The notes under the pieces: model-generated
Databases searched by the model: none
What the model was told of the DNA's origin: nothing
Seen by the model: the letters and a program-made list of their open reading frames with translations, nothing else
Sequence record: NC_073068.1
Length of the DNA: 44,476 nt
Source of the DNA: Escherichia phage vB_EcoD_Pubbukkers
Strand: one strand, 5' to 3'
In this document: piece by piece, positions 1 through 44,476 of the stretch
How the letters are laid out: every line of letters starts with the position of its first letter
Numbering within the stretch: position 1 is the stretch's first letter
Position numbers and translations under genes: made by a program

Positions 1-55
1 TATAATCCCCCTTAGATGGCAGGGCCGTCTCCTATGTCGCCGATGGTCGGCGCAT

Positions 56-628
56 ATGCACAAAAGGGCTTATATCATGGCAGAAATCAAAGTTAAGGGC
101 CGACGCGCCAAACTGGACGGACGAGTAGCAGTAACCCCGCGCCGTAAACCAGGCGAGCAAACCGAGCACACCAATCTTGGACCTGAAATCGAGTACGGGA
201 AGCGCCGTAAAGGCGGCAAATGTGGACGCCCTACTGACTACCGATCCGTTTACTGCGACCAGCTTCGCCGCTATTTTGCCGACGCAGACGCCTGGCAGGT
301 CAACTACTCCGATAAAGGCGCTGCGCAAGTAATCCCTCGCAACAAAATGCCAACCTTCGGTCGATTTGCCGCGGAAATCGGTGTGGGCGTCGCTTGCCTG
401 TATCGCTGGGCGCGCGCACATGAGGAGTTCGCCGAGGCGATGGCTGACGCGATGGAGTTGCAGAAAACTTTCCTGATGGAAGCTGGCGGCGTGACCATCG
501 CGGCGGGCTTCGCTACGTTCCTGCTTAAAGCCAACCACGGCGTACGCGACGATATCCCACTGGATGACGACGAGGATGATAACGGCGATGTTGTTGTCGA
601 ACCAACCGGCAAAGGCCAGGGCGAATAA
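56..628 (+). CDS. terminase small subunit (putative)
   Basis: 190-aa ORF whose stop overlaps the TerL start (TAATG at 626-630); basic N-terminus, acidic C-terminus; ATG at 77 is an alternative start with better RBS spacing. Assigned by synteny only. Confidence 0.55.
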   Translation: MHKRAYIMAEIKVKGRRAKLDGRVAVTPRRKPGEQTEHTNLGPEIEYGKRRKGGKCGRPTDYRSVYCDQLRRYFADADAWQVNYSDKGAAQVIPRNKMPTFGRFAAEIGVGVACLYRWARAHEEFAEAMADAMELQKTFLMEAGGVTIAAGFATFLLKANHGVRDDIPLDDDEDDNGDVVVEPTGKGQGE

Positions 629-2013
629 TGCGTAACTATGCGGCAGAACACCGCGCACTGGAACGCGCGATCGCGAAGCGCAACCGACCACCGCGCCCGA
701 CACGCGTTGCGCAGGCGGTGCGGCTTTACCAGCCTGATTGCCTACCACACCAGGTCGAACTACTGCGGGACACGAAGACTAAAATCCTCGGCCTGTGTTC
801 CGGCTTCGGCGGCGGCAAGTCATGGGTCGCAGCCCGTAAGGTAATCCAGCTTTTAACCCTGAACCCGGGTCATGATGGCATCGTTACCGAACCGACTATT
901 CCACTCCTGGTTAAAATCATGTATCCGGAATTGGAAAAGGCTTTCGACGAGGCTGGCTTCCGGTGGAAGTTCAACAAGCAGGACAAGATCTATAGCGTTC
1001 TGGTGAAAGGCAAATGGACCCGCGTGATCTGTGAATCAATGGAGAACTATACCCGCCTGATCGGGGTCAACGCCGCGTGGATTGTTGCCGACGAGTTCGA
1101 CACCACGAAACAAGACGTCGCGCTGGCGGCATATCACAAATTGCTAGGTCGTCTGCGTGCGGGCTTCGTCCGCCAGTTCGTCATCGTATCCACGCCTGAA
1201 GGCTACCGGGCGATGTATCAAATTTTCGAGGTGGAGAAGGATAGCCAAAAGCGCCTGATCCGGGCGAAGACCACCGACAACCACCATTTACCGGCAGACT
1301 TTATCGACACGCTGCGCAGTCAGTACCCGGCTAACCTGATTGATGCGTACCTGAACGGCCTGTTTGTTAACCTTACGTCGGGCGCGGTGTACAAGATGTT
1401 CAACCGAGAGGAGAACGCCAGCACCGAAGAAGTGCAGCCGGACGACACGCTGATTATCGGTATGGACTTTAACGTCACTAAGATGGCGGCGGTTGTGTAC
1501 GTCAGACGGCAGCGAGTCACCGAGAACAAGGAGTTCCTCGACGAGATTCACGCGGTGGATGAATTTGTGGATCTGTTTGATACCCCGGCTATGATTGAGG
1601 CGATCGAGGAGCGCTACCCCGAACATTGTGCCGCCGGTCGTGTTGTCGTCTACCCGGATAGCAGCGGCAAATCCCGCAAAACGGTCAACGCGTCGTCGTC
1701 CGATATCGCGCAACTGGAAGATGCTGGCTTCGAGGTGGAGTACGACAGCGTTAACCCACCTGTGAAAGACCGATTGATCGCGATGAATACGATGATGTGC
1801 AACTCGAAGGGCGTGCGCCAGTATTTTGTCAACCTGGATAAATGCCCTACACTAGCGAAATGCCTGGAACAGCAGGTTTACGACCTGAAGAAAGGCGAGC
1901 CGGATAAAACTGCCGGTGTGGACCACATGAATGATGCCGCGGGCTACCCTATTGCGCACTTGTTCCCTGTGATTCGTCCGATCGCCGTTGTTCCTACTGT
2001 AGACTTCTACTAA
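628..2013 (+). CDS. terminase large subunit
   Basis: 461 aa; Walker A-like GLCSGFGGGKS and Walker B-like WIVADEFD; position directly before the portal gene. Confidence 0.88.
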   Translation: MRNYAAEHRALERAIAKRNRPPRPTRVAQAVRLYQPDCLPHQVELLRDTKTKILGLCSGFGGGKSWVAARKVIQLLTLNPGHDGIVTEPTIPLLVKIMYPELEKAFDEAGFRWKFNKQDKIYSVLVKGKWTRVICESMENYTRLIGVNAAWIVADEFDTTKQDVALAAYHKLLGRLRAGFVRQFVIVSTPEGYRAMYQIFEVEKDSQKRLIRAKTTDNHHLPADFIDTLRSQYPANLIDAYLNGLFVNLTSGAVYKMFNREENASTEEVQPDDTLIIGMDFNVTKMAAVVYVRRQRVTENKEFLDEIHAVDEFVDLFDTPAMIEAIEERYPEHCAAGRVVVYPDSSGKSRKTVNASSSDIAQLEDAGFEVEYDSVNPPVKDRLIAMNTMMCNSKGVRQYFVNLDKCPTLAKCLEQQVYDLKKGEPDKTAGVDHMNDAAGYPIAHLFPVIRPIAVVPTVDFY

Positions 2014-2024
2014 GGAAACCGACC

Positions 2025-3545
2025 ATGACCGTTAACGTTGACAACCAGCACCCGCTCTATGCGCGCATCGCGCCAGAGTGGAAAATGATCCGCGACTGCG
2101 TAGCGGGGGAGCGCGCCGTGAAGGCGTGCGGCCCCTTGTACCTGCCACACCCCGCAAGCGGCGACACCACCGACCCGAAATCACGGGCACGGTATAAGGC
2201 GTATAAGCAACGTGCTGTCTTCCTGAACGCCACCGCCCGCACACTTAACGCGCTGTTAGGTGTCGCCTTCGCCAAACCGGTGAGTATGGACCTTTCCGGG
2301 GCAATGGCTGACCTGATTGATGACGTTGACGGCAGCGGTATGCCGCTGGCGCAACTCCTGCGCGGTGCTATGTCTGAAGTTCTGCAGTCAGGCCGTGCCG
2401 GGTTTATGGTCGACTACGACCGCCAGGCGCATTTTGACGAACTGGGTAACGTAGTACCGCAGACCGCCGCTGAAATGGCGGCACACCGCCCGCTTATCCG
2501 CCTGTATACGGCTGAACAGATCATTAACTGGCGGCAGACCCACGGGGTCGACACGCTAATCGTGCTGAAGGAAACGGACGAAATCAGCACCGAAGACCCG
2601 GACGACTTCGCAAACCACGAAGTAACGATCTGGACCGAGCTTCGCATGATTGCGGGTAAGGCCCACGCCCGCCGCTGGTTTTACAACGCTGACACGTCCG
2701 AGGTGCAGATGGACTTGCCGCGAGGCTTCACCCGCACCGACCTTGTACCATTGGTGGATGCCTCCGGTAATGCGCTAACTCAACTGCCATTTTGCTGGTG
2801 TGGCGCGGTGGACAACAACGCGACACCGGACGCCGCACCGCTGGCGGATATTGCGTCCATCAACATTAAGCACTACAACGCCGAAGCGGACGTCGCCGAG
2901 ATTGCGCACATCGTGGGCCAACCTACACTCATTGCGACTGGTCTGACCCAATCATGGGCGGACAAGAACCTGAAAGGAGGCATCGCGCTCGGGGCAACTA
3001 AGGGCGTTATCCTGGGCCAGAACATGGACGCCAAACTGCTTCAGGCGGAGGAGCGCAACTTGTCTGTTGCACTGTGTGAGCGCCGCGAATTGCAAATGGC
3101 TAAACTGGGCGCGGCCCTGGTCGAGAAGGGGACCGCACCTAAGACGGCAACCGAGGCGGCCTATGATGCACAGACTGATAACAGTATCCTGTCACTGATT
3201 GCCGGTAACGTCGAGAAGGCTTTCAACCGTGCGCTGCAAATCGTCAAGCTGTTCACGGGCGACACCGCAGATCAACGCGTAACGCTGAATAAGTTCTACA
3301 CCGAAATCACGGTTGACGCACAGCTTATGACCGCAATGATGGCGGGTGTGCAGACCGGTACGGTCCGTCTGGCGGACTTTATCAAGTGGATGATGGCCCA
3401 GGGCGTTATTGATGACTCGCAAACCGTCGAGCAGGTGGAAGACGAACTGCGAAATCAGAATCCATTGCCTCAAATGTCCCCGGATGCGGTAGAATCGACC
3501 GAAGAAGCCCCGGACGAGGTAGCGGACAATGGCGAAGACAATTAA
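2025..3545 (+). CDS. portal protein
   Basis: 506-aa ORF immediately after TerL and before a MuF-like gene; size and synteny typical of portal; acidic C-terminal tail. Confidence 0.75.
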   Translation: MTVNVDNQHPLYARIAPEWKMIRDCVAGERAVKACGPLYLPHPASGDTTDPKSRARYKAYKQRAVFLNATARTLNALLGVAFAKPVSMDLSGAMADLIDDVDGSGMPLAQLLRGAMSEVLQSGRAGFMVDYDRQAHFDELGNVVPQTAAEMAAHRPLIRLYTAEQIINWRQTHGVDTLIVLKETDEISTEDPDDFANHEVTIWTELRMIAGKAHARRWFYNADTSEVQMDLPRGFTRTDLVPLVDASGNALTQLPFCWCGAVDNNATPDAAPLADIASINIKHYNAEADVAEIAHIVGQPTLIATGLTQSWADKNLKGGIALGATKGVILGQNMDAKLLQAEERNLSVALCERRELQMAKLGAALVEKGTAPKTATEAAYDAQTDNSILSLIAGNVEKAFNRALQIVKLFTGDTADQRVTLNKFYTEITVDAQLMTAMMAGVQTGTVRLADFIKWMMAQGVIDDSQTVEQVEDELRNQNPLPQMSPDAVESTEEAPDEVADNGEDN

Positions 3546-4632
3546 TCAATATATGGCGGATCGAATGATTCGCCGTCACATCTTCACCCAGCGCCTGAGT
3601 AATGACCAGGCGCGGAGGGTGTTGGCTATGTGGGAGAAGTTCCGGCCCACGTTACTGGGTAAGCTGACCGAGTTGCTTGATGGTAAAAAGTCCATGAGCA
3701 ACAAGGCGCTTACCACCCTGTTAACGCAACTCGACAAGACCATCAAAACGGAACTGCGCACCGAGTTTAAGGTGCTGGCTGAAAGCCTTCAGGAGTTCGC
3801 CGACACCGAGGCCGATTATCTAGCCGACACATTAACGGCAGCGATCCAGCCGGTGGTCGCCGTACCGGCGGTCGAGGTGGTTGGCGTAGTGACCGGCGCG
3901 CAGATCGCAGCAACGGCAATGACAAACCCGTTCCAGGGCAATACCATGATGCAATGGCCCGACTCACTTTCTGAGTGGACCAGGACGCAGATCGGTAATC
4001 AGGTGCGGGCGGGATTCATCCAGGGCAAGCCAACGATGGAAATTATCGCGGACGTGAGGCGCGCGCTAGGCGGTCGTAGTGCGCAAGCCATCTCAAGCGT
4101 TGTTAAGTCCGCAGTCAACCACTATGCGGCGACCGCCCGCGAACTAATGGTAAAAGCAAATGACGATATTCTCGAAGGTCGCCAATGGTTATCTACATTG
4201 GACACGCATACTTCTCCCATGTGCCAGCTACGCGATCGCCTGTTTTATCCGGTTGATGTTACTCCCGACACCAAAGGAAAGCGCGGCGGGAAAGTGGTGG
4301 CTGGGTCACAATATGGCGCTGGTCCGGGCAAGTTGCATTATTGCTGCCGCTCGACGGAGACGTGGAAAGTCAAAGGTATGGAAGATTGGCCCAGTGGTAA
4401 GCGTCCGGCACTGAAGGCTGACGCAGGCAGATTGCTGAGTGAGCAGGTCGACGCGCAGACTGATTTCTTCTCATGGGTGCAGCGCCAGCCGCGCCATATC
4501 CTGGAAGAATTATATGGAGTGCAACGCGCCGACCAGATTATGCGCGGCGTGAAAGTGCCGAAGATGTTCACCGATTCTGGCGAACTGATGACTGTTGCAC
4601 AGCTTAAAAACCGGGGGTTATGGCGTGATTAA
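3529..4632 (+). CDS. head morphogenesis protein (Mu gpF / SPP1 gp7-like)
   Basis: 367 aa; start overlaps portal end; contains LSTLDTHTSPMCQLRDRLFYP, matching the conserved D-x-x-T-S-x-x-C core of the MuF domain. Confidence 0.75.
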   Translation: MAKTINQYMADRMIRRHIFTQRLSNDQARRVLAMWEKFRPTLLGKLTELLDGKKSMSNKALTTLLTQLDKTIKTELRTEFKVLAESLQEFADTEADYLADTLTAAIQPVVAVPAVEVVGVVTGAQIAATAMTNPFQGNTMMQWPDSLSEWTRTQIGNQVRAGFIQGKPTMEIIADVRRALGGRSAQAISSVVKSAVNHYAATARELMVKANDDILEGRQWLSTLDTHTSPMCQLRDRLFYPVDVTPDTKGKRGGKVVAGSQYGAGPGKLHYCCRSTETWKVKGMEDWPSGKRPALKADAGRLLSEQVDAQTDFFSWVQRQPRHILEELYGVQRADQIMRGVKVPKMFTDSGELMTVAQLKNRGLWRD

Positions 4633-4954
4633 ATATGCAGCGATCGGGGTGGTTATCGGCCTGGCGGTTGGCTTCTGGCTGGGTGATTCCTACCGCGCTG
4701 GCGTTGTGGCGAGCGCGGCGCAAGAAGCGCAAGCGAAAGCCCGACGGCAGCAAACTAAGGTTGTCGAGGGGGCAGTGCAGGCAGAACAGGCCCGCGACGT
4801 AGAATACCGGACTATCACGAAAGAGGTTGTAAAATATGTTACGCGTCCTAACCGTCCTGATTGTAGTTTTGATGCTGAGCGCGTGCGGATCAAGCAACGT
4901 GCCGTTGATGCCGCTAACGGAGTCGGCACTGCGACCGCCGTGCAAGTTCGATAA
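4595..4954 (+). CDS. i-spanin (Rz-like), putative
   Basis: N-terminal TM helix (IKYAAIGVVIGLAVGFWLG) followed by charged coiled-coil-like region; contains an overlapping lipoprotein ORF in the +1 frame. GTG at 4625 is an alternative start. Confidence 0.5.
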   Translation: MHSLKTGGYGVIKYAAIGVVIGLAVGFWLGDSYRAGVVASAAQEAQAKARRQQTKVVEGAVQAEQARDVEYRTITKEVVKYVTRPNRPDCSFDAERVRIKQRAVDAANGVGTATAVQVR

Positions 4955-5066
4955 CCCGTCCGCGGACCCCGACGAAGATTTGATGATTGACGTGAAAAAT
5001 ATGGAATGCGGCGCGAAGCTAAGGGCGCAAGTGCTGGAGTTGCAGAAAATAATTCGGGGGCCGTGA
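4836..5066 (+). CDS. o-spanin (Rz1-like outer-membrane lipoprotein), putative
   Basis: 76 aa; lipoprotein signal with lipobox LSAC; Pro-rich mature part; starts inside the Rz-like ORF in another frame and runs past its stop (overlapped architecture); RBS AGAGG 9 nt upstream. Confidence 0.55.
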   Translation: MLRVLTVLIVVLMLSACGSSNVPLMPLTESALRPPCKFDNPSADPDEDLMIDVKNMECGAKLRAQVLELQKIIRGP

Positions 5067-5080
5067 TGGCCCCTTTTGTT
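5056..5080. terminator. rho-independent terminator between convergent genes
   Basis: GGGGCC-gtgat-GGCCCC stem followed by TTTTGTT; lies between the plus spanin ORF end (5066) and the minus gene end (5079). Confidence 0.6.
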
Positions 5081-5843
5081 AGCGTGGAATACCGCAGATT
5101 TCGTTTAACGTCTTCACATCCAGCGCCACCGCCGTGGACTTAGGCTTGTCCGGGTATGGAATGAACTGTTCCACTTCAGGCCACGCCTTGATCAGCTTCT
5201 TATCGGTATTGTGCATGTTCAGAACGCCGGTAACGGTTAGCTTGAACGCGTCATACTTAGCTCGCAACTCGCGTCGGGCCTTGTCGTTACGGTCCAGGCG
5301 CTTGCAGAAATCATGATCCGCCGGAAAATCAGCGCGGCAGCGTGGCTTATAGATCGGCAGCGCTTTCCCGTCCTCGTCCAATTCGCACACAGAAGCCAGC
5401 ATAACTTCTTCGTACCCAGGCACAATATCGCCGAGATCGGGAGATAGCATATTCATGTATTTATATTCCCAGTATCCGCGATGTATTCGGTATTGTCGTC
5501 CGTCACCGCTCAATGACAGTGTGCGCACATTTCCGCCTGCGTTGATTTCGAAAGTGGCGTCATAAACGCTGCCGATACCGTTCGGGCTGTCGGCGTCATA
5601 TCTATACGTCGCCTTGTTGGTGTATACGCAGACGCCGTACATCTGCGACGGGTCATCGCCGATTGCTTCAATGCGCTCACGTAGCTCGGCGAACGAATGA
5701 ATGCCTTCCGGCATACAGTCAAGCGTAATGGCGTACGCCAGATTTCGAGAGTCCATCATGATTGATTTGGCTTCGGTCGCGATTTCGTGGTCGCGCAGGA
5801 TGTTAGCCAGAATCTGGTTTTTAATGTCTTTCGTCAGTCTCAT
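5079..5843 (-). CDS. hypothetical protein (reverse-strand moron in head module)
   Basis: 255 aa starting MRLTKDIKNQ with RBS GAGGA; the ORF-track N-terminal extension (to 6224) is low-complexity antisense of the scaffold gene and is rejected. No recognisable motif. Confidence 0.6.
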   Translation of the reverse strand: MRLTKDIKNQILANILRDHEIATEAKSIMMDSRNLAYAITLDCMPEGIHSFAELRERIEAIGDDPSQMYGVCVYTNKATYRYDADSPNGIGSVYDATFEINAGGNVRTLSLSGDGRQYRIHRGYWEYKYMNMLSPDLGDIVPGYEEVMLASVCELDEDGKALPIYKPRCRADFPADHDFCKRLDRNDKARRELRAKYDAFKLTVTGVLNMHNTDKKLIKAWPEVEQFIPYPDKPKSTAVALDVKTLNEICGIPR

Positions 5844-5991
5844 TAGTGTGTCCTCGTTGTTGGTGTGCAACCAATATATGCAACCAATACGAGGATCGCA
5901 AGCGAATTTTGCGATTATTTTTATCGCTGATAATATTAGAAGCGTGAAGTCGAGCGGGTGGCCTGCTCTGCCACAATCCCAGGGGGATAGC

Positions 5992-6696
5992 ATGAAACTT
6001 ACTAAAGCAGAATATGACGCGTTGCCGGAAGGTATGAAGGCGCTTTTTGTTGCCGATGGCGACGGGTATAAATCAACTTTCATGACCGCAGAAGAAGTAC
6101 AGGCGGAAATCAAGGGTCTGAAAGAAAACAACGCGAAGCTGGTGAGCGAGAAGAAAGCAGAAGCCGAACGCCGCGCCGAAGCTGAGCGCCTTGCGAAAGA
6201 GAAAGAGGAAGCCGCCGCGCGCAAAAATGGCGACCTCGAAGCGATCGATAAGTCCTGGAAGGATAAGTTTGCGAAACACGAAGCAGATACATCGGGAAAA
6301 ATCGAAGCCTACCGCAAGCAGATCCACGACCTAACCATCGGCAGCGCTGCCAAAGACCTGGCATCGAAGCTATTCGGTAAGAATGCGGGCATCATGCAAC
6401 GCCACGTAATGGACCGCCTGACGCTGGAAGACGGCGAAGATGGCAGCTTGAAAGTGCGTGTCTTGCAGGATGGCAAACCGTCCGCGCTGACTATGGAAGA
6501 GCTTGAAAAAGAGTTCCGTAATAACGCAGATTTTGCATCCGTCCTGGCTGGCACGCCAGCCGGTGGCGCGCCTAGCAAACCGACGCAGGTTGTCGAAGAT
6601 GTGAAGTCGAAAATCACTATGGGCCACAGCTTCGGTATCACTGACCTTACGAAACAGGCAGGTGAAATCATCGCTAAGATGGGCGACGACGAGTAA
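5992..6696 (+). CDS. scaffolding protein (putative)
   Basis: 234 aa starting MKLTKAEYDALPEG with RBS AGGGGGA; long charged coiled-coil-like segment (AEAERRAEAERLAKEKEEAAARK); immediately upstream of the putative major capsid gene. Confidence 0.6.
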   Translation: MKLTKAEYDALPEGMKALFVADGDGYKSTFMTAEEVQAEIKGLKENNAKLVSEKKAEAERRAEAERLAKEKEEAAARKNGDLEAIDKSWKDKFAKHEADTSGKIEAYRKQIHDLTIGSAAKDLASKLFGKNAGIMQRHVMDRLTLEDGEDGSLKVRVLQDGKPSALTMEELEKEFRNNADFASVLAGTPAGGAPSKPTQVVEDVKSKITMGHSFGITDLTKQAGEIIAKMGDDE

Positions 6697-6702
6697 GCAG
6701 AT

Positions 6703-6727
6703 TGCCCGCGAAAGCGGGCAATTTTGC
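6703..6727 (+). terminator. rho-independent terminator
   Basis: TTGCCCGC-gaaa-GCGGGCAA stem followed by TTTT, just after the scaffold stop (6696). Confidence 0.65.
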
Positions 6728-6793
6728 GAGCGCGTAAATCTAAGGTAACATTAACGTCACTGGGCGAATGCTCACAACTCAAAGGATTTCGAT

Positions 6794-7894
6794 ATGTCTT
6801 TAACAGTGTTCCAGCGTAAACTCGTTACCGCGGTTACGCAAATGATCCCCGACAACCTGAACGTTTTCAACGCCGCCGCCAATGGCGCTGTTGTTCTCGG
6901 TACTGGTGAAGTGCTGAAGGATGTTATTGAGAAAATGTCCGTAGGCTTGATCGCCAACCTCGTTACCGACCGTAACGCCTACGCCCCTGTCGGTACTCCG
7001 GCAACCGCTAAAGTGCTGGCGCGTATGCTGACCAACTCCGTTAACCTATCCGCGAAAGTGGGTCCGGTAGCGATCACTAAGGCTATGATGGCTAAGATCG
7101 AAACCAACGTTAACAGCGTTGCGGCTGAGATTGCGGCGCAGGCCACTCAAGCGATTATGCTGCACTACCTGAAAGCGGGTATCGGTGCGGGTAAAGCGGC
7201 GATCGAAAGCAACGCAGCGGCAAAATACACCCAACCGGCGCGCGTTGACGGCGTTGGCGGTCGTACCTTCCCGACCCTGGCAGACTTCCCGCTGGCGGCT
7301 TCTAAGTTCGGCGATCAGGCGTCTTTGATTAAGTCCTGGTTTATGGACGGCGTTACCTGGGCAAACTTCATCGCGTACCAGGCACTCCCTTCCGCTGAAC
7401 AGGTATTCGCAATTGGCGATCTCCAGGTAATGGGTGATGGCCTGGGCCGTCGTTTCATTATCTCCGATGCCGCTGCCGATGCTATGGGCACGGGTAACAT
7501 GCTGGGTCTGGTCCCTGGCGCGGTTGCCGTTACCACCAACGGCCTCGATATGCTGGCGCAGGAGAAAGGCGGTAACGAGAACATCGAACGCTGGTGGCAG
7601 GGTGAGTTCGACTTCAACGTGGCTGTTAAAGGCTACCGTCTGAAGGCGTCCGCTCGTACCCCGATCGAAGGTGTGCGCTCGTTCAAACTGGACGATATTA
7701 CCACTTCCGCTAACTGGGAATTGGATCAGGGCCAGGTAGACAACGCACCGGCAACCGTTCAGGATGTTGGCGCGGTGGGTGATGGCGATACTAAAGGTCG
7801 TCGTAAGACCCAGGCCGCACAGGCAGTGCCTACCCGTCACATCAAGGAAACCGCTGGCGTACTGGTTACGCTGACGGCGACCACAGCGTCTTAA
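6794..7894 (+). CDS. major capsid protein (putative)
   Basis: 366 aa; follows scaffold gene; flanked by strong terminators; Ala/Gly/Val-rich composition typical of abundant structural proteins. No fold-level verification. Confidence 0.65.
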   Translation: MSLTVFQRKLVTAVTQMIPDNLNVFNAAANGAVVLGTGEVLKDVIEKMSVGLIANLVTDRNAYAPVGTPATAKVLARMLTNSVNLSAKVGPVAITKAMMAKIETNVNSVAAEIAAQATQAIMLHYLKAGIGAGKAAIESNAAAKYTQPARVDGVGGRTFPTLADFPLAASKFGDQASLIKSWFMDGVTWANFIAYQALPSAEQVFAIGDLQVMGDGLGRRFIISDAAADAMGTGNMLGLVPGAVAVTTNGLDMLAQEKGGNENIERWWQGEFDFNVAVKGYRLKASARTPIEGVRSFKLDDITTSANWELDQGQVDNAPATVQDVGAVGDGDTKGRRKTQAAQAVPTRHIKETAGVLVTLTATTAS

Positions 7895-7912
7895 TCGACG
7901 CACATCCCAAAT

Positions 7913-7938
7913 GGGCGGGCTTATGCCCGCCTTTTTTA
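7913..7938 (+). terminator. rho-independent terminator
   Basis: GGGCGGGC-ttat-GCCCGCC stem followed by TTTTTT, directly after the capsid gene stop (7894). Confidence 0.75.
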
Positions 7939-7952
7939 TAGGAGTGAATAAG

Positions 7953-8453
7953 ATGTATGGCGACCCGCAAACCTTTGTTGTTTATGCCGCTGCGCGAGGC
8001 GTTGAAATTACGCAGAGCGACGCAACGCGACACCTTACCATTGTTAATGACTTCCTTAACGGCATCGACTGGATCGGCGAACAAGCGGACCAGACAGGAA
8101 TAGACGCATGGCCCCGCATCAATTACCCATCGGACGGTAAGCCGGTGCGCGACACGCTCACTGAAGTTGTGGCAGTAGTGCCTGCAGGGCAGATCGTAGA
8201 TTTTGCATCAATCCCCATTGCCGTCGAGCAAGCCGTTTACAGGTTGGCGATGTTGGTGGCGGACGAGGTCGATATTTCTCCTGTTGGCAGTGGTAAGGAG
8301 ACTATCCGCGAAACTGTTGGCCCGATCACGATGGAATATGACCCTGCGACGATTGGTAGCGGTGTCTCGTTCCCGTGGTGGGATGGCTTGCTGAGCCACT
8401 GGGTTGATTCTGGCGGCAACGCCGCAGGCAATTTCGATGTATTCCGGGGGTGA
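7953..8453 (+). CDS. hypothetical structural protein (head-tail connector region)
   Basis: 166 aa from ATG 7953 with RBS TAGGAGTG; the ORF-track start at 7911 lies inside the terminator hairpin and is rejected. Confidence 0.6.
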   Translation: MYGDPQTFVVYAAARGVEITQSDATRHLTIVNDFLNGIDWIGEQADQTGIDAWPRINYPSDGKPVRDTLTEVVAVVPAGQIVDFASIPIAVEQAVYRLAMLVADEVDISPVGSGKETIRETVGPITMEYDPATIGSGVSFPWWDGLLSHWVDSGGNAAGNFDVFRG

Positions 8454-8551
8454 TATGAATCCTGCATTACTGGCGGCTATTATCGCCGCAAATACTAAAC
8501 GCCAACCAGAACAGGAGCCAGCACCAGAACCAGAACCACCGGTACAGGAGG

Positions 8552-8911
8552 ATGATAATGGCGGGCTTTAATTACGCAGGATTAAAGCGGAAAGTGAATC
8601 CGCTGATTAAAAAGTACGGCATGACCGTTACGGTTACGCGTCCTGGTACAGTCGACCGCGTAGACGGCGACGAAGTGGTCATCCCTCCGACCTCGTTTGA
8701 CGTCATCGGACTTCGTGAGGAGTACAAGCCAAGCGAGATCGACGGGACGCGTATCGTTGCCGGAGATGTGAAGTTTTTGTGTCAGGCAGTAAAGCCGGTG
8801 CAGGTCGGGGATTTGATTAGCCTGAACAATACAGACTACAGGGTCATCAACCCAAACCCCCTGCAACCGGCTGGCACTACCATGCTGTTTCAACTACAGC
8901 TAAGGGGCTAA
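8552..8911 (+). CDS. hypothetical structural protein
   Basis: 119-aa ORF with RBS CAGGAGG; the second ATG (8558) has better spacing; position in head-tail joining region. Confidence 0.55.
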   Translation: MIMAGFNYAGLKRKVNPLIKKYGMTVTVTRPGTVDRVDGDEVVIPPTSFDVIGLREEYKPSEIDGTRIVAGDVKFLCQAVKPVQVGDLISLNNTDYRVINPNPLQPAGTTMLFQLQLRG

Positions 8912-8912
8912 C

Positions 8913-9506
8913 GTGGCTGAAGTCTACTCATTCGCCGCCACTATTGCTACGTGGGTGGATAAGACGAAGGAGAACAACGACAAGGCGGTGCGGGCGTACG
9001 GTATGCAAATACTCGGACGCCTGATCGAGATCTCCCCAGTGGGCGACCCCCGCCGGTGGAAAATTAACAGGGCTTACGCGCTCGCCCGCCAGCACGCAAA
9101 CAAGGTGAACGCCGCACAGCGTCGCAAGAATGGCGGCAAACTGAAGCGCGGGCAGAAAAAGCACGCCAGCGTGCTGGTATCATTCAAGACTAAAAACGGC
9201 AACGTCACGTTCCGCCAGCGTGGCTGGGCTGCGAAGAATTACACCGGCGGACGCTTCCGGGGAAACTGGCAGGTTACGTTCGACCGCCCGGCTGTTGGCG
9301 CTATTGACCGCGTGGACAAGGCCGGAACGGCAACATTAGCCGCTGGGCGTGAAGTGTTAGCGCACTATGATTCGAGTGAATACGGGTCGATCTGGTTTAC
9401 TAACAACGTGCCATACGCGCAGCGACTTGAGTATGGCTGGAGTAAACAAGCGCCAGCGGGGATTGTTCGCGTCGTAGCGGCAGAAATTAATTCGAAGGTG
9501 AAATAA
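8913..9506 (+). CDS. hypothetical structural protein (neck / tail completion region)
   Basis: 197 aa; GTG start preceded by AAGGGG; abuts flanking genes; basic. Confidence 0.55.
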   Translation: MAEVYSFAATIATWVDKTKENNDKAVRAYGMQILGRLIEISPVGDPRRWKINRAYALARQHANKVNAAQRRKNGGKLKRGQKKHASVLVSFKTKNGNVTFRQRGWAAKNYTGGRFRGNWQVTFDRPAVGAIDRVDKAGTATLAAGREVLAHYDSSEYGSIWFTNNVPYAQRLEYGWSKQAPAGIVRVVAAEINSKVK

Positions 9507-9928
9507 TGAGCAATACCGCAATCCGCAAAGCGCTTAACAGCGTGGTTGAAGAGTTATCGGCAAGCCTGAGCACAAGCCAGCGTCCGATTAGGGTTAACTG
9601 GGAGAACGTGAGCGGCGACCACGCAAACGGCAGCGGTGTCTACCTGGAGCCGTACCTGCTACCGGCCCCGACCCAGTTTGTGGGCTTACAGCAGAAGGGT
9701 CGGGTCTATGCTGGCGTATATCAGGTTGCCGTGGTGTTTCCCGCAGGAACTGGAACACAGTACGCGAGCGAACTGGCGGACGCCATCGCTACGTCTGATA
9801 AGTGGCTGGAGGTGAAGATTTCCGGTGCGTCATTTCAGCTTCAGGACGCGCCATACACCAGTTCAGTGATTGAAGACGTTGATCGCGCCCGCATCGTGGT
9901 TACAGTACCCTACACCTGTTGCGCCTGA
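9506..9928 (+). CDS. hypothetical structural protein (tail terminator region)
   Basis: 140 aa; ATG overlaps the stop of the previous gene (TAATG); immediately upstream of the putative major tail gene. Confidence 0.55.
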   Translation: MSNTAIRKALNSVVEELSASLSTSQRPIRVNWENVSGDHANGSGVYLEPYLLPAPTQFVGLQQKGRVYAGVYQVAVVFPAGTGTQYASELADAIATSDKWLEVKISGASFQLQDAPYTSSVIEDVDRARIVVTVPYTCCA

Positions 9929-9989
9929 TTTGGCGCTATTCTGCGCGTGCTGTATCATTAAACCGTATATCTAAACAGGAGCGTTCATT

Positions 9990-10715
9990 ATGGGTTATCA
10001 ACTTCCTAACGGGTCTAGCGTCCAGATTGGGTCCGTACTGGGCAACGGCATCGCTGTTACGGCAGCTACCAACGCCGCCGCGTCGATCTCCGACCTTACG
10101 CAAGGTTGCGTAATTACCTGCGCGGAGTCTCACGGTCTGGTTGTTGGCGACGTTGTTATGTTCACTAAAACCCCGTGGGTCCGTGCGCTGAACCGCGCGT
10201 TCATCGTTGGTAAAGTATCGGGGAACGACGTTACACTGGCGCGCTTCGACACCGAAGACGTCACAAAATACCCGACCGGCGCTTTCAGCGTAGGCACTCC
10301 GGGCGAAGTGGTGAAGGTGTCGAGCTTTATCGACTTCCCTTTCATTACTAACGTTGCCGTGTCTGGTGGCGACCAGCAGACGACTACATTCCAGCCGTTG
10401 CAGGTGAACACCGCAATCAGTCTGAACACCACGAAAAACCCGTTGGTTCAGACTTACACCTTCACCCACGACGAAGAAGACCCGATCCGCCCAATCCTGG
10501 AAGACCTGGACGACACACAGAAAACCACTGTGATTAAGTTCACTAACCCGGCAGCGGCAAGCGGCAAAGGTGAGATCCGTATTTACCCGGCTAAGGTATC
10601 TTTCCAGAAGATTCCGTCCGCTGAAGTAAACAACGTGGAAACAGTACAATCCACTCTGACCATGCAGTCTGATATGGTTATCTACCGTAAGGATCTTGTC
10701 GAGGCATTGTCTTGA
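9990..10715 (+). CDS. major tail (tube) protein, putative
   Basis: 241 aa; directly upstream of the frameshifting chaperone pair and tape measure gene (lambda V-G-GT-H order); followed by a strong terminator. Confidence 0.65.
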   Translation: MGYQLPNGSSVQIGSVLGNGIAVTAATNAAASISDLTQGCVITCAESHGLVVGDVVMFTKTPWVRALNRAFIVGKVSGNDVTLARFDTEDVTKYPTGAFSVGTPGEVVKVSSFIDFPFITNVAVSGGDQQTTTFQPLQVNTAISLNTTKNPLVQTYTFTHDEEDPIRPILEDLDDTQKTTVIKFTNPAAASGKGEIRIYPAKVSFQKIPSAEVNNVETVQSTLTMQSDMVIYRKDLVEALS

Positions 10716-10745
10716 TTTGGTCGCTTAAATAGCGAGTGTTAATAT

Positions 10746-10769
10746 GGGGCCAGCACGGCCCCTTTTTTA
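10746..10769 (+). terminator. rho-independent terminator
   Basis: GGGGCC-agcac-GGCCCC stem followed by TTTTTT after the major tail gene. Confidence 0.75.
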
Positions 10770-10784
10770 TTGGAGAATACTACA

Positions 10785-11147
10785 ATGGCTAAAGCACCAC
10801 TCTTTACACTTGACCCTAAGCCGACCTTTAAGCTGCCGATTGAGATCCCGCGCCCAGGTGAGAACGAACCAGGCAAGATGACTTTTACCGTCCGCCACCG
10901 CCCGATCGACGAATTTTCGCAAACCATGCAGGACACCGAACGAAAGCTGTCGGAATATGACGACAATGACCCGGACGGCTTTAACGTTATGGTCGAGGCC
11001 ATCATGCACGTCGCGGAAGGCTGGAATCTGCCAGACGAATTTAACGCGGAGAACGTCCGGCGCCTGGTGGTCAACTATCCACGCGCGTTCGGGGTGTTCC
11101 ACACGTCGTACTATCTCGAACTGATGGGATTGCGTGAAAAAAACTAA
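10785..11147 (+). CDS. tail assembly chaperone (lambda gpG-like)
   Basis: 120 aa from ATG 10785 (MAKAPLF); acidic; ends with the slippery run GAAAAAAAC just before its stop; position between major tail and tape measure genes. Confidence 0.75.
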   Translation: MAKAPLFTLDPKPTFKLPIEIPRPGENEPGKMTFTVRHRPIDEFSQTMQDTERKLSEYDDNDPDGFNVMVEAIMHVAEGWNLPDEFNAENVRRLVVNYPRAFGVFHTSYYLELMGLREKN

Positions 11148-11461
11148 TTGAGGCGGCGCGACGCTTTTATGGCCCGCCGCCACCCTCCGAAGATTTAGCC
11201 GCGAGTTTATGGGGTGCAGCCCCTGAAGATGTTTGTCCGCCTGTTGCGCTATGGCCCGACAACGCGAAGGTAGTCGCAGTCTTCACAGATTGCTCCACGC
11301 AATGGCGCACCGGTTTTGGTGGCGCATACGGCATCGACTACGGCGTGCTGGAGTGGTTATTTAAGATGCACGGTATCGAAAACGAGCAGCGCGCGTTTAA
11401 AGATATCAAGCTAATGGAGCGAATCGCGCTTGATGAGATGGCGCAGCAGAACCCCGCATAA
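10785..11461 (+). CDS. tail assembly chaperone -1 frameshift fusion product (gpGT-like)
   Basis: The -1 frame is closed by TGA at 11135-11137 and opens exactly at the slippery heptamer A_AAA_AAC (11138-11144), then runs to TAA at 11459-11461 with no in-frame start codon near its beginning; a GGCGGCG/CGCCGCC hairpin (11152-11181) lies 8 nt downstream. Confidence 0.7.
11138..11181 (+). other. programmed -1 ribosomal frameshift site (slippery heptamer plus downstream stem-loop)
   Basis: A_AAA_AAC at 11138-11144 in the chaperone frame; inverted repeat GGCGGCG (11152-11158) / CGCCGCC (11175-11181) downstream. Confidence 0.65.
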
Positions 11462-11595
11462 TGAAGCGGGACAGGCGGGACGTCCCGTTTTGTCCCGCCT
11501 CTGTAAAACTGCATATCTACTCACTTCCACTGCATAAACTCAAAACGGGACAAGCGGGACGTCCCGCTTAGTCCCGCCCTGTAAATGTGCATACC

Positions 11596-11782
11596 TATGC
11601 AGTTTTATTGCATAAACTAAGCGGGACAAAAAGCGGGACAAACAAGGGGCGGGACAAAGCGGGACAGCACCCCGTCCCCGCCAGTGCTGCCGCGGTTTTC
11701 AGCCGATCGGGACAGCGGGACAGCACCCCAGTCTTTCAGACTAGACGGGGGTCAATGGCCCCCCTCGTCTGAGACTGAATAA
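11596..11782. repeat. copy 1 of a ~188-bp duplicated non-coding element (GCGGGACA iterons plus conserved stem-loop)
   Basis: Near-identical to 40076..40263; contains a TATGCA-gttttat-TGCATA palindrome, four tandem GCGGGACA units, two more after a divergent 26-bp segment, and the hairpin AGACGGGGG-loop-CCCCCCTCGTCT (11743-11770). Confidence 0.85.
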
Positions 11783-11845
11783 GGTTTGTTTTGAAATCGC
11801 TGATACAATATCCATCGGCAACTGCATAAAAAAGGGGACTGCATA

Positions 11846-14488
11846 ATGGCAGATCAGGCAGCAGGCATCACGCTAAAGGCTGATGTTGCACAAATCAGAA
11901 CGGCAAATACTGTGCTGGACTCCTTCGCACAGAAATCCGAGAACACAGAAAACAAGGTTAAGAAATTAAACGACACCCTCGGCAAATCCAAAAAGGTGAC
12001 GAGTGACGCCGCGGGCGGAATGGAAAAGCTGGCAAACGAATCGCAGCGCGCCGCCGATGGCATGACGAAACAGGAGCGACTCGCCAACAGGTTAGGCATG
12101 TCGACTAAAAACCTGGGCTTTGCCTCGCGTAACGCCGCATTCCAGTTACAGGATATCGCAGTTACGCTTGAGATGGGGATGCCGGTACACCGCGTTATGC
12201 TTCAGCAGTTACCGCAGCTAACTGGGGCGTTCGGTGGATTGGGTAACACTCTGCGTTATGTTGCTGGCTTCCTCGGTCCAGTTGGGATCGGCCTTGCTGC
12301 GGTAACGGCAACGTTAGGCGTGGGCGTAGCAATTACGTCCCGCGCAGAGAACCAGGTCGCAGCGCTTAACAAGACGCTGGCGCTGTCAGGTAACATTTCC
12401 GGCCTAACGGCAAACCAGATCCTGGTGCTATCCGAGAACGCCGAGCGCATGGGCGGATCATTCCGCAAGACGCGTGACACAATCCAGGCGCTGGCGGCGG
12501 CGGGTGTGAAAGCGGGGGCGGACTTCGGCGCGCTGGCGAAGGTTGTGAATGACTTCGCGAAGGCGTCTAATCAGCCGATCTCTGACGTGGTTGAATCCAT
12601 CTCAAAATTGTCGAACGACCCAGTGGGCGGACTGCGTGCGCTGGCGGATAAGTATCATGTCGTTACCGAGGCGCAGATCCAGCAGGTGCAATCGCTTGTA
12701 GATATGGGGCGTGAAACGGACGCGGTTGCTCTGGCTAACAAAACAGCCGCTGCGTCGTTCTCCAGCATGACCGATGAGGTAAAGTCCAACATGGGTACGC
12801 TTGAGCGGTCGATGAACGTAGTTACATCGGCAGCTAAATCTATGTGGGATGCCATCCTGGATGTGGGCCGCGCGCAGTCCTCGAATGAGTCCGAGATGAA
12901 AGCGCGTGAGTCCTTGCAGCGCATGACCACGGCGTACTATGCCGAGATGAGGGCGGTAAACGCTGCCGGTGGGGTGATGACCGAAGCGCAGAAAGCGCGT
13001 ATTAACATGCTTTACAGCGAACTGGTCGCCCAGGAAAAGGTAGTAGCGTCGCTCACCCTTCGCAACCGTGCCGAGCGAGACAGCGCCAGCGCCGCGGATG
13101 AAGCAGCAAAGGCGAACGAGGAGGCAAACCGCGCCGCCCGCGACCGCGCCGCGTTTGAGAAGGAGTACGCAACCAACGCGAAGCGGCGAGCCGACGAGAT
13201 CGCCCGCCTAAATTTGCTGAATAAGCGCGGTGTTATTAACGAGAAAGAACTAGCCGAGGCGGTGAAGCAGGTCAACGAGCGTTACAAAGACCCCGCGCCG
13301 AAGAAAGCGGCGGCAGTTCGAGTCGATGCCGGGCTGAAAATGCTGGAAGTCGCGCGAAGCGAATTAGCCCAGCTTCGTGAGTCTGGAAAGCAGATCGAAG
13401 CCAACGCATCGACGCAGACCCGCACGCAACGCGCGCAAGCGTCCCTGAACAAGCTGATTGCCGATAATGAGCAGTTAATCACCGCGAGCAAGGAGCGCGC
13501 ACTCACGGCAGCAGAAAAGCAGCAAACGGCGGCGTTCGAGGCGGTTAAATCGGTACGCGAGCAGATCGTCGAAGAAGCCAAATTGCTGGACGCGAAAGAG
13601 AAGCAGATCAAAGCACACGCCCAGGTCGATGCATTCATCAAGAACCAGAACGCCGAGCTAAAAGCCACCGCGGCGGGATATGCGCTTTCCACTCGCGAAG
13701 CGGCTAACCTGCGCGAAGAATTGCAGCTAATTGATCGCCTGAAGCGGGTGGGCGCTAACGATACCGATATTGATCTGGCGGTGTCTAAGCTGCGCGAAGT
13801 GCAGGAAGCACAGACCGGTGCTAACGCCTCGCTATGGGATGGCCTCAGCCGCGGGCTTAAGGATAGCGTTGATGAAATGGGTAACGGCTATACGCAGATG
13901 ACGTCACTCACAAAATTCACGTTCGGCGCTATGCAGGACACGATGAACGAGTTTTTCGAGACTGGCAAGCTGAACGCAAAAGATATGGTTAAGTCCATTC
14001 TGAGCGAATTAATAAAGCTGGCTACCTCGCAGGCATTCAAGTCCATCGTTAGCGCTTTCGGTGGCGACGGCGGCAAAAACGGATTGTTCGGCGCTATCTT
14101 CTCTGGCCTAACTAAGAATGCGGACGGAGGAGCGTACGCAGGGGGCAATCTCGCGGCCTATTCGGGGCAAGTGGTAAGCCAGCCCACCTTTTTCAGTTAC
14201 GGCGTCCAGGCGTTCGCAAAGGGCGCGGGATTGATGGGGGAGGCCGGACCAGAGGCCATCATGCCACTGAAGCGCGGCCCGGACGGCAAACTGGGCGTTG
14301 CCGCTGCCGGTGTAGGCGGAGGGATGATTGTAACGACCAACGTTAACATGGGGACCGGTAAGACGGATACCAGTGTTAGCGGTCCAGACCCGCGCACCGC
14401 GCAGGCGTTCGGAAAGCAAATCACCGAGTCGGTCAAGGCCGAGATCGTGAAGGCGACGAAACCGGGTGGTGTACTTTACAAACGATGA
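11846..14488 (+). CDS. tail tape measure protein
   Basis: 880 aa; long Ala/Gln/Glu-rich predicted helical protein with Gly-rich C-terminal region; lies between the G/GT chaperones and the minor tail genes. Confidence 0.88.
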   Translation: MADQAAGITLKADVAQIRTANTVLDSFAQKSENTENKVKKLNDTLGKSKKVTSDAAGGMEKLANESQRAADGMTKQERLANRLGMSTKNLGFASRNAAFQLQDIAVTLEMGMPVHRVMLQQLPQLTGAFGGLGNTLRYVAGFLGPVGIGLAAVTATLGVGVAITSRAENQVAALNKTLALSGNISGLTANQILVLSENAERMGGSFRKTRDTIQALAAAGVKAGADFGALAKVVNDFAKASNQPISDVVESISKLSNDPVGGLRALADKYHVVTEAQIQQVQSLVDMGRETDAVALANKTAAASFSSMTDEVKSNMGTLERSMNVVTSAAKSMWDAILDVGRAQSSNESEMKARESLQRMTTAYYAEMRAVNAAGGVMTEAQKARINMLYSELVAQEKVVASLTLRNRAERDSASAADEAAKANEEANRAARDRAAFEKEYATNAKRRADEIARLNLLNKRGVINEKELAEAVKQVNERYKDPAPKKAAAVRVDAGLKMLEVARSELAQLRESGKQIEANASTQTRTQRAQASLNKLIADNEQLITASKERALTAAEKQQTAAFEAVKSVREQIVEEAKLLDAKEKQIKAHAQVDAFIKNQNAELKATAAGYALSTREAANLREELQLIDRLKRVGANDTDIDLAVSKLREVQEAQTGANASLWDGLSRGLKDSVDEMGNGYTQMTSLTKFTFGAMQDTMNEFFETGKLNAKDMVKSILSELIKLATSQAFKSIVSAFGGDGGKNGLFGAIFSGLTKNADGGAYAGGNLAAYSGQVVSQPTFFSYGVQAFAKGAGLMGEAGPEAIMPLKRGPDGKLGVAAAGVGGGMIVTTNVNMGTGKTDTSVSGPDPRTAQAFGKQITESVKAEIVKATKPGGVLYKR

Positions 14489-14523
14489 TAAAATGGCCCT
14501 CACTACAACGTGGGGGCTTTTTT

Positions 14524-15123
14524 ATGGCGCAAGGTACAATCACACTAACTAAGGGAAGTAAGACCATCACAGGCGTGGGAACCGCGTTCCTGAGCGAGAT
14601 CGGGAAGGTCCGCGTATTTACCCGCATCGACGGCAACGACTACACCGGAAAAATTGCGGCATTCAACTCTAACACCGTCATCACCCTGGCGGATAACTGG
14701 GCCGGACCGACAAAAGCCGGCGCAGCTTATGAGCTAATCGAAGCGCACGACCCGCGATCAAACGAATGGCCCTATTACTGGCACATGCAATTGCAAGGCG
14801 GCGGAGACGTGCAGTTGGCTTTCCGGTCCGAGGAATTGCAGTTTGGTAACGGTTACGGTCAGAACATCGCGGACGGCCCGAACGCCGAAACGAAACAGTT
14901 CCCCGTGCAATTCATCGGACTGACTACTGACAAGTGGTGCAACCCTAAACTGGTTTACAACTTCCTTCGCGGGCACTTCGTCAAACCGTTTGTCGTCACC
15001 GCGCCGGATGGCGAAACAGGTTTATTCGTGGTCGAGCGTTCGAGCTTGTCGTACACTGACAACGGGCACTACACGGCAACGGTATCCGCCACCCTTAAGA
15101 CTGCTATTGGATTCGTAAGATGA
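14524..15123 (+). CDS. minor tail protein (lambda gpM position)
   Basis: 199 aa from ATG 14524 (MAQGTITLTKGSKTITGVGTAF); first gene after tape measure; N-terminal ~23 aa resemble the N-terminus of the side tail fibre (22006). Confidence 0.6.
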   Translation: MAQGTITLTKGSKTITGVGTAFLSEIGKVRVFTRIDGNDYTGKIAAFNSNTVITLADNWAGPTKAGAAYELIEAHDPRSNEWPYYWHMQLQGGGDVQLAFRSEELQFGNGYGQNIADGPNAETKQFPVQFIGLTTDKWCNPKLVYNFLRGHFVKPFVVTAPDGETGLFVVERSSLSYTDNGHYTATVSATLKTAIGFVR

Positions 15124-15908
15124 ATAAACTATATCGCGAGGCGACGCGCTTTGACCCATCGGGACGCGTTCGCCTGATTCACATTGATGCGCAGGACGTG
15201 GAACCGGGAGACGGCGCCATCGGTGCGGGTCATCACTATTTTCACTATTGCTTTATCCCTCACACTGCCGAGGATATTGCCGCCGCAGGCGGTGACGAGG
15301 ACAAGCTAAAACCTAAATCCATCTTCTTCGGCGGGCAGGAGTTCGAATTTTGGCCCTTCGATTTGTCCGGCCTCAACTTCTCCACATCAACGGCCGCAGA
15401 ACCGCAACTAACAATCGTCGATATTGGCGGCATAATAACCCGGCTGTCGCTGAATCACGACCAGCTACTGGGCGCGAAGGTTGAGATCATTGATACGTTC
15501 GCGAAGTTCCTGGACAACGGGACAGATCCAGACCCGACGCAGAAACGAGTTCAGGAGTATTACATTGACTCGCAGGTCGGGCGCAATCCTGGCAAGCAAA
15601 TCACCTTCGCACTATCCTCGCCTGCGGATATGGAAGGGCAGGTCGTTCCCCGTCGCCAAATCATGAATATGTGCGAGTGGGCGCTCAACGGGAAGTACGC
15701 CAGCGGGGACGGGTGCACCTGGAACCTTGCGAAGCCTGGTATAAAGTATTATGACGAGCGAGGTAATGAAGTCATCGCGATGAACATGGACCGATGCGGC
15801 GGCTGTTTGTCAGACTGTTATCTTCGATTTGGGCAAGGGCTTGCGGACCCTAAAGCGGCGGTGCTGGACTTCGGCGGCTTTCCGGGGTCCAGATTAATTA
15901 AGGGGTAG
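15120..15908 (+). CDS. minor tail protein L-like
   Basis: 262 aa; C-terminal Cys cluster (CGGCLSDC) as expected for the Fe-S-binding lambda gpL family; M-L-K-I-J synteny. Confidence 0.7.
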   Translation: MNKLYREATRFDPSGRVRLIHIDAQDVEPGDGAIGAGHHYFHYCFIPHTAEDIAAAGGDEDKLKPKSIFFGGQEFEFWPFDLSGLNFSTSTAAEPQLTIVDIGGIITRLSLNHDQLLGAKVEIIDTFAKFLDNGTDPDPTQKRVQEYYIDSQVGRNPGKQITFALSSPADMEGQVVPRRQIMNMCEWALNGKYASGDGCTWNLAKPGIKYYDERGNEVIAMNMDRCGGCLSDCYLRFGQGLADPKAAVLDFGGFPGSRLIKG

Positions 15909-15910
15909 TT

Positions 15911-16651
15911 ATGTTAACGAAAAAGGTTAAAAGCGATATAGCCGCACACGTCGCGGCGTGTCTGCCGGAAGAAGCCTGTGGCCTGGTTGTCATGGTGGGT
16001 CGTAAGCAAGTGTTCGTCCCATGTCTGAACGTATTCGAAGACCCGACCGGCGTGCGCTCCCGCAAAGACGCTTTTACGATTAGTGATATGGCCTGGATGG
16101 ATGCCGAGGATATGGGCGACGTCGTGCGCGTAGTCCACTCACACCCGGGTCAGCGCGAGTTAACCCCGTCGTTGGGCGACGTTAACGGATGCAACGGCAG
16201 CGGCGTCGTCTGGACCATCACTAACGAATATGGCGACTTTATCGAGATCGACCCGGAAGACCCGCCGCTGGTGGGTCGCCGATTTGTTCTCGGAATTACG
16301 GATTGTTATGGCCTCGTTATGGACTGGCACAAAAAGCAGGGAGTAAATTTGCCAGACTTCCGCGTGCCGTACAACTGGTGGGAGACCGGGGAGAACCTGT
16401 ACATGGATAACTGGTACGGTGCAGGCTTCAGAGAATGCGAGGAGAATACGCCTGGGGCGATGGTCATCATGCAGATTAGCGCGCCAGTGCCTAACCATGC
16501 CGGAATCTACCTTCCGGGCAACCAACTACTACACCATATCTACGGCAGCCTGTCGAGCGTGATACCCTTCCGGGCAGGATTTTTCCGCGACAATGTGGTT
16601 AAATGGGTACGTCATAAAGACCTACCGGGGAATATCACAGAATGGCAATGA
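15911..16651 (+). CDS. tail assembly protein K-like (JAB/MPN plus NlpC/P60)
   Basis: 246 aa; JAMM-like VVRVVHSHPGQ motif followed by a Cys/His pair (ITDCYGLVMDWH) consistent with an NlpC/P60 domain. Confidence 0.78.
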   Translation: MLTKKVKSDIAAHVAACLPEEACGLVVMVGRKQVFVPCLNVFEDPTGVRSRKDAFTISDMAWMDAEDMGDVVRVVHSHPGQRELTPSLGDVNGCNGSGVVWTITNEYGDFIEIDPEDPPLVGRRFVLGITDCYGLVMDWHKKQGVNLPDFRVPYNWWETGENLYMDNWYGAGFRECEENTPGAMVIMQISAPVPNHAGIYLPGNQLLHHIYGSLSSVIPFRAGFFRDNVVKWVRHKDLPGNITEWQ

Positions 16652-17259
16652 CCACATTTAAATTGTACGGCGTCTTAGGACGTCGTTTTGGTAAAGTGCA
16701 TAAGCTGGACTGCTTCACACCGGGCGAGGGTATCACCGGCCTGTGCGTGAAGTTACCCGGCTTACAGGACTTTCTAATGTCGGCCCACCTGGACAACATG
16801 ATGTTCAAAGTGCGCAAGGGCAATCACACTCTGACCGGCTACGATGAGCTAGGCGAGTTCCACGGCAATCGCGTAGTGACCATCGCGCCGGTTATGACTG
16901 GTGCAAAAAGCGGACTGGGCCAATTGCTGGCGGGTGTAGCAATCGTGGTGGCGTCGTTCTATACCGGCGGGCTTGCGACTGCCGCTTTTGGAGCTTCAGC
17001 GGCGACCGCGGCCTCTATCGGCGCAGCGACGTTTTCGTTCGGGATGTCGATGGCGCTGGGCGGCGTTATGCAATTGCTGTCGCCACAACCGAAAGGATTG
17101 CAGACACGGCAGGACGTGGATAACAAAGCGTCGTATGCGTTCGGCGGCCCGGTAAACACGACCGCGCAAGGTACGGCGCTTGGTGTATTATGGGGCGAGC
17201 GTGAGATCGGCGGCGCTATTATTTCAGCCGGAATCGTAACCGAGGACTTGAACGAATGA
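16642..17259 (+). CDS. tail assembly protein I-like
   Basis: 205 aa between the K-like and J-like genes; Gly/Ala-rich hydrophobic C-terminal half; assigned by synteny. Confidence 0.65.
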   Translation: MAMTTFKLYGVLGRRFGKVHKLDCFTPGEGITGLCVKLPGLQDFLMSAHLDNMMFKVRKGNHTLTGYDELGEFHGNRVVTIAPVMTGAKSGLGQLLAGVAIVVASFYTGGLATAAFGASAATAASIGAATFSFGMSMALGGVMQLLSPQPKGLQTRQDVDNKASYAFGGPVNTTAQGTALGVLWGEREIGGAIISAGIVTEDLNE

Positions 17260-20200
17260 CGATTATCTACGACGTCACAGGGCATAAAGGCGGCGGCGGC
17301 AAACAGCACACCCCACAGGAGACGCCAGATAGCCTGCATTCGCTGGCTAAAATCCGCATCTTGCTTGCGCTGGGGGAAGGGGAATTCGAAAGTATTACCA
17401 GCGCCAGCGAATTGCGGCAGCGTGTTTACCTTGATGGAACGCCGATCCAGAACGCTGACTTGTCCGAAAACTTCCCTGGCGCGCGTGTGGAGTTCCGCCC
17501 CGGCACACAGCACCAGGATGTGATCCACGGATTTTCAGCGGTGGAAAGTGAGCAATCTGTCGGCGTAAAACTGGAAAACGGTACGCCGTGGGTACGCCAG
17601 ATTAACGATACCAGTCTGGACGCCGTTCGCATTCGCATCGGAATTCCGGCCCTGTACACTAACGAAGATAATGGCGACCTGGTTGGCGGACGCATTGACT
17701 ATAAGATCGTTGTGTATACGGATAACGCCGACCCGCGTGAGTTCAGATTCGCCGCCGTTGGTAAAACAATGTCGCTGTATGAGCGCGACCACCGCATCGA
17801 ATTACCGCCGAACGTGAATACCGGCTGGCGCGTGGAGGTGCACCGCATAACGGCAGACTCCACATCGGCGAAAGTGGTTAATGATATCCGGGTGCAGTCC
17901 ATCACTGAGATTATTGACGCCCGCCTGCGTTACCCGCTAACCGCGCTGTTGTTTGTGGAGTTCGACGCCAAAGCGTTCCAGAACATCCCGCGCGTGTCCA
18001 TCAAGTGCAAAGGTCGCAAAGTTCTAATACCGAACAACTACGACCCGATCAATCATACCTATTCCGGGGACTGGGACGGCACGTTTAAACGCGCATGGAC
18101 GGATAACCCTGCGTGGCACTGGTACGATATTTGTATTACTGAGCGCTTCGGCCTCGGTCGGCGTATCAAACCGCAAATGCTAAACCGATACGCGCTCTAC
18201 CAGATTGCGCAGCGCTGCGATCAGTTGGTCAGCGACGGCAACGGTGGTCGAGAAATCCGCTTTAAGAATGATATGTACATTCAGTCACAGACGGATGCCT
18301 GGACCGTGCTTAAGGATTTAGCCGCCATCTTCGCCGGAATGACCTGGTGGGGCAACCAGATGTTGAATATCGTCAGTGACCAACCGGTCGCAGCAGTGTC
18401 GCACACTATCACCAACGCCTCGGTTATTGATGGGCGCTTCGACTACGCGTCCGGTAGCCAGAAAACTCGGTACTCCACGTTCGCAGTAGCATACGGCAAC
18501 CCGAAGAACCACTATGAAGATGCTATCGCAACGGGGCAACGTGTCGAACTGGTACGCCGCCATAAGATTAACCGTCTCGATATTACGGCGATCGGCTGTA
18601 CGCGTGAATCTGAAGCGCAGCGTCGCGGGCACTGGGCGCTAATTTCCAACCAGCTTGACCAGCAAGTTAGCTTTAAAGTTGGCATGGAAGGGTTATTCTT
18701 TATTCCCGGTAGCGTAGTCGCGATCGCGGATACAAACATTTCTGGCGGTTTTGAGACGCGCGGCGGTCGACTGTTGTCGGACCCCGGAACTCGTACCGTG
18801 CTGAACACGGACAGCGAAATCACATTCCGCCCTGGCGATAAGTTCCTGGTACGCACCGATAGCGGTAATGTGGAGACTCGCGAGATCGCCAGCGTCAACG
18901 GCAACAAGGTAACGCTAAAAACCGCACTGGACGCCAACCCTATTCCTGACCAGCCGTTTTGCGTTGATGGCGACGATATCCAGTTGCAGAAATTCCGCAT
19001 CACCGACCTGGAGTATGACGACTCTACGAGCACTTTCTCGGTGCGCGGGATTGAGTACAACGATAGCAAGTATGATGCCGTTGATAATGGCGCGCGCCTT
19101 GATCCGGGTATCTTTACGCAAGTGCCTGACGGGGTAATGAAGGGGCCGGAATCCGTGACCATCACCCCGTCGCAGATTTCATCGCAAGGGCAGCTAATCA
19201 CCAACGTGGATATTGTATTCCCTCCGGTGAAGGATGCCGTGGTGTATGAAATCCAGTGGAGGCGTACCAGCCTTCAGAATATGGAAATCCAGTGGGGTAA
19301 CGACTGGGTGAATATCCCACGCACGGCGTCGAATGGGGCGCACATCCCTAACGTGTTCTCCGGTAACTACCAGGCACGCGTCCGCGCGATCGGTATGGGC
19401 GAGATTTCATCTCCGTGGGTGTCGTCCGCCATCACGCCGGTGGAAGGTCGTCTCGGTGGGCTTAACGCACCAATCATCACCAACGCTATTTCGGGCCTTC
19501 ACCAGATCTTGTGGAAGTGGAACCACAACAACGCCGCTACTGATATCTCGTACACCGAGCTTGAAGTGCGCAAGACCGGTGAGACTGAATGGAAATTCCT
19601 TACCAACGTCCCATATCCGGGGGCGGAGTATGCGCAAACATCGCTGGAGTTCGGAATTTACCAGCAGTTGCGCGCCCGTGTAGCGGATAAAATCGGCAAC
19701 CTGTCGGACTGGTCGGCCCCGTTTGAAGGGCAGGTGAGTGACAAAGTTGACGAGTACATGAAGGGGCTTGATGACGAGTTCTTGACTTCCGAGGATGGTA
19801 AACGCTTCCAGGAAGCAATCAACACGATCCCGCAGGGTATTTACGAGGCGATGCTCACCGACGCGCAGCAATTGTTCAACGCCCGCGCCGAGTACAAGGG
19901 TATTTATGCGGAAATCTCGGTCGCGTATAACGTGGCGGCGGACGCCCACAAGGCGGTCGCTCAACTGGAGACGTTGATCGGCACGCGACTTGATGACGCG
20001 GAAGCTGCGATCCACACGTTGCAGACCGCGCAGAGCACACAGGAACAAGCGTTCGCCCAGTACCAGCAAACTGTTGCCGCTAAGTTCGGGGAACAGGAAG
20101 CCGCCATCCAGCAGGTACAAACGGCAACCGCAGACGTGGCGGGAGCGCTGGCGGAATATAAGACCCAGGTCGCTACACAGTTCGGTCAGCAGTCCGCCGC

Positions 20201-20675
20201 TATCGAGCAGAAGATGACGTCCTCGTTTAACCACTCTGGTGGTAGCGCCACGTATAGCCTTAAGGCTGGCGTGACATATAACGGGACTTATTATGACGCC
20301 GGTATGCAGCTTTCAGTTGTTGCGGAAGGTGGCGCGGTTAAATCCCGCATCGCGTTCAAGGCGGACCAGTTCTACATCATGCACCCATCTAACGGGTCGC
20401 TTTCGTCCGCGTTTATTGTAGACGGCGGCGCGGTGTATATTGACACGGCACGCATCAAAGACGCGACTATCAACTTCGCGCAGATTACGGACACGTTGCA
20501 ATCGAATAACTACGACGGCTACTCGCGTGGTTGGCGTTTAGGGAAAGACGGAACGTTTATCAACCTGGGAACCGGTAACGGTGGCGGGATGAAACAGACA
20601 AACACGCAAATCAGCGTCAGGGACGGAAACGGCGTGCTCCGCGTGCAGATTGGTGAGATCACAGGTTATTGGTAA
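17256..20675 (+). CDS. central tail fibre / host specificity protein (lambda gpJ-like)
   Basis: 1139 aa, matching gpJ size and position after M/L/K/I-like genes; C-terminal region likely receptor-binding. Confidence 0.85.
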   Translation: MTIIYDVTGHKGGGGKQHTPQETPDSLHSLAKIRILLALGEGEFESITSASELRQRVYLDGTPIQNADLSENFPGARVEFRPGTQHQDVIHGFSAVESEQSVGVKLENGTPWVRQINDTSLDAVRIRIGIPALYTNEDNGDLVGGRIDYKIVVYTDNADPREFRFAAVGKTMSLYERDHRIELPPNVNTGWRVEVHRITADSTSAKVVNDIRVQSITEIIDARLRYPLTALLFVEFDAKAFQNIPRVSIKCKGRKVLIPNNYDPINHTYSGDWDGTFKRAWTDNPAWHWYDICITERFGLGRRIKPQMLNRYALYQIAQRCDQLVSDGNGGREIRFKNDMYIQSQTDAWTVLKDLAAIFAGMTWWGNQMLNIVSDQPVAAVSHTITNASVIDGRFDYASGSQKTRYSTFAVAYGNPKNHYEDAIATGQRVELVRRHKINRLDITAIGCTRESEAQRRGHWALISNQLDQQVSFKVGMEGLFFIPGSVVAIADTNISGGFETRGGRLLSDPGTRTVLNTDSEITFRPGDKFLVRTDSGNVETREIASVNGNKVTLKTALDANPIPDQPFCVDGDDIQLQKFRITDLEYDDSTSTFSVRGIEYNDSKYDAVDNGARLDPGIFTQVPDGVMKGPESVTITPSQISSQGQLITNVDIVFPPVKDAVVYEIQWRRTSLQNMEIQWGNDWVNIPRTASNGAHIPNVFSGNYQARVRAIGMGEISSPWVSSAITPVEGRLGGLNAPIITNAISGLHQILWKWNHNNAATDISYTELEVRKTGETEWKFLTNVPYPGAEYAQTSLEFGIYQQLRARVADKIGNLSDWSAPFEGQVSDKVDEYMKGLDDEFLTSEDGKRFQEAINTIPQGIYEAMLTDAQQLFNARAEYKGIYAEISVAYNVAADAHKAVAQLETLIGTRLDDAEAAIHTLQTAQSTQEQAFAQYQQTVAAKFGEQEAAIQQVQTATADVAGALAEYKTQVATQFGQQSAAIEQKMTSSFNHSGGSATYSLKAGVTYNGTYYDAGMQLSVVAEGGAVKSRIAFKADQFYIMHPSNGSLSSAFIVDGGAVYIDTARIKDATINFAQITDTLQSNNYDGYSRGWRLGKDGTFINLGTGNGGGMKQTNTQISVRDGNGVLRVQIGEITGYW

Positions 20676-20712
20676 CACAGGGGCTTTGGCCCCTTTCTTA
20701 GGGAGGTATAGC

Positions 20713-21015
20713 ATGGCTTTCGGTGTAGCAACATGGGACGCGCAAGGGCGTCCAAACAACTACGGGATCAAGCCCGTTTCGGTTGTCGGAATTATTAAAC
20801 TGGCACAAGGTCAAACATCAGGGGCGTGGTCATTCGATATTCCGTCAGGGATGAAAGTAGGTTTTGCGGTTACGCTGGACGTAGGTGGCACTACGGTCGG
20901 TCGGGCGATCCGCGCCAGCGGGAACACGATAACAGTATATGCGGCGAACAGCGTCGGTATTGGAAACTACCCCGCATCAGAATGTGAAGTAGTAGTTTTT
21001 GTGGAGAAAGCGTAA
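20713..21015 (+). CDS. hypothetical tail-associated protein
   Basis: 100 aa from ATG 20713 (MAFGVATWDAQG) with RBS GGGAGG; directly downstream of the J-like gene. Confidence 0.5.
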   Translation: MAFGVATWDAQGRPNNYGIKPVSVVGIIKLAQGQTSGAWSFDIPSGMKVGFAVTLDVGGTTVGRAIRASGNTITVYAANSVGIGNYPASECEVVVFVEKA

Positions 21016-21017
21016 AA

Positions 21018-21689
21018 ATGGCAAACTTCGGCGCGTTAATCGATAACAACAACGGCAACCCATTCGTCACGCCAAACTCAACGCCATTCGTGCTCTATGC
21101 TAAGGTGTCCGCAAATTCAGTTGACGCAGGTGCGGGTTATAAGACCGCGAGTGGCGCAGTGGATATCCCCGCGAACTATCCGGCGATGGTGTTCATGCGG
21201 TCTAATAACCGTTGTGTACTCGCAGCGTCCCGGTCAGGAAACAGGATTTTATTTAGCGGAAGCATTCAGGGGCGGAATAACCCACATTTTACCGTCACGG
21301 CGTATGTATTCGCGCGATTCCCACAGCCGCTGCCGAAATGGGGATTTGCTATTTGGGACGCCAGCGGGACTTGCATACTAACCAACGAGAGCAAGGTGCT
21401 CACCGATCTAGTCACTGTTGGCAGCTTCGGTAATAACGGCGGGATCAACATAGACCAGACGTTGCCGGGTAAGTACGCGGTGTCGCCAATGTTAATGGGG
21501 GCTACTCTAATCCGAATATTCGTGCAAGGACAGCCGCAAATAATCCAGATTTCGGCGGGCGCAGGCGCTTATGACAACGGAAGCGGCACTCGTATTAACG
21601 CAGTCGCAACGCAGGCGGGGTCTGGTAGCATCGCAGGATATCAAAACACCGGCGTTGCTCTGACTGCAATTAACGTTGATGGGATATGA
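21018..21689 (+). CDS. hypothetical tail-associated protein
   Basis: 223 aa; Gly/Asn/Ser-rich; shares a W-D-A-x-G segment with the preceding small protein (possible paralogue). Confidence 0.5.
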   Translation: MANFGALIDNNNGNPFVTPNSTPFVLYAKVSANSVDAGAGYKTASGAVDIPANYPAMVFMRSNNRCVLAASRSGNRILFSGSIQGRNNPHFTVTAYVFARFPQPLPKWGFAIWDASGTCILTNESKVLTDLVTVGSFGNNGGINIDQTLPGKYAVSPMLMGATLIRIFVQGQPQIIQISAGAGAYDNGSGTRINAVATQAGSGSIAGYQNTGVALTAINVDGI

Positions 21690-21707
21690 GTAAACCCCTT
21701 TCGGGGT

Positions 21708-21926
21708 TTACTTGCAGGTTGTGCTTTTGAAATGGTCAACTGACACATACTGGAAGTTGAACGGGTATCCCGCCCTTAGCATTTTATGCCCGGAGAAGTC
21801 CGCAACACCATACACAGGGACCACATAATCCATGCCGCTATTCTGGTATGTGGCGTCGCAGACTTTAGCGGGCATGTCGGCGCAACCGGACAAAAGAACC
21901 GCACAAATCATAATTAAAGTTTTCAT
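21708..21926 (-). CDS. small lipoprotein, candidate superinfection-exclusion protein (Cor/Llp-like)
   Basis: 72 aa from ATG 21926 (MKTLIMICAVLLSGCADMP) with lipobox LLSGC and RBS AGGGGATGA; on the opposite strand between tail genes and the side fibre gene. Confidence 0.6.
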   Translation of the reverse strand: MKTLIMICAVLLSGCADMPAKVCDATYQNSGMDYVVPVYGVADFSGHKMLRAGYPFNFQYVSVDHFKSTTCK

Positions 21927-22005
21927 GGTATCATCCCCTATATTTGGTTGAGTTTTAGTATTACACCGCTCAGCCAGGATTGCAACCAATTACGAGGATT
22001 TAGCT

Positions 22006-23577
22006 ATGGCAGCGGGTACGCTATCCGTAACGAACAATAGCAAGGCGGTAGTAGGGGTCGGCACAACGTTTACCTCGTTTAACGCTGGCGACTTCTTAAC
22101 GCTGGTGGTAGGACAAGTCCCCTACACCGTAGCAATCGCGTCCATTGAAAGCGAAACCGCGCTTACGCTGGTGCTGCCGTTCGACGGCCCAACGGCAACC
22201 GGCCTCGCGTGGGATGGCGTTAAGCGCGATACCATGTCACTGGCTACGATGGGTGTTACCGTCCAGGCACAGAAAGCACTACGCTTGATGATTGCAGATG
22301 AAAACAACTGGCGTGCAATCTTCGGCGACGCTGAAGAAATCACAGTGACGTTACCTAACGGGCAGGTTATGCAGGGCATGTCATGGGGCTATCTGTCACA
22401 GCTAATGAAGCAGATCGACCCTGTTGAGATGCGCAACCTGCAACAGCAAGCCGCCGCATCGGAAGCAGCCGCGCAGGGATTTCGCGATCAGGCCGAAGAA
22501 TGGGCGAAAAGCGTAAACCCCGACAACCTACTAACCAAATCCGGCAACCTAGCGGGGCTTGCGGACAAAGGCGCGTCGTGGGCTAACCTTATGCCGCCCG
22601 GACCGCTTCGCATAGGTGCGGACCCCGTAAACCACCTGGACGCTGCGACTAAAGGGTGGGTGTGGCGCGGTCTTGATGACGTGGGGCTTTGGGGCTTACG
22701 CAATAACTACGCTTCAGAACCCGCAGGGGGTGCAGAAGTATACGGCGGGCGCTTTGACTCCTCTATGAACGTCGCAGGGGCCGAAAAATATAGAATGTCG
22801 ATACAGCTTCAGGGCTTAAATAACGTAGACGCCTGGACCCGCTTGGCGACCGTTGACGCCAGCAGCATGGCTACCGAGGCGTCGTGGGACTTTAAATATG
22901 ATGGCAAGATTATTTTCAACAAAGGATTGTCGCCATCGTCCACCTCGGCGTCGCCAGGTAATACCTACGTAACCCTTGCGAATACATGGATGGGCGACCA
23001 ATATTCGGGACACGTCGGCTTTGTTGGAGGCGGGGCGGGGACGAGTGGTGGCGGGTGGCGTAACTTTATTTCGTTCGGCGCGCTGATCCACCCGCCCACC
23101 GGTAACTCGCACCCCCATGCTATGATTGCGCAGGTCTTTGATTATGATTTGGCGTCCGGTACACAGCCTAACGGCGATATCGTTCGAAACACTACATTCA
23201 ACCCCGAAGCATACGATATCACCTTCGGCAACAACTCAGGGACTGTTAACTATATTTTCGCAAAGTCCCCGGTATCCGATAGGGCGCTGAAGCATGATAT
23301 CGCCCGGATCGATACTCAAGTTGCGTACGATAACGTTATGACTATGGAGTACTCGTCCTTTGTTTATAACTACGACAAAAAAGAGACGGTTAGACGTGGT
23401 TTTATCGCGCAGCAGTTGGAAGAGATCGACCCGCAGTATGTCCGCAAGTACACCAACGCAACCGGTAAAGAGTTTCTGGCATTAGACGAAAACGTCCTAC
23501 TACTTGACCTTGTCGCGACTGTTCAGCATTTGGCGGCGAAGGTTGAGGCGTTAGAAAGTAAGTTAGCGGAGAAATAA
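22006..23577 (+). CDS. side tail fibre with C-terminal intramolecular chaperone (peptidase S74-like)
   Basis: 523 aa; C-terminal SDRALKHDIARIDTQVAYDNVMTMEYSSFVYNYD...RRGFIAQQLEEIDPQYV resembles the auto-cleaving chaperone domain of endosialidase/T5-type fibres. Confidence 0.75.
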   Translation: MAAGTLSVTNNSKAVVGVGTTFTSFNAGDFLTLVVGQVPYTVAIASIESETALTLVLPFDGPTATGLAWDGVKRDTMSLATMGVTVQAQKALRLMIADENNWRAIFGDAEEITVTLPNGQVMQGMSWGYLSQLMKQIDPVEMRNLQQQAAASEAAAQGFRDQAEEWAKSVNPDNLLTKSGNLAGLADKGASWANLMPPGPLRIGADPVNHLDAATKGWVWRGLDDVGLWGLRNNYASEPAGGAEVYGGRFDSSMNVAGAEKYRMSIQLQGLNNVDAWTRLATVDASSMATEASWDFKYDGKIIFNKGLSPSSTSASPGNTYVTLANTWMGDQYSGHVGFVGGGAGTSGGGWRNFISFGALIHPPTGNSHPHAMIAQVFDYDLASGTQPNGDIVRNTTFNPEAYDITFGNNSGTVNYIFAKSPVSDRALKHDIARIDTQVAYDNVMTMEYSSFVYNYDKKETVRRGFIAQQLEEIDPQYVRKYTNATGKEFLALDENVLLLDLVATVQHLAAKVEALESKLAEK

Positions 23578-23583
23578 GGATAA

Positions 23584-23608
23584 GGGGCCGTATGGCCCCT
23601 ATTTTTAG
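23584..23608. terminator. bidirectional rho-independent terminator
   Basis: AGGGGCC-gtat-GGCCCCT stem followed by ATTTTT; between the plus fibre gene end (23577) and the minus gene end (23605). Confidence 0.7.
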
Positions 23609-24180
23609 TTTGAGTTTTCCCAGTCCATTTTGCGCCGCACCAGCGGGCTTTCGTAATATTCCTTTCCTTCCACTTCCACCAAAGGCCAGTCGTTCACAAT
23701 CACGTATGGCTCCGCGATATCCTCAATCACGCCGTGCGCGCTTTGCGGCCCTAACGACACACCAACCAGGATAACACCGGCAACGCGACGGGTCAGATAT
23801 TCGCGAGCACAACGCGCCTCTACCAGCCCGCGACGGATGCCGCTGGTGGCTTTAACCTCGTAGGTCCAGACGGCATCGATCACATGCTCGCGGAAGTCGG
23901 GGCCGGACTTTACCTTGCGCTTGCCGACCATGATGATATCGCCGCGGTCAATGGTATTGGCGCTAAACAGGCCGGTACGCATAAGTAAGCCTTGCGGTAT
24001 GCAACTACGCCCGCCCGCCTGCCCTTCAAGGTACATGCCTGCAAACATTTCGCCCAGCACACCGACCAGTCGGCTTTGCTTGCACGCGTCAGACTTTAAG
24101 CGCCACTGATCAAACTCGATGCTTGCTATCATTGCCGCCAGGTGGAATTGTTTACCGGATATTTCATATTCGCCGTACAT
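23605..24180 (-). CDS. hypothetical protein
   Basis: 191-aa ORF at the distal end of the leftward operon; no motif recognised. Confidence 0.55.
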   Translation of the reverse strand: MYGEYEISGKQFHLAAMIASIEFDQWRLKSDACKQSRLVGVLGEMFAGMYLEGQAGGRSCIPQGLLMRTGLFSANTIDRGDIIMVGKRKVKSGPDFREHVIDAVWTYEVKATSGIRRGLVEARCAREYLTRRVAGVILVGVSLGPQSAHGVIEDIAEPYVIVNDWPLVEVEGKEYYESPLVRRKMDWENSN

Positions 24181-24222
24181 CGTGTGGCCCTCATTGATGC
24201 GGGCCAGAGCCCGCGATTAGAA

Positions 24223-24777
24223 TTATTTCAGTGCACCAGTCACCAGTGTTTTTTCCATGTTACGGAAATCTTCCTGCGTCATGCAGATTTTCGATCCGTC
24301 TTCGCCGGTGCGCACGACCATAGGCTGGACGTCCTGGGCTACAACTCCAAAATTGGCGGCCCTAACAGTCTTTCCGAACGAGGCCACCGTGTCCTCTGCA
24401 ACGCGAATTGCGTTGTTATACGCATTAATCTCGCCGTCCAGGCGCACGGACAGGCCTTTGAGGCTGTCGAATTGTGCTGCCGTTGTGTCGATCTGAATCT
24501 CGTCATGCACGGTCATGTACGACTCGCCCAGCAATGCGGCATACGCTACCAGGTCCACGATATTATCTTCCTGGTGCTTACGGTGCTGGCGTACCAGCTT
24601 CAGGCAGATCAAGAAGGTCCAGGCTTCTTGCTCGGTCAGGTCGCGACCGGTAAGCGCATTAAACACGGCAGCGATCTGTTTAGCGCTGCGTTCTTCTTTC
24701 GCGTTGTCATAGCCGTTTTCTTTCCCGCGCTGTTCCATAGTGGTGGCGGCGTTTTTGCAGTATTCGTATGCTTTCAT
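24223..24777 (-). CDS. hypothetical protein (all-alpha, possibly MazG-like NTP pyrophosphohydrolase)
   Basis: 184 aa; start ATG at 24777 sits directly downstream of a promoter-like palindromic motif; functional guess is weak. Confidence 0.5.
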   Translation of the reverse strand: MKAYEYCKNAATTMEQRGKENGYDNAKEERSAKQIAAVFNALTGRDLTEQEAWTFLICLKLVRQHRKHQEDNIVDLVAYAALLGESYMTVHDEIQIDTTAAQFDSLKGLSVRLDGEINAYNNAIRVAEDTVASFGKTVRAANFGVVAQDVQPMVVRTGEDGSKICMTQEDFRNMEKTLVTGALK

Positions 24778-24839
24778 TATGTGGTCCTTTTTAGTTGGGG
24801 GCGGTATTGCCCCGACGCGTTAACTATAGTGCAACCAAC

Positions 24840-25310
24840 CTATTGGTTGCAAGTGAATTTCGCAACGTTTATTGCGTAAATATTCGGGACCAAATCGCTA
24901 CACGCCCGACGGATAGCTGCAATGTTCTTCGGGCAGTCTTCAATGATGACCAGTTCCGACACGTCTGCGTAGCAGACCATTTTGAACACGGTGCACGCCT
25001 TAAACTCCGGCGGCGGGGTGTCGTCCAGCATGTGGCGCATAAACAACCGGCCTGCCGGGAATACTTCCAGTTGCTCGGCGGTAGTCTCCCAACATTCGCG
25101 CTGCCGGTTAGTCAGATACGCTATCTCGAAGCCTTGCTCTTTGTACATGCGCAACAGCGGCAGCATATCCATGTTCAGGTCTTCGCGAACGTGCGCTTTG
25201 TGCCACTTCGCCCAAAAGGTGGATTTCGTTTTTATGCCTGGCACCAGGTCGGCGCGGGCATCACTCGAACCATTAATGACGCCATCCAGATCACAAATCA
25301 GTAATTTCAT
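24840..25310 (-). CDS. HAD-superfamily phosphatase (putative)
   Basis: 156 aa from ATG 25310 (MKLLICDLDGVINGS): the DxDGV motif I of haloacid dehalogenase-like hydrolases sits at the N-terminus; the ORF-track extension to 25376 is rejected. Confidence 0.6.
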   Translation of the reverse strand: MKLLICDLDGVINGSSDARADLVPGIKTKSTFWAKWHKAHVREDLNMDMLPLLRMYKEQGFEIAYLTNRQRECWETTAEQLEVFPAGRLFMRHMLDDTPPPEFKACTVFKMVCYADVSELVIIEDCPKNIAAIRRACSDLVPNIYAINVAKFTCNQ

Positions 25311-25531
25311 TTTAATTCCTCGATCAAATTCATACGAACAGCACGGGCGGATAACGTGTCGCACACTAGATGACAACGGGCGGTCATTACGAGCCAGCCG
25401 GTAAGATCCATCCCAAGCAATTGCTCGGGGCGGATAACGCGACGTACTTTATTCTCCCTCGGGTTGATTTGGTAGCGTTTAACAATTTCGTCCACGACGC
25501 GCAGACTGCGATCAACGACTAAGATATTCAA
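25307..25531 (-). CDS. hypothetical protein
   Basis: 74-aa ORF with TTG start per ORF track, tightly packed between flanking genes. Confidence 0.4.
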   Translation of the reverse strand: MNILVVDRSLRVVDEIVKRYQINPRENKVRRVIRPEQLLGMDLTGWLVMTARCHLVCDTLSARAVRMNLIEELK

Positions 25532-25997
25532 GGAGTTCTCCTTCGCTCATTATTTCAATTTTTGCGCTGCCGATTGGTGGCGCTTCGTCAAAGATTATCA
25601 ATTGCTGGCACTTGTTATTGCTCGGCCCGACTTCGCCGGTGACGGCGTGAATGAATCTAATCCGCCAGTCCAGAAGAATTATCAGGTTTGCAGTCTTCCG
25701 GGCCAACTTCGCCCACTTCGTCGACGTGTCCTGATTCAGTAGCATGACAGTCCGGCGACCGTGCGCTGCGCATTCCACCCACGGCAGCGGGTCGGAATAC
25801 GGCGGATTGCACCATTTCCACCCTTTCAACTCTGCCCAGTCCACATCAAGCGCGCTGTGCTCCGCCGTGAAGTAACGCGGTAGCAGATGATTGGCGTCGC
25901 TCGCCGCCATATCGTAACGGAATCGGAACTTACGGCGCAGCGGTTTGAATAAAGCTGGCGGCGTGCGCCAGCTATCTTTTTGCTCACTCTTCTGCAT
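25512..25997 (-). CDS. DNA N6-adenine methyltransferase (phage N6A-MTase family)
   Basis: 161 aa; catalytic NPPY motif (WCNPPYSD) and the N-terminal WRTPP...LF segment typical of small phage Dam-like methylases. Confidence 0.78.
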   Translation of the reverse strand: MQKSEQKDSWRTPPALFKPLRRKFRFRYDMAASDANHLLPRYFTAEHSALDVDWAELKGWKWCNPPYSDPLPWVECAAHGRRTVMLLNQDTSTKWAKLARKTANLIILLDWRIRFIHAVTGEVGPSNNKCQQLIIFDEAPPIGSAKIEIMSEGELLEYLSR

Positions 25998-26448
25998 GAC
26001 CTGGATCTATCGCGTATAAAGGGACTTTATTGCCGGTTTTCATAACGCGCTGGACGCGCTTTGACTCCTCGGCGCTCATTGGGCGCATATCAGTGCTATA
26101 ACCACCGTTTGATGTGTGCCGCCACGCTATCAGCACCAGATCTTTCCGGTCGATCTTAGACTGGCGGCCCTTCGGTCGCACGTACGCCTCGGCCAGTTTG
26201 CAATGCTCGCGCAGACCTTCGGCAGTGATGCGGTTTAGCGCGACGGTGGTTGTGTACCCGGTGCGCTGCATAATACCCATCAACTCATACAGCAGTTCGA
26301 AGCGCTCCTCTAACTCCTTGCGCATCTTTTCCTCGCCTTCATAGCTCGCCAGGTAGGTATCCGCCAGCGCGTTCGCCCGTTCGACCTGTTCGCGGGCTTC
26401 GAGGCATTGCGCGGCCCAGTAATTTTTCTCTTCTTGTAAAATTTTCAT
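25984..26448 (-). CDS. hypothetical protein
   Basis: 154 aa; charged, helical-looking N-terminus; no motif recognised. Confidence 0.5.
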   Translation of the reverse strand: MKILQEEKNYWAAQCLEAREQVERANALADTYLASYEGEEKMRKELEERFELLYELMGIMQRTGYTTTVALNRITAEGLREHCKLAEAYVRPKGRQSKIDRKDLVLIAWRHTSNGGYSTDMRPMSAEESKRVQRVMKTGNKVPLYAIDPGHAEE

Positions 26449-26691
26449 TTATTTAATCTCCGTAGTGCGGATTTCCTTGCGAGGAATAAATTTGCCGTCT
26501 TTCTCGACCCAGCAAGTTCCGTAACGCCATTGGGTATTACGGCCTGTTTGCTCGGCATATACGGTCTTGCATTCGTAGCGTTCCGAGTAGTAAATAGCCG
26601 CGGTAGGTACGAAAATACAAACGGCAAACATGAGGGTGAGTATCACCCAAAATCGAAGGTCGCCGTCGTAGTCGAAAAATAATGATCTCAT
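26449..26691 (-). CDS. small membrane protein
   Basis: 80 aa with one hydrophobic helix (FWVILTLMFAVCIFVPTAAIYY); ATG at 26691 downstream of a promoter-like motif pair. Confidence 0.45.
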   Translation of the reverse strand: MRSLFFDYDGDLRFWVILTLMFAVCIFVPTAAIYYSERYECKTVYAEQTGRNTQWRYGTCWVEKDGKFIPRKEIRTTEIK

Positions 26692-26705
26692 TGTGTCGTC
26701 TCCGG

Positions 26706-26736
26706 GTATTAAAAAGGGCGTCCAAACCGGACACCC
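26706..26736 (-). terminator. rho-independent terminator on minus strand
   Basis: On the minus strand GGGUGUCC-gguuu-GGACGCCC followed by UUUUUAAU; immediately downstream of the motif pair at 26746-26772. Confidence 0.5.
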
Positions 26737-26772
26737 TCAATATAATGCAACCAATACGGTTACGCAACCAAT

Positions 26773-27096
26773 TTACGAATAAAAATTTGGGTCGCGCGCA
26801 ACGTCTACCAGATACAGGTTACTAATGCGGTTGCCGTAGTGCCCTGGAGTGCGCTGGCGGCACACAACGGCGAAGCCTGGAGGGATTGTATTGCCCGTCG
26901 CAATAATCCACGCCACGCGTGCGCCAGACAGCGTCTTGCCGTTGCATTCGATACGGGTTCCGCCATCGGCGGTGTTGATGTTGCCAATCTTGCATCCGGT
27001 GGACTTCAGACGGATGACTCCGGTTTTGCTGTCGTATGTGAATAGCTGGTTAGTCATTGCGACCGAAAAATCGATTGGTTCGAATGTAGCGTTCAT
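26773..27096 (-). CDS. HNH endonuclease-like protein (possibly degenerate)
   Basis: 107 aa; N-terminal LFTYDSKTGVIRLK resembles the FxYDxxTGxLxWK start of small phage HNH endonucleases; C-terminal GHYGNRISNLYLV resembles the N-R-x-x-N-L core, but the usual DHxxG His position is altered. Confidence 0.45.
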   Translation of the reverse strand: MNATFEPIDFSVAMTNQLFTYDSKTGVIRLKSTGCKIGNINTADGGTRIECNGKTLSGARVAWIIATGNTIPPGFAVVCRQRTPGHYGNRISNLYLVDVARDPNFYS

Positions 27097-27803
27097 TTTA
27101 AATTTTCCTCGTTAACCGCTATCGCGAAGCCGCGCGGAGTGAGTGAGCGGATTAATTTTGTACGAGCGGATTTACCACCGAGGCGACTATACTGTTTCGA
27201 GTACCCTTTTTCAACGAAAACAGGTTTCTTCTCTGGCATACGGAAGCCGTTGCCGGTCCATAAGCAGGTCAGCTTCGGATATGAATCGCGGGCGTTGATG
27301 TATTCCGGGAAAAGCGGGTGTACGTCATCTTCCGGCAGATATCCCCCATACTCCCACGGGTCGAATGAGTGATCCGGCTTGCGCCACTGGGTGGAAAGCA
27401 CACTGCGCGGATTCTCAATCATATATGGCACTTCGAAGAAGTCACCCAGGTAGGCGGCGATCTTCGCGGTGCGCACCGCCTTAAGCTGAAAGGCGGGGTC
27501 TTTTGCACGCTTGCGCGGGAAAGCTGGCGCTCCGCTCACTGCCAGATCCGTACACGGAGGGAACGCATAGATTATATCCGGCGTACCGAAATCGCCATTC
27601 ATCGCGCGGTCCACAAAGTCCATATCGATAAACTCATTGCGATATCGGATTCCACGACCATAAATCCGGTAGTCAAGGTATGATCCGTGATCGGCTTCGG
27701 AGTAGTTGAAGCAATAACACTTATGCCCCATCTCGGCAGCACGCTCAATCATCAAGCCGCTGCCGTCAAACAATGACCAGATTGTCATTTTCGCAATAGT
27801 CAT
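27093..27803 (-). CDS. DNA cytosine-C5 methyltransferase-like protein (short)
   Basis: 236 aa; motif I-like SLFDGSGL, motif IV-like FPPCTDLAVSG (Pro-Cys catalytic dipeptide) and motif VI-like MIENPRSV; no obvious target-recognition domain, so the substrate is uncertain. Confidence 0.5.
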   Translation of the reverse strand: MTIAKMTIWSLFDGSGLMIERAAEMGHKCYCFNYSEADHGSYLDYRIYGRGIRYRNEFIDMDFVDRAMNGDFGTPDIIYAFPPCTDLAVSGAPAFPRKRAKDPAFQLKAVRTAKIAAYLGDFFEVPYMIENPRSVLSTQWRKPDHSFDPWEYGGYLPEDDVHPLFPEYINARDSYPKLTCLWTGNGFRMPEKKPVFVEKGYSKQYSRLGGKSARTKLIRSLTPRGFAIAVNEENLK

Positions 27804-29224
27804 TTGCGCGCCTTCTTAGCTTTCATGTATTCCATCAAGTCGTCCTGAATGTCTCGCTTACTGTCGCGACGCTCGGCGACCAATTCGTCCAGTGTCCCGC
27901 GAGCCTGGATAATGTAGACGAATACTGGTCGAGGGTGTCCGGCTTGCATCTGGCGAACCGGCCCAATACGTTCAACGATCTGCGAAAAGTGTTCAAAGTT
28001 CCAGGTGTCGGAGAAGATTGCCAGGTGATGACCGCCGTCCTGCAAGTTAAGGCCGTGGCCCGCCGATGCCGGGTGTGCAAACATGATGGGGATCTCGCCC
28101 CTGTTCCATGCTTCCATATCCTTATTGCCCTGCTTTCCTTTACCCAACGCAACGCCGTGCGGAAATTTCTTCTTAAGACGAGCCAGGTCATGTTTATACT
28201 GATACGCGACGAGCAACGGCGCACCGTTCAACTCCTCCACAATACTTTCCAGCGCGTCCAGTTTAGCGTCGTGGATTTTAACCCATTCGTCGGTGCGCTC
28301 GCCGTCTTCGTCGACCTTATACACGGCCCCGGAAGCAAGCTGAAGGCACTTAATAGTCTTCGACGCAGCGTTCGCCGCCTCCACTGTTCCGCTTTCCAGT
28401 TCCGCAAATAGCTCCGCTTCGAACTGGTCATAAATCTTGCGGGCTTTCTTCGGCAGGTCCACAACAACCGGCGTATATATTGGCTTGTCACATCCGAAAT
28501 ATTCAGCCGCATCAACGGTTAGCGACACGTCTGACAGGCGTTGTTGTATTTCTTTCTCGGAGTTTTTTAGCGGGGCGTGCTGCATAGTGAAGCTGCCAGG
28601 CTTAACCGGCTTGCTAATAAACCAGCGGTCTGTGAATGCCTTATAACTACTGCCGAGGCGTTCGCCACCGTCGACAAACCACGTCTGACCCCATAAGTCC
28701 TTCAGCCCGTTTGGTGCGGGTGTGCCGGTAAGGTTAATCCAGCGTTTGACGTGCTTATGCGCAATAGCCGCCAGCGCGCGGGCGCGCTTACTCCCCTGCT
28801 TGCTTCTATAGCCTTTCAGCTTAGTGGATTCATCGGCAACAACGACCGTAAAGGGCCACTCGTCGCCGCAATACTCGACAAGCCACTCAACCACATCATA
28901 GTTAACACAAACTACGTTAGCGTCGCTCTCAAGCGCAGCGATGCGGTCCTTCTCTGGTCCGGTGCCGTCTACTACCAGCAGGGCAGGGAAGCGCCATTTT
29001 TCTTGCTCCGGGGGCCATGTACCGGACGCAACGCGCAGCGGGGCCAGCACCAGTACGCGGTCCTCCTGGTTGGATAGGATGCCGGTCTGGAACATTTTAT
29101 TCAGCGCCCACATAGTCGCGCCGGTTTTACCAGACCCCATTGTCGCCCATATATTGCATCGCTTATGCTTGAGGATGAACGCGGTTATCAACTTCTGATA
29201 TTCGCGACGTCGGAAACGTGCCAT
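27800..29224 (-). CDS. SNF2-family helicase
   Basis: 474 aa from ATG 29224 (MARFRRREYQ); Walker A MGSGKTG, DExx box VVADESTKLKG, motif III NLTGTPAPNGLKDLW; the 30-aa low-complexity N-terminus in the ORF track is rejected. Confidence 0.78.
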   Translation of the reverse strand: MARFRRREYQKLITAFILKHKRCNIWATMGSGKTGATMWALNKMFQTGILSNQEDRVLVLAPLRVASGTWPPEQEKWRFPALLVVDGTGPEKDRIAALESDANVVCVNYDVVEWLVEYCGDEWPFTVVVADESTKLKGYRSKQGSKRARALAAIAHKHVKRWINLTGTPAPNGLKDLWGQTWFVDGGERLGSSYKAFTDRWFISKPVKPGSFTMQHAPLKNSEKEIQQRLSDVSLTVDAAEYFGCDKPIYTPVVVDLPKKARKIYDQFEAELFAELESGTVEAANAASKTIKCLQLASGAVYKVDEDGERTDEWVKIHDAKLDALESIVEELNGAPLLVAYQYKHDLARLKKKFPHGVALGKGKQGNKDMEAWNRGEIPIMFAHPASAGHGLNLQDGGHHLAIFSDTWNFEHFSQIVERIGPVRQMQAGHPRPVFVYIIQARGTLDELVAERRDSKRDIQDDLMEYMKAKKARK

Positions 29225-29228
29225 ATCT

Positions 29229-29447
29229 TTATTCCGCCTTTTTCCAGACTTCTGTTTCACTGTTCCAGTTCCTTTTTGTGGCGTCGTAGTTGGTGGCGTG
29301 TCCGATGTGCACACCGGTAGCCCGGAAGCTCTTAAATTTTTGCCAGCACACCGTCAACGGCAGCGGATCATTCATGCCCGCGATAAACCATACGCGATCG
29401 CCCGGTTTACATTCGCCCAGCTTGGTGAGTCGGTAGTGTTCTTTCAT
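29229..29447 (-). CDS. hypothetical protein
   Basis: 72 aa from ATG 29447 (MKEHYRLTKL) with RBS GGGAGA 7 nt upstream; stop abuts the helicase start. Confidence 0.45.
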   Translation of the reverse strand: MKEHYRLTKLGECKPGDRVWFIAGMNDPLPLTVCWQKFKSFRATGVHIGHATNYDATKRNWNSETEVWKKAE

Positions 29448-29457
29448 CGTCATGTCT

Positions 29458-29480
29458 CCCAAAAATGGCGGGACAAGCCC
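29458..29480 (-). terminator. rho-independent terminator on minus strand
   Basis: GGCGGG-loop-CCCGCC stem (plus 29464-29480) followed on the minus strand by AUUUUU; downstream of the zinc-ribbon gene. The stem contains GCGGGACA. Confidence 0.5.
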
Positions 29481-29490
29481 GCCGTATTAA

Positions 29491-29664
29491 TTATTTTTGT
29501 TCTGCACGGTAGCGGCGCTGCCGTTCGCGCTCTTTCTTATTGCGGCACGATTTGCACTCTGCCCGATACCCGTCTGGACTTCGCGCAGTCTTACCGGTGT
29601 ATTTGTGGAACTGGGACAGCGGCTTGATGCAGCCGCAATTACTACAACGTTTTTCTTCAATCAT
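29491..29664 (-). CDS. small zinc-ribbon protein
   Basis: 57 aa from ATG 29664 (MIEEKRCSNCGC...ECKSCRNK) with two CxxC pairs and RBS AGGA. Confidence 0.45.
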   Translation of the reverse strand: MIEEKRCSNCGCIKPLSQFHKYTGKTARSPDGYRAECKSCRNKKERERQRRYRAEQK

Positions 29665-29704
29665 TTCTAAAATCCTAGGTAGTGCTATCCGGCACACTAT
29701 ACCG

Positions 29705-29983
29705 CTATGCGACCAATTCAGCAACCAATAAATCGCAGTCGGATATGTTGTCGATAACGCGAACGTCAGCACCGCGGCGGGCCATTCGCTCATGTTCACG
29801 TACCTGGTGCGGCTTCGGTTTTCCTCCGGGGCGCTTCACTTCGACGAACACTATTTTGCCGTTGATGATAATAATCAGGTCGGGCGCACCTGCGCGCCCC
29901 TCCCATGCCAGTTTTCGGCAGAATCCGCCTACCTCTTTCACCCGTCGCATCAGGTGACTTTGAATCTTGCCTTCTGGTGTCAT
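29705..29983 (-). CDS. VRR-NUC domain nuclease
   Basis: 92 aa; PD-(D/E)xK-type core DLIIIINGKIVFVEVKRPGGKPKPHQ typical of VRR-NUC; start overlaps the polymerase stop. Confidence 0.7.
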   Translation of the reverse strand: MTPEGKIQSHLMRRVKEVGGFCRKLAWEGRAGAPDLIIIINGKIVFVEVKRPGGKPKPHQVREHERMARRGADVRVIDNISDCDLLVAELVA

Positions 29984-32900
29984 TACTTCCTGTACCTGTA
30001 CATGATGTCGCCTTCAGCGGCAAGCGGGAAGCCTTTCGCCCAAATAGGCAGGTCGCACATCAGCGCGCAAAGCTCCTCGGTCGTGTAGTCGTCGGTGTCC
30101 GGAACTTCGGTGATCAATTCATCGTGCACTGACAGGACGATTTCATATCCGGCAGCTTCAACGCCAGGCATGGACCACGCGAGGATATCGCGGCACAGCG
30201 CCTGTACGATGTTTTCCGTCAGTTTGCCGCCGTAGGTGTACTGGAACCCCCACTGGCGCGTCGTCTGATTCTCGCCCTGATATTTAATGCGGGTGCTGGT
30301 GCGCTTCTTGCCGGTGTCTTCGTCAATCTCGGTCGTGACCGACAGCGCGATGCCGGGGTAACTCATGATGCGCCCCGACGGCAACTCAATTTTCAACCAC
30401 CACCCCGCGGCGTTCGGGTCGTCGCGCTCCTCGTCAAAGGTTGGGTCGTGCTTCGCCTTCGTACGGACAATCTTGAGCGCTTTTCTACCGTCCGGGCGAA
30501 CGGTAGCGCCAGCCCAGTATGCTTTGCCCGGATTGCGTATTGCACACAACACCGCGTCCTCAAGCTCGGCCCAAAAGGCTACCGTCTTCGGGTGCGCCTC
30601 TCGCCACATGCGTTTAATCGCATCACACGTAAGCCATACGTTTTTCGGCAGTATGTAAGTCGGGCGCTCGTCCTTCTTGCCCGGCTTCGGCGGTCGCTTC
30701 GCTTCGTTAATGCGGGCGTACTCATAACCCCGTTTAGCCGCTGCCCAAATGTGATTGGGGAATGTGCCCTTCATGACGTCCGCCATCGCGTAAAGGTCGA
30801 GGCCCAGGTTTTTAGCGAACTGCAAGAACGCCGCGACGCCGCCACCATAGCCCAGGCCAAGCTCGCAGTTATGCGCCACCAGAAAACCAGACTTAGACGC
30901 AATAAGGAACCGGTTTCCGTCTTCCACATCAATCAGGTCGTAAACCGGCTCGCAATAGGTTAACTTCCCGTTCCAGTTCAGCAATGCGGGTAAGGGCTTC
31001 ATCGTACTTTCGCTGAAGCTCGGGCACGCTGCGCCGGTTACGGCAGTTTTCCGAACGGCTGACAAACCGAAGGTTTCCAGGCTCATAGTTGCTGTCTGTA
31101 TCGATCCGGTCCATTTCGAAGTCTGGATTATCCCAGCCGTCCAGCGTTTGAACGTAGAGAAGAAACGACCTTTTATCTCTCTGCCATTCGTCACATACGG
31201 CAATCCCACGACCGCCGTAGTTTTTATACCCTTTGGCGCGGGGGTTTGTCGTTCGTGATATTGCCGCTGACAGCCGGTTGAGCAACCGCGTTCTGTGCGC
31301 ATCGTCTGGCATTGCGTCATCGTAGCAAAAATACTGTTTACGATACCGCTTTGTCGCTTCAATTGCGCAGAGGTTGCATTGGGATGTTTTACCCCTTCGG
31401 ACGTTGTCATACCCGACGCGTCCTGGCATCGCTCCGCAATCACATTGGGCCAGCAGTTGTCTGTGCCCCTGTCGTTTTGGTAATTCGCGCAGGATAACCA
31501 GGCGTCCATACCTCTCGCCAGGGCGCGGGCCATCGTGCACCTGTCTGAAACGAGTTGCCTTGCCTCCTTCCATGAATGCGTCAAGATTTTGTGGTCTTCT
31601 GTCATCAAGACCCCGTCCACGTCTATCACTGGTTTCCACCCCATAAGGTGCGCGCCTTTTGTACTCACCCATTTTTCGCCGTTCCATACTTTATCCGTTG
31701 ATGTTACGGCCATAATATCCTTGAACCCGCCATCGGTCAATACTTGGGTATGGCGGTGCAAGCAAGCCTTCCCTATCTGGCGTAAGTCCTTGCGGTTAGC
31801 TTTAATGTAGTCCGGGTCCAGGCCGAACATCTTACCGGCAGTCTCACAATAGATATCACGACCGGCCTTAAACACCATTAGCGCGGTTTTCTCGCCAGCG
31901 ATCCAGGCAAGTCCACGCCCTTCCACGTTGGAGTAGTCCGCTACGACAAACTTCTTGCCCTTAGCCGGGATAATGCACCCGCGAACGGTCGAGGCTGTTA
32001 GCTTCGATATGTCGTACGCCCAGTGTGCGGTCCCGCGTAGCAGGGAATTGATGCCGTTGGTGAGCATGTGCGACCGGACCCAAAAAGCAACGTCGCTCTC
32101 GCCTTCGCGGCGCTTAATCTTCCCTTCGTGATCGTCGCTATACTCGCCGCGTGCCAGGTTTTGAGGCTGGAAGCCTTTACCGGCCCAGCGTAGCGTGCGC
32201 TTTGCCCCTCCATACTGAAGACAACCTCGGCGGCGACCGTCGGCGGATAGGCCATTAACGAGCGGATTGTACTTAGTCGACGCCGTGGATGACGCACCGA
32301 GGCGCATCTCGATAAGCACTTTGCCCTCGTCGGGGAAGTCTGGATCTTCCAGCAGGTCGTTAAGCGTGGATTTCTGCGCATTGTGGATTGTGAACGCAGG
32401 CGCGAGGTCGCGCAGCGCTGGCAGGAAGTCATTGCCGGTCAGCTTACCGCCGAAGCGCTCCCAGGCTTCTTCCTTCAATTCTTCCTTATGCGCCTGCACC
32501 GCTTTGATCGCGGCGTTCGCCAGGTCAACGTCCACATAGAAGCCGCGGTCATTGATCAACTGGTCGATAAGCAGGATTTCATCTTCCTTCGGGGTATTAC
32601 CCCAGTCCGGTATGCGCCAGTAGACCTCCCGCATCGCGATAATATCCAGCGCGGCATATCGCAGAAATTTGGCCCATTCTTCAGGGTGAGTCTCGCGAGT
32701 GTAGCGGCGGATTTTGTAAGTCTTAGGGGTAGGCTTGCAGAATCGTTTAATCAGCGCCTTGCCTGCCTTATCCTTCGCGTGCTCTGCGTCAACGCCCAGC
32801 ACCTGACACTGCATATCGAGGCTGCCCGGCAGCGCGTGCCGAAAGGCCATAATCATGGTATCTTCGATCTGGCTTACCGGCAGGTCGATTCCCCACTTTT

Positions 32901-33171
32901 CACGGATAACCAGGCGGTCAAACAGGAGGCCGTTAGCCATCACGATTTTTGCTTTCTTGCGGGATACCTGACGGAGCGCCTTGCGCAGTTCACGCGGCAT
33001 TGTTGGTGATTCAGTGGCATCCCATGTCTGCACGCGGCCTTCGTCGATGGCGTAGGTGCAAATCATGATCTCGGTGGTTGGGTGCTCTGCGTAGGCGTAC
33101 GCCCCTACTTTCTTCAGGTCCACCCCGCTAAATGTCTCGGTATCGAGAAACAGGCGTTCAAAGTTTTTCAT
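29983..33171 (-). CDS. DNA polymerase I family (3'-5' exonuclease plus polymerase) interrupted by an intein
   Basis: 1062 aa; Exo I FLDTETFS; motif A VADYSNVEGRGLAW; motif B split as RQIGKA | intein | CELGLGYGGG; motif C VLSVHDELITEV. Intein residues 470-768 carry block A (CLHRHTQVLTDGG), block B (ILTHSW), block F (VYDLIDVEDGNRFLIA) and block G (FLVAHN followed by +1 Cys). Confidence 0.85.
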   Translation of the reverse strand: MKNFERLFLDTETFSGVDLKKVGAYAYAEHPTTEIMICTYAIDEGRVQTWDATESPTMPRELRKALRQVSRKKAKIVMANGLLFDRLVIREKWGIDLPVSQIEDTMIMAFRHALPGSLDMQCQVLGVDAEHAKDKAGKALIKRFCKPTPKTYKIRRYTRETHPEEWAKFLRYAALDIIAMREVYWRIPDWGNTPKEDEILLIDQLINDRGFYVDVDLANAAIKAVQAHKEELKEEAWERFGGKLTGNDFLPALRDLAPAFTIHNAQKSTLNDLLEDPDFPDEGKVLIEMRLGASSTASTKYNPLVNGLSADGRRRGCLQYGGAKRTLRWAGKGFQPQNLARGEYSDDHEGKIKRREGESDVAFWVRSHMLTNGINSLLRGTAHWAYDISKLTASTVRGCIIPAKGKKFVVADYSNVEGRGLAWIAGEKTALMVFKAGRDIYCETAGKMFGLDPDYIKANRKDLRQIGKACLHRHTQVLTDGGFKDIMAVTSTDKVWNGEKWVSTKGAHLMGWKPVIDVDGVLMTEDHKILTHSWKEARQLVSDRCTMARALARGMDAWLSCANYQNDRGTDNCWPNVIAERCQDASGMTTSEGVKHPNATSAQLKRQSGIVNSIFATMTQCQTMRTERGCSTGCQRQYHERQTPAPKGIKTTAVVGLPYVTNGREIKGRFFSTFKRWTAGIIQTSKWTGSIQTATMSLETFGLSAVRKTAVTGAACPSFSESTMKPLPALLNWNGKLTYCEPVYDLIDVEDGNRFLIASKSGFLVAHNCELGLGYGGGVAAFLQFAKNLGLDLYAMADVMKGTFPNHIWAAAKRGYEYARINEAKRPPKPGKKDERPTYILPKNVWLTCDAIKRMWREAHPKTVAFWAELEDAVLCAIRNPGKAYWAGATVRPDGRKALKIVRTKAKHDPTFDEERDDPNAAGWWLKIELPSGRIMSYPGIALSVTTEIDEDTGKKRTSTRIKYQGENQTTRQWGFQYTYGGKLTENIVQALCRDILAWSMPGVEAAGYEIVLSVHDELITEVPDTDDYTTEELCALMCDLPIWAKGFPLAAEGDIMYRYRK
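30868..31764 (-). mobile_element. intein inserted in DNA polymerase motif B
   Basis: 299 codons between extein residues ...RQIGKA and CELGLGYG...; starts with Cys, ends with His-Asn followed by Cys; canonical Hint blocks at both ends; the central ~180 codons show no endonuclease motifs in the polymerase frame. Confidence 0.8.
30929..31687 (-). CDS. HNH homing endonuclease encoded in the -1 frame inside the polymerase intein
   Basis: 252-aa ORF offset by one nucleotide from the polymerase frame; contains GRLVILREL...CDCG...SQCNLC, KGYKNYGGRGIAVCDEW and DRIDTDSNYEPGNLRFVSRSENCRNR (HNH core). Likely true start at Met39 (31573); no strong RBS seen. Confidence 0.6.
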   Translation of the reverse strand: MERRKMGEYKRRAPYGVETSDRRGRGLDDRRPQNLDAFMEGGKATRFRQVHDGPRPGERYGRLVILRELPKRQGHRQLLAQCDCGAMPGRVGYDNVRRGKTSQCNLCAIEATKRYRKQYFCYDDAMPDDAHRTRLLNRLSAAISRTTNPRAKGYKNYGGRGIAVCDEWQRDKRSFLLYVQTLDGWDNPDFEMDRIDTDSNYEPGNLRFVSRSENCRNRRSVPELQRKYDEALTRIAELEREVNLLRAGLRPD

Positions 33172-33338
33172 TGCTTAATCCTCACTACGGCGTCCGCGCT
33201 GCCGACCATGGAGAAGATGCCGTCAGACAGGGCAATCTCTTCGCCATTGTTGCGAATCTCGGCAACTGTGAAATATTCCCCCAGTAGCTTGGACCATACT
33301 TGCATTCCGACTTTTACTTCGCTGGCTTTAATACGCAT
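33168..33338 (-). CDS. small hypothetical protein translationally coupled to the polymerase
   Basis: 56-aa ORF (MRIKASEVKVGMQVWSKL...) whose stop overlaps the polymerase ATG (ATGA); AGGA upstream. Below the ORF-track size cutoff; found by reading. Confidence 0.4.
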   Translation of the reverse strand: MRIKASEVKVGMQVWSKLLGEYFTVAEIRNNGEEIALSDGIFSMVGSADAVVRIKQ

Positions 33339-33357
33339 TTTTCATTGTCCTATTTAA

Positions 33358-33380
33358 AAGCCCGCATTAAGCGGGCTTGA
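33358..33380 (-). terminator. possible terminator on minus strand
   Basis: AAGCCCGC-attaa-GCGGGCTT stem (plus 33358-33378) followed on the minus strand by a short U/A run; downstream of the SSB-like gene. T-tract is weak. Confidence 0.35.
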
Positions 33381-33396
33381 ATAGTGGGCTTTGCCC

Positions 33397-34173
33397 TTAA
33401 CGGCGGCGACGTTTACGTGGCGCTTCGTCTTCGTCGTCGTCCTCATCTTCGTCATCGCGTGGCTTACGACGTTTACGTGGTGCTTCATCTTCGTCGTCGT
33501 CATCGCGGCGCTTGGACTTTTTGGACTTGCGCGGCTTGTCGTCTTCGTCATCGTCATCACGACGTTTTGACTTTTTGGACTTACGCGGGCTTTCGTCTTC
33601 GTCATCGTCGCCCAGGTCTTCGTCGGAACATGAAGACCCGCCACCTCCGAAGGCTTCGCCGTCTTCACGGAATCGCAGACCCAGCAAGCCTGCCCCGAGT
33701 CCCTTGCCGTTGGTATTGTTCCACGCCCAAATATCAAGGGACACGTTGCAATAACAACCGGAGTAGATCTCCTGGCCTTCAATCTCGTCGCCTTCTACGG
33801 TCAGACCTTGTTCAGTCTGCTTCTCGCCGAGTGACGTTTGAATGATAGGCTGTTTGAACGATTTGGCGTTGATATACAACATGCCTTCGAATTCTTCGGT
33901 CACTTCGTCGCGCTCGTCACCGTCGCGGACTGCGCATTCCTTCGAATCCTGGGCGTAGTGGCGGTCCATCCACTTATCGGCATTCTTCTCGGATTTCAGC
34001 TTGTCGGTGAGCACTGCGCGCGCTGCCGCTTCCACTTTGTCCACCTGCGGATCTTCTTTATCCAGAAGAATCACGGCACGGTATGCCGGTTTTTGCCCAT
34101 CCTGTTTAGGGGTATCACGTTCCCAAATTTTAAGGAAGCATACGCGCACATTTTTCAGGTTGACTTTAGCCAT
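33397..34173 (-). CDS. ssDNA-binding protein-like (DUF2815-like N-domain) with alternating acidic/basic repeat tail
   Basis: 258 aa from ATG 34173 (MAKVNLKNVRVCF) with RBS GAGGAA; C-terminal ~80 aa are repeats of D/E-rich blocks followed by PRKSKKSKRR-like blocks, ending RKRRRR; encoded by imperfect tandem DNA repeats. Confidence 0.5.
   Translation of the reverse strand: MAKVNLKNVRVCFLKIWERDTPKQDGQKPAYRAVILLDKEDPQVDKVEAAARAVLTDKLKSEKNADKWMDRHYAQDSKECAVRDGDERDEVTEEFEGMLYINAKSFKQPIIQTSLGEKQTEQGLTVEGDEIEGQEIYSGCYCNVSLDIWAWNNTNGKGLGAGLLGLRFREDGEAFGGGGSSCSDEDLGDDDEDESPRKSKKSKRRDDDDEDDKPRKSKKSKRRDDDDEDEAPRKRRKPRDDEDEDDDEDEAPRKRRRR
33408..33610. repeat. imperfect tandem repeats within the SSB-like gene 3' region
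   Basis: Two ~35-bp units (cgacgtttacgtggYgcttcRtcttcgtcgtcgtc) and two ~45-bp units (ttggactttttggacttRcgcgg...tcgtcttcgtcatcgtc) encoding the charged repeat tail. Confidence 0.6.
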
Positions 34174-34263
34174 TTTCCAATTCCTCATTTTCACATGTAT
34201 CGGGGTTATTGGAAGCCACCCCGTTCGGCTTGGTTGCTAATCTACTTGGTTGCGCCTTAGCGG

Positions 34264-34506
34264 TCAAGCGTTTTTATTAAAAAGATTTCGTGTCACGTAG
34301 TTGGTGGCGTTCTCGATCCAGCTTAACGGCGGGCGGTCGATATTCCTCTCCACCCAGTCGACGGCAGCGTCGCTATAACCGTTGTCCAGCCAGCGGGTCG
34401 GATGTCGAATCATCCACGCCACCATTAATACGCCTTGTACGCAATGCAGAATAAAACCCAGCGCGCCGAGCAAAAACATCAATAAGATTGCGAATACTTT
34501 ATTCAT
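34264..34506 (-). CDS. small membrane protein
   Basis: 80 aa with N-terminal hydrophobic helix (VFAILLMFLLGALGFILHCV); start overlaps the stop of the upstream nuclease gene. Confidence 0.45.
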   Translation of the reverse strand: MNKVFAILLMFLLGALGFILHCVQGVLMVAWMIRHPTRWLDNGYSDAAVDWVERNIDRPPLSWIENATNYVTRNLFNKNA

Positions 34507-35929
34507 TGCTTAAGTCCTCGTCAGTAGCTTCAGACCACGCAGGGCGCGGGTCGTCTATTGGCGCTAATACCGGTTTAGCCGGTGCGCGCGTGATTTTATC
34601 ACACAGCTTCGCCCATACTTTCGGCTTCTCGTCCTTCAGTACCTTCTCGGCATCGGTAGGACTGAGTAATGTTTCTTTGTACATCACATCGCGCTTGATC
34701 CGGGCCTTAGTGAAGATTTCAATCACTTCGCGTTCGTCCGCCCACTTGCGAATCCCTTCCTTACCGGCAACCATCTTGAGGCCCAGCGATTCGCCATCAC
34801 CCGCCATTACGGCCTTGAATACCGCGGACTCGATAGCCTTGATGTGCTGGCGCATTGCGTCTAGACCCTCATATGCCTTGCGCAGTTCCGCCGCGCTCAT
34901 AGCGCCTGGTGCCGCTTCTCTCTTACTACGCTTCGCACGTCGTGCCGCTTTGCGGGCTTCGCGGGCCATATTGCGGTCGTGATTGGCGCATTCTTCCTCG
35001 GTCGCCACGCTCACGTCGTCGCCCAGGTCTTCGTCGGTTGCCGTTGGAGGTGTCATCGTGTCGATTGCGGCCTTAGCGCGGGCACTACACTGATCCGCAA
35101 ATCGACACCACTGGCACGCATCAACGCTGGGCCGGAAGTCTGCGCGGGTAAGCCCCTTCTTGCCTCGGGAATACGCCTCCAGTGCGGCAATAGCGCGCTT
35201 GGATGCAAACTTCGCGAATATCTCCAGCGCTTCTACCGAAATATCCCACTCCGACGCCCCGCCGCAATACGGCTGGAAGATAACCAGTCGCACGGTTGTA
35301 ATGTCGTACATAGTTTGCAGCTTGCGCAGCAGTCCGAGCGCGTACAACATAAGCTGTTTGTTCTCTTTCGCCTCGACCTTATGCCGCCCGGTCTTCAGGT
35401 CGCCAACAATCAGCATGTACGTTCCATCGGTCTTTTTCATGACCATGACCATATCGGCAGTACCGAACGTTTTAATCCTGTTGCCGTCGATCTCGTAGCC
35501 TGAGTGAAGGACGCGGGTCAGATCGGCGCGCATCTCAAGCTGGACAAACTCCGCCACTTCGAGGAGCGGTCGCCAGTGGTCGATGTACGCGTCGCACTGT
35601 TTCACCATGTCGTCGTTGACCAGTACGCCGCCTTTCGGTGCGTTAGGGTGTGCCTTTACTGGCCCCTTGCCTTCGTTCTCGACGTAGCACCCTTTATACG
35701 TCTTCGCGGTTATCAGCTTCTCACCGGCGATAATGCGGTTTAGCACCACCTCAGATACGGTGTGCATACTCGTACCGTTAATCGCGGCTTGCCCGGATTC
35801 GTTCGGGATATCTTTTTCCACCACCAGGGCGGCAGGGCAACCCATCCATTTTTTAGCACCGGATGGACCAAGTAATGAGTGTTCCGTATTGCTACCGGAT
35901 TGCGTTTTACGTTTTGGTTTAATCGCCAT
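34499..35929 (-). CDS. PD-(D/E)xK nuclease, DUF2800 / Cas4-like
   Basis: 476 aa; N-terminal LGPSGAKKWMGCPA, central VGDLKTGRHK (D-x-K) and C-terminal Cys cluster (ACQWCRFADQCS) as in Cas4/RecB-family exonucleases; adjacent to the SSB-like gene. Confidence 0.68.
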   Translation of the reverse strand: MAIKPKRKTQSGSNTEHSLLGPSGAKKWMGCPAALVVEKDIPNESGQAAINGTSMHTVSEVVLNRIIAGEKLITAKTYKGCYVENEGKGPVKAHPNAPKGGVLVNDDMVKQCDAYIDHWRPLLEVAEFVQLEMRADLTRVLHSGYEIDGNRIKTFGTADMVMVMKKTDGTYMLIVGDLKTGRHKVEAKENKQLMLYALGLLRKLQTMYDITTVRLVIFQPYCGGASEWDISVEALEIFAKFASKRAIAALEAYSRGKKGLTRADFRPSVDACQWCRFADQCSARAKAAIDTMTPPTATDEDLGDDVSVATEEECANHDRNMAREARKAARRAKRSKREAAPGAMSAAELRKAYEGLDAMRQHIKAIESAVFKAVMAGDGESLGLKMVAGKEGIRKWADEREVIEIFTKARIKRDVMYKETLLSPTDAEKVLKDEKPKVWAKLCDKITRAPAKPVLAPIDDPRPAWSEATDEDLSNE

Positions 35930-36117
35930 TATTCCACCCTTGAAAACTGAGCAATGTAATATTCATGTTTAACCCCAGCCCGCTTCGCGGCTTCGTTCAT
36001 GGTAGCCGCCAGTCCTCTGGCGTGAGTCCAGCAGCAATTCCAGTTCTGATTCATAACGATTTCCGGTTGCTCATCGCCGGTAATACGGCAACGAAATAAA
36101 ACAAAGAATATAGCCAT
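35929..36117 (-). CDS. hypothetical protein
   Basis: 62-aa ORF tightly packed between flanking genes. Confidence 0.4.
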   Translation of the reverse strand: MAIFFVLFRCRITGDEQPEIVMNQNWNCCWTHARGLAATMNEAAKRAGVKHEYYIAQFSRVE

Positions 36118-36369
36118 TTATTTTGTCTCCCAGCGGTCAATTGTTTTTGCTTCGGACGCAACGGCGAAGCGAACATATTCCAGATTGGAGTCCGCCCAAA
36201 TATAAAAGTCGGGGTTAGTAAAGGTGGTGCGCTTAATTTGCGCGGGGGTATTGCGGCGTTTGTCTATTACGGCAACGCGGGACTTAAAATTGCCGATGCG
36301 TTCGAATAGCCAATAATACGGGCGCTGGTCGCGGGAGTCCACCGCCTCGATTAGCGTGAAGCGTGCCAT
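36118..36369 (-). CDS. hypothetical protein
   Basis: 83 aa; ATG at 36369 lies immediately after the terminator that follows the acidic-protein gene. Confidence 0.45.
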   Translation of the reverse strand: MARFTLIEAVDSRDQRPYYWLFERIGNFKSRVAVIDKRRNTPAQIKRTTFTNPDFYIWADSNLEYVRFAVASEAKTIDRWETK

Positions 36370-36380
36370 TGTCTCGTCCT

Positions 36381-36410
36381 CTAAAAAGAGGCCCGCTAAT
36401 CTGCGGGCCG
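36381..36410 (-). terminator. rho-independent terminator on minus strand
   Basis: GGCCCGC-agatta-GCGGGCC followed by UCUUUUUAG on the minus strand; separates the first early gene from the rest of the leftward operon with no room for a new promoter. Confidence 0.65.
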
Positions 36411-36417
36411 GAATATA

Positions 36418-36933
36418 TTAATCTTCCAGTTCGAAATAGGTTTCGACGATTTCTTTTAGCTCTTCGTGGAAGTCTTCGACGTCGTCATCTTCCAGCTTGG
36501 CGATTGATTTGATCTCGAACGATTCCAGCAGGTTGTCGAATTCGTCGTTCGCATCGTCGTCATCGCCACCGGCGATAATCGCGGCATACTGTTTGATTTC
36601 GTCGCGCATCTCTGCCAGCGGGTCGGCATCTTTCTTACCTTTGCCTTTCGCCGGTGCTTTCTTAGACTTAGCCGGTTTTTCGTCTTCGGCATCGTCGTCG
36701 TCATCTTCTACGACTTCTTTTTTAGCCTTACCTTTCGCCGGGGATTTTTTAGATTTAGCCGGTTTTTCGTCTTCGGCGTCATCGTCGTCATCTTCGACAA
36801 CTTCTTTTTTGGCCTTAGACGGCTTCTTATCTTCCTGTTTACCAACGGCAGCGCCAACGGTTTCATAATGCTTTGCAATGGTTTCCAGTGCTACTACGCC
36901 GCGAGTGATCAGGTTTACGATTTGCTCAAACAT
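36418..36933 (-). CDS. acidic/basic repeat protein (first gene of the leftward early operon)
   Basis: 171 aa from ATG 36933 (MFEQIVNLITRG) with RBS GGAG; two tandem ~28-aa repeats (KKEVVEDDDDDAEDEKPAKSKKxPAKGKxKK) and an acidic C-terminus; has its own promoter and terminator. Confidence 0.6.
   Translation of the reverse strand: MFEQIVNLITRGVVALETIAKHYETVGAAVGKQEDKKPSKAKKEVVEDDDDDAEDEKPAKSKKSPAKGKAKKEVVEDDDDDAEDEKPAKSKKAPAKGKGKKDADPLAEMRDEIKQYAAIIAGGDDDDANDEFDNLLESFEIKSIAKLEDDDVEDFHEELKEIVETYFELED
36635..36814. repeat. tandem ~90-bp repeat (2 units) inside the acidic-protein gene
   Basis: Units 36635-36727 and 36728-36814 are imperfect copies (ttacctttcgccgg...agccggtttttcgtcttcggc...atcgtcgtcatcttc...cttcttttttRgcc). 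Confidence 0.7.
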
Positions 36934-37129
36934 GGTATATCTCCGATTGGTTAAGTTTAGGTGTCGGCAGTTAACTTCGTCGGTGGCCTTAACATATTGC
37001 CAGGTTACGCGTTCTCCCGTTCGGGTAGTGGACCTGGTTATATAATCACGGTTGGGAATCCTGACACTTCGATCCGGCCCCTGCGTTACCCCTCTCCAGT
37101 TTGCGTCCTGCATCCTGTCGACGGGGTGA

Positions 37130-37159
37130 ATAATAGATTGGTTGCAGGATGGGTGTCAA
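37130..37159 (-). promoter_or_regulatory. sigma70-like promoter for the acidic-protein gene
   Basis: On the minus strand: -35 TTGACA (37159-37154), 18-bp spacer containing TGCAACCAAT, -10 TATTAT (37135-37130); a 7-bp inverted repeat CATCCTG/CAGGATG (37111-37117 and 37146-37152) brackets the -10. Confidence 0.5.
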
Positions 37160-37170
37160 CAACTAATTTC

Positions 37171-37206
37171 AAAAAAAAAAGCGCCGAGGCAAAATGCGAC
37201 GGCGCT
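37171..37206 (-). terminator. strong rho-independent terminator on minus strand (A10 on plus = U10 on transcript)
   Basis: On the minus strand AGCGCCG-13 nt loop-CGGCGCU followed by ten U; stem at plus 37180-37206. Confidence 0.65.
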
Positions 37207-37234
37207 AACCAATAAGAGACAATGAGACGGGAGT

Positions 37235-37263
37235 ATTATTACACGCGTGCGCGCCCGTTTCAA
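37235..37263 (-). promoter_or_regulatory. sigma70-like promoter on minus strand upstream of the U10 terminator
   Basis: -35 TTGAAA (37263-37258), 17-bp spacer, -10 AATAAT (37240-37235) on the minus strand; would give a ~55-60 nt transcript ending at 37171. Confidence 0.4.
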
Positions 37264-37335
37264 TATCCAAAGGATTTGACACCTTGCGGTTTTAGGTGTA
37301 GTTTCGTTGATCATTAACCAACTGAGGGCAGAGCA

Positions 37336-37665
37336 ATGAATGTAAACGACGCAATCGAAATGTTAACGAAGACTGTTTGCAGTGAGACTAGCCGGTCCTG
37401 GGCTTATACCGATGCCGTTGGGGAGGTGTTATTTGAAATCGAACGACTGCGCAGTGTCGAAAAAGAATTACGCGCCAGGCTGGAATTGCTCAACGGTACG
37501 GCGGCCAGCAAGCTGCAAAAGCACAATGAAGAAATGGAAGAATACAAAAAGCAGGTTATCCGTTTGCGCGCCGAGGGCAAATCCTGGGCGATGATTGCCG
37601 AGTTGACCGGAATTAATCAGAGCACAGTGCGCTCCTGGGTACGCAATAATAAAACTTCTAAGTAA
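37336..37665 (+). CDS. HTH DNA-binding protein (putative transcriptional regulator)
   Basis: 109 aa; C-terminal helix-turn-helix-like GKSWAMIAELTGINQSTVRSWVR; first gene of the rightward arm; perfect -35 TTGACA at 37276-37281 upstream. Confidence 0.55.
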   Translation: MNVNDAIEMLTKTVCSETSRSWAYTDAVGEVLFEIERLRSVEKELRARLELLNGTAASKLQKHNEEMEEYKKQVIRLRAEGKSWAMIAELTGINQSTVRSWVRNNKTSK

Positions 37666-37675
37666 GGCCACGGCA

Positions 37676-39940
37676 ATGAGCTTAATTAAATTCGCTGTAA
37701 CACGACCCGCTAAAAAAGGCGAAAAAGCCAGGGCGGAAAACTTCCAGATGACTACCGAAGAGTTTTTCGAATTTATCAATGATGCGAAAGAAATCTCCTC
37801 GGTGCATATCAACAAGACGGAAGATAAAGCCGAGTATGCGCGCCGCAAGCGTAAGGCCGATGGCATCGTAGCGTATACCAGTGACGGCTTACGCCGCAAG
37901 ACCAGTGCGGTGGACCGCTCGATCCTGTTCTTCGATATTGACCGTACCGACACCCGCACCCTACGCCGCTGCCGTAAGGCGTTCATCGACGCGGGACTGG
38001 AGCACGTCTTCCACACCACAACCGGCGACCGCCATCCGCTGAAAGGCGGCACGCGTTGCGCTCGATTCCTGGTACTCACGGACAAGCCTGTACCGGCTGA
38101 AGACCTGGGCCGTGTCCAGTATGCGCTATTACACCAACTGGGTCTGTCAGATGTGGACTTCGACGATTGCACGAAAGACACAAACCGCCTTATGTACCTG
38201 CCACACCAGCAATCGGTTGTTAAGTGTCACTACGGCAAACGCGCCCGCGTCCGTCGTCTTCTTCGCCTGGCTGATAAGCTGGGAATGGAAAAAGAGGAAG
38301 TCCGCCGCGAACTGACCCAGGGCGACGACGCAGTGGCAGACGGCATTCTGGACTGGTGCTTCCAGGCAGGATTCGAGGAGTTATCTTCCGGGCGGGGCTA
38401 TGAAGTGCCGTGCCCTAACGAACACCTACACAGCGGCGAAGGGTCCACCGCTATTATGGTCAAGGATGGCGAGATCCGTTTCAAGTGTATGCACACCGGC
38501 AACGAGTGTTGCTCGGAACTGAATAGACACCAGCACCTGGCGCTACGTCTTATCGGGATCCCGGACCACCTGAACGTCGAACCGCACAACATGTCACGTA
38601 AGCAAATCGCCGCCATCCTCCCAGGGCTGGACGACGAGGAAGTCGAATCATTATATGAACATATTGTTGATGCGGTTGGCGACGGCGAAGAATACGGCGT
38701 GTGCACCGATGCGGATCTGGATAACGAGCCGGTTGCGCTGTTCAGTAAGCACGACCCGATCATAGAAGGCCTGGTCAACTTCAAATCGACCTGGTATCTT
38801 GCTGGCGAGTCGAACATCGGTAAATCGTTCTACGTGCTGGGGCAAATGGGTGCGGTTGCCGCGGGGATTCCGTTCGGTGGCGCGAAGGTCGTCCAGTCTC
38901 ATTGCTTCTATTTCGACGCGGAAGGTGGCGAAGCCTCTAACCAGCGCAAAGAAGCATTGCAGATTAAATATGAGCACGACCTGGACAAGCTGCACATTAT
39001 CGATCTGCAATCACGCGGCTGGGATATCACCAGCAAATCCGGCTTGCGTGAAGTTATCAGCTTCATCAACCGCACCGCTAACGGCGAGCCGGTTGGCCTG
39101 GTGGCGTTCGACTCACTCAACCAGACTGTCGCGCTGCGGTCCGCCGATGCCAAACCGTTCGACGAGAACAACGCCAGCGATATGGGTGAAGTGGTCAAAG
39201 CGCTGAAGGCCATCGCGGAAAATACAGGCGGCAGCGCGGGCGTCATCCACCACCCGGCGAAGGGTGCAAACGGCAGCAGAACCCCCCGAGGGTCCGGCGC
39301 GCTGCATGGTGCTGTCGATTCTGCGTTCTTCCTGGAACAGCCGGACGACAACCAGCCCGGACAATTGAACCTGTATCATGAGAAGTCACGTAACGGCATC
39401 AAGCAAGCGCCGCGTGGCTTCGTCCTGCTCAAGTGCAAGGTGAAGGTGGATCTCCGCAAGTCCGAGGCGTTCGAGGCGCACCAGTCCACCAGCACCGGGC
39501 CAGACTTCGGCGATGTGGTTGCCGGTTGGGACGTCAAGCCAATTGCCTCCACGCCACGCGACGAGACTCTTTACCTCGTACCGGTCGCCCTGGCACCGTT
39601 CGCCATCGAGCAGGCGAAGTCCGCGGGCAAGGCCGCAGTTAAGGAAGAGAACGCCGCGGGACCGCGCAACGAAAAAGAGAAAGTGCTTTATGCGGCCCTG
39701 GAAAAACTGATGGAAGATAACCCGGACCATACTGGTTTCAGTAAATCGGCAATTGTCCGCCAGGCGGGACTCGCGAAGGGTGGTACTTCGACGAAGGCAA
39801 TCGACGATATGGTCGAGCGCGGCGTACTCGGTTTTTATACCGATCCGCACACCGGGGCCATCTATGGGTCGTCGAATATCGTCATCAAAACGAACATACC
39901 AATCACGCTTTCGGCGACCGATGATGATTTAAAAGATTAA
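37676..39940 (+). CDS. DNA primase/helicase (AEP prim-pol-like N-domain plus RecA-like ATPase)
   Basis: 754 aa; N-terminal ILFFDIDRTD (acidic D-x-D motif as in archaeo-eukaryotic primases); Cys/His cluster (CPNEHLHSGEG...FKCMHTGNECC); Walker A GESNIGKSF and VAFDSLNQ Walker B-like segment. Confidence 0.75.
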   Translation: MSLIKFAVTRPAKKGEKARAENFQMTTEEFFEFINDAKEISSVHINKTEDKAEYARRKRKADGIVAYTSDGLRRKTSAVDRSILFFDIDRTDTRTLRRCRKAFIDAGLEHVFHTTTGDRHPLKGGTRCARFLVLTDKPVPAEDLGRVQYALLHQLGLSDVDFDDCTKDTNRLMYLPHQQSVVKCHYGKRARVRRLLRLADKLGMEKEEVRRELTQGDDAVADGILDWCFQAGFEELSSGRGYEVPCPNEHLHSGEGSTAIMVKDGEIRFKCMHTGNECCSELNRHQHLALRLIGIPDHLNVEPHNMSRKQIAAILPGLDDEEVESLYEHIVDAVGDGEEYGVCTDADLDNEPVALFSKHDPIIEGLVNFKSTWYLAGESNIGKSFYVLGQMGAVAAGIPFGGAKVVQSHCFYFDAEGGEASNQRKEALQIKYEHDLDKLHIIDLQSRGWDITSKSGLREVISFINRTANGEPVGLVAFDSLNQTVALRSADAKPFDENNASDMGEVVKALKAIAENTGGSAGVIHHPAKGANGSRTPRGSGALHGAVDSAFFLEQPDDNQPGQLNLYHEKSRNGIKQAPRGFVLLKCKVKVDLRKSEAFEAHQSTSTGPDFGDVVAGWDVKPIASTPRDETLYLVPVALAPFAIEQAKSAGKAAVKEENAAGPRNEKEKVLYAALEKLMEDNPDHTGFSKSAIVRQAGLAKGGTSTKAIDDMVERGVLGFYTDPHTGAIYGSSNIVIKTNIPITLSATDDDLKD

Positions 39941-40015
39941 ATTTTGCGCGCATTGGTCGCCGTTATGGGAATCCCCATATCGGTAAAAGATTAAATTTTG
40001 CGCGCATTGGTTGCC
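39930..40015. repeat. pair of 32-bp direct repeats (31/32 identical) overlapping the primase stop
   Basis: taaaagattaaattttgcgcgcattggtYgcc at 39930-39961 and 39984-40015, 54-bp period; each ends in an ATTGGTYGCC motif. Confidence 0.8.
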
Positions 40016-40075
40016 ATTTTGCGTGCTTTTAGCTGGTCGTATTGGTTGCCGTGTAGTGTAAATATAATGAATAGT

Positions 40076-40263
40076 TATGCAGTTTTATTGCATAAAGTAA
40101 GCGGGACAAAAAGCGGGACAGACCAGGGGCGGGACAAAGCGGGACAGCACCCCTGTCCCGCCCCGGATGACGCGGCCTGGCGAGGAGCGGGACAGCGGGA
40201 CAGCACCCCAGTCTTTCAGACTAGACGGGGGGTCTGGCACCCCCCTCGTCTGAGACTGAATAA
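40076..40263. repeat. copy 2 of the ~188-bp duplicated element (GCGGGACA iterons plus conserved stem-loop)
   Basis: Aligns with 11596-11782: same TATGCA...TGCATA palindrome, four plus two GCGGGACA units and the same stem (loop sequence differs). Confidence 0.85.
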
Positions 40264-40475
40264 AATCCGGGATTGCATAACGCACGGCAACAAGATGCGG
40301 AGTGCGGTCGTCGATGAACTAGGCAACCAACGCGAGATGCATTATGCTGAGTGAAAAATTCAGTTTGCAGTTGCAGCAGATAGCGATCAACTTTTTCATG
40401 CGCGTGATTGATATTGGTTGCATTCGTCCTGCCAGGGTGTTAGATTGGTTGCATATCAAACGAAGGAGGGCATTC

Positions 40476-40781
40476 ATGAAGGCTTTAATCTGGAATTACA
40501 CATCAGCGGTCGCAGCGCTCTATGAAGCGAAGGCGCTGAACGGCAACGTAGACCGTGCGCGCCAGTTTGCGACACTGGCACACCAGTCAATCATGTGTGC
40601 GCTAGACGATATGGACGCCAGCATGGATGACCTGGGTCCGCTGCGTAAGGCAATCCATGAATACGCGCTGGCATTCTCCCGTGAGCGCCTGGCTTATCGC
40701 TTCGGTATTGGCGAGAAGGCAGTGACAAACGTAGCCAGGATTAAAGCCCAGCGTGAGCTATTCGCCCAGCTTGCGAAATAA
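40476..40781 (+). CDS. hypothetical protein
   Basis: 101 aa from ATG 40476 (MKALIWNYTS) with RBS AAGGAGGG; the ORF-track start at 40344 is rejected. Confidence 0.55.
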   Translation: MKALIWNYTSAVAALYEAKALNGNVDRARQFATLAHQSIMCALDDMDASMDDLGPLRKAIHEYALAFSRERLAYRFGIGEKAVTNVARIKAQRELFAQLAK

Positions 40782-40790
40782 GGGGCCAAA

Positions 40791-41066
40791 ATGGGGCGTA
40801 GACGAGCAAAACAGCTTTCGTGGCATATTCCCCTGCATTGCATACGAATATGGGCGGAGAATGCGACTGAGGGCGATTCTGTATTCTGGTGCTATCGCGA
40901 TGACGTGAAGCCACTGACGCAGACTCGCTACTTACACCAGTTCGCAGCACAACACGATTTCAGGGTGCGGACTTCCTTGAAACCAATGGGAATACGTATT
41001 ACATTACGCCGGAAGCCCGCCGTTGAGCGGGTAGGCAAACACTGGAGACTGCGCAAATGTTCTTAG
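40791..41066 (+). CDS. hypothetical protein
   Basis: 91-aa basic ORF with RBS AAGGGG. Confidence 0.45.
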   Translation: MGRRRAKQLSWHIPLHCIRIWAENATEGDSVFWCYRDDVKPLTQTRYLHQFAAQHDFRVRTSLKPMGIRITLRRKPAVERVGKHWRLRKCS

Positions 41067-41187
41067 ACGGAATATCGCAGGCGTTTATCGACCTGCATAT
41101 GTGCGTACTTGACTACGAACAAAACGGCATCGCTACGGTATGCGATGGCGACTATAAGACTGTTGACGAGATTGAGGAGACTGAGCA

Positions 41188-41730
41188 ATGAAATTACTAT
41201 TCCGCCGTAAGCACGATGGGCGCATCCTGAAGCCGATCCAGACCCTGGATTCCTACGTCCGCTTGCAAGACGCGGCAGGCAATCGGGTGTGGTGGGCGGT
41301 GAAAGACAAGCTGCCTGAAAACTTTGACGTACTCACACACGATATCGAGCGGGGCGATGTTCTGCGTAATATTCGCGACGGGCAATTGTGGGTCGTGGAG
41401 TATGTCGGACAGCACGCCTTGCGTATGCAGACCCGCAAGGGTGGCGTATCGGGCAACATGATTAGGGGAATGACGTACTTCGGGCTAATCCACTACGAGC
41501 GCGTTGGTCGCAAATACAGCCTTCGCGACCGCCAGCCGCATGAGCGCGCTACTTACGACGCGACCCAGGTGCAATCTAAAATTCGCCAGGCCACGCGTGA
41601 GATAGTCAATCGCTTTGATGCCGTGACGAACGCACAGCGCCATGCGCAGGAGTACGGTGTGGGATTCATCCGCGTCGAACAGGACGGCAGCATGAACGCT
41701 ATTGACCCGCGCTCGGTGATTCTGAAATGA
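41188..41730 (+). CDS. hypothetical protein
   Basis: 180-aa ORF; its ATG overlaps the stop of an upstream 44-codon ORF (41057-41191). Confidence 0.5.
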   Translation: MKLLFRRKHDGRILKPIQTLDSYVRLQDAAGNRVWWAVKDKLPENFDVLTHDIERGDVLRNIRDGQLWVVEYVGQHALRMQTRKGGVSGNMIRGMTYFGLIHYERVGRKYSLRDRQPHERATYDATQVQSKIRQATREIVNRFDAVTNAQRHAQEYGVGFIRVEQDGSMNAIDPRSVILK

Positions 41731-41955
41731 GTGCGACGATCCGTGATATGCTTCAGCACAACCGCTTTGAGATAGGCGGTCGGGTGTTTCGCAATTACTT
41801 CGTGGCGCGTGCATGGGCGCGCCATATTGGCAAACCGGAAGGGGCAATTCGATGCTATACGTCTTCGCGGTAGTATGTGGCGGTAGTCTGGTGGCCCTGG
41901 TGCTGTTGGCGTCGGCAAGTGGTCCATTTTCGATTAATTATGCAAGCGTGATATA

Positions 41956-41990
41956 GTCCCAGTGAGCTAAAACTTACTGGGACTTTTTTA
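41956..41990 (+). terminator. rho-independent terminator / RBS-occluding hairpin immediately upstream of the holin
   Basis: GTCCCAGTGAG-ctaaaa-CTTACTGGGAC stem followed by TTTTTT and then the holin ATG at 41990. Confidence 0.6.
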
Positions 41991-42280
41991 TGGATAAGCT
42001 AAACGAGTGGTTATTTGCCCTCGCATGTCTGGCAGGCGGCTTCGTAGGCGCACGCATTCACGGCGAGGCTACGAAAGGGCCGCTAAACTTCGTGTTATAT
42101 ATCGTAGTTGGCTTCCTGTGTGCCATCTTTGGTGCGCCAGCTATCGCCGAGTGGGCTGGCTTATCTGGCGAGCGCACTGTCGCCGGTTTGGGCTTCGTAA
42201 CTGCCATCTTCTGGATGCCAATAGCTGACCGGATCCGGGAGACAATTGCGTCGCTACACCTTCCGGGGGGCGCAAAATGA
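41990..42280 (+). CDS. holin (putative)
   Basis: 96 aa with three hydrophobic segments and a charged C-terminus; first gene of a three-gene cassette ending in a lysozyme. Confidence 0.6.
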   Translation: MDKLNEWLFALACLAGGFVGARIHGEATKGPLNFVLYIVVGFLCAIFGAPAIAEWAGLSGERTVAGLGFVTAIFWMPIADRIRETIASLHLPGGAK

Positions 42281-42522
42281 TTATCACCGTCCTGTTGTTT
42301 GTTATCATAGGGGCTTCGTCCCTGTTTAACGTGTATGCGCCGTCCGTTCAGGATGGCTTCTTCGGTCGGGTGTTATATCTGCTAACAGCAATGACCTGTA
42401 TTGTCGGGCTGTTGCAAACGGGAGACGTCTCTGATGCCACCTGGACCGCGTTAATCTGGCTGTTTGCATTGCGCACCCTGCGTAATGCTGTGTTGAATGG
42501 GGTAAAACATGCGATTCAGTGA
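42277..42522 (+). CDS. second holin-like membrane protein (holin or antiholin)
   Basis: 81 aa with two or three hydrophobic helices; start overlaps the previous stop; overlaps the endolysin start. Confidence 0.5.
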   Translation: MIITVLLFVIIGASSLFNVYAPSVQDGFFGRVLYLLTAMTCIVGLLQTGDVSDATWTALIWLFALRTLRNAVLNGVKHAIQ

Positions 42523-43000
42523 TAACGGTCTAAGATTTACGGCAGCATGGGAGGCTTTCAGCCCGGTGCCGTATTTCGCGACCAAGAAAGAGCAGGCCCG
42601 CGGCCTGTACACCTGGGGTTATGGGCACACTGGCACTAATCCGCCACGAAGCATTACCCGTGCGGAAGCGCTGGAACTGCTCAAGCGCGATGTGGCGTAT
42701 GCTGAGGACTGGGTGAACAAATACGCACATCCGAGCATTAACCAGGCGCAATTCGACGCGCTGGTGGATCTGGTAATCAACGCCGGTCCAGGTCCGATCG
42801 TCCCGGATGACGTCGCGACCGACTTTGATGATGCGGTGCGACTGGGCGACTGGGCGAAGGTGCGGGCTATACTGCCACAATTCCGCAAGCAAGGCGGTGT
42901 AGTGCTCAAGGGGCTTGTCCGTCGTGCAATCGGCAGGCAAGCGCTATTCGATGGTAAGCAGTGGGACGTTGCCGAGCGAATCGGTCGTAACGCTGCATAA
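42509..43000 (+). CDS. endolysin, phage lysozyme (GH24-like)
   Basis: 163 aa; N-terminal GLRFTAAWEAFSPVPY...GLYTWGYGHT matches the catalytic-Glu region and the Y-T-I-G-x-G-H core of T4-type lysozymes. Confidence 0.72.
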   Translation: MRFSDNGLRFTAAWEAFSPVPYFATKKEQARGLYTWGYGHTGTNPPRSITRAEALELLKRDVAYAEDWVNKYAHPSINQAQFDALVDLVINAGPGPIVPDDVATDFDDAVRLGDWAKVRAILPQFRKQGGVVLKGLVRRAIGRQALFDGKQWDVAERIGRNAA

Positions 43001-43201
43001 TACGAGGTGACACGATATGTTAAAAAGTATTCTTGATCATAATGCGGACGCGCTCGCCGCGCTGGCTAAAACCGAAGACCCTGGCGCACGCGCTATCATC
43101 GCGGACACTATCAGCCATGCAGGCGTCTTTGACGCGAAGCTGCCTAGCCCGCCGCCACAGGAAGAATCTGGCCCAGTGACGTAAACAATCAAGCCCGGTT
43201 A

Positions 43202-43227
43202 ATTCCGGGCTTTTTTATTTATTGCCC
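43202..43227 (+). terminator. rho-independent terminator
   Basis: AGCCCGG-ttaatt-CCGGGCT stem followed by TTTTTTATTT after the lysis cassette. Confidence 0.7.
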
Positions 43228-43279
43228 CAGTACCGTGGTATATTGCATCCAGGTCATCTCAATCTGGAAGTAAATTAAT

Positions 43280-44422
43280 ATGCACCCGCAAACTAAAATC
43301 ACCGACGAGCAATTGATCGCAGAATTGCAATCCGGCACTACCGCGAAAGAGATTGCGAAGAAGTACGGCCTTTCCCTACGAAATGTCTACATGCGCAAAG
43401 CCCGCCTGTCGAAGAAAGGTATTGGTCATGGTAACGATGCCGTAATCCGTAAGCGCGTTGCCGATGGCTTTGGCGTTAAGCGCGTATCCGCCCTGGTGCG
43501 CGGCAATGGTGAAGAGGTCATGTCGTGGGTTATCACTGAGCAGGACAAGGAGCGCCAGCTTGAAGCAATGCGCGCAGTGCTGGACGGCATGAACAGCGAA
43601 ATCACACCGGCAGCACCAGTTAGCGCCCCGCCAGTCCCGATCCAGGCGCTGGACTTGCTCAACCTGTACACCGTGTCTGACTTCCACCTGGGCATGTTGG
43701 CCTGGGGCGAGGAGACTGGCGAAGACTGGGATATGGCGATCGCCGAAGACCTGTTCTACCGCTGGTTTGTCGAAGCCTTCGCACGCGCCCCGGACGCAGG
43801 CACTGCCGTAATTAATATCCTCGGTGATATGGCCCACTTTGATAGCCTCGATGCTGTCACTCCGGCAAGTGGTCACATACTGGACGCCGACACCCGCTAC
43901 CAGAAACTGGTCCGATACATGATTCGCATGGTGCGCAACGTCGTCGAACTGGCGCTGCAAAAACACCACAAAGTCAAACTGCTAATCGTCCAGGGAAATC
44001 ATGACGAGTCGGGTATGATTTGGCTGGCTGAGATGTTCAATACTCTGTACGAGAACGAGCCGCGCGTCGATGTGGATACGTCCCCGGACGTCTACAAAAT
44101 GGTGCAGCACGGCAAGACCACGCTATTTTTCCACCACGGGCATAAAGCGCGCTTTGACGCTATCGAAACCGTCATGATTTCTAAATTCAGACAGGCTTTC
44201 GGGGCCAGTGAGTACAGCTACGCGCATGTCGGTCACTTGCACCACCAGAAGATTGTTGAATCCCGCAACATGATTGTTGAACAGCACCGGACCCTCGCAG
44301 CGAAAGACGCATATGCCAGCCGTGGTGGTTGGATGTCCGGTCGCAGTGCCAACGTAATCACCTATAGCGCCAACTACGGCGAAGTGGCGCGCTTAACCAT
44401 TAGCCCGGAAATGTTGAAGTAA
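43280..44422 (+). CDS. calcineurin-like metallophosphoesterase (SbcD/Mre11-like) with N-terminal HTH
   Basis: 380 aa; N-terminal HTH-like TAKEIAKKYGLSLRNVYMRK; phosphoesterase motifs DFHLG, GDMAHFD, GNHDE and HHGH; extended -10 TGgTATATT at 43246-43254 upstream. Confidence 0.65.
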   Translation: MHPQTKITDEQLIAELQSGTTAKEIAKKYGLSLRNVYMRKARLSKKGIGHGNDAVIRKRVADGFGVKRVSALVRGNGEEVMSWVITEQDKERQLEAMRAVLDGMNSEITPAAPVSAPPVPIQALDLLNLYTVSDFHLGMLAWGEETGEDWDMAIAEDLFYRWFVEAFARAPDAGTAVINILGDMAHFDSLDAVTPASGHILDADTRYQKLVRYMIRMVRNVVELALQKHHKVKLLIVQGNHDESGMIWLAEMFNTLYENEPRVDVDTSPDVYKMVQHGKTTLFFHHGHKARFDAIETVMISKFRQAFGASEYSYAHVGHLHHQKIVESRNMIVEQHRTLAAKDAYASRGGWMSGRSANVITYSANYGEVARLTISPEMLK

Positions 44423-44476
44423 CGGCGACCCGTAAGCCTCCCAGCCTGCCGATTTGGTGGGCTTTTTTGTGCCTGT

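Follow-up and report, generated by a model that had tools for sequence, protein, structure and literature searches.

Two overlapping plus-strand genes at 4625..4954 and 4836..5066 in the genome of Escherichia phage vB_EcoD_Pubbukkers very probably encode the two subunits of the spanin, which is the third and final factor in the lysis of Gram-negative hosts; from the sequence evidence, we put the probability of this assignment at about 0.93. The window analyzed (44,476 nucleotides, NC_073068.1) is the whole genome of a Dhillonvirus, an HK578/EK99P-1-like E. coli siphophage. An initial annotation had proposed an overlapped two-component spanin pair at this locus, and the proposal was supported by PHROG matches, the annotations of relatives, a published spanin census, and homologues in the lysis cassettes of Klebsiella phages. 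The census (Kongari et al. 2018, BMC Bioinformatics 19:326, PMC6139136) lists the same pair in HK578, EK99P-1, EP23, JL1, and SSL-2009a and assigns it to the 'Jersey' family of overlapped two-component spanins. The exact pair and its position in the head block have thus already been catalogued; the finding is correct, and it was already known. The evidence comes from the gene structure and its signals, from the fact that both frames are conserved, from the family matches, and from the genomic context.

The i-spanin gene

The first gene (4625..4954, +) encodes a 109-residue protein that matched phrog_2536 'Rz-like spanin' (E = 1.6e-36). Its hydrophobic N-terminal segment, IKYAAIGVVIGLAVGFWLG, reached a maximum Kyte-Doolittle 17-residue mean of 2.1, and a transmembrane anchor was predicted from hydropathy at residues ~2-20. 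A single-sequence AF2 model, which had low confidence (pLDDT 56.7) and was used for helix content only, contained helices at residues 3-72 and 84-97. Hydropathy and this low-confidence model are consistent with the general plan of an i-spanin under the criteria of Summer et al. 2007 and Kongari et al. 2018, i.e., a small type II protein with a single N-terminal transmembrane domain (TMD) and a largely helical periplasmic domain. The single conserved cysteine, Cys80, sits in the motif EVVKYVTRPNRPDCSFD.

The window also contains a longer ORF (4595..4954, +), which the initial annotation had taken as the membrane-anchored gene. The ORF and its hydrophobic N-terminus were indeed present, but its start had to be revised: translation most likely begins at GTG 4625, giving 109 residues, and not at TTG 4595. 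The TTG is replaced by TCG in phage BMA1, whereas all 8 genomes compared have GTG 4625, which is the start used in curated lists and has a Shine-Dalgarno-like GGGGG (4613..4617, +; read from the sequence) 7 nt upstream. The supplement of Kongari et al. 2018 gives the same Shine-Dalgarno string, 'accGGGGGttatggc', for HK578_005, and the 109-residue form is used both in that study (PMC6139136) and in GenBank (Bas84_0005, 330 nt). The start of the i-spanin gene overlaps the stop of the MuF-like gene upstream (GTGATTAA, 4625..4632), which suggests that the translation of the two genes is coupled.

Coiled-coil character is typical of many i-spanins, and the first ORF had been described as a coiled-coil protein. 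The protein was helical in the low-confidence AF2 model, in line with this description. On the other hand, the coiled-coil table of Kongari et al. 2018 (PMC6139136) gives zero segments for most Dhillonviruses (zero in HK578, EK99P-1, and EP23, and one in SSL-2009a), which leaves a coiled coil doubtful.

The o-spanin gene

The second gene (4836..5066, +) lies in the +1 frame relative to the i-spanin ORF, with which it shares 119 nt, and continues for 112 nt beyond the i-spanin stop codon. The two genes are thus adjacent and arranged as expected for a two-component spanin, in the overlapped architecture (the others being embedded and separated) with the o-spanin shifted to the +1 frame. Its 76-residue product matched phrog_5672 (1.1e-26) and phrog_1267 (5.3e-12), both named 'Rz-like spanin'. 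The N-terminus, MLRVLTVLIVVLMLSAC, carries the lipobox LSAC with Cys17 and has Gly at +2, and thus lacks the Asp at +2 that serves as the inner-membrane retention signal. The mature protein would comprise 60 residues, of which 7 are Pro (11.7%), and carries Cys36 and Cys58. An AAGAGG sequence is located at 4821..4826, 9 nt before the ATG. The initial description of this gene, a 76-residue, Pro-rich lipoprotein ORF in the +1 frame with the lipobox LSAC that extends past the i-spanin stop, agreed with these data throughout.

When all start codons of the 44.5-kb window, in each of the six frames, were screened with a lipoprotein-signal pattern, just two ORFs carried it, namely the o-spanin ORF and that of a Cor-family exclusion lipoprotein; shuffled versions of the genome (50 shuffles) contained 0.1 such ORFs on average.

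Genomic context and relatives

The spanin pair is the 3' neighbor, in the same orientation, of a head-morphogenesis gene (3529..4632, +) that lies directly upstream and whose product matched phrog_241 'head morphogenesis' (E = 6.9e-116). Since a Pfam scan of this product gave no match at E <= 0.1, the name 'MuF-like' rests on PHROG and GenBank naming. Downstream, a G+C-rich hairpin with a T-run (5056..5074) was matched by the terminator scan on both strands (fold -15.2 kcal/mol, z = -2.25). The o-spanin stop codon falls in the loop of this hairpin, which faces a convergent gene (5079..5843, -). The hairpin is likely to act as a bidirectional intrinsic terminator closing a terS-terL-portal-MuF-spanin unit. 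The placement of the pair between the MuF-like gene and a terminator, as noted initially, was borne out, and so was the stretch of ~6 kb that separates it, around the genome, from the holin/holin/endolysin cassette (41990..43000). This distance is counted across the window ends, which are contiguous in phage bob (800/800 nt aligned, 95.4% identity); the gene order there is holin, holin, endolysin, hypothetical, phosphoesterase, terS, terL, portal, MuF, and spanins. A position in the lysis cassette beside the holin and endolysin, which is usual for spanin genes but does not define them, was not observed here, and gene neighborhood, the customary pointer to a lysis role, therefore gives no support within this genome.

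The pair of HK578 and EK99P-1 has the same 109-residue i-spanin, starting with MIKYAAIG and preceded by the GGGGG Shine-Dalgarno, a 76-residue o-spanin, and a 119-nt overlap; the EK99P-1 coordinates are 4623-4953 and 4834-5065, compared with 4625-4954 and 4836-5066 in the window (PMC6139136). These pairs form part of the short subfamily 'EP23 to SO-1' of the 'Jersey' spanins (HK578_005/006, EK99P-1_0005/0006, EP23, JL1, and SSL-2009a; PMC6139136). Pairs of this subfamily occupy the same slot, directly after the head-morphogenesis gene, and differ from the present one only allelically. Both subunits were assigned to the 'Jersey' family (phrog_2536 with phrog_5672/phrog_1267), and the supplement sequences of HK578 and EK99P-1 were near-identical to them.

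Homologous i- and o-spanins are present in Jerseyvirus (Salmonella phage Jersey gp09/gp10) and in the Kagunavirus-like E. coli phage Bas71 (Bas71_0008/0009). They share with the present pair the motifs VVKYVxxPxRxxCxF and PPCK...DEDL..DV.N.EC, the +1 overlap, and the slot between the head-morphogenesis and scaffold genes; the holins of Jerseyvirus SeF1 also belong to the same PHROGs as those found here (phrog_2359 and phrog_2508). However, the Jersey and Bas71 spanins are longer (128 and 87 residues), overlap by 155 nt, and have poly-Q stretches in the i-spanin, and MuF is set apart from the spanins by one or two additional small genes, among them a Hoc-like decoration gene. The position of the pair in the head module is a conserved, documented arrangement of Dhillonvirus, Jerseyvirus, and Bas71, and is not peculiar to this genome.

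The i-spanin motif and its Cys are kept in Jersey, Bas71, and two Klebsiella phages. The homologous pairs of these four diverse phages all show the +1 overlapped geometry, with the i-spanin Cys and both periplasmic o-spanin Cys conserved. In alignments of 5 diverse members, i-Cys80, o-Cys36, and o-Cys58 were invariant, as were all three Cys of the o-spanin. In Klebsiella phage ST13-OXA48phi12.5, the homologous pair comes immediately after Q, holin, and lysozyme, and in Klebsiella phage VLCpiS13d, it comes after the endolysin and holin; both are canonical lysis-cassette positions.

These data bear on another explanation of the head-module position, namely that the lipoprotein acts in superinfection exclusion or receptor masking, like T5 Llp or Cor, and that the transmembrane protein has nothing to do with it and is simply a small membrane protein co-expressed with the head genes. 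A small exclusion-type phage lipoprotein is encoded in the same genome, as this explanation would have it. Nevertheless, we regard it as very improbable: the Cor-family lipoprotein is the product of a separate gene (21708..21926, -; phrog_1119 at 2.2e-27), 4836..5066 matched spanin PHROGs only, across genera, the lipoprotein ORF invariably accompanies that of the transmembrane protein, in the +1 frame, and the Klebsiella phage homologues directly follow holin and lysozyme genes.

Conservation of both reading frames

Both spanin frames are intact in 8 Dhillonviruses (this genome and 7 others), and both are under purifying selection: third codon positions accounted for 29 of the 46 substitutions in the part covered by the i-spanin frame only, and for 17/24 in the part covered by the o-spanin frame only. 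The i-spanin showed 85-99% amino acid identity to other Dhillonvirus i-spanins, the closest being that of Teewinot (99%). In the lineage of Gluttony and Envy, the i-spanin has 102 residues and a different C-terminal tail. A tblastn search with the i-spanin matched 658 phage records, among them Jersey, SETP3, and EK99P-1.

Annotation of the two genes varies among the relatives. They are named 'i-spanin' (330 nt) and 'Rz-like spanin' in Bas84, and the counterpart of 4836..5066 is a 'putative o-spanin' in Opt212; these GenBank spanin names, like those of PHROG, are computational annotations. Many GenBank records of Dhillonviruses, including the closest relative Teewinot, name the genes 'hypothetical'. 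The records of Teewinot (gp6), Gluttony, Envy (gp40), and BMA1 annotate just a 159-nt ORF that begins with the internal Met25, corresponding to a 52-residue o-spanin without a signal peptide.

The four latter records, together with the phrog_5672 profile, which spans only residues 32-76 of the o-spanin, could be taken to mean that the overlap arose by chance and that only one frame is a real gene, the 76-residue frame being either spurious or real only as its C-terminal 52-residue version. This is scarcely credible, given that the 76-residue frame with its lipobox was intact in 8/8 Dhillonviruses, is preceded by the AAGAGG Shine-Dalgarno, was aligned by phrog_1267 over residues 3-74, and has full-length homologues in Jersey, Bas71, and the two Klebsiella phages with an invariant lipobox Cys. 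Furthermore, since the window holds two ORFs with the lipoprotein-signal pattern against 0.1 in shuffled sequence, and since both frames are kept and the 3'-only part shows the third-position bias, the lipobox ORF is more than a chance occurrence.

The separate lysis cassette

The lysis cassette is preceded by a terminator-like hairpin (41955..41984) and begins with a holin gene (41990..42280, +; phrog_2359 holin, 5.1e-31). It continues with the gene of a second holin-family membrane protein (42277..42522, +; phrog_2508 holin, 4.1e-27), termed 'holin-like class I' in phage bob, and with an endolysin gene of the lysozyme family (42509..43000, +; Pfam PF00959 Phage_lysozyme, 5.7e-20; phrog_7, 2e-36). 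Another terminator-like hairpin (43191..43212) closes the cassette; the hairpins at 5056..5074, 41955..41984, and 43191..43212 bound the transcription units. A 55-residue ORF directly after the endolysin gene (43017..43184) was considered as a spanin candidate and rejected, as it has neither a TMD nor a lipobox and belongs to phrog_11068, a family of unknown function.

This ORF is conserved and phages without spanins exist (Kongari et al. 2018, PMC6139136), but there is little reason to believe that the pair at 4625..5066 is a decaying or redundant remnant and that a disruptin-like peptide or an unrecognized gene beside the endolysin breaks the outer membrane, as the product of 43017..43184 has no visible amphipathic-cationic, TMD, or lipobox features and both spanin frames are conserved under purifying selection across hundreds of genomes. 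With the pair read as functional spanin genes, the lysis gene set of the phage is two holins, an endolysin, and a spanin.

Comparison with other spanins

The pair consists of the same component types as Rz/Rz1 of phage lambda, i.e., a type II inner-membrane protein plus a lipoprotein of the outer membrane whose gene uses the +1 frame of the same DNA. Periplasmic Cys are also present in Rz/Rz1, and the role would likewise be disruption of the outer membrane by membrane fusion. In contrast, lambda Rz1 is fully embedded, whereas the present genes overlap and are located apart from the holin and endolysin genes. Unlike lambda Rz1, the mature o-spanins of the 'Jersey' family are predicted to be partly helical (Kongari et al. 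2018, PMC6139136). For the i-spanin, Pfam gave only sub-threshold matches to two DUF families, with no Rz/Rz1 match at E <= 0.1, and NCBIfam gave none; for the o-spanin, there was no Pfam match at E <= 0.1 and only a sub-threshold signal-peptide match in NCBIfam. Membership in the sequence families of lambda Rz (Pfam Phage_lysis) and Rz1 was rejected because neither database gave a match above threshold. The pair is 'Rz/Rz1-like' in architecture and inferred function only.

The spanin genes of phage T4, pseT.3/pseT.2, are likewise unlinked to the holin and endolysin genes (Fig. 8 legend of Kongari et al. 2018, PMC6139136), but they are separated, not overlapped, and belong to a different sequence family. 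A unimolecular spanin of the T1 gp11 type was also considered and rejected: the 76-residue lipoprotein lacks a C-terminal hydrophobic segment and ends in a charged C-terminus, …KLRAQVLELQKIIRGP.

Proposed function and implications

Here, we propose a model for the pair by analogy with lambda Rz/Rz1, for which the studies of Berry et al. in 2012 and Rajaure et al. in 2015 reportedly provide the basis. The i-spanin would be a type II inner-membrane protein with an N-terminal anchor and a periplasmic helical domain. The o-spanin would be a small lipoprotein cut at LSA|C, and it is predicted to be routed to the outer membrane because its +2 residue is Gly and not Asp. The C-terminal regions of the two subunits would bind each other, forming complexes that span the periplasm through the peptidoglycan mesh, and homodimers are probably stabilized by intermolecular disulfides at i-Cys80, o-Cys36, and o-Cys58. 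The spanin genes presumably form the 3' end of the late terS-terL-portal-MuF transcription unit, and the proteins would build up harmlessly during late expression, restrained by the intact peptidoglycan. Triggering of the holin and the ensuing loss of peptidoglycan to the endolysin would let the complexes collapse, whereupon the inner and outer membranes would fuse and the progeny would be released. Because the intact peptidoglycan would restrain the spanins and the holin would set the timing of lysis, the distance of the pair from the holin-endolysin cassette should be without functional effect.

Our literature searches turned up neither an experiment testing spanins of Dhillonvirus or of the Jersey family nor a discussion of the head-module location of spanin genes as such. 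The conserved slot of the pair at the 3' end of the packaging/head operon in Dhillonvirus, Jerseyvirus, and Bas71 might be functional, tying spanin dosage or timing to head assembly, or might be all that is left of an ancestral lysis cassette at this site; we consider this idea speculative and rather unlikely. The suggestion of a remnant comes from VLCpiS13d, in which the endolysin, holin, and spanin genes all lie within ~2 kb downstream of the head-morphogenesis gene, i.e., in this slot. If it were true, the E. coli and Salmonella phages would have moved or replaced their holin and endolysin genes at a later stage.

The value of the assignment lies mainly in annotation: it completes the lysis gene set of the phage, and the head-module location is normal for the lineage. 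As a practical correction, 4625..5066 should be regarded as lysis genes whenever Dhillonviruses are engineered or developed for phage therapy.

Structure of the spanin gene pair

At 4595-5066, the initial annotation had described two overlapping ORFs, the second a lipoprotein ORF in the +1 frame running past the stop of the first. This architecture was confirmed: the i-spanin ORF (predicted inner-membrane subunit; longest reading 4595..4954 on the + strand) and the o-spanin ORF (predicted lipoprotein subunit; 4836..5066 on the + strand, 76 aa, frame +1 relative to the former) overlap by 119 nt, and the latter runs 112 nt past the i-spanin stop. The i-spanin has a hydrophobic N-terminus (IKYAAIGVVIGLAVGFWLG; Kyte-Doolittle 17-residue mean of 2.1), beyond which it is charged, Ala/Gln-rich and contains one Cys. 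The N-terminus of the o-spanin, MLRVLTVLIVVLMLSAC followed by GSS, includes the lipobox LSAC with Gly as the +2 residue and is a lipoprotein signal of textbook type. The mature o-spanin of 60 aa contains seven Pro and two more Cys, in agreement with the Pro-rich lipoprotein originally proposed.

The start of the first ORF at 4595 was not retained. The i-spanin is most likely translated from GTG 4625 (4625..4954, 109 aa) rather than TTG 4595, because the GTG is invariant in 8/8 Dhillonvirus genomes compared, is preceded by GGGGG at 4613..4617 and overlaps the stop of the head-morphogenesis gene (GTGATTAA), whereas TTG 4595 reads TCG in phage BMA1. In addition, the 109-aa form is used in GenBank (e.g. 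Bas84_0005 'i-spanin', 330 nt) and in the curated list of Kongari et al. 2018 (PMC6139136).

The pair exceeds chance expectation on three counts. When the lipoprotein-signal pattern was run on every possible start in six frames of the whole window, two ORFs were found against a mean of 0.1 in 50 shuffles. Both spanin frames are intact across eight Dhillonvirus genomes, and among the genomes compared, third codon positions took 29 of 46 substitutions where only the i-spanin is encoded and 17 of 24 where only the o-spanin is; where both frames code, diversity was lower and neither frame showed a third-position bias. The window's only other lipobox ORF (21708..21926 on the - strand, 72 aa, MKTLIMICAVLLSGC…) matched phrog_1119 (Cor superinfection-exclusion, E = 2.2e-27); it sits on the strand opposite to the tail-tip/fibre genes, a short way downstream of them.

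Relationship to known spanins

The i-spanin matched phrog_2536 (1.6e-36) and the o-spanin matched phrog_5672 (1.1e-26) and phrog_1267 (5.3e-12), each 'Rz-like spanin'; Pfam and NCBIfam profiles gave no family match above threshold for either protein. Thus, the term Rz/Rz1-like suits the architecture and presumed mechanism, but not a sequence relationship to lambda Rz/Rz1. The coiled coil attributed to the i-spanin is weakly supported: coiled-coil segments in the table of Kongari et al. (PMC6139136) are mostly zero (0 for HK578, EK99P-1, and EP23; 1 for SSL-2009a), and a low-confidence AF2 single-sequence model (pLDDT 56.7) only suggests helices at 3-72 and 84-97 with the linker RPNRPDCSF between them.

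Neither the gene pair nor its arrangement is new. The pairs of HK578, EK99P-1, EP23, JL1, SSL-2009a, and SO-1 have been assigned to the 'Jersey' family of overlapped two-component spanins, as its shorter subfamily (Kongari et al. 2018, PMC6139136). According to the supplementary tables of that study, HK578 and EK99P-1 have a 109-aa i-spanin from MIKYAAIG, a 76-aa o-spanin, a 119-nt overlap and a Shine-Dalgarno string identical to that of the window i-spanin, and the EK99P-1 pair, at 4623-4953 / 4834-5065, occupies essentially the window coordinates. Several GenBank records already name these genes i-spanin, o-spanin or Rz-like spanin. In Dhillonvirus vB_EcoS_P78 (2025 description), the Rz-like spanin (gene 40) is displaced from the holins (genes 31 and 32) and endolysin (33), as in the window. 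A literature search found no experimental test of Jersey-family or Dhillonvirus spanins.

Position relative to the lysis cassette

As first noted, the pair lies between the MuF-like gene and a terminator: the head-morphogenesis gene upstream (3529..4632, + strand) matched phrog_241 (E = 6.9e-116), and the downstream boundary is a G+C-rich hairpin plus T-run at 5056..5074 (-15.2 kcal/mol, z = -2.25), probably a bidirectional terminator. Convergent to the spanins is a reverse gene (5079..5843, - strand, 254 aa; phrog_1965, function unknown), whose product the BF9 and Pandora71 records name 'Nmad5 domain-containing protein'. The stretch from 5079 to the scaffold gene (~5995..6696) is variable, as Teewinot lacks window 5104..5738 and BMA1 carries a further ~360 bp, including an additional reverse gene, between spanins and scaffold gene; this slot looks like a moron insertion hotspot.

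The holin and endolysin genes do lie apart, at 41990..43000: a holin (41990..42280, phrog_2359), a second holin-family gene (42277..42522, phrog_2508), and a lysozyme-type endolysin (42509..43000, PF00959, 5.7e-20). Directly 3' of the endolysin, still within the lysis unit bounded by terminators, is a conserved 55-aa ORF (43017..43184, + strand; phrog_11068, E = 8e-39, unknown function) that has neither a TMD nor a lipobox. Three strong terminator-like hairpins with T-runs, two flanking the lysis cassette (41955..41984 and 43191..43212) and one at 44443..44463, separate this cassette, an exonuclease/phosphoesterase gene (43280..44422, 380 aa, phrog_704), and the terS-to-spanin block.

The window's two ends are contiguous in phage bob (800/800 nt aligned, 95.4% identity); therefore, the window represents a complete genome, with the opening placed upstream of terS. 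Across the junction, the genes run in the order holin, holin, endolysin, small ORF, phosphoesterase/exonuclease, terS, terL, portal, MuF, and spanins, and the proposed distance of ~6 kb around the genome is accordingly correct. Window 4560..5100 is 88-99% identical to seven aligned Dhillonvirus genomes. For 4300..5300, matches were found in 156 phage records, of which 149 showed 90-95% identity. These relatives are HK578-like E. coli siphophages, with Teewinot the closest. Over the spanin region, 'Acinetobacter phage NJ01' (OQ221563.1, 44,487 bp) shares 93% identity with E. coli Dhillonviruses, so its host label looks doubtful. PQ843332.1 (88,607 bp, ~2x genome length) matches at three places, which suggests a concatemeric assembly.

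Homologous pairs in other phages

An i-spanin homologue occurs in 658 phage records. The homologous pairs keep the +1 overlap, the i-spanin motif VVKYVxxPxRxxCxF and the o-spanin motif PPCK…DEDL..DV.N.EC, and three cysteines are invariant in the o-spanin homologues. The pairs of Salmonella phage Jersey (gp09/gp10) and the Kagunavirus-like phage Bas71 occupy the same slot between head-morphogenesis and scaffold genes, so the location in the head module is ancient and has been conserved throughout a large phage group.

Guilt-by-association, absent within the Dhillonvirus genome, is supplied by two Klebsiella phages with classical lysis cassettes: Q antiterminator, holin, lysozyme, then i-spanin in ST13-OXA48phi12.5, and endolysin, holin, spanin in VLCpiS13d. 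In both, an unannotated o-spanin ORF homologous to that of the window overlaps the i-spanin homologue in the +1 frame (locus L010 3077..3319, lipobox LCSC, and locus L011 3092..3337, lipobox ISGC, respectively). Together with the PHROG matches and the Kongari list, these cassettes uphold the reading as an overlapped two-component spanin away from the holin-endolysin cassette. ST13-OXA48phi12.5 also has a separate 'Rz1 lytic protein' annotated ~700 bp further downstream.

Proposed mechanism

Our model follows the lambda Rz/Rz1 paradigm, reportedly that of Berry et al. 2012 and Rajaure et al. 2015. The i-spanin would insert into the inner membrane so that its C-terminal domain faces the periplasm, and the o-spanin would receive its lipid at Cys17 and be delivered to the outer membrane. 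Their C-terminal regions would then bind, with disulfide-stabilised complexes threading the peptidoglycan; upon holin triggering and wall degradation by the endolysin, the complexes would be freed and the two membranes fused. Spanins are inert before wall removal and the holin sets the timing; therefore, late expression is all they need. This is apparently provided by the position at the 3' end of a putative terS-to-MuF transcription unit, and the i-spanin start on the MuF stop may confer translational coupling. In T4, too, the spanin genes (pseT.3/pseT.2) are not linked to those for holin and endolysin, a precedent stated explicitly by Kongari et al. 2018 (PMC6139136).

Consequences for annotation

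In many Dhillonvirus records, including that of the closest relative Teewinot, the spanin genes are 'hypothetical' or the o-spanin is a 52-aa protein without a signal peptide. This 159-nt call starts from the internal Met25 and lacks the lipobox as well; it was found in Teewinot gp6 (locus L007 1784..1942), in Gluttony and in Envy gp40 (L008 and L009, both 1784..1942), and in BMA1 (L002 2109..2267). The phrog_5672 profile (47 positions) spans only o-spanin residues 32-76, which probably reflects these truncated calls. The remaining value of the finding is annotation hygiene.

Follow-up and report, generated by a model that had tools for sequence, protein, structure and literature searches.

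What does a single leftward gene do in the midst of the packaging and head genes of a Dhillonvirus? We analysed the 44,476-nt sequence of Escherichia phage vB_EcoD_Pubbukkers (NC_073068.1; referred to here as the window), a Dhillonvirus genome in which a minus-strand unit splits the packaging/head genes (Table 1). A preliminary description had taken the gene to be a 255-aa open reading frame with no recognizable motifs, a moron of unknown function, of a type that often carries accessory cargo such as exclusion, anti-defence or host-modulation genes. The reading frame is real, extending from an ATG at 5843–5841 to a stop codon at 5081–5079 with an SD-like GAGGA 7 nt 5' of the start, but it encodes 254 residues, the figure of 255 being the codon count with the stop. 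The supposed lack of motifs is refuted by an end-to-end match to the Pfam family Nmad5 (PF18757; E=1.8e-56; 192 bits, cut-off 27), in which profile positions 1–206 of 206 align with residues 1–253, and by assignment to phrog_1965. Among Dhillonvirus records, 157 of which were matched at 80–95% identity, the gene (nmad5) is 91–94% identical at the nucleotide level. Its orthologs include PhiSMS22 CDS6 and PhiSMA8 CDS7, and SM_S22 CDS0006 occupies the equivalent position and orientation. Thus, nmad5 has been described before, as a phage gene that affects sensitivity to the bacterial Tmn defence.

Table 1. Coordinates of nmad5, its neighbours and associated control elements in the window.
Feature	Position	Strand	Basis or remark
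i-spanin gene (neighbour)	4595–4954	+	PHROG Rz-like spanin match
o-spanin lipoprotein gene (neighbour)	4836–5066	+	PHROG Rz-like spanin match
Hairpin terminator GGGGCC-GTGAT-GGCCCC, common to o-spanin (+) and nmad5 (-)	5056–5074	both	Scan and folding
nmad5 coding sequence, 254 aa plus stop	5079–5843	-	Pfam, phrog_1965, nucleotide identity, SM_S22 annotation, dN/dS, K216
Divergent control region nmad5/scaffold, 148 bp	5844–5991		Conserved in SM_S22, PTXU06, SM_W22, EK99P-1, L011
Imperfect inverted half-copy TTGGTGTGCA	5860–5869	+	Read from sequence; kept in relatives; missed by repeat search
Motif copy 1 (TGCAACCAATA)	5866–5876	+	Overlaps 3' half of -10 and expected transcription start
Predicted nmad5 promoter: -35 TTGCGA 5901–5896, 17-nt spacer, -10 TATATT 5878–5873	5873–5901	-	Scan
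Motif copy 2 (TGCAACCAATA)	5879–5889	+	Fills promoter spacer directly upstream of -10
Candidate scaffold/capsid promoter TTGCGA-16-TAATAT, 8/12 matches	5909–5936	+	Read from sequence; inferred
Head scaffolding gene (neighbour)	5992–6696	+	phrog_206, E=8.9e-51, match from residue 1
Inverted motif pair TGCAACCAAC-ct-ATTGGTTGCA	24830–24851		Abuts TATAGT -10, minus strand
Direct motif pair	26746–26772	+	Abuts TATATT -10, minus strand
Motif copy in spacer of TTGACA-17-TATTAT promoter	37137–37146	-	Divergent region of replication module
109-aa protein, C-terminal helix-turn-helix, beside the 37137 motif site	37336–37665	+	Pfam HTH_23, HTH_28, Sigma70_r4_2; phrog_9366

The published annotation of the SM_S22 record differs from ours in length, giving a 334-aa product from an upstream ATG (window position 6083) in place of the 254-aa form. 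A frame opened at this start crosses the promoter region and overlaps the scaffold gene, which is encoded on the opposite strand. We rejected the extended frame because the Pfam profile and all homologs begin at MRLT and because relatives hold another gene within that interval; the true product is the 254-aa protein. The two numberings are offset by 80 codons, and K296 of the long form corresponds to K216 of the short form. This correction affects the reading of published experiments on the Tmn defence system, and constructs that include the upstream region would carry a derepressed native nmad5 promoter.

The gene forms its own transcription unit. The two spanin genes overlap each other (4595–5066) and both run up to the shared hairpin at 5056–5074, which is called as a terminator on both strands with minimum free energies of -19.0 and -17.4 kcal/mol in 51-nt context. 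The o-spanin stop codon (5064–5066) lies within its loop, and the U-tract is good on the plus strand and interrupted on the minus strand. An equivalent hairpin is found in the distant lineage L011, and PTXU06 annotates it as a terminator. At the other end of the unit, a promoter scan of 2 kb returned one site against 1.3 expected, which is chance level; the nmad5 promoter is nevertheless credible because an equivalent (TTGCAA or TTGCAT -17- TATATT) is kept in relatives, including L011, whose Nmad5 is only 62% identical. Facing the scaffold ATG at 5992, the candidate plus-strand promoter falls under the scan threshold, its sequence is conserved in relatives, and its -35 element repeats that of nmad5 in inverted orientation, a back-to-back arrangement. 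Searching 4500–6500 against Rfam at E≤1 gave no match, so the control region holds no RNA element of a known kind. The bidirectional terminator, the 148-bp divergent region with two exact motif copies, the TTGCGA-17-TATATT promoter and the insulated character of the unit, all claimed beforehand, are therefore borne out as predicted and conserved features. On the minus strand the unit reads promoter, optional variable gene, nmad5 and shared terminator: some relatives (PTXU06, SM_W22 and EK99P-1) insert an extra orphan gene between promoter and nmad5, and these extra genes belong to no family in Pfam or PHROG. It is this upstream gene, and not nmad5, that is the truly variable element.

Comparison across the genus bears directly on the moron proposal. 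Full-length nmad5 occurs in about 142–144 of the 157 Dhillonvirus records carrying the capsid gene, roughly nine of ten, and its position is unchanged in the lineage with only 62% protein identity. Overall dN/dS is 0.08–0.18, falling to 0.03–0.12 in the C-terminal half, indicative of strong purifying selection; the 62%-identity lineage has exactly the same final 20 residues despite nine synonymous changes, and evolution is faster in the central insert specific to the lineage (omega up to 0.66). The GC content of 0.52–0.55 is similar to that of the flanks. Because the gene is near-universal, fixed in position, flank-like in composition and under purifying selection, it is not a sporadic moron. 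Like lambdoid morons, nmad5 is an insulated opposite-strand transcription unit inside a structural module; it differs from them in being almost universal in the genus and in keeping its place and a flank-like composition.

A rival reading makes Nmad5 a structural or head assembly protein whose gene happens to face the other way, and its place, with head morphogenesis/spanin genes on one side and scaffold and capsid genes on the other, would suit such a role. However, an engineered nmad5 deletion phage is viable (PMC11846954), and Teewinot, the closest relative and the one case of absence that we inspected in detail, is a deposited complete phage genome that has naturally lost nmad5 through a 635-bp internal deletion between 9-bp repeats. 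Both cases contradict an essential head protein. With a separate promoter, a motif held in common with non-structural units and homologs in early or replication regions of other phages, a structural role is scarcely credible. On the strength of the engineered and natural deletions nmad5 is dispensable, and the data show a genuine, selected, non-structural gene.

Published genetics tie this gene to Tmn. A K216E substitution (K296E in long numbering) in PhiSMS22 nmad5 permits escape from Tmn (Yamashita et al. 2025, PMC11846954), and yet deletion of the gene leaves Tmn sensitivity unchanged, and wild-type phages carrying nmad5 are Tmn-sensitive, the gene giving no protection (PMC11846954). Attempts to clone nmad5 failed and the gene was reported as toxic (PMC11846954). 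Separately, we note that this toxicity may partly stem from an over-long construct including the native promoter region. The window gene and its PhiSMS22 and PhiSMA8 counterparts are alike in position and orientation, share about 91–92% nucleotide identity over the locus, and the window gene has K216; from this similarity, the published traits (dispensability, toxicity on cloning and Tmn escape by the K-to-E change) are expected to apply to the window gene. That a missense change permits escape and deletion does not is most simply read as an altered protein that still binds a partner, possibly Tmn, unproductively.

The authors of the Tmn study read Nmad5 as a DNA-modification enzyme (PMC11846954), in which case Tmn would sense DNA modified by it. 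The family name and annotations agree with this proposal: Nmad5 stands for nucleotide modification associated domain 5 and, as far as the Pfam title and secondary citations tell, originated in a base-modification gene neighbourhood. The structural evidence points elsewhere. The predicted model is confident (pLDDT 89.7, pTM 0.83), but a Foldseek search of the PDB returned nothing below E=1, the BFVD viral library yielded Nmad5 members only, and sequence and profile searches of the PDB gave noise (best E=0.04, an apolipoprotein); remote homology search and structure prediction, as had been recommended, thus recovered the family and a confident model that matches no solved fold, known enzyme folds included. 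All 69 homologs inspected are single-domain proteins, with no domain fusions and no cofactor- or nucleotide-binding domain among them. In an alignment of 111 sequences, hydrophobic or structural positions make up most of the conserved columns, with a small conserved polar set (R2, T4, T213, E223 and N247) that could in principle be catalytic. The window protein contains the entire family signature, whose columns are 85–99% conserved in this alignment: N-terminal R-L-T, G104, T213/L217/W221-P222-E223 and C-terminal L246-N247..G-(L/I)-P. Residue 216 is Lys in the context TDKKLIKAWPE, and 99 of the 111 members have Lys, Gln or Arg there, such that K216E reverses the charge at a K/Q/R position. 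The C-terminal third is basic (pI 9.4, 16 Lys plus Arg in residues 177–254). Compared with other PF18757 proteins such as those of Yuavirus M6 and SN1, the Dhillonvirus protein has the full-length profile match, the shared signature and the single-domain organization, and differs in lineage-specific inserts at about residues 71–90 and 121–160.

Genomic surroundings, sampled from annotated records and encoding contigs, likewise bear on the enzyme proposal. In its favour, the Nmad5 gene of Yuavirus/Vojvodinavirus (SN1 and CN1) lies inside a thymidine hypermodification cluster, and the Dhillonvirus genome encodes two DNA methyltransferases. The cluster association, though, holds for just one of the Nmad5 lineages examined. 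Moreover, reconstituted M6 thymidine hypermodification used lysates or purified gp51–gp55 only (PMC8989533), a set that, by analogy with the SN1 gene order, would exclude the neighbouring Nmad5 gene. Homologs are also common in lambdoid, Stx and other phages without known modification. In the window, the genes beside nmad5 are the spanins and the scaffold gene, with no base-modification genes among them; the naming neighbourhood, a contextual feature, is thus missing here, and family membership by sequence stands. Hydroxymethylase, kinase and aGPT-Pplase genes are absent from the window, and the two methyltransferases, about 20 kb from nmad5, are the only modification-type genes in the Dhillonvirus genus map. 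Dhillonviruses are, further, comparatively sensitive to type I/II restriction (PMC8594841), and the unchanged Tmn sensitivity of deletion phages is hard to square with Tmn sensing an Nmad5 product. The literature consulted reports no nucleotide-modifying activity for Nmad5. The DNA-modification enzyme label is without structural or contextual support in Dhillonvirus, and we regard an enzymatic role as quite improbable.

What the surroundings do suggest is a connection to replication. Four metagenomic phages, probably of one lineage, share the order DUF2800 exonuclease, Enc34 SSB, Nmad5 and PolA, and in VLCpiS11a the Nmad5 gene again adjoins exonuclease, SSB and Pol. It directly follows N in the lambdoid early-left operon of mEp235 and of an Stx1 phage, and in Vibrio Athena1 it precedes the replication protein O. 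The window holds an exonuclease/SSB/PolA module too, without Nmad5 inside. With homologs placed in replication and early operons, an early accessory role in DNA metabolism fits better than a moron for exclusion or anti-defence, and there is a concrete place to seek an Nmad5 partner.

Could nmad5 nevertheless be an anti-defence or host-takeover gene, the wild-type protein neutralizing another defence or an essential host factor and K216E retargeting it to Tmn? Its insulation on the opposite strand by a promoter and terminator of its own, its retention in nature despite being dispensable in the laboratory, the cloning toxicity, the gain-of-function nature of the escape allele, the adjacent slot with orphan genes in relatives and the faster-evolving central insert would all fit, as would the lambdoid homologs within the N-to-cIII interval, where lambda ral and sieB are located. 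By contrast, a PADLOC scan gave no match for nmad5 and the model resembles no known inhibitor fold; near-universality, fixed position and low dN/dS are unlike fast-turnover counter-defence genes; in several lineages the gene is embedded among core replication genes; and the wild type does not protect from Tmn. Of the cargo function originally envisaged, dispensability, a non-structural nature and a Tmn escape allele hold, and protection from Tmn by the wild-type gene does not. We consider an anti-defence function possible though doubtful. It overlaps with the replication-linked role that we prefer and does not exclude it.

The control region contributes a further element, since exact copies of TGCAACCAAT(A) occupy 5866–5876 and 5879–5889 within it. 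An approximate inverted copy noted beforehand is indeed present, overlapping copy 1 to give a quasi-palindrome with TTGGT/ACCAA arms, but it is weak, and the outer arms CCTCGT/ACGAGG are not conserved in relatives. Allowing at most one mismatch, the window contains 15 motif matches against 3.35 expected, a number reached in none of 100 shuffles, and in Pandora71 15 of 18 matches are intergenic in a genome whose intergenic share is 7.8%. At three of the window sites, the motif directly adjoins a 5-of-6 -10 hexamer (p=0.016). The nmad5 promoter is kept together with both motif copies in the 62%-identity lineage. Thus, TGCAACCAAT is a genus-conserved, promoter-associated element found at about seven control regions; its range extends beyond early units, since the site at 21981 adjoins a late tail-fibre gene. 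A literature search for the motif sequence returned unrelated primer matches only. Interpretation as a sigma-54 element or a -35 substitute was dropped owing to unsuitable spacings.

The motif is predicted to serve as an operator for a phage-encoded DNA-binding protein. With one copy in the spacer and the other over the -10 element and start, occupancy would shut the nmad5 promoter, and such an operator would link nmad5 expression to the programme of the replication and early units, not to that of the head genes. Nmad5 itself might be the protein in question, a regulator that binds TGCAACCAAT and represses other promoters as well as its own; it is encoded from a motif-overlapped promoter, is toxic when cloned, and has a basic C-terminal third whose tail, read from the sequence, looks like the opening helix and turn of a helix-turn-helix. 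Yet the protein stops where the recognition helix would start, searches detected neither a DNA-binding fold nor a Pfam DNA-binding domain in it, deletion phages are viable, and the family is widespread whereas the motif is absent at most non-Dhillonvirus loci examined. A separate helix-turn-helix protein is, in addition, encoded beside another motif site. Such self-regulation is therefore very unlikely, and we infer the separate 109-aa protein to be a candidate motif-binding factor.

Taken together, the results favour the explanation, held tentatively at a probability of about 0.45, that nmad5 is the Dhillonvirus member of PF18757, forms its own motif-overlapped unit and encodes a non-enzymatic, early, replication-linked binding protein; the replication link is one of gene neighbourhood. 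Its product is most likely a non-enzymatic early accessory protein. Under this preferred explanation, Nmad5 would be a helical protein with a binding or adaptor role that works early in infection alongside the machinery for phage DNA replication/recombination, and its working surface may comprise the N-terminal R2-L3-T4, the segment T213-x-x-K216-L217-x-x-x-W221-P222-E223 and, at the C-terminus, the invariant LN..G(L/I)P tail. A more elaborate proposal, unlikely in its combined form, holds that replisome-linked, early Nmad5 contacts the Tmn sensor arms through the K216/WPE surface and that, jointly, TGCAACCAAT is the operator of an undescribed Dhillonvirus-wide repressor circuit, perhaps acting via the 109-aa protein, that times nmad5 with the replication genes. 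Wild-type Nmad5 would then count among two or more ligands that activate Tmn, and K216E would occupy the sensor unproductively and block activation by the other trigger, which would explain why the missense change allows escape and deletion does not. Whichever the mechanism, nmad5 is among very few phage loci genetically tied to Tmn, a poorly understood membrane NTPase defence, it is in use in phage engineering for therapy, and its promoter belongs to a genome-wide set bearing a conserved operator-like motif.

A precedent on the phage side is T2 RIIB, an early-to-middle protein that has been described as part of the replisome and that triggers Tmn-25 with binding separable from activation (PMC13001434). 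A shared Tmn-sensing basis with T4 RIIB was rejected, as profile comparison with hhalign gave a probability of 0.2%. The two systems also differ in that rIIB nonsense mutants escape Tmn (PMC13001434) whereas nmad5 deletion gives no escape, and the Tmn variants concerned are not the same. Nmad5 nonetheless resembles RIIB in being non-essential and in that the phage is stopped by Tmn or spared depending on changes at single residues, and, judging from gene context, it may share the early, replisome-linked character of RIIB as well.

The minus-strand gene in the head module belongs to a known family. The preliminary description had found no recognisable motifs in its product, yet the protein matches the full profile of Pfam PF18757 (Nmad5, nucleotide modification associated domain 5; E=1.8e-56) and also phrog_1965. 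The window is a Dhillonvirus genome with the gene order of Escherichia phage Pandora71, and 157 phage records match the locus at 80-95% identity. Its nmad5 is the ortholog of SM_S22 CDS0006, the nmad5 of Yamashita et al. 2025 (PMC11846954); gene and family are already known and the ortholog has been studied experimentally. Added here are a corrected start, the lack of an enzyme signature, the family's affinity for replication modules, a genus-wide operator-like motif and a variable slot adjoining nmad5. The anatomy first described holds up, with ORF, shared terminator, 148-bp region, motif pair, inverted half-copy and promoter-like site all present.

Coordinates of the nmad5 locus, motif sites and related features (window positions unless a relative is named)
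Feature	Position	Strand or orientation	Remarks
nmad5 ORF	5843 (ATG) to 5079 (stop included)	minus	254 aa; GAGGA Shine-Dalgarno 5' of ATG
Overlapping spanin gene pair	4595-4954 and 4836-5066	converges with nmad5	PHROG Rz-like spanins
G+C-rich hairpin terminator	5056-5074	both strands called by scan	common to nmad5 and spanin pair
Divergent control region	5844-5991		148 bp; upstream of nmad5, bounded by scaffold ATG
Head scaffolding gene	ATG 5992	plus	phrog_206
Motif copies, exact TGCAACCAATA	5866 and 5879		in control region, n=2
Imperfect inverted half-copy TTGGTGTGCA	5860-5869		in control region
Promoter-like site TTGCGA-17-TATATT	5901-5873	minus	promoter scan
Second, weaker candidate promoter TTGCGA-16-TAATAT	5909-5936	toward scaffold gene
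Motif pair	5866 / 5879		spans 5866-5889
Motif pair	24830 / 24842	inverted	spans 24830-24851
Motif pair	26746 / 26763		spans 26746-26772
Motif pair	29708 / 29720		spans 29708-29729
Motif pair	40006 / 40041		spans 40006-40050
Motif pair	40413 / 40444		spans 40413-40453
Single motif copies	21981; 37137 (37137-37146)
Extra slot gene, PTXU06 (L002)	1789-2196	minus	135 aa; window equivalent ~5844-5850
Extra slot gene, SM_W22 (L003)	1789-2307	minus	172 aa; window equivalent ~5844-5850
Extra slot gene, EK99P-1 (L004)	1760-1921	minus	53 aa; window equivalent ~5844-5850
DUF2800 exonuclease	34499-35929
Enc34 SSB	33397-34188
PolA	29983-33171

On E. coli expressing the Tmn defence system, escape mutants of PhiSMA8 and PhiSMS22, both Dhillonviruses, have a single substitution in common, numbered K216E in the former and K296E in the latter; its reversion brings sensitivity back and its introduction produces escape (PMC11846954). 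A phage deleted for nmad5 is viable and retains Tmn sensitivity, and cloning of the gene failed, apparently through toxicity (PMC11846954). The K296 numbering comes from the over-extended SM_S22 annotation, in which an upstream ATG at window 6083 starts a product of 334 aa. We conclude that the gene encodes the 254-aa form and reject the longer start: residue 1 of the short form is where the Pfam profile begins; MRLT is the N-terminus of every full-length close homolog, mostly of 254 aa; the extension would cross the conserved promoter region and enter the opposite-strand scaffold gene; and PTXU06, SM_W22 and EK99P-1 have another gene in that interval. With the 254-aa form as product, K296 is therefore K216, and residue 216 of the window protein is K. 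The SM_S22 annotation over-extends both CDS0006 (nmad5) and CDS0007 (scaffold), creating an opposite-strand overlap of ~200 bp, and constructs designed on the 334-aa annotation would carry the native control region.

The preliminary description read the gene as a moron. Compared for presence and absence across relatives, as it had proposed, near-full-length Nmad5 (>=80% identity) occurs in ~142-144 of the 157 records with the capsid gene, counts that refer to records, many phages having been entered twice. Position and orientation are the same in a distant lineage whose Nmad5 is 62% identical, and GC content is like that of the flanks. The gene is not sporadic cargo; its accessory, dispensable and defence-related character stands, whereas its portrayal as a sporadic, family-less moron does not. 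Pairwise dN/dS among six Dhillonvirus alleles (0.08-0.18) demonstrates purifying selection, with 0.03-0.12 over residues 141-254 and higher values, 0.15-0.66, over the central 45-140. The 62%-identity lineage has the same last 20 residues despite nine synonymous differences, and therefore constraint acts on the protein, not the DNA. Teewinot, to which the window is most closely related (capsid identity 99.7%), lacks window positions 5104-5738, a 635-bp internal nmad5 deletion with the 9-bp direct repeat CAGATTTCG at its junction (~2150-2158 in Teewinot). This spontaneous loss confirms that nmad5 is dispensable; a structural protein, as the setting among head genes might suggest, is barely credible. 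The Teewinot annotation fuses the nmad5 remnant into an over-long plus-strand 348-aa 'gp7'.

It is the adjoining slot, rather than nmad5, that behaves like accessory cargo. An extra minus-strand gene separates nmad5 from the conserved control region in each of PTXU06, SM_W22 and EK99P-1 (that of SM_W22 with an internal tandem duplication), and searches of Pfam and PHROG gave these genes no family match. Split matches consistent with insertion there occur in at least six distinct phages among the best 30 matches; in the window the slot is empty.

The shared terminator folds at MFE -19.0 / -17.4 kcal/mol. The o-spanin stop codon falls within its loop, and the i-spanin/o-spanin pair ends the packaging/head-morphogenesis unit, ~6 kb (circularly) from a holin-holin-endolysin cassette (41990-43000). 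Because this terminator closes the plus-strand unit upstream, some scaffold-directed promoter is needed, and the -35 of the candidate is an inverted repeat of the nmad5 -35. The scan gave one promoter-like match in 2 kb against 1.3 expected by chance, and the predicted nmad5 promoter is credible only because it is conserved in relatives. Motif copy 2 occupies its spacer, with copy 1 lying across the -10 and expected start, an arrangement kept whole in SM_S22, PTXU06, SM_W22 and EK99P-1 and retained in the 62%-identity lineage as TTGCAT, 17 nt and TATATT with motif copies ATTGGTTGCA and ATTGGTCGCA.

With <=1 mismatch allowed, the window has 15 copies of the motif, TGCAACCAAT, against 3.35 expected; 0 of 100 shuffles reached 15. 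The copies are mostly paired, directly (12-35 bp apart) or inverted. Seven of the 15 are intergenic even with a deliberately over-called ORF set (p=3e-6); in Pandora71, where 7.8% of the genome is intergenic, 15 of 18 matches are, at positions equivalent to those of the window. Three of the 15 sites (nmad5, 24830 and 26746) lie directly against a -10 hexamer matching at 5 of 6 positions, in each case on the downstream gene's strand (3.7% by chance, p=0.016), and the 37137 copy fills the spacer of a TTGACA-17-TATTAT promoter. We infer that TGCAACCAAT is a putative operator at which a DNA-binding protein of the phage, in the simplest case a repressor, would act. Encoded beside the 37137 site is a 109-aa protein whose C-terminus has a helix-turn-helix; it is a candidate for the binding factor and no more. 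That Nmad5 itself binds DNA and regulates its own promoter is quite improbable; the paired copies lie over that promoter, but of the Nmad5 loci examined outside Dhillonvirus most lack the motif. No description of TGCAACCAAT was found in the literature searched. A Cor-like superinfection exclusion gene (phrog_1119; 21708-21926, minus) and the tail-fibre gene are divergent, and the intergenic region between them contains a copy of the motif.

An AlphaFold2 model from a 111-sequence alignment is confident (pLDDT 89.7, pTM 0.83). Three N-terminal helices precede a small beta-meander within a lineage-specific insert; the C-terminal part comprises a long basic helix (178-209), two short signature-bearing helices and a C-terminal helix. 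Foldseek against the PDB gave no match with E<1, the viral structure library only other Nmad5 proteins, and PDB sequence and profile searches only noise. The family comprises 368 representative clusters at E<=1e-3, and PF18757 is the sole domain in 69/69 members for which domain annotation was retrieved. Conserved columns are R2, L3, T4, I11, G104, T213, L217, W221, P222, E223, P229, L246, N247, G251, L/I252 and P253. Position 216 is usually K, Q or R (70, 15 and 14 of 111 sequences), so that K216E reverses charge within the most conserved patch, which the N-terminus probably joins, residue 2 lying in a beta-bridge beside T213 in the model.

A DNA-modification enzyme would suit Yuavirus SN1 and Vojvodinavirus CN1, whose Nmad5 homologs lie within a thymidine hypermodification cluster. 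However, reconstituted M6 reactions contained, as lysates or in purified form, gp51-gp55 alone, namely aGPT-Pplase2, a PLP enzyme, a radical-SAM enzyme and a kinase, plus gp55 (PMC8989533); by analogy with SN1 gene order gp55 should be aGPT-Pplase1, and the neighbouring Nmad5 gene is taken as outside this set. Moreover, the window lacks hydroxymethylase, DNA kinase and aGPT-Pplase genes, having only two methyltransferases ~20 kb off, and Dhillonviruses are comparatively sensitive to type I and II restriction (PMC8594841). We found no support for an enzyme in Dhillonvirus and consider one improbable.

Early expression with DNA replication and recombination genes is the recurring theme among homologs. 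Four metagenomic 41-46 kb phages, probably one lineage, encode a DUF2800 exonuclease, Enc34-type SSB, Nmad5 and family-A DNA polymerase in that order; in Klebsiella phage VLCpiS11a Nmad5 is followed by exonuclease, SSB/annealing protein and polymerase. In the early-left operon of lambdoid mEp235 and of an Stx1 phage it comes directly after N, with cIII-kil and the recombination genes downstream, and in Vibrio phage Athena1 it lies ahead of replication protein O. It lies amid early genes in Bas95, near polynucleotide kinase and exonuclease, and is the last gene of a Dam-containing operon in Serratia phage ChibiTotoro. Dhillonvirus nmad5 occupies an unusual site, its own promoter retained, and the window has no Nmad5 between its exonuclease, SSB and polymerase genes. 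The PolA ORF is 1062 aa versus 763 aa in Pandora71, through an in-frame insertion of ~265 aa (residues 470 to 735; ~30970-31761, minus strand); without a Pfam match at E<=1, this may be an unrecognised intein-like or mobile insert.

In the explanation we prefer, with a probability of about 0.45 for the picture overall, Nmad5 would act in the early programme as a binding or adaptor protein without enzymatic activity, tied to replication and recombination. The conserved N-terminus/T213-K216-WPE/C-terminal patch would form its interaction surface, and a factor binding TGCAACCAAT would shut its promoter. An anti-defence accessory, which partly overlaps with this explanation, seems unlikely. A 154-aa protein encoded at 25984-26448 (minus) is 81% identical to SM_S22 CDS0035 (phrog_10530, labelled 'DNA ligase'), probably the anti-Tmn protein ORF35 by the numbering in PMC11846954. 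Close ORF35 homologs differ in anti-Tmn activity (PMC11846954), and that of the 154-aa protein is therefore not predictable.

For Tmn there is a precedent in a 2026 preprint: T2 RIIB, an early protein linked to the replisome and the membrane, triggers another Tmn variant, and a single-residue variant of RIIB keeps Tmn binding and loses activation (PMC13001434). Nmad5 and RIIB show no sequence relationship (hhalign probability 0.2%). By analogy, unproductive binding is nevertheless an attractive account of K216E, as the missense change escapes Tmn and the deletion does not.

Follow-up and report, generated by a model that had tools for sequence, protein, structure and literature searches.

A short promoter-associated box in a Dhillonvirus genome, recurrent in four siphovirus lineages, is a probable operator-type regulatory site

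The 8-mer TTGGTTGC is strongly over-represented in the DNA of Escherichia phage vB_EcoD_Pubbukkers (NC_073068.1; 44,476 nucleotides, referred to below as the window), which belongs to a Dhillonvirus (HK578-like coliphage). It is biased towards intergenic DNA, overlaps promoter-like sites, is under purifying selection and is conserved, both as a word and in its architecture, across four phage lineages. The box is probably an operator-type, protein-binding cis-regulatory site through which one sequence-specific factor would coordinate expression. That a protein binds the box, in which direction it regulates and what the reader is are inferred from these sequence patterns. A published description of the box was not found in the literature.

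Exact copies of TTGGTTGC number 18 in the window versus approximately 1.8 expected. One hundred dinucleotide shuffles gave 1.90 +/- 1.44 copies (maximum 5) and a 3rd-order Markov model gave 1.68 (Poisson P 4e-13). These counts bear out the enrichment claimed in the original prediction, including its estimate of one or two chance copies. Among the 8-mers of the window, the word ranks second in over-representation. The 10-mer ATTGGTTGCA with no more than one mismatch gives 15 matches versus 3.1 expected, and the consensus of the box over 8-10 bp is (A/G)TTGGTTGC(A). Exact TTGGTTGC/GCAACCAA is present at every site that had been proposed. The intergenic bias also holds: 16 of the 18 copies fall in non-coding DNA or at the very end of a gene (binomial P 2e-14), with a non-coding fraction of 6.0% in the window. 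The 16 copies previously counted as non-coding comprise 14 that are wholly so and two (24843 and 29721) in the last codons of a gene, with the next promoter directly downstream. The coding copy at 16518 had been regarded as the only one, and another in the tape-measure gene had been missed; both are probably due to chance, and for the latter this follows from the approximately 1.7 copies expected genome-wide. One-mismatch variants of TTGGTTGC are barely enriched in non-coding DNA (only 4 of 42), and the word is therefore sharply defined. The degenerate copy reported near 29709 exists, with its coordinates corrected in Table 1.

Table 1. Boxes and related features of the window; all promoters are predicted by sigma70 PWM
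Position	Strand	Feature	Predicted promoter or context
5866-5875, 5879-5888	-	two direct boxes, 13 bp apart; one in spacer abutting -10, other over -10/+1	5873-5901(-) TTGCGA-17-TATATT; towards minus-strand Nmad5 'moron' gene 5079-5840
10717-10724		further degenerate copy	
13169-13176	-	coding copy	tape-measure gene
16518-16525	-	coding copy	minor tail gene
21981-21990	-	single forward box, -39..-32	supplies -35 of 21957-21985(-) TTGCAA-17-AATACT; towards minus-strand gene 21708-21929
24830-24851	.	inverted pair TGCAACCAA-cct-ATTGGTTGCA; reversed box over -35, forward box in spacer	24823-24852(-) TTGCAA-18-TATAGT, then 5' stem-loop; towards gene 24223-24777 (DUF6378)
25512-25997	-	Dam-family N6-adenine methyltransferase	PF05869 per annotation of PTXU06 homologue gp43
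26746-26772	-	two direct boxes, 17 bp apart; box 1 = -35, box 2 = spacer	26739-26767(-) TTGCGT-17-TATATT; stable hairpin and U-run (26692-26738) directly after it
29720-29729, 29708-29717	-	box at -35; degenerate ATTGGTCGCA in spacer	29696-29724(-) TTGCTG-17-TATAGT; in last codons of VRR-NUC gene, towards Lar-like gene 29491-29664
34230-34253	+	two reverse boxes; one in spacer, one at -5..+2	strong, 34239-34267(-) TTGACC-17-TAGATT; towards ssDNA-binding protein gene 33397-34194
37137-37146	+	reverse box in spacer	37130-37159(-) TTGACA-18-TATTAT, best-scoring in genome
37336-37665	+	109-aa HTH protein (HTH109)	first gene of rightward early operon
39952-39961 (degenerate), 40006-40015, 40041-40050	+	three boxes	directly after primase-helicase stop codon, upstream of GCGGGACA array
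40323-40330	-	isolated box, promoter-less	origin-like non-coding region
40413-40453	+	two direct boxes, 31 bp apart; box 1 = -35, box 2 = -8..-1	40418-40446(+) TTGCAT-17-TAGATT; rightward operon from 40476 downstream
40978-40987	-	degenerate box GAAACCAA (TGAAACCAAT)	over -35 of 40977-41005(+), inside gene 40791-41066

Promoter-like sites were defined by a sigma70 PWM score of at least 9. Such sites are overlapped by 14 of 16 boxes (P 2e-7) and by 9 of 10 clusters (P 3e-5), whereas random non-coding windows of 8 nt overlap them in 24.6% of cases. The location of the boxes in sigma70-like promoters, as originally proposed, is thus upheld, as is the observation that the motif abuts a TATAnT -10 hexamer or provides a TTGC -35. 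All box-bearing predicted promoters of the window are aimed at adjacent genes. Among their targets, the gene at 21708-21929 has a counterpart in relatives annotated as a Cor superinfection-exclusion protein or lipoprotein. The best-scoring promoter would be a leftward P_L-like early promoter, and its box, read forward, belongs to a weak rightward promoter (TTGCAG-16-TAATTT). Of the three boxes directly after the primase-helicase stop codon, only that at 40041-40050 has a promoter-like partner (TTGGTT-15-TATAAT).

Boxes of the window lie over the -35, in the spacer or at the -10/+1 and occur in both orientations. Judged on predicted promoters, this placement is operator geometry and no fixed promoter element. 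When the four lineages are pooled, the 48 non-coding boxes include 29 that overlap a good predicted promoter, 21 of these forward and eight reversed. The remaining 19 (approximately 40%) overlap none and belong mostly to the post-primase cluster of Edwardsiella phage eiAU. The promoter-overlapping boxes fall into at least three positional classes, with both orientations and no fixed distance to the -10. A forward box at exactly -39..-32, with TTGC at -35..-32, is the commonest geometry (9/29) and suits a promoter element equally well. Five boxes of either orientation are found at -22/-21..-15/-14 and six at -8..+2. Of the earlier proposal of a promoter class or regulator site, the real, selected and promoter-associated word is retained. 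A promoter class of fixed geometry is not, as boxes are also found in the spacer, at the -10/+1, reversed in near-consensus promoters or with no promoter. Transcript mapping for these phages was not found in the literature.

Comparison of Dhillonviruses revealed changes at 2 of 384 box positions (0.5%) versus 319 of 2528 flank positions (12.6%; Fisher 2e-18), i.e., a 25-fold lower rate that is confined to the 8-mer. Inter-box spacers diverge while the words remain exact. In PTXU06, both boxes of the 5866..5888 site are exact and their spacing is 14 bp. In AV129 and HK578, the 23-nt spacer at 40413-40453 has diverged heavily, with both boxes and their spacing retained. The isolated box at 40323-40330 is exact in relatives, in which 11-16 of approximately 60 flanking bases differ. 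Degenerate copies of the window may be intact elsewhere: the box at 39952-39961, which reads ATTGGTCGCC in the window, is exact in PTXU06 and AV129, and the one at 40978-40987 is exact GCAACCAA in PTXU06, AV129 and HK578.

The word is also enriched in Klebsiella phage VLCpiS11a (13 copies versus 1.3 expected), Serratia phage Smarc3 (13 versus 1.6) and eiAU (23 versus 1.9), and none of 100 shuffles reached the observed count in any of them. Boxes occupy syntenic sites across the lineages, namely the ssDNA-binding protein gene promoter, the junction from VRR-NUC to the Lar-like gene, the spanin/scaffold moron slot and the 3' end of the primase-helicase gene. In VLCpiS11a, a reversed box lies in the spacer of the ssDNA-binding protein gene promoter, and the arrangement of a double box before the Lar-like gene is found in both VLCpiS11a and eiAU. 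Box clusters without an overlapping promoter adjoin the primase-helicase gene, and a cluster at or just past its 3' end is present in all four box-positive lineages. The box is absent from Jerseyvirus, Kagunavirus and STP-1-like relatives. These have plain TTGACA/TATAAT promoter pieces, and a substitute motif was not found in them, so that the box appears to be an added control layer.

The box could alternatively be a promoter element, that is, an extended lineage-specific -35 (TTGG plus TTGCAn) for the host sigma70 RNA polymerase, possibly with a phage cofactor. Its spacer, +1 or reversed copies would then be secondary. This reading, modelled on T4 MotA boxes and the TTGC repeats of lambda CII, is rather unlikely. 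It accommodates the commonest geometry, which is combined with a good -10 (TATAGT, TATATT) at 17 bp in three lineages, as well as the forward orientation bias (21:8). The -35 hexamers supplied by boxes (TTGCAA, TTGCGT, TTGCTG, TTGCAT) are sub-optimal, which would fit activator dependence, and the immediate-early-looking promoters 37235-37263 and 37276-37304 are box-free. However, sigma70 does not read positions -39..-36, yet TTGG there is as invariant as TTGC, and the positions -31 and -30 following TTGC vary. Conservation is accordingly not limited to the sigma region 4 positions (-35..-30). Of the 14 promoter-overlapping boxes in the window, eight have the predicted -35 hexamer outside the box, including those of two near-consensus TTGACA/TTGACC promoters, in which the boxes are reversed. 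Promoter-less clusters are present, AV129 keeps the 40042 box (40041-40050) and has lost the neighbouring -10, and no cofactor common to the box-positive phages was found.

A mainly replicative role, as an iteron or initiator loading site at an origin beside the primase-helicase gene, is less probable still. Promoter copies would in this case couple transcription to replication, like DnaA boxes or plasmid Rep iterons/operators. The clusters themselves are in line with such a role: six boxes at 39952-40453 in the window, four at 39411-39532 in Smarc3, a cluster at 4793-5323 in VLCpiS11a and nine boxes in approximately 800 nt (26868-27640) of eiAU amid AT-rich tracts and inverted repeats. Another five eiAU boxes precede the tape-measure gene, in a gap equivalent to the annotated 'region A' of SO-1. 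Against it, the spacing in the clusters is irregular (16-101 bp), and the separate, regular GCGGGACA array of Dhillonvirus regions A and B looks like true iterons. Most boxes of the window are at promoters spread over 35 kb. The primase-helicase has no sub-region that sets the box-positive phages apart from box-negative STP-1. Over its C-terminal 100 residues, conservation among the box-positive phages is only 24-33%, which makes this protein a poor fit as the reader of an invariant 8-mer. In a third alternative, which is very improbable, the box would be kept for recombination and not for a regulator to bind, either as the conserved core of a mobile promoter cassette or as a sequence at module boundaries that promotes accessory-gene exchange between phages. 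Boxes do flank the opposite-strand 'moron' genes Nmad5 and Cor-like in the window and the YebO-like, Tad2-like and spanin/scaffold slot in VLCpiS11a, whose box promoters at 19001 and 34812 are near-duplicates; an inserted gene changes the content of PTXU06 downstream of site A, and a 5' stem-loop follows several box promoters. But 8-10 bp is too short for efficient homologous exchange, and recombination leaves unexplained the positional precision relative to -35/-10 and the 25-fold lower substitution rate of the 8-mer. Boxes are also found at promoters of core replication genes that are syntenic across genera.

Several known systems resemble the box, and each differs from it in some respect. 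The stoperators of mycobacteriophages L5 and Bxb1 (L5 gp71) are a short asymmetric word in many near-identical, nearly always intergenic copies throughout the genome. They show an orientation bias relative to transcription, and some copies overlap promoters. Their reader is the repressor of the prophage in temperate phages, and their effect is on polymerase during elongation. The box is likewise a short word in many near-identical, mainly intergenic, genome-wide and orientation-biased copies under purifying selection, and its sites overlap the -35, spacer, -10 or +1 as those of operators do. Unlike stoperators, most boxes lie over core promoter elements and the word is kept across genera; the relatives are treated as virulent, and no repressor was found. 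As in T4 MotA boxes or the lambda CII site TTGC-N6-TTGC, the word replaces or straddles a weak -35 next to a normal sigma70 -10. Position and orientation are fixed in those sites, however, and the phage activator is known, whereas boxes may also be reversed, lie in the spacer or at +1, or lack a promoter. The asymmetric 8-9 bp word, clustered by a replication gene and with single promoter copies in either orientation, also resembles DnaA boxes and Rep iterons. The sequence is unrelated to the DnaA box, the consensus of which we take to be TTWTNCACA: TTGGTTGCA and TTATCCACA match at 4 of 9 positions. Rep iterons differ in that Dhillonviruses have the iteron-like array separately, and no initiator with a DNA-binding domain conserved in step with the box was found, the primase-helicase termini being poorly conserved. 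PeSL cassettes of T4-type phages share the compact promoter with a 5' stem-loop between genes, often before accessory genes. They are defined by the whole promoter-hairpin unit, whereas here only the 8-10 bp box is conserved and the spacer, -10 and hairpin vary.

For an operator-type site, the following mode of action may be proposed. In this phage group, numerous transcription units would have the box overlying their core promoter. At weak promoters, a forward box at -39..-32 would provide the TTGC of the -35, often with a second box in the spacer 12-17 bp downstream. Such an arrangement could reflect either box-dependent activation or a promoter and operator in one piece. At strong near-consensus promoters (37130-37159 and that of the ssDNA-binding protein gene), boxes are often reversed and occupy the spacer or the start site, where a bound protein would exclude RNA polymerase. 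An origin-proximal control region might be marked by this factor as well, as the boxes clustered next to the primase-helicase gene suggest.

HTH109, which had been put forward as a candidate reader, is a plausible DNA-binding protein. It comprises a long helix and a C-terminal HTH, with the C-terminal 60 residues or so nearly invariant in 24 homologues. HTH109 may belong to a LuxR/GerE, resolvase-type or sigma region-4 HTH family. Above-cutoff Pfam scores (HTH_23, HTH_28 and Sigma70_r4_2) are limited to residues 65-105. The AF2 model has a pLDDT of 86, Foldseek matches to it cover just 34-46 residues (E about 1, rmsd about 1 A), and a PDB profile search gave nothing meaningful. The family is confined to Dhillonvirus-like contigs and was undetected by tblastn in Smarc3 and eiAU and by tblastn and profile HMM in VLCpiS11a. 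Missing from three of the four box-positive lineages, HTH109 cannot be the general reader, but it may read the box in Dhillonviruses. XRE-type regulators encoded at the same position were rejected as well, as box-negative phages have them too and the recognition helix varies among those of box-positive phages. A cognate repressor was accordingly found in neither family, and a homologous activator of the MotA or CII type was not found among approximately 30 proteins scanned. Bacterial genomes scanned for the double-box arrangement gave no Enterobacterales among the matches listed, which lends no support to a host regulon. The general reader could be encoded by the host, as a very conserved protein, or by the phage, as a protein that cannot be recognised from its sequence.

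Dhillonviruses (HK578, the BASEL phages Bas14-17, SECphi18) are standard tools in the study of anti-phage defence and in phage therapy. The box provides a testable map of approximately ten predicted promoters/operators, including those of the anti-defence or 'moron' genes (Cor-like, Lar-like and Nmad5, and Tad2-like in the Klebsiella relative), and box DNA can serve as bait for finding the regulator. A host reader would mean that virulent siphoviruses use a host factor as a global timing switch; a phage reader would represent a regulator family currently missed by sequence methods.

Comparison of non-structural proteins between box-positive and box-negative genomes revealed no cofactor or regulator tracking the box except the Dam-family methylase, whose gene is the only non-structural one that every box-positive lineage has and every box-negative lineage lacks. 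The box and the methylase are further co-distributed with a loss of GATC avoidance, which hints at a functional link of phage self-methylation to the box regulatory layer. One further reading, tentative and well short of an even chance, is that the invariant 8-mer was retained for promoter control, and possibly origin control, in no fewer than four siphovirus lineages infecting five enterobacterial genera, while the phages' early regulators were replaced (HTH_23-type versus XRE-type). The reader would then be either a DNA-binding protein conserved in the hosts or a cryptic protein of the phages, exploited by these virulent phages as a global switch. The system appears to be gained or lost together with the Dam methylase and relaxed GATC avoidance. 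The joint distribution of the box with Dam and GATC usage is a clean comparative observation in its own right and calls for an explanation.

The exact 8-mer TTGGTTGC (reverse complement GCAACCAA), called the box here, occurs 18 times in the window. Shuffled sequences give an expectation of 1.9 copies (maximum 5) and a third-order Markov model 1.7, and the box is among the two most over-represented 8-mers in the window and in phages PTXU06, AV129 and HK578. The enrichment claimed by the original prediction is thus confirmed against both backgrounds, and all of its box coordinates are correct. Of its 16 non-coding copies, 14 are fully non-coding; the other two fall within the final codons of a gene, immediately ahead of the following promoter. 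A second coding copy, at 13169, had been overlooked beside the one noted. Since non-coding DNA makes up 6% of the genome, this placement has P = 2e-14. Three further degenerate copies are found at 39952, 10717 and 40978. The word is unusually sharp, because variants with one mismatch show little enrichment in non-coding DNA (4/42), and beyond the 8-mer only positions -1 (A in 10/14) and +9 (A in 8/14) are informative.

In over-representation the box is equalled by the words ACGGCAGC, ACGGCAAC and CGGCAGCG (22-29 copies versus 3-5 expected), observed over the whole window and also for the comparison loci L001, L002, L006, L008 and L009, the last being Klebsiella phage VLCpiS11a. They are mostly coding and strand-biased, ACGGCARC standing on the plus strand in 34/46 cases, and related words are also enriched in Jerseyvirus and the Klebsiella phage.

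The window is an essentially complete 44.5-kb genome of a Dhillonvirus (an E. coli siphovirus of the HK578 type). It shares 88-92% identity with phages including AV129, PTXU06, CEC_Kaz_2018 and Bas15, and its gene functions were transferred from annotated relatives. In alignments of the window with PTXU06, AV129 and HK578, the boxes remain exact while their surroundings drift. Changed positions amount to 2/384 within boxes versus 319/2528 in flanking non-coding DNA (Fisher 2e-18), a contrast inflated at most about two-fold by ascertaining the boxes in the window. About 10 positions of the 23-nt spacer between the boxes at 40.4 kb differ among relatives, as do 4/9 spacer positions at 26.7 kb; the 5.8-kb boxes move from a 13-bp to a 14-bp spacing. 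AV129 has lost the -10 beside the 40042 box and retained the box.

Layout of the window and positions of boxes and repeats (nt unless kb is stated)
Feature	Position	Strand	Remark
Structural genes	1-24 kb	+	with two minus-strand 'moron' slots
Replication and accessory operon	23.6-37.1 kb	-	annotation transfer
Operon of HTH109, primase-helicase, 530-nt non-coding gap, small genes, lysis genes and phosphoesterase	37.3-44.4 kb	+
Box supplying the -35	21982, 26764, 29721, 40414		PWM scan
Box in spacer adjoining the -10	5880, 24831, 26747		PWM scan
Box over -10/+1	5867, 40445		PWM scan
Reversed box in strong TTGACC/TTGACA promoter	34230/34246; 37138		PWM scan
Inverted box pair	24830-24851
GCGGGACA(G/A) direct-repeat arrays	40101-40202; 11466-11722		each 6 forward and 1 inverted copy
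31-bp direct repeat AAAAGATTAAATTTTGCGCGCATTGGT(C/T)GCC	39931-39961; 39986-40016		first copy overlaps primase-helicase stop codon

The predicted association with sigma70-like promoters holds. A strict consensus scan recovers only two box promoters, the others requiring a position weight matrix (PWM). In the PWM scan, 9/10 box clusters overlap a promoter-like site pointing at the adjacent genes, and sites with a score of 9 or more are overlapped by 14 of the 16 boxes, compared with 24.6% of windows drawn at random from non-coding DNA (P = 2e-7). The genome's best-scoring promoter, 37130-37159 (TTGACA-18-TATTAT), is overlapped by a box; two promoter-like sites of the divergent early region, 37235-37263 and 37276-37304, are without one. 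The promoters overlapped by eight boxes have their -35 outside the box, so the TTGC within the word is not the sole source of the association. When four lineages are pooled, 29/48 non-coding boxes overlap a good promoter: nine are forward at exactly -39..-32, five are at about -22..-14 and of either orientation, and the range -8..+2 accounts for six. The boxes without a good promoter are chiefly the nine in a 900-nt post-primase region of Edwardsiella phage eiAU.

Copy numbers were 18-21 in each of the six Dhillonvirus genomes examined. Strong enrichment of the box extends to three distant lineages with proteins sharing only 25-70% identity with those of the window: VLCpiS11a (13 copies versus 1.3 expected), Serratia phage Smarc3 (13 versus 1.6) and eiAU (23 versus 1.9). 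In Smarc3, only about six copies fall in non-coding DNA or at the 3' end of the primase-helicase gene; the others lie within annotated genes, and those at 10647 and 10668 encode a repeated LLVA stretch of a spanin. Individual sites recur as well. The promoter of the ssDNA-binding-protein gene carries a reversed box in its spacer in the window and VLCpiS11a alike, and the VRR-NUC/Lar-like gene junction has a box pair (or a box and a degenerate box) in the window, VLCpiS11a and eiAU. The layout at window 29708-29729, with one box at the -35 and another in the spacer (12-bp), is repeated exactly at eiAU 42944/42932. Between the spanin and scaffold genes, the opposite-strand slot contains a box promoter, and a box cluster stands at the 3' end of the primase-helicase gene or just after it.

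Counts are at chance level in Salmonella Jerseyvirus (1), Salmonella STP-1 (2), E. coli phage K1G (3), Raoultella RP180 (1) and six further metagenomic lineages. The intergenic regions of these box-negative relatives hold no substitute word, only terminator stems and ordinary TTGACA/TATAAT fragments. Host identity is rejected as the cause of box presence, as K1G infects E. coli yet is without boxes. Among the matches listed by double-box scans of viral contigs and of bacterial genomes, most were chance pairs and apparent tandem repeats; the 80 bacterial matches listed included no Enterobacterales.

Taken together, the data point to a protein-binding, operator-type site rather than a simple promoter hexamer, because the word is sharp, under selection, placed at several core-promoter positions in both orientations and present both in otherwise consensus promoters and in promoter-less clusters. 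A pure promoter element would explain the strong preference for -39..-32 forward, which shows that the word also serves as, or has co-evolved with, a weak -35, but it fails on the boxes at other positions, in both orientations, in consensus promoters and in promoter-less clusters. A replication iteron is suggested by the clusters beside the primase-helicase gene; this reading and that of a recombination cassette likewise explain part of the data and fail on specific points. For an operator-type site, the most economical model is that one factor would occlude strong early promoters, and the same factor might activate the weak TTGC promoters or merely be co-sited with them. Judging by the origin-proximal clusters, such a factor may also act in the control region next to the primase-helicase gene.

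The factor binding the box (the reader) was sought among the phage proteins. HTH109, the 109-aa helix-turn-helix (HTH) protein at 37336-37665 proposed by the original prediction, is a credible DNA-binding protein judging by Pfam and its structural model. Its residues 65-105 match HTH_23, HTH_28 and Sigma70_r4_2, and the AlphaFold model (pLDDT 86) has a long helix followed by a C-terminal HTH. The latter superposes at ~1 A on LuxR/GerE-type, resolvase-type and DeoR DNA-binding domains, with no significant whole-protein match. The C-terminal 60 residues are near-invariant across 24 homologues, even where the N-terminus is replaced. As a universal reader HTH109 is rejected: its family, confined to Dhillonvirus-sized contigs, is undetectable in VLCpiS11a, Smarc3 and eiAU. 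The tblastn and profile-HMM searches were blank in VLCpiS11a and Jerseyvirus, tblastn was blank in Smarc3, eiAU and STP-1, and syntenic-gene comparison failed too. An XRE/Cro-type protein occupies the position of HTH109 in VLCpiS11a, Smarc3 and eiAU. The XRE/Cro-type gp14 is rejected in turn, because each sampled box-negative lineage has homologues just as similar and because the recognition helix differs among box-positive phages. The primase-helicase, of which relatives exist in ~640 genomes, is rejected too: that of STP-1 is 55% identical to that of VLCpiS11a, yet STP-1 is box-less; this protein has no discriminating sub-region, and its termini are poorly conserved. A further rejected candidate is the 380-aa phosphoesterase, whose N-terminal HTH is marginal and which is missing from VLCpiS11a, Smarc3 and eiAU. 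To our knowledge, the full invariant 8-mer fits none of Sigma54, DnaA, PdhR/ExuR-type ATTGGT half-sites, NtrC or CytR (GTTGCATT octamers). The word is invariant across lineages with exchanged early regulators, as would suit a reader that is either a very conserved (host) factor or a phage protein that escapes sequence comparison. Directly before the box, all HTH109-bearing loci have A (A133/G19) and all XRE-bearing box-positive loci G (G89/A26), a split compatible with different readers in the two groups and confounded with phylogeny.

Two phyletic profiles, comparing four box-positive with 2-4 box-negative genomes and using queries from the window only (curated proteins by tblastn; all six-frame ORFs by blastp), left a single non-structural gene with a box-matching distribution, the 161-aa Dam-family methyltransferase at 25512-25997. 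A PDB sequence search with this protein found no match. GATC is normal or elevated in box-positive genomes (156-275 observed versus 150-173 expected) and avoided in box-negative ones (4-11 versus ~165). The relatives (ten genomes, 42 loci) split into those with a Dam-family methylase and normal GATC and those with no Dam and extreme GATC avoidance, and box presence tracks this split. GATC is absent from the box, and a mechanism tying it or Dam to the box is not apparent. Helicase and exonuclease identity groups VLCpiS11a and Smarc3 with box-negative phages; therefore, no more than one or two joint losses may underlie the pattern.

Full-text searches of the literature on the box word and Dhillonvirus/HK578 promoters, and of the genome papers on eiAU and Ioannina, yielded neither a description of the motif nor transcript mapping for any of these phages. 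GenBank annotation has only generic sigma70 promoters (HK578) and GCGGGACA repeat regions (SO-1). That the box is a new example of a phage-wide regulatory box, a known kind of feature, is well supported; its points of interest are the unusually broad conservation and the missing reader.

Box promoters are predicted to drive a Tad2-like (anti-Thoeris) gene and a YebO-like opposite-strand gene in VLCpiS11a (19001-19326, 28861-29166) and Cor-like, Lar-like and Nmad5 genes in the window, so accessory or anti-defence genes would often be under box control. Box promoters are directly followed by a 5' stem-loop at 26692-26738 (-) and, similarly, at 24790-24815 and 34195-34225. The 26.7-kb stem-loop has a U-run (-18 kcal/mol), giving the order promoter, then terminator-like hairpin, an arrangement that resembles promoter-stem-loop cassettes. 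The strong box-less promoter at 37235-37263 (minus strand; TTGAAA-17-AATAAT) runs straight into a stable hairpin with a U10 run (-17 kcal/mol, z = -3.1, window 37165-37263), which predicts a terminated transcript of ~60 nt, a small RNA or leader. This stretch is near-invariant in PTXU06 and AV129 and includes the box-like AUUGGUUAGC. Within the ~190-nt leader downstream of the P_L-like promoter, a 52-nt stretch at 37046-37097 shares 94% identity with a piece of DNA that carries no annotation in phage tunus, an unrelated member of the Drexlerviridae (NC_049816, 30559-30610). An Rfam search of the window found no known RNA families.

The GCGGGACA(G/A) repeats total 17 in the window versus 1.7 expected. 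Their arrays correspond to 'region A' and 'region B', annotated as possible origins in Sodalis phage SO-1, and are Dhillonvirus-specific, with no enrichment in VLCpiS11a or Jerseyvirus. In HK578 the 31-bp repeat has only one copy. Neither PHROGs nor Pfam assigned the small early proteins a function. Gene 36418-36933 (-), first in the leftward operon, encodes a very acidic product with two KKEVVEDDDDDAEDEKPAKSKK motifs and homologues in 8/8 lineages examined; this product might mimic DNA or bind polymerase or the nucleoid. The DNA polymerase ORF (29983-33171, minus strand) has 1062 aa and its PTXU06 and Bas15 counterparts 763 aa; a nested 252-aa ORF (30929-31687) lies at the position of the intron-encoded HNH endonuclease of the SO-1 annotation, and a high-scoring promoter-like site is found in this region at 31712-31740.

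Follow-up and report, generated by a model that had tools for sequence, protein, structure and literature searches.

In phage lambda, the genes for the major tail protein and the tape measure protein flank two overlapping ORFs, G and T. T is read in the -1 frame and lacks its own start, and a slippery heptamer of the form X_XXY_YYZ lies near the end of G. The result is an abundant short product (G) and a rare extended product (GT), and lambda requires G and GT at a ratio of about 30:1 (PMC5009743). Work on this system includes Levin et al. (1993) and Xu, Hendrix and Duda (2004, 2013, 2014), with a review in PMC5009743. We took the definition of a G/GT-type frameshift from Xu, Hendrix and Duda (2004).

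Several other systems have a similar arrangement or a similar signal. In Serratia phage Scapp, a joined coding sequence (CPT_Scapp_029/030) was deposited as a "Tape Measure Chaperone Frameshift Product." T1-like phages (Drexlerviridae) encode pairs of genes that are named "tape measure chaperone"; the records that we inspected usually list the two as separate, unjoined genes. In Acinetobacter phage Loki, an AAAAAAC that adjoins the stop codon of the chaperone gene was proposed as the G/GT frameshift site (gp12/gp13; PMC5313236). Among transposable elements, the InsAB' transposase of IS1 from E. coli is a rare fusion that arises by a proven, low-efficiency -1 frameshift at A_AAA_AAC, a heptamer that is weak or inefficient in E. 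coli (PMC4066793).

Here we compare these systems with a locus from Escherichia phage vB_EcoD_Pubbukkers, a Dhillonvirus (HK578-like siphophages of E. coli, with long tails). In the 44,476-nucleotide sequence that we analyzed (NC_073068.1; "the window"), searches with Pfam gave the order major tail gene, G, T, and tape measure gene, and all of the features that we describe are on the + strand. The gene for the major tail (tube) protein is directly 5' of G (9990..10715; Phage_tail_3, E = 1.4e-32), and its counterparts in related records are annotated as "major tail protein." The tape measure protein (11846..14488; 880 amino acids) matches TMP_2 (E = 3.1e-44) and Tape_meas_lam_C (E = 5.3e-14), and it presumably binds G and GT. 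From the sequence, we conclude with high confidence that the junction of G and T is a programmed -1 ribosomal frameshift site of the lambda G/GT type, in the tail assembly chaperone gene of Dhillonvirus. The first-pass annotation of this DNA had recognized the conserved G/GT arrangement of long-tailed phages, and this view is supported by the position of the genes, the membership of G in Phage_TAC_4, the start-less DUF1799 ORF, the invariant heptamer, and the precedent from Scapp.

Gene G (10785..11147) encodes a tail assembly chaperone of 120 amino acids that ends with ...LREKN and then TAA. There is a GGAG 9 nt 5' of its ATG. Residues 1-120 of G cover the full length of Phage_TAC_4 (PF08748, formerly DUF1789; profile positions 1-124 of 124; E = 1.4e-23; 83.9 bits, with a gathering cut-off of 21.1). 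G also matches phrog_569 (E = 9.8e-41), and another family, phrog_17368, covers the G part and the T part alike. The variable sites within G are distributed across the three codon positions as 10/6/77.

The T extension (11144..11461) comprises 105 codons and a TAA. It matches all of DUF1799 (PF08809; profile positions 1-80 of 80) with E = 2.8e-21 and 76 bits, as compared to a cut-off of 26. Variable sites in the T frame are mostly at third positions (22/9/69 by codon position), and by this measure the frame is evolving as coding sequence. An AlphaFold model of T had a pLDDT of 94 and matched annotated tape measure chaperone fusions in their C-terminal parts. Given the E-value for DUF1799, the bias across codon positions, and the quality of the model, we rejected the idea that the -1 frame is a chance ORF. 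Its length had been given as 106 codons, which is slightly off: counting from 11138 gives 107 sense codons, of which 105 (11144-11458) follow the shift. The remark that no start codon lies near the beginning of this ORF was accurate. The first canonical start codon is GTG at 11345, which is codon 70 and falls inside the DUF1799 domain, and the only near-cognate start before it is ATT at 11147.

These observations suggest that T is translated solely as the C-terminal part of a GT fusion of 225 amino acids. The computed mass of the predicted fusion is 25.6 kDa, in line with the earlier estimate of ~25 kDa. When we searched for representatives with the T part alone as the query, there were no in-frame fusions of G and T among the best 150 of the 1113 DUF1799 representatives, and all of these 150 were at most 150 amino acids long. 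The absence of such fusions among these hits fits with a need for two products. Where the called ORF of a DUF1799 representative extends 5' past the junction, the -1 frame encodes KKL or GKL, as predicted from the heptamers of this locus and its homologues. Protein conservation in the -1 frame begins right at the junction, with LIxxA...Y. A search for homologues with the conceptual GT fusion as the query gave only 3 matches.

The first-pass annotation described the end of G correctly. The ORF ends with GAA AAA AAC TAA (0-frame codons at 11136, 11139, 11142, and 11145), and a TGA (11135..11137) closes the -1 frame, which is then open from 11138, at the heptamer, to the TAA at 11459-11461. The slippery heptamer A_AAA_AAC (11138..11144) is a canonical X_XXY_YYZ and is in phase with the 0-frame codons, so that the P site would hold the Lys codon AAA and the A site the Asn codon AAC. 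[quoted passage not shown] Because of the TGA at 11135..11137, a productive -1 shift in Pubbukkers would be confined to 11138-11147. Beyond the Dhillonvirus group this TGA is not conserved, and the opening of the -1 frame exactly at the heptamer is specific to that group: the ORFs for G and T overlap by 10 nt in Pubbukkers and by 10 to 376 nt in its relatives. We rejected a shift to the +1 frame because, at the junction, that frame stays open for just 8 codons.

The + strand of the 44.5-kb window has a single AAAAAAC. A run of ten As at 37171-37180 is intergenic, so we rejected it as a second recoding site. We did not find a Shine-Dalgarno-like stimulator 10-14 nt 5' of the heptamer; the nearest SD-like sequence is GGGA at 11126-11129, which is 8 nt 5' of the heptamer and lies within Met-Gly codons, and position 11129 is variable. 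A scan of positions 10700-11900 with Rfam matched no family.

The signal is conserved in relatives of this locus. A_AAA_AAC with an adjoining stop codon is present in 96 of 97 loci that were selected by similarity to the G protein, down to 35% identity and including prophages of Providencia and Chromobacterium. The sole exception, from Leclercia, has a match to residues 4-100 of G only. Similarly, all 79 loci that were selected solely by motifs from the T domain have the heptamer and the stop. Across these roughly 175 loci, the heptamer is unchanged even at synonymous positions, while the Arg codon just 5' of it varies freely (CGT, CGC, CGG, or CGA). More distant homologues have other slippery sequences at the same position: G_GGA_AAC-TGA in phages of Ralstonia and Pseudomonas, and A_AAG in Pectobacterium phage Sabo, phiEB49, ATCEA85, and Scapp.

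The Pubbukkers locus shares the gene arrangement and the position of the heptamer with lambda G/GT, and an abundant short product and a rare extended product are predicted from the sequence. [quoted passage not shown] Also, lambda T overlaps H, while T of Pubbukkers is set off from the tape measure gene by a repeat-filled gap of 385 nt and a terminator. Profile comparison with hhalign did not identify homology to lambda gpG or gpT (probabilities of 0.3% for G and 1.0% for T). The description of T as "T-like" is thus apt for its position and its proposed function but not for its ancestry as far as profile comparison goes.

The resemblance to Scapp is closer. Scapp has a homologous G (with the C-terminus ELMGTREK), a homologous T of the DUF1799 type, and the same gene order, and annotated terminators flank its chaperone pair on both sides. 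The T domain from Scapp is the top structural match to our model of T (32% identity). The differences are that Scapp infects another host and belongs to another genus, and that its slip site is A_AAG (GAA AAG TAT TAA), with one extra codon in the 0 frame before the stop. The T domains of the T1-like phages are also homologous (33-39% identity). In these phages, A_AAA_AAC is found at the same place and is followed directly by TAA, and there is a hairpin in the same register (+8 to +37 after the heptamer), but the run of As is 6 instead of 7 and the inner stem has U-A pairs instead of C-G and G-C. The fusion from Loki matches the model of T weakly in structure (rank 22, E = 0.63). Any relationship is distant at best, and Loki has an extra gene between the chaperones and the tape measure gene. 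IS1 has the same heptamer as Pubbukkers, but the proteins and the biology are unrelated, and IS1 has no established stimulator.

Could the T protein be made without ribosomal frameshifting? It might be a separate protein of ~104 amino acids, with initiation or reinitiation at ATT (11147-11149), which overlaps the stop codon of G (TAATT). The curators of HK578, the type species, annotated T in just this way, as a separate gene that starts at this ATT (equivalent to 11147-11461 of the window), and early in the -1 ORF there is no other near-cognate start. Translation of two genes can be coupled where a stop codon and a start codon overlap. But the start is not conserved, as homologues have ATA, ATC, AAA, AAG, ACC, or TCC there, while the heptamer 3-9 nt 5' of it is invariant even at synonymous positions. 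There is also no Shine-Dalgarno sequence before the ATT (the sequence 5' of it is GAAAAAAAC), and reinitiation would not explain why A_AAA_AAC is exchanged for G_GGA_AAC at the same spot in distant homologues. We consider a separate T protein to be very improbable. The G_GGA_AAC and A_AAG sites in distant homologues also argue for slippage by the ribosome instead of by RNA polymerase. In transcriptional slippage, the polymerase would add one A to the run of seven (11137-11143) in some of the mRNAs; this would lead to the same change of frame and hence to GT, and runs of A are described as slippage sites in bacteria (Baranov et al. 2005, as cited in PMC4066793). But T1-like phages have just 6 As (GTA AAA AAC), the homologues with G_GGA_AAC or A_AAG have no run, and it is the codon-phased X_XXY_YYZ with its stop that is conserved, not the length of the run. 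For E. coli RNA polymerase, efficient slippage takes about 9 or more As or Ts. Transcriptional slippage has little chance of being the explanation, and ribosomal frameshifting at the heptamer is the reading that we retain.

Ribosomal frameshifting at this site may be stimulated by the downstream hairpin. The candidate stimulator (11152..11181) has a 7-bp stem and a 16-nt loop. The first-pass annotation had GGCGGCG (11152-11158) pairing with CGCCGCC (11175-11181), which holds, but it placed the hairpin 8 nt downstream of the heptamer; the spacer is 7 nt (11145-11151) and the stem begins at the 8th nt. Stimulated bacterial -1 frameshift cassettes of the dnaX/IS911 type combine a heptamer with a 3' structure at a spacing of 5-9 nt. 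The stem might be a mere by-product of the codons for Glu-Ala-Ala and Pro-Pro-Pro, with the frameshift being real but not stimulated. In E. coli, Ala and Pro are preferentially encoded by GCG and CCG, and Levin et al. in 1993 reportedly found that no downstream structure is required for frameshifting in lambda G/GT. The predicted folding energy of -17.1 kcal/mol is not exceptional (z = -1.17; 25 of 200 shuffled sequences fold at least as well), a different structure is predicted if more of the flanking sequence is included, and there is no comparable stem in many homologues with the same heptamer. The hairpin is absent from the Enterobacter-prophage clade and from Providencia, Chromobacterium, ATCEA85, and phiEB49. 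Since the hairpin by itself does not fold better than shuffled sequences, the support for it comes from comparative data. From 11138 to 11179, which includes the heptamer, the spacer, the stem, and the loop, 14 of 15 synonymous sites are invariant in 18 genomes, even though 65% of synonymous sites vary overall; this was equalled in 2 of 20000 permutations. A relative with 62% identity (L022) keeps the stem by means of a G-U pair and gains an additional C-G pair. The T1-like phages have the stem in the identical register, and their U-A pairs in place of C-G and G-C at two positions are compensatory. Overall, 75% of cells are paired, compared to 32-60% in slid controls, and the covariation score is 0.256, compared to at most 0.16. 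The frozen synonymous sites and compensatory pairs speak against a by-product, which we regard as a real possibility but not the favored one. We think it plausible that the hairpin is a stimulator in Dhillonvirus and in T1-like phages. Because it is not universal in the family, it would be an accessory element outside of the conserved core signal.

Given this anatomy, we propose that most ribosomes translate 10785-11144 and stop at the TAA at 11145, which would yield the 14-kDa G protein. A minority would slip back by one base on the heptamer. During the slip, the peptidyl-tRNA-Lys would re-pair from AAA to AAA and the tRNA-Asn would move from AAC to AAA, with two of three positions paired. 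As the stop codon adjoins the heptamer, a slip of tRNA-Asn in the P site may be possible as well. The shifted ribosomes would then read the -1 frame, beginning with CTA (11144) and ending at 11458, so that the predicted GT has the junction ...REKN-LIEAARR.... The inefficiency of this type of heptamer in E. coli would suit a low ratio of GT to G, and the stem-loop would probably raise or set this ratio. If the analogy to lambda holds, then the G part, which both products share, would form a coat on the tape measure protein, and the T part would bring in the tail tube protein; neither G nor GT would be retained in the virion. Since no homology to lambda G or T was detected, these binding partners are assigned by analogy.

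Terminator-like sequences lie on both sides of the G/GT unit, and the unit is followed by a duplicated GCGGGACA-repeat module. On the 5' side, in the interval between the tail tube gene and G, a terminator scan identified a hairpin (GGGGCC-AGCAC-GGCCCC and then a run of T; 10746..10768) that resembles an intrinsic terminator and may act as one. Just past the stop codon of T, the palindrome CGGGACGTCCCG is followed by TTTT (11476..11493); we mapped it from HK578, where its counterpart is annotated as a rho-independent terminator.

A more speculative proposal, which we consider unlikely, is that the locus has a composite signal. The core would be X_XXA_AAC, a type that is inefficient in E. coli, with an abutting stop codon, acting as a "shifty stop"; the hairpin at +8 to +37 would be an addition in the virulent E. 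coli lineages, Dhillonvirus and Drexlerviridae; and, with terminators on both sides and the repeat module behind it, the G/GT unit may be expressed apart from the tape measure gene. If there is a shifty stop, then the ribosome would pause once tRNA-Asn occupies the P site and the stop codon the A site, and it is the P-site tRNA that would slip, unlike in the classical two-tRNA slip. The ratio of products would then be set by competition between the release factor and the hairpin.

The mechanism is well known, and the case is mainly a gap in annotation. No joined frameshift coding sequence is present in the Dhillonvirus records that we inspected in detail, which were drawn from at least 60 that we sampled. 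For the first two-thirds of the T ORF, these listings have either no annotation or only "hypothetical protein" features; one of these, in SECphi18, is an ORF on the opposite strand. We searched the literature for accounts of this frameshift in Dhillonvirus or HK578 and found none. (The single Dhillonvirus paper with the word "frameshift" is about Ksap1 escape mutants and is unrelated.) As the records have no joined coding sequence, the predicted GT protein is missing from proteomes. This touches on phage engineering, host-range studies, and defense studies with model E. coli phages such as SECphi18 and those of the BASEL collection. The gain for biology is small, as one more lineage falls under the G/GT rule. 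Of modest interest are the low-efficiency heptamers that are shared with IS1-family elements, the stop codon that always adjoins the slip site, and a possible conserved stimulatory hairpin in common with the T1-like phages.

The region from 9900 to 12000 is 95-98.6% identical to over 140 E. coli phage genomes from the genus Dhillonvirus, including HK578, SECphi18, several BASEL phages, and vB_EcoD_Teewinot. (GenBank's "Campylobacter phage" (UNVERIFIED) entries MG065648, MG065636, MG065687, and MG065663 belong to Dhillonvirus or Drexlerviridae and are of a kind typical for E. coli, so their host labels are probably wrong.) The region contains a major tail tube gene at 9990-10715 (Phage_tail_3 in Pfam, E = 1.4e-32); a 120-aa ORF at 10785-11147, which we call G; a stop-free stretch in the -1 frame that extends to 11461, which we call T; and, after a 385-nt gap, a tape measure gene at 11846-14488 (TMP_2, E = 3.1e-44; Tape_meas_lam_C, E = 5.3e-14).

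G matches Phage_TAC_4 (tail assembly chaperone, formerly DUF1789) from end to end (E = 1.4e-23), and the -1 product matches DUF1799 (E = 2.8e-21). The 213-position profile of PHROG family 17368 spans both, with G matching positions 1-107 and T matching 150-212, so this family holds proteins with both parts. Across 18 distinct Dhillonvirus-group sequences, the variable sites at codon positions 1, 2, and 3 numbered 10, 6, and 77 in G and 22, 9, and 69 in T, read in the -1 frame. The pattern in T marks that frame as being under purifying selection. With 57 homologues, AlphaFold gives a confident model of T (mean pLDDT 94, pTM 0.81), consisting of helices and one beta-hairpin. Given its Pfam match, its codon-position bias, and this model, T is not a chance ORF. 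The top structural matches to the model, over 106-108 aligned columns, are the tape measure chaperones of Serratia phage Scapp (236 aa) and Klebsiella phage Solomon (210 aa). At these lengths either could be a fusion of G and T (GT), and the Scapp record confirms this for its protein with a joined CDS named "Tape Measure Chaperone Frameshift Product."

The first-pass annotation proposed that G and T are joined by a G/GT-type -1 frameshift. This call was correct: the slippery heptamer is conserved, both ORFs match Pfam families, and the tail gene order is as expected. Judging from these sequences, a programmed -1 frameshift at the junction is highly probable. G ends with CGT GAA AAA AAC TAA (the TAA is at 11145-11147). 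The heptamer A_AAA_AAC (11138-11144) is correctly phased, with 0-frame codons AAA at 11139 and AAC at 11142, and AAAAAAC occurs only once on the plus strand of the window. As had been claimed, TGA at 11135-11137 closes the -1 frame, which opens at 11138, continues to a TAA (11459-11461), and has no start codon near its beginning. Counted from 11138 it has 107 sense codons, 105 of which follow the shift, so the earlier count of 106 was wrong by one. No ATG, GTG, or TTG appears in it before the GTG at 11345 (codon 70). Since the DUF1799 domain begins at residue 25 of this stretch, it cannot come from the first canonical start codon. Conceptual GT has 225 aa and a mass of 25.6 kDa, in agreement with the ~25 kDa predicted. 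In vB_EcoD_Pubbukkers, the TGA confines any productive shift to 11138-11147. This limit is not conserved: among relatives selected by similarity to G or T, the overlap can be as short as 10 nt or as long as 376 nt.

We compared loci selected with the G protein from viral contigs and bacterial genomes, down to 35% identity, including prophages of Enterobacter, Klebsiella, Providencia, and Chromobacterium. At 96 of 97 loci, G ends with GAAAAAAAC followed directly by TAA or TGA. The arginine codon before this conserved end varies (CGC, CGT, CGG, or CGA), and the synonymous codons GAG, AAG, and AAT are absent from the last three codons of G at the loci with the heptamer. The sole exception, from Leclercia adecarboxylata (LR590464), has a different ORF end, and its match to G stops at residue 100; it may be a degraded prophage copy. 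All 79 loci that were found via T-domain motifs only, independently of G, have AAAAAAC and a stop codon, with CAA replacing GAA in a few. T1-like phages (Drexlerviridae: JMPW2, SRT8, JLBYU26, Sephi301i, and ZL19) have GTA or GCA and then AAA AAC TAA. The corresponding sequence is G_GGA_AAC TGA in Ralstonia phages Dina and YO009_2 and Pseudomonas phage phiAH14a, and A_AAA_AAC TGA in Synechococcus phage S-CBS1. The slip site is A_AAG or A_AAA, and the stop 0 or 1 codon later, in Pectobacterium phage Sabo, phiEB49, ATCEA85, a Webervirus, and Scapp. The conserved element is a codon-phased X_XXY_YYZ motif rather than an A run of fixed length.

In the -1 frame, the protein is conserved (LIxxA...Y..PP) from the first codon 3' of the heptamer onward. 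[quoted passage not shown] Of 1113 DUF1799 cluster representatives, the best 150 each have at most 150 aa, so in-frame G-T fusions are not the norm, as would be expected if two products are needed.

Tandem slippage on A_AAA_AAC would give the junction ...REKN-LIEAARR. With the stop codon always directly after the heptamer, an alternative is that tRNA-Asn slips in the P site while the A site awaits release factor, which would give the same junction; tRNA-Lys slipping alone on A_AAA would give ...REKK-LIEAARR. Although heptamers of this type work inefficiently in E. coli, they rank third and fourth in frequency among the motifs of IS1 and IS3 family elements, and IS1 with A_AAA_AAC is a proven case (PMC4066793). 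The same arrangement was proposed for Acinetobacter phage Loki, where AAAAAAC adjoins the chaperone stop codon (PMC5313236). In lambda, G binds the tape measure protein, T binds the tube protein, and a G:GT ratio of ~30:1 is needed (PMC5009743), so a low slip efficiency would suit the biology.

T might instead be initiated independently at the near-cognate ATT at 11147, the only start-like codon near the beginning of the -1 ORF, and the HK578 record (JQ086375) does annotate a DUF1799 ORF with this non-canonical start (10795-11109, corresponding to 11147-11461 in the window). But homologues have ATA, ATC, AAA, AAG, ACC, or TCC at this position, and the ATT lacks an upstream Shine-Dalgarno sequence, so we consider this unlikely. 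A change of frame by transcriptional slippage on the A run is also unlikely: homologues with 6 A or no A run keep the codon-phased motif, which argues for ribosomal slippage.

As the first-pass annotation had it, GGCGGCG (11152-11158) pairs with CGCCGCC (11175-11181), downstream of the frameshift site; the stem has 7 bp, the loop 16 nt, and the spacer from the heptamer 7 nt. Taken alone, this hairpin is unremarkable (-17.1 kcal/mol, z = -1.17; matched or bettered by 25 of 200 shuffles), and with longer flanking context a different fold is predicted. Comparison among relatives speaks more in its favour. Among 18 Dhillonvirus-group genomes, 14 of 15 consecutive synonymous sites across the heptamer, spacer, stem, and loop (11138-11179) are invariant, although 65% of all synonymous sites vary; an equally invariant window arose in only 2 of 20000 permutations. 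A locus 62% identical to ours also forms the stem, in which one pair is G-U and one C-G pair is extra. T1-like phages have it in identical register (+8..+14 pairing with +31..+37), with two inner U-A pairs in place of C-G and G-C, and the Ralstonia phages retain 5 of 7 pairs. Across 23 diverse sequences, 75.2% of cells pair, versus 32-60% if the partner is slid by 1-3 columns, and 4 of 7 pairs have changes on both sides. The covariation score for these sequences, which are mutually related, is 0.256, versus at most 0.16 for slid controls and 0.116 for shuffles (0 of 500 reach 0.256). Some caution is due: the arms encode conserved Ala/Arg and Pro-Pro residues, with preferred codons, and there is no comparable stem in the Enterobacter-prophage clade, Providencia, Chromobacterium, ATCEA85, or phiEB49. 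The hairpin is probably a lineage-specific stimulator of frameshifting, outside the core signal.

The locus probably functions like the G/GT pair of lambda, but lambda's G and T are not sequence relatives of these proteins (hhalign probabilities of 0.3% and 1.0%). Rather, it belongs to the Phage_TAC_4/DUF1799 family, which is common to Drexlerviridae, Scapp, and many prophages, and in which at least one member already has an annotated frameshift product. The mechanism is very well known; the site in this phage is new and largely unannotated. A literature search found no description of a frameshift for Dhillonvirus, and there is no joined CDS in the records inspected in detail (Opt212, SECphi18, and HK578). 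In 60 sampled Dhillonvirus records, 11150-11340 is empty or has only "hypothetical protein" features. SECphi18 has an annotated 55-aa ORF on the opposite strand (11167-11334 in the window, minus strand) and small fragments. Overall, public annotation of the region is inconsistent, and many records leave 11147-11461 empty.

Terminator-like hairpins bracket the G/GT unit: a strong GGGGCC/GGCCCC stem and its T run follow the tail tube gene (10746-10768), and CGGGACGTCCCG then TTTT follows T (11476-11493), where HK578 has an annotated rho-independent terminator. Scapp's chaperone pair also has annotated terminators on both sides. This suggests that transcriptional attenuation sets the relative amounts of tube protein, chaperone, and tape measure protein. 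Elsewhere in the window, the longest homopolymer is a run of 10 A (37171-37180), flanked by ORFs on the minus (36418-37113) and plus (37336-37665) strands; because it is intergenic, we ruled it out as a recoding site. The gap (11461-11846) that separates T from the tape measure start codon is dense with GCGGGACA octamers (7 copies, in both orientations; 17 in the whole window versus 2.0 expected), and it also contains the palindrome GCGGGACGTCCCGC twice and ACTGCATAAA repeats. A module of ~170 nt from this gap (11585-11755) is duplicated at 40065-40235, which is also intergenic, with 88% identity. No Rfam family matches within 10700-11900, and the module may serve as a promoter or bind a regulator.

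Follow-up and report, generated by a model that had tools for sequence, protein, structure and literature searches.

A putative second copy of an iteron-type replication origin in the tail operon of a Dhillonvirus

The window analysed here, the whole stretch of 44,476 nucleotides from Escherichia phage vB_EcoD_Pubbukkers (NC_073068.1), is the genome of a Dhillonvirus, an HK578/SO-1-like E. coli siphophage. A non-coding iteron island in its tail operon, region A (11462..11845, + strand), is likely to be a second, expanded copy of the iteron-type replication origin of the phage. The presumed primary origin, region B, lies approximately 28 kb away and is linked to region A by 86% paralogy. By analogy with oriR of bacteriophage SPP1, the preferred reading of region A is a second origin or a site bound by the initiator; in the main variant of this reading it would be a fork barrier to which the initiator binds, or would loop with region B. 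Since region A keeps every core part of region B and carries two further iteron quartets, a second origin is favoured over a mere binding site. A search of the literature on Dhillonvirus origins and promoters and on phage SO-1 returned no description. The reading would provide a hitherto undescribed origin of replication for Dhillonvirus and its Guernseyvirinae-like relatives, with the primase-helicase predicted as the initiator, GCGGGACA as the recognition word and two origin loci.

Anatomy of region A and region B

The gene-free gap noted in the original prediction was confirmed by reading the sequence: the stop codon TAA of the chaperone T frame occupies 11459-11461 and the tape-measure ATG follows at 11846. 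The gap consists of three tandem modules, each with an AT-rich TGCATAA box ahead of a set of CGGGACA iterons. Module A1 (11464..11542, + strand) contains a head-to-head iteron quartet in the order GCGGGACA-GG-CGGGAC/GTCCCG-TTTT-GTCCCGC (11466-11498), followed by a spacer with TGCATAA at its end (11531-11537). Module A2 (11543..11620, + strand) repeats this arrangement as part of a 79-nt tandem duplication (11464-11542 and 11543-11620), with iterons at 11546 and 11555 in the forward and at 11561 and 11571 in the reverse orientation, and ends with the AT-rich box TATGCAGTTTTATTGCATAA (11596-11615), where the A+T content reaches a maximum of 70%. The AT boxes of region A (64-70% A+T) sit between the head-to-head quartets. 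Two GGGACGTCCC palindromes had been reported in the island; that of A2 was found as placed, at 11556-11565, while that of A1, the core of its quartet, lies at 11477-11486 and not at 11476-11485. In module A3 (11588..11782, + strand), a degenerate inverted iteron (11673-11678) separates four direct iterons (11622, 11634, 11650, 11660) from two more (11708, 11716). After these comes a long inverted repeat or hairpin, imperfect and GC-rich at its tip (11729..11777, no strand assigned). The conserved GC-rich stem-loop previously placed at 11743-11770 is present, but it spans 11744-11770 and is the core of this longer hairpin.

Beyond the hairpin lies an invariant extended -10 promoter-like element, TGATACAAT (11801..11809, + strand), 37 nt 5' of the tape-measure ATG as read from the alignment. 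It is followed by CGGCAAC (11816-11822) and the Shine-Dalgarno sequence AGGGG (11833-11837). Judged from these signals, the 3' end of region A is a predicted promoter and a ribosome-binding site for the tape-measure gene.

The region B core (40068..40263, + strand) comprises iterons, a hairpin (40209-40258) and an AT-rich box that contains GAATAGTTATGCA...TGCATAA. Four forward iterons (40102, 40114, 40130, 40140) are followed by a reverse one (40155) and two more forward ones (40188, 40196). The module begins 128 bp past the stop codon of the primase-helicase gene, and its first iterons lie 162 bp past that stop. The candidate DNA-unwinding element (40057..40098, no strand assigned) is 80% A+T, abuts the first iteron, and ranks second in A+T content among the 40-bp windows of the genome. 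It has iterons on one side only; clear flanking by iterons of opposite orientation could be seen in distant contigs such as L058.

The 3' 195 bp of region A (11588-11782) align with 40068-40263 at 86.4% identity. The recurrence anticipated for 11596-11782 and 40076-40263 is therefore real and somewhat longer, although at this identity "almost identical" overstates it. Region A retains the whole region B core, namely the AT box, the 4+1+2 iterons, the hairpin and CGGCAAC, and its additional part is the two head-to-head quartets; its AT box is weaker than that of region B (70% vs 80% A+T). Both loci are already annotated as repeat_region in the GenBank record of SO-1 (NC_013600), as 'region A' (11214-11597) and 'region B' (40178-40657), and the available part of the note on region A mentions direct, inverted and palindromic repeats with similarity to region B. 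That record is an annotation note only, and no analysis of the helicase link, the iteron co-variation or the function was found in the literature searched. The 187-bp repeat shared by A and B may explain assembly breaks in these genomes.

Motif counts revealed strong clustering at both loci. CGGGAC occurred 14 times in the 385 bp of region A against 0.35 expected (Poisson P = 3e-18) and seven times in region B (Poisson P = 9e-10). Within 11461-11845, ten forward and four reverse GGGAC(A/G) units were counted, in agreement with the roughly ten forward units plus reverse copies seen earlier. The proposed enrichment over shuffled sequence held for GCGGGACA, with 17 copies in the window vs 2.0 in shuffles (0/100 shuffles reached 17), and 14 of these 17 are shared equally between A and B (seven each). 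It did not hold for GGGACR across the genome (47 found vs 44 expected); this motif is nevertheless strongly clustered, with 14 copies in region A vs 0.41 expected (Poisson P = 3e-17) and seven in region B. The TGCATAA motifs noticed in the island were likewise found, four in region A and three in region B, out of 13 in the window vs 5.4 expected. A search of the literature for the string GCGGGACA gave only unrelated primer matches, and no informative relative was found in a plasmid collection. Host DnaA boxes were considered for the TTATGCA/TGCATAA box and rejected, as TTWTNCACA with up to one mismatch occurred 59 times vs 56.7 expected, with no clustering in A or B. GC skew was uninformative as an origin signal and tracked only the direction of transcription.

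Conservation and co-variation of the iterons with the helicase

Comparison with related phage genomes, which had been proposed as a way to distinguish a conserved island from an insertion, found the island conserved in 148 of the 157 phage records that matched, at identities of 79-99%. In St162, phiEap-2 and Jersey the T and tape-measure genes abut and the island is absent. The close relatives St162 and phiEap-2 possess a single iteron cluster each, so the second site is not generally required; no iteron cluster was found in the Jerseyvirus Jersey. Within the genus the iterons, the AT box and the hairpin stems are nearly invariant, while the spacers and the loop vary; the stems of the hairpin at 11729-11777 are invariant within the genus, with a compensatory change in a sister lineage. 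This lineage, whose helicase is 68% identical, also has region A 5' of its tape-measure gene, the product of which is 57% identical in its N-terminus. Region A contains transcription signals, and these may account for part of its conservation.

The association of the iterons with a helicase gene was assessed in both directions. In the forward direction, non-Dhillonvirus IMG/VR contigs were chosen solely by an iteron pair, and the 3' end of a homologous helicase gene lay within the cluster at 16/29 loci with at least seven sites, 2/31 loci with four to six, and 0/41 loci with three or fewer, the last being chance matches. The association in these contigs is dose-dependent on site number, and the dense clusters consist of direct and inverted iterons around AT-rich stretches. 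In the reverse direction, loci were fetched by helicase homology using an alignment of eight helicase sequences. Seven iteron types (CGGGACA, ACTCGCAA, GGGGAGA, TCCGACA, AGGGATA, CGGACAA and GGGGAT) were found in seven helicase subfamilies, each specific to its subfamily and directly past the helicase stop codon, with the cluster just downstream of the helicase ORF in most subfamilies. All these loci are built alike, each with an AT box, iterons, a hairpin and a promoter. When each sequence was folded separately, a hairpin counterpart of different sequence followed the iterons in every subfamily; automatic alignment of the hairpins across subfamilies recovered only a 6-pair GC tip. In the ACTCGCAA lineage there are two clusters per genome, the second being a 69%-identical paralogue in the head-gene region that keeps 277 bp of similarity, beyond the iterons alone. 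The two sites of this lineage, the second of them in its late operon, thus share a single specificity. Iteron sequence changes along with helicase lineage, both where there is one site and where there are two, and the pairing of seven iteron types with seven C-terminal domain variants would form a natural specificity series.

The presumed initiator, the primase-helicase (37676..39940, + strand), combines a primase-like N-terminal part with an AAA_25 / RSF1010 RepA-like core (residues 357-531). The core matched Pfam AAA_25 at 1.3e-19, and Foldseek paired it with RSF1010 RepA (1nlf, 1g8y; E 7e-11 to 9e-11, TM 0.66-0.70). SaPI Rep gave no match to the helicase at E<=1 in a phmmer search of all PDB chains. 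The protein is not a member of the SaPI Rep family, although the system would work like SaPI Rep, and its best fold matches are RSF1010 RepA and RecA-like folds. A C-terminal winged-helix domain (39656..39937, + strand; residues 661-754) is the candidate iteron reader. Its sequence is 25-36% identical between iteron groups and 60-95% within the CGGGACA group; however, the N-terminal domain is equally divergent, so this variability is no specific proof of iteron reading. Homology of the domain to the C-terminal domains of distant helicases sharing CGGGACA could not be demonstrated by hhalign (probability 2%, not significant). Just upstream of the helicase gene lies a small HTH protein (37336..37665, + strand; HTH_23 / sigma-70 region 4-like), an alternative candidate binder. 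Within the close family its homologues occur only in the CGGGACA group, so it could be the iteron reader instead; yet the HTH protein of HK578 is only 49% identical and the HK578 iterons are unchanged. On the sequence evidence, the primase-helicase probably binds the iterons. The original prediction, which considered an origin or the binding site of a phage protein and listed the primase/helicase as one candidate, gains support from the array beside the helicase gene, the change of iteron with helicase subfamily and the C-terminal winged helix.

Origin reading and alternative explanations

In the proposed mechanism, the primase-helicase would read the 7-8-bp iteron (G)CGGGACA, most likely via its C-terminal winged helix, and assemble on direct and head-to-head iterons. 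It would open the adjoining AT-rich TTATGCA...TGCATAA box and load itself as the replicative helicase. Priming could be performed by the same protein, possibly at the conserved long hairpin, in the manner of the RSF1010 primase at the ssi hairpins of oriV.

Region A could also bind the initiator without firing, either as a fork barrier that switches circle-to-circle replication to concatemer formation by a rolling circle, a model put forward for gp38 at SPP1 oriR (PMC6316719), or by looping or handcuffing with region B, which it would enhance or throttle in the way of crr of satellite phage P4. Such a role appears rather unlikely, though it would suit the weaker AT box of region A, its iterons at twice the number of region B, including two tight head-to-head quartets, and the presence of late-operon second sites in two lineages. 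The AT box, the long hairpin and CGGCAAC would be unneeded by a pure binding site, yet they are as strictly conserved in A as in B, and the ACTCGCAA second site likewise keeps more than its iterons. Transcriptional control of the tail operon, with hairpin terminators or attenuators, a promoter driving the tape-measure gene and distal tail genes, and GGGACA units serving as operators for a phage regulator such as the HTH protein, is in our judgement quite unlikely as the explanation of region A. The invariant TGATACAAT element, terminators annotated here in the HK578 and PTXU06 records, the restriction of HTH homologues to the CGGGACA group, and a sigma-70-like promoter right after the region B equivalent in relatives all argue for it. 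However, the T-run is absent after the hairpins, and a scan of 11000-12200 for rho-independent terminators gave no + strand site and a single minus-strand candidate (11487-11467). The repeat type moreover tracks the helicase in very distant contigs that lack any HTH homologue, and the divergence of the HK578 HTH protein left the iterons unchanged. Promoter and origin function can coexist, and this explanation is therefore partly complementary to an origin.

Further alternatives are very unlikely: that region A arose as neutral or selfish duplicated origin DNA, that it serves in packaging (pac) or recombination, or that it encodes a structured RNA or a small protein. Its position and parts are fixed in the 148 records and in the sister lineage with the 57%-identical tape-measure N-terminus, which argues against a neutral duplication. 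Several GenBank records start or end in or near the island, as a packaging site might suggest, but these ends differ in position, one record has a 127-bp assembly overlap, and the repeat tracks the helicase and not the terminase; the earlier suggestion of a site for packaging or recombination was not supported. An RNA fold z-score of -7.3 would favour a structured RNA, whereas Rfam 15 at the gathering score gave no match across the whole window, and both orientations of the iterons are seen in other phages. The ORF at 11587-11772 (61 aa) is open in 12 of 13 relatives; however, the ORF on the minus strand is just as open, the fewest variable columns fall at third codon positions (24/21/15 for the three positions), and neither Pfam nor PHROG gave a match, all of which agrees with the view that it is a by-product of the repeats. 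Together with five other small ORFs, it showed no codon-position signal and no family match. The island is unsuited to annotation as hypothetical proteins or terminators.

With region A read as a second origin, it can be tentatively proposed, with considerable doubt, that a late-operon second paralogous initiator-binding origin is a recurrent selected design of lytic siphophages, which times the switch from circle to concatemer or couples replication to late expression, its copies being kept alike by gene conversion. Examples of a late-operon second site are Dhillonvirus (before the tape-measure gene), the ACTCGCAA sister group (head module) and SPP1 (oriR). Dhillonviruses, which grow on E. 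coli K-12 and are represented in the BASEL collection, would make the proposal directly testable. Should region A truly act as a second origin or as a fork barrier, the long-standing idea of a theta-to-sigma switch set off by SPP1 oriR could be tested in easily engineered E. coli phages.

Comparison with known replication systems

The alpha protein of satellite phage P4 is a fused primase-helicase that has a DNA-binding domain at its C-terminus and binds octamer iterons at two separate loci, ori and crr. The Dhillonvirus system resembles it in the primase-helicase fusion with a C-terminal DNA-binding domain and in the two separate iteron loci. P4 alpha, however, is a superfamily 3 (D5-like) helicase, crr lies approximately 4.5 kb from ori without copying it in full, and the P4 iterons (TGTTCACC) are unrelated to those found here.

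IncQ plasmid RSF1010 offers the structurally closest relative of the core, its RepA-type hexameric helicase, and its oriV likewise combines iterons, an AT-rich stretch and hairpins, so that the hairpin here may be an ssiA/ssiB-like priming signal. RSF1010 uses a RepA, RepB' and RepC system in which 3.5 iterons of 20 bp are bound by the separate RepC, with a separate primase and two ssi hairpins (ssiA/ssiB) on opposite strands. In contrast, the iterons here are 7-8 bp long in 7-15 copies, with a single long hairpin in each module, and one protein presumably unites all the activities.

The Rep protein of the Staphylococcus aureus SaPIs binds iterons immediately 3' of rep via a C-terminal winged helix (PMC9371898). 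As in SaPI Rep/PriRep systems, short iterons (5-8 bp, 6-12 or more copies) and an AT-rich region directly follow the helicase ORF; the iterons run in both directions, and the helicase itself, sometimes fused to a primase, is the initiator (PMC9371898), a role predicted for the protein here. SaPIs have one ori, whereas two loci are present here, and the ATPase core here is of the RecA fold (AAA_25 / RSF1010 RepA-like) and gave no sequence match to SaPI Rep structures in the PDB. Clustered iterons, a helicase-adjacent locus (region B), a C-terminal winged helix and co-variation of iteron with initiator, as expected of a self-loading initiator-helicase origin, were all found.

The closest parallel in layout is the Bacillus subtilis siphophage SPP1, whose oriL is located within the initiator gene and whose oriR lies in the late region (PMC6316719). 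In both phages, two distant loci share direct repeats beside an AT-rich unwinding element, a candidate one in Dhillonvirus, with one locus in or by the initiator gene and the other in an intergenic gap of the late structural operon, and in SPP1 one initiator is thought to bind both (PMC6316719). The systems differ in that SPP1 has a separate origin binder (gp38), loader (gp39) and DnaB-type helicase (gp40) and uses the host primase, whereas here one polypeptide appears to unite primase, RepA-like helicase and winged helix. The repeat sequences are unrelated, and in Dhillonvirus the second site is flanked by the genes for the tail chaperone and the tape measure; in the ACTCGCAA lineage it sits, like oriR, between the portal/head-morphogenesis and scaffold genes. 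The dual layout of SPP1 is found in Dhillonvirus and, with a different iteron, in the ACTCGCAA lineage.

Organisation of the repeat island and its paralogue

The gene map of the window agreed with those of JLBYU60 and SO-1, with structural genes on the forward strand (56 to approximately 23.6 kb), replication genes on the complementary strand (up to 37.1 kb), and, again on the forward strand, the HTH gene (37336–37665), the gene of a 754-aa primase-helicase (37676–39940), small genes, and the lysis genes. The gene-free gap noted before the tape-measure gene was confirmed between the stop codon of the tail-chaperone T frame (11459–11461) and the tape-measure ATG at 11846. A 501-base query around this island (region A) matched 157 phage records, nearly all of them Dhillonvirus of Escherichia, Shigella, and Sodalis (including HK578, SO-1, EK99P-1, and several BASEL phages), with query coverage of at least 80% in 148 records. 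Identity in these 148 records was 79–99%. The T and tape-measure genes abut in St162, phiEap-2, and Jersey, which lie outside the genus; relative to these phages the island is therefore an insertion.

Region A contained 10 forward and 4 reverse copies of GGGAC(A/G), in line with the original description. The hexamer was not enriched genome-wide (47 found, 44 expected), and its excess took the form of clustering, with 14 of the 47 copies within 385 bp (0.41 expected, P = 3e-17); 7 further copies were located in 40068–40263, the core of region B, which lies 128 bp 3' of the primase-helicase stop codon. The true, longer iteron unit was GCGGGACA, found 17 times in the window compared to 2.0 in shuffled sequences, with 7 copies in each region. 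The TGCATAA motifs were likewise real (13 found, 5.4 expected), and 7 occurred in the two regions. Some features required correction: the first palindrome was present at 11477–11486 rather than 11476–11485, the GC-rich stem-loop (11743–11770) was only the tip of a longer hairpin (11729–11777), and the recurring segment, described as almost identical, paired 11588–11782 with 40068–40263 at 86.4% identity. Regions A and B were its only loci in the genome.

Region A was built of three tandem modules, each with an AT-rich box that terminates in (T/C)GCATAA and an iteron set 4–5 nt further on. Modules A1 (11464–11542) and A2 (11543–11620) were copies of a 79-nt duplication, each carrying a head-to-head quartet (GCGGGACA-nn-CGGGAC facing GTCCCG-nnnn-GTCCCGC). 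Module A3 (11588–11782) comprised four direct iterons, one degenerate inverted iteron, two direct iterons, and the long hairpin, and the region B core was organised in the same manner. The AT-rich box of region B (40057–40098) was 80% A+T and ranked second in AT content among all 40-bp windows of the genome; region A reached 70% at most. The A3 hairpin was followed by an invariant extended -10-like TGATACAAT (11801–11809, 37 nt before the tape-measure ATG), CGGCAAC, a Shine-Dalgarno sequence, and the ATG itself. This element suggests a separate promoter for the distal tail genes within the island.

Several other repeats were recorded. A 38-nt direct repeat, TAAAAGATTAAATTTTGCGCGCATTGGT(C/T)GCC, overlapped both the last helicase codons and the beginning of region B (39930–39967 and 39984–40021; 92% identity, 54-nt spacing), each copy holding one TTGGT(C/T)GC motif. 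TTGGT(T/C)GC formed close-set intergenic pairs, mostly oriented with local transcription, on the forward strand at 39953, 40007, 40042, 40414, 40445, 37138, 34230/34246, and 24843, and as GCAACCAA at 5867/5880, 24831, 26747/26764, 29709/29721, and 40323. Relatives had TTGGCTGC or CAGCCAAC at equivalent places around their origins, and the motif resembles a promoter or regulator site specific to the phage. GTCGTC/TTCGTC-rich direct repeat families (30–87 nt) within complementary-strand genes at 33407–33612 and 36463–36826, one with an 87-nt tandem duplication (36624–36797), encoded acidic and basic low-complexity repeats. The DNA polymerase ORF (29983–33171, complementary strand) was unbroken over 1062 aa, with a 252-aa ORF (30929–31687) nested on the same strand; the JLBYU60 polymerase has 763 aa, and SO-1 annotates the same 1062-aa gene with a 'type I self-splicing intron' and an HNH endonuclease. 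An intein would fit the continuous frame as well as an intron.

Conservation and coding potential of region A

Among 13 distinct relatives, 12 kept the ORF at 11587–11772 open, and all 13 kept the overlapping minus-strand ORF open. The variable columns by codon position (24, 21, and 15) were fewest at the third position, in agreement with the original view of this 61-aa ORF as a by-product of the repeats. Single-base indels separated the relatives, and a PHROGs search matched neither ORF. A gene in region A was rejected on these grounds, and a described RNA was rejected as the Rfam scan gave no match. A scan of 11000–12200 found no terminator-like site on the forward strand, although terminators are annotated at this place in the records of HK578 and PTXU06.

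A comparison of 29 distinct copies of regions A and B showed the six iterons and the two stems of the hairpin to be nearly invariant; the variable parts were the spacers, the loop of the hairpin, and a 35-nt segment specific to A or to B. These diagnostic segments indicate that the duplication is older than the genus. The last iteron pair had two variant forms, on which A and B agreed in about 9 of 11 genomes, suggesting some gene conversion between them. The tape-measure promoter likely accounts for part of the conservation of region A.

In the SO-1 GenBank record, 'region A' and 'region B' are already entered as repeat regions related to each other, under a note that reads in part 'possible ...'; a literature search found no paper analysing them or naming a Dhillonvirus origin. 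The records of CHD5UKE2 (NC_073059.1), PNS1, BEK2-2, and EcoIv6a_Kente begin or finish in or near region A, where the 187-bp A/B repeat probably breaks Dhillonvirus assemblies; physical genome ends are unlikely because the breakpoints differ among records. The identical 127 bases at both ends of CHD5UKE2 look like an assembler overlap. MG065648.1, an unannotated 35-kb record named 'Campylobacter phage A144' with C. jejuni as its host, was 96.8% identical to the window over the island and is probably a contaminant or has a mis-assigned host.

Iteron clusters beside primase-helicase genes

Scanning IMG/VR for two GCGGGACA units 2–8 nt apart returned Dhillonvirus loci, chance matches, and many unrelated contigs (GC 46–69%) with 7–21 CGGGAC sites per 400 bp. 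In the unrelated dense clusters, which look like origins from their sequence, direct and inverted iterons lay on either side of AT-rich stretches and of a perfect, GC-rich palindrome, which differed in sequence between contigs. The primase-helicase was the sole window protein with homologues adjoining these clusters, which always lay at the 3' end of its gene. When loci were binned by CGGGAC sites per 400 bp and examined by profile search, the helicase 3' end fell within the cluster in 16 of 29 loci with at least 7 sites, 2 of 31 with 4–6, and none of 41 with 3 or fewer. Two high-GC IMG/VR contigs, L061 (21 sites per 400 bp, with GGGACA/TGTCCC variants) and L064 (a tandem array of GGACAGCCGGACAG-like units), had dense CGGGAC clusters and no helicase homologue in the available flanking DNA; such clusters may be unrelated repeat systems.

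In the reverse test, loci were picked by helicase homology alone (37–99% identity). Most had a dense repeat cluster directly 3' of the stop codon, and the word varied by subfamily: CGGGACA in Dhillonvirus and a 68%-identity sister lineage, ACTCGCAA in a 49% group, GGGGAGA in St162 and FSL SP-031, CGGACAA in phiEap-2, and TCCGACA, AGGGATA, and GGGGAT in one subfamily each. No comparable iteron word was seen at loci L155-158, L160, L164, and L169. The scaffold was constant, comprising a GAATAGTTATGCA...(GAATAGTTATGCA or TGCATAA) box, 3–4 direct iterons, one inverted, and two more, then a long hairpin, TTATTCA or GAATAA, ACGGCA(A/G)C, and a promoter. A fixed architecture with a recognition word that tracks the adjoining replication protein carries the signature of initiator-iteron co-evolution, as judged from sequence comparison. 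phiEap-2 also had packed GGAATAA/TTATTCC repeats in both orientations in a head-module intergenic region (approximately 11480–11900), different from its CGGACAA iterons.

The sister lineage had region A directly 5' of the tape-measure gene (tape-measure N-terminus 57% identical), with a compensatory change in the hairpin (TAGACG/CGTCTG to TGGACG/CGTCCT). In at least 4 contigs the ACTCGCAA lineage had two clusters of its own iteron, one 3' of the helicase gene and the other a 277-bp paralogue (69% identity) between head-morphogenesis and Rz-like genes in the portal-to-capsid region. St162 and phiEap-2 had a single cluster each; the second site is thus lineage-specific and, where present, lies in the late operon and uses the genome's own iteron.

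Candidate origins, their reader, and known systems

The helicase-linked clusters and iteron co-variation back the predicted replication origin or phage DNA-binding-protein site, and we think that both regions are origin modules of the iteron type, with the phage's own initiator as their putative reader. The part of it that reads the iterons would be the winged helix of the primase-helicase (C-terminal domain, residues 661–754), as in SaPI Rep. Pfam placed AAA_25 at residues 357–531, PHROGs identified a replicative helicase-primase whose residues 16–177 matched primase families, and the full-length AF2 model (pLDDT 72.5) best matched the RSF1010 hexameric helicase RepA (E 7e-11, TM 0.66–0.70). 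The C-terminal domain was 60–95% identical inside the CGGGACA group and 25–36% between iteron groups, compared to 53–69% for the helicase core. This divergence is consistent with iteron reading but no proof of it, because the N-terminal part was equally divergent. The helicases of the distant CGGGACA-bearing contigs had C-terminal domains without demonstrable homology to that of the window protein. The HTH protein could instead be the reader in Dhillonvirus, as its homologues (49–82% identity) were confined to the CGGGACA group and absent from the other iteron groups; however, the HK578 HTH protein was just 49% identical with iterons unchanged, and the distant CGGGACA-bearing contigs lacked a homologue, none being found near the unrelated CGGGAC clusters.

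Region A is more likely a second origin that fires than a pure fork barrier, since the AT box, hairpin, and CGGCAAC of region A are kept as strictly as its iterons. The ssiA/ssiB sites of RSF1010 are priming signals, and we suggest that the hairpin may act similarly.

SaPI Rep uses a C-terminal winged helix to bind penta- or hexanucleotide iterons that flank an AT-rich region directly 3' of rep, after which it loads itself (PMC9371898). The window resembles it in having iterons directly 3' of the helicase gene and a C-terminal winged helix, here the predicted reader. The two-locus layout of regions B and A parallels SPP1, whose oriL is within the initiator gene and whose oriR occupies a late-operon gap, and where gp38 at oriR is proposed to stall forks and switch replication to concatemer synthesis (PMC6316719). 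An iteron origin beside a self-loading initiator, with a second late-region origin, is an element of a known kind; the new examples of that kind are the architecture of this particular protein and the paired sites that co-vary in E. coli phages.

Follow-up and report, generated by a model that had tools for sequence, protein, structure and literature searches.

A fibre-anchor barrel domain shared by the distal tail protein and the lateral tail fibre of a Dhillonvirus

The distal tail protein (DTP) and the lateral tail fibre of the Dhillonvirus analysed here begin with homologous copies of a domain that, according to structure prediction, is a complete six-stranded OB-like β-barrel of ~75 residues. 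A profile scan of all six frames of the window, that is, the whole stretch of DNA that was analysed (44,476 nucleotides of Escherichia phage vB_EcoD_Pubbukkers, NC_073068.1), finds exactly two copies of this barrel. Our favored explanation, which we consider probable, is that the copy in the DTP is a captured fibre-anchor barrel that serves as a peripheral decoration of the tail tip and that the copy in the fibre docks on the coiled-coil shaft of the J-like central fibre; we infer both the docking and the decorative role.

The window represents a siphophage of E. coli; between 11.8 and 23.6 kb its DNA is ~91% identical to that of E. coli Dhillonviruses such as McMelon, CEC_Kaz_2018, and PaulFeyerabend. 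The plus strand of this region encodes a lambda-like tail module: the tape measure protein (TMP; 11846..14488), the DTP (14524..15123; 199 residues), homologues of gpL (15120..15908), gpK (15911..16651), and gpI (16642..17259), the J-like central fibre or tail tip protein (17256..20675; 1139 residues; PDB 23gd_D, E=0), a pair of small genes (20650..21015 and 21018..21689) assigned to phrog_557 (‘outer membrane protein’) or phrog_425 (‘membrane associated protein’), and the lateral tail fibre (22006..23577; 523 residues), which carries a C-terminal Peptidase_S74 chaperone domain. The initial annotation called the products of the genes at 14524 and 22006 a minor tail protein and a side tail fibre, and both names fit. 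The minor tail protein is the DTP, that is, the homologue of gpM, because its residues 86–187 match Pfam family PF05939 (Phage_min_tail; 44.3 bits vs a cut-off of 39), it is 98% identical to chain B of PDB 23gd (‘Distal tail protein gp20’; E=1e−134), and chains C and D of the same structure are matched by the window's L and J homologues. Its gene also occupies the slot expected for gpM, between those for the TMP and the gpL homologue and followed by K, I, and J. In a PDB sequence search, the window fibre matched no fibre chain of 23gd. Aeromonas phage Avs-1 also has a ‘distal tail protein gp20’ (PMC13612043), which was considered as the same protein and rejected because this phage is unrelated.

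Several side observations concern this module. Campylobacter phage A144 (93% identical), an Acinetobacter phage, and Sodalis phages also match the Dhillonvirus tail region; their host labels may be unreliable. The slot between J and the fibre, which holds the two small genes at 20650–21689 in the window, contains two opposite-strand genes, for a DUF6453 protein and a phage lipoprotein, in two relatives (L001 and L004). In the F7 pyocin, two small proteins sit on the tip of the central fibre, and an unannotated receptor-binding protein has been proposed at the tip of the Dhillonvirus spike (PMC12309495).

We place the start of the DTP at 14524: the 199-residue PDB chain and two homologues (P0003 and P0004) begin at MxQGT, and GGGGG at 14511–14515 precedes this start. 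The mechanical open reading frame begins instead at an ATG at 14485 (212 residues, overlapping the stop of the TMP); this start was rejected because the frame upstream of 14524 differs among phages and is unconserved. Two database entries (P0001 and P0002) have upstream DTP starts, of the 14485 type or other.

By translation, the DTP begins with MAQGTITLTKGSKTITGVGTAF and the fibre with MAAGTLSVTNNSKAVVGVGTTF; 12 of the 22 residues are identical. The initial annotation had described a likeness of ~23 residues at about half of the positions with conserved spacing; both the identity and the spacing are as described, but the extent was understated, because the likeness covers a whole domain of ~70–75 residues. 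BLASTP aligns residues 1–70 of both proteins (28/71 identical, 54% positives, E=8e−9), and the Smith–Waterman score of 109 compares with 27 ± 5.1 for 5000 shuffles (z=16), none of which reaches 109; residues 1–23 and residues 24–75, each tested alone, also outscore all 5000 shuffles. [quoted passage not shown] The N-terminal segments of the DTP and the fibre are homologous domains, that is, the shared module that had been suspected.

AF2 models of both proteins contain the same six-stranded β-barrel at residues ~4–73, with the same strand order and pLDDT values of 80–93. In the DTP, the barrel (residues 1–75; 14524..14748, + strand) is an extra N-terminal domain located by BLASTP, by PHROG and F2-pyocin 25ve_A profile matches, and by AF2, which places strands at residues 4–8, 14–18, 28–35, 38–47, 52–55, and 64–73 (pLDDT 85–91); a Pfam scan found no family over it. 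A linker (residues 76–85, the HDPRSNEWPY region; 14749..14778, + strand; low pLDDT at residues 75–80) joins the barrel to the core (residues 86–199 and the stop codon; 14779..15123, + strand), a tail-tube-fold domain homologous to lambda gpM and the T1 DTP. The model thus consists of barrel, ~10-residue linker, and tube-fold domain, with no stem helix. The linker is 98.8% conserved in 16 Dhillonviruses. The folded 75-residue barrel is absent from the closest plain DTPs (P0005–P0010), and the plain DTPs of relatives start at the linker, exactly where it ends.

In the fibre, the anchor barrel (residues 1–75; 22006..22230, + strand; located by BLASTP and PHROG, with a DTP-like strand pattern in the AF2 model) is followed by a predicted stem helix (residues 74–105) and a β-hairpin module (residues 106–135, with strands at 112–115 and 121–124), which together span 22225..22410 (+ strand). 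The remainder (22411..23577, + strand) is the variable shaft and receptor-binding part, which matches the T5-type L-shaped fibre 8hqz_d and ends in an intramolecular chaperone (Peptidase_S74, residues 424–479; PF13884, E=3e−11). Within the stem helix, K90 and R93 are invariant in three fibres of this phage group; among 22 diverse fibres, R93 is nearly invariant and N101 and W102 are invariant. Dhillonvirus lateral fibres (the window and L007–L021) range from 523 to 893 residues, with a mean identity of 94% over the anchor barrel and about 94% identity over the first ~135 residues, and with length and sequence that vary beyond the anchor; this pattern of a shared beginning and a variable remainder places a fibre-swap recombination boundary near residues 135–150.

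The domain belongs to a large family. Homologues were gathered using full-length DTP and fibre alignment queries, the latter giving mostly partial proteins; a word-index search with the 85-residue N-terminal domain alone returned nothing, owing to limits of the search method. Among 1.84 billion representative proteins, a two-sequence profile identified 3389 clusters at E≤1e−3 and 454 at E≤1e−10. In the best 150 of the 3389 clusters, the domain almost always occupies residues 1–75 of proteins with 250–900 residues, and the only DTP fusion identified is the Dhillonvirus DTP; PF05939 was found in none of the ~200-residue matches from the representative search that were scanned for further DTP fusions. 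Named members are annotated as ‘tail fiber domain-containing protein’ or ‘phage tail protein’ and are found in prophages of Citrobacter, Enterobacter, Salmonella, Erwinia, Pantoea, and Kluyvera. The family also includes giant proteins (~640–2900 residues; P0042–P0045, P0062, P0067, and P0069) with 4–13 tandem barrels of ~70 residues, so the barrel also serves as a repeated bead in very large proteins; PKD domains are present in both of the tandem-barrel proteins that were scanned (P0042 and P0069), and P0043 is named ‘PKD repeat protein’.

Among the closest known systems are the side fibres of F-type pyocins (PyoF13/PA0643/PA0646; PDB 25ve and 25vj), which belong to the same sequence family as the barrel over residues 5–74. 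A profile of 17 N-terminal domains of the DTP and fibre types matches residues 5–74 of the F2-pyocin side fibre (PDB 25ve_A) with E=4e−10; the DTP alone gives E=0.0033, and the window fibre alone does not match within E≤1. The neighbours returned by fold searches are all weak. The model of the fibre domain weakly matches a domain of the 557-residue DTP of phage Chi (8vjh_B; 75 columns, 23% identity), an OB-like domain of lambda J, and an endosialidase β-barrel, and the N-terminal barrels of F1/V-ATPases are also weak fold neighbours. Searches with the DTP model gave weak tailspike matches, for which the listings do not state the aligned parts; the Foldseek match to phi92 gp150 covers 85 columns, a length that fits the barrel.

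In pyocins, this domain is the side-fibre attachment domain and binds the coiled coil of the central fibre; the trimeric central-fibre shaft has a kinked, acidic stretch to which three trimers of the side fibre dock (PMC13455828; PMC12874032; bioRxiv 10.64898/2026.02.24.707460). The window and the pyocins agree in the layout of the trimeric side fibre, which opens with this domain at residue 1 and continues as a helical stem, and their J-like central fibres are homologous and have a coiled-coil shaft. The fibre copy in the window has both traits of this anchor type, the N-terminal position and the AF2-predicted stem helix; the DTP copy lacks the stem. The window J matches the F2-pyocin central fibre (25vf_A) with E=2.4e−223 over 850 residues, and the part of J after the shaft also matches it (E=1.7e−19). 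The coiled-coil shaft of J (residues ~830–985; 19743–20210, + strand) is the putative docking site of the side-fibre anchor. An acidic motif, GLDDEFLTSEDG, and a helical region are present in the J proteins of all relatives with this fibre type; at the start of the shaft, the acidic motif GLDDEFLTSEDGK is conserved together with a nearby glycine (EEYLQSEDGK in L023), and it is kept even in the J of a Pantoea prophage that is only 38% identical. This conservation is compatible with a counterpart of the acidic docking patch of pyocins, although the pyocin segment at ~845–975, which includes the attachment site at 953–956, has no aligned counterpart in the window J. The shaft also varies in length: compared with the window, it is ~80 residues shorter in the J of L004 (12513–15770) and 14 residues longer in that of L005 (12965–16852). 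Shaft docking is known for the pyocins; for the Dhillonvirus fibre, homology makes docking of the anchor on the J shaft the most plausible arrangement.

The pyocins differ from the Dhillonviruses in that only their fibres carry the domain and their DTP is plain (25vf_6; 113 residues), whereas the Dhillonviruses have a second, stemless copy on the DTP. Two copies, one in the DTP and one in the fibre, were found by profile scan in all 15 further Dhillonvirus loci (16/16 with the window). All eight relatives whose sequence reaches the fibre gene have a single copy, in the fibre, and plain DTPs of 113–125 residues. The closest relatives of the DTP itself form two groups, one of 199-residue proteins with 84–98% identity, all from Dhillonviruses, and one of plain 122–125-residue proteins with 56–66% identity. 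In three sister phages (L001–L003), the DTP has 123 residues and no barrel, the fibre is nearly identical to that of the window over its first 150 residues, TMP length, K, and I are the same, and J is 96–100% identical along most of the protein; for the DTP core, identity drops to 64%, and the genes for the DTP and L seem to have been swapped as a unit. The more distant L004 and L005 combine plain DTPs with fibres whose anchors are 58–59% identical, and prophages of Erwinia, Pantoea, and Citrobacter (L022–L024) combine DTPs of 113–116 residues with anchor-bearing fibres and with J proteins that have a helical segment before the Phage_Tail_Tip domain. Since close relatives with plain DTPs retain this J and this fibre anchor, the DTP copy is dispensable for fibre attachment, and the anchor must dock on a feature shared by all of these tails.

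The gpL homologue varies at the same level of the tip. It has 415 residues in L001 (10362–11609), vs 262 in the window, and is also enlarged in L002, L003, L005, and L006; in these plain-DTP sister phages, the insert consists of ~150 residues after residue ~55, and its residues 70–194 weakly match residues 497–617 of the ‘Megatron protein’ of roseophage R4C (8gtc_M; E=1.6e−4). L001 and L005 have a plain DTP and the gpL insertion, and L004 has neither. This distribution suggests that the DTP barrel and the gpL insertion may be interchangeable, optional decorations.

The DTP copy is old. It is 35–39% identical to the resident fibre copy in amino acids, 50% in nucleotides, and 30% at third codon positions, and it is closer to the fibres of other enterobacterial prophages (40–49%) than to the resident fibre; this affinity, together with the high divergence, indicates that the domain was captured long ago from a fibre gene and is not a recent copy of its neighbour. 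Recent gene conversion is rejected by the low identity at third positions and by the longest exact nucleotide match between the two copies, which is 8 bases. The initial annotation had offered module exchange between fibre genes as one explanation; an ancient sharing of the module is upheld, but one partner, the DTP, is no fibre protein, and the event is old. The DTP barrel is clearly under constraint: its dN/dS is 0.10, three times that of the DTP core (0.034), and it is kept by purifying selection.

Taken together, these results would be explained as follows. The fibre barrel, the long stem helix, and the small hairpin would form a conserved virion-attachment module of ~135 residues that, by homology with the F-pyocins, docks three fibre trimers on the trimeric coiled-coil shaft of J. 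Long ago, the DTP would have gained the barrel from a fibre gene, without the stem helix and ahead of the tube-fold domain, so that a hexameric DTP ring would show six extra barrels at the tube–tip junction. There, the barrels would decorate the ring much as the OB-fold domain does in T5 pb9 or the additional domains do in ‘evolved’ DTPs, with an accessory role that may be weak binding of cell-surface glycans or stabilizing contacts within the tail tip. Binding of surface carbohydrates, which the endosialidase β-barrel among the fold neighbours brings to mind, is a lead only. The DTP barrel would be confined to the tube–tip junction by the fixed tube-fold domain and the linker of only ~10 residues; judging from the published lambda and pyocin architectures, the distal J shaft would be out of its reach. 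In all of the Dhillonviruses, the DTP barrel is found together with this fibre type, a pattern that would also fit a fibre-related role.

Other explanations can be weighed against this one. The abundance of G, T, S, and V in the first 23 residues might suggest that the similarity is due to chance or low complexity, or to a recent conversion without functional meaning; we give this essentially no credence, given the alignment statistics (E=8e−9; z=16), the significance of residues 24–75 alone, profiles that gather thousands of clusters, and the same six-strand barrel in both AF2 models, with 30% third-position identity arguing against recent conversion and a dN/dS of 0.10, that is, constraint, against a lack of meaning. 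The initial annotation also suggested a common docking site on the tail tip or baseplate. The domains are indeed homologous, and the basic residues K28 and R30 of the DTP lie in the loop that corresponds to the shaft contact, where Arg30 is found in the F7 side fibre (PMC12874032); however, the DTP sits in the tube–tip junction by means of its own tube-fold domain (PF05939, residues 86–187) and has no need of a docking module, the J shaft beyond the hub would be unreachable from there, its barrel lacks the stem helix, and close relatives whose DTPs are plain have tips made from these same genes, including an equivalent J and fibre anchor. That the two barrels share or compete for one site is therefore very improbable.

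A different arrangement, in which the barrels of the DTP dock those of the fibre, like with like, so that the fibres hang from the DTP ring, like those of Ur-lambda or T5, in a mixed collar at the tube–tip junction, is better founded but still unlikely. The pyocin barrels form a pseudo-sixfold ring by lateral contacts, with two barrels from each fibre trimer (PMC13455828); the collar of Ur-lambda consists of twelve fibre N-domains located exactly at the gpV/gpM junction (PMC12617516); in monocin (cited in PMC13455828) and Avs-1 (PMC13612043), DTP extensions serve as docking sites for receptor-binding proteins; and both copies are present in 16/16 Dhillonviruses. Against it, the sister phages have a nearly identical J and fibre anchor and no DTP barrel, which counts against a requirement for the DTP barrel but not against an additional site; in pyocins, whose DTPs are plain, the homologous fibres are attached to the shaft of the central fibre; and the stem helix, which takes part in docking in pyocins, is missing from the DTP copy. 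Nor did we detect covariation in the divergence of the DTP and fibre barrels (Spearman rho 0.06, p=0.48), which is weak evidence because the barrels vary little. In its most explicit version, which is slightly more doubtful again, the six DTP barrels would be half of the collar and two barrels from each of three fibre trimers the other half, giving a mixed twelve-membered ring at the tube–tip junction. If so, the Dhillonviruses would have moved the place of fibre attachment from the shaft of the central fibre to the DTP, or duplicated it there, and in sister phages that lack the fusion these fibres would be attached at another place.

The favored explanation, a captured anchor that decorates the DTP ring, has parallels in other tails. 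T5 pb9 (a tube-fold domain and the OB-fold domain B), the ‘evolved’ Dits of phages of Gram-positive bacteria, and the Chi DTP (8vjh_B) likewise consist of a DTP core with an exposed small β-barrel, and the OB domain of pyocins is similar to the decoration of T5 pb9 (PMC13455828). The DTPs of lambda (gpM; 8iyk_M) and T1 (9l9p_H), in contrast, have 109–117 residues without an N-terminal domain. In the Stf collar of Ur-lambda and the collars of T5 p132 and DT57C LtfC, a small all-β N-domain and a helix anchor the side fibres, as proposed for the fibre module here, and many copies of the Stf N-domain assemble as a ring on the Ur-lambda tail tip (PMC12617516). The ring lies around the DTP in these collars but around the shaft of the central fibre in the case of the homologous pyocin domain; the lambda Stf and T5 collar chains were not returned by the barrel profile in a search of all PDB sequences at E≤10.

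This fibre-anchor family (from the 2026 pyocin structures), decorated DTPs, and the deposited 23gd structure of this DTP are already known. We found no description in which the Dhillonvirus DTP decoration is recognized as paralogous to the anchor of the virion's own side fibres, nor one of relatives that lack the DTP barrel and keep the same fibre. The DTP fusion is a modest, lineage-specific variation on decorated tail proteins, and the general picture of siphophage tail tips is unchanged. What the analysis provides is a definition of the ~135-residue attachment module of the Dhillonvirus fibre and its connection to the anchor of the F-pyocins. For fibre swapping and the engineering of host range, the C-terminal parts downstream of residue ~135 would be exchangeable. 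The DTP offers a clean natural case in which a core tail protein has captured a fibre-anchor domain, and the natural variants with and without the barrel, which share J and the fibre, make the role of the DTP decoration directly testable.
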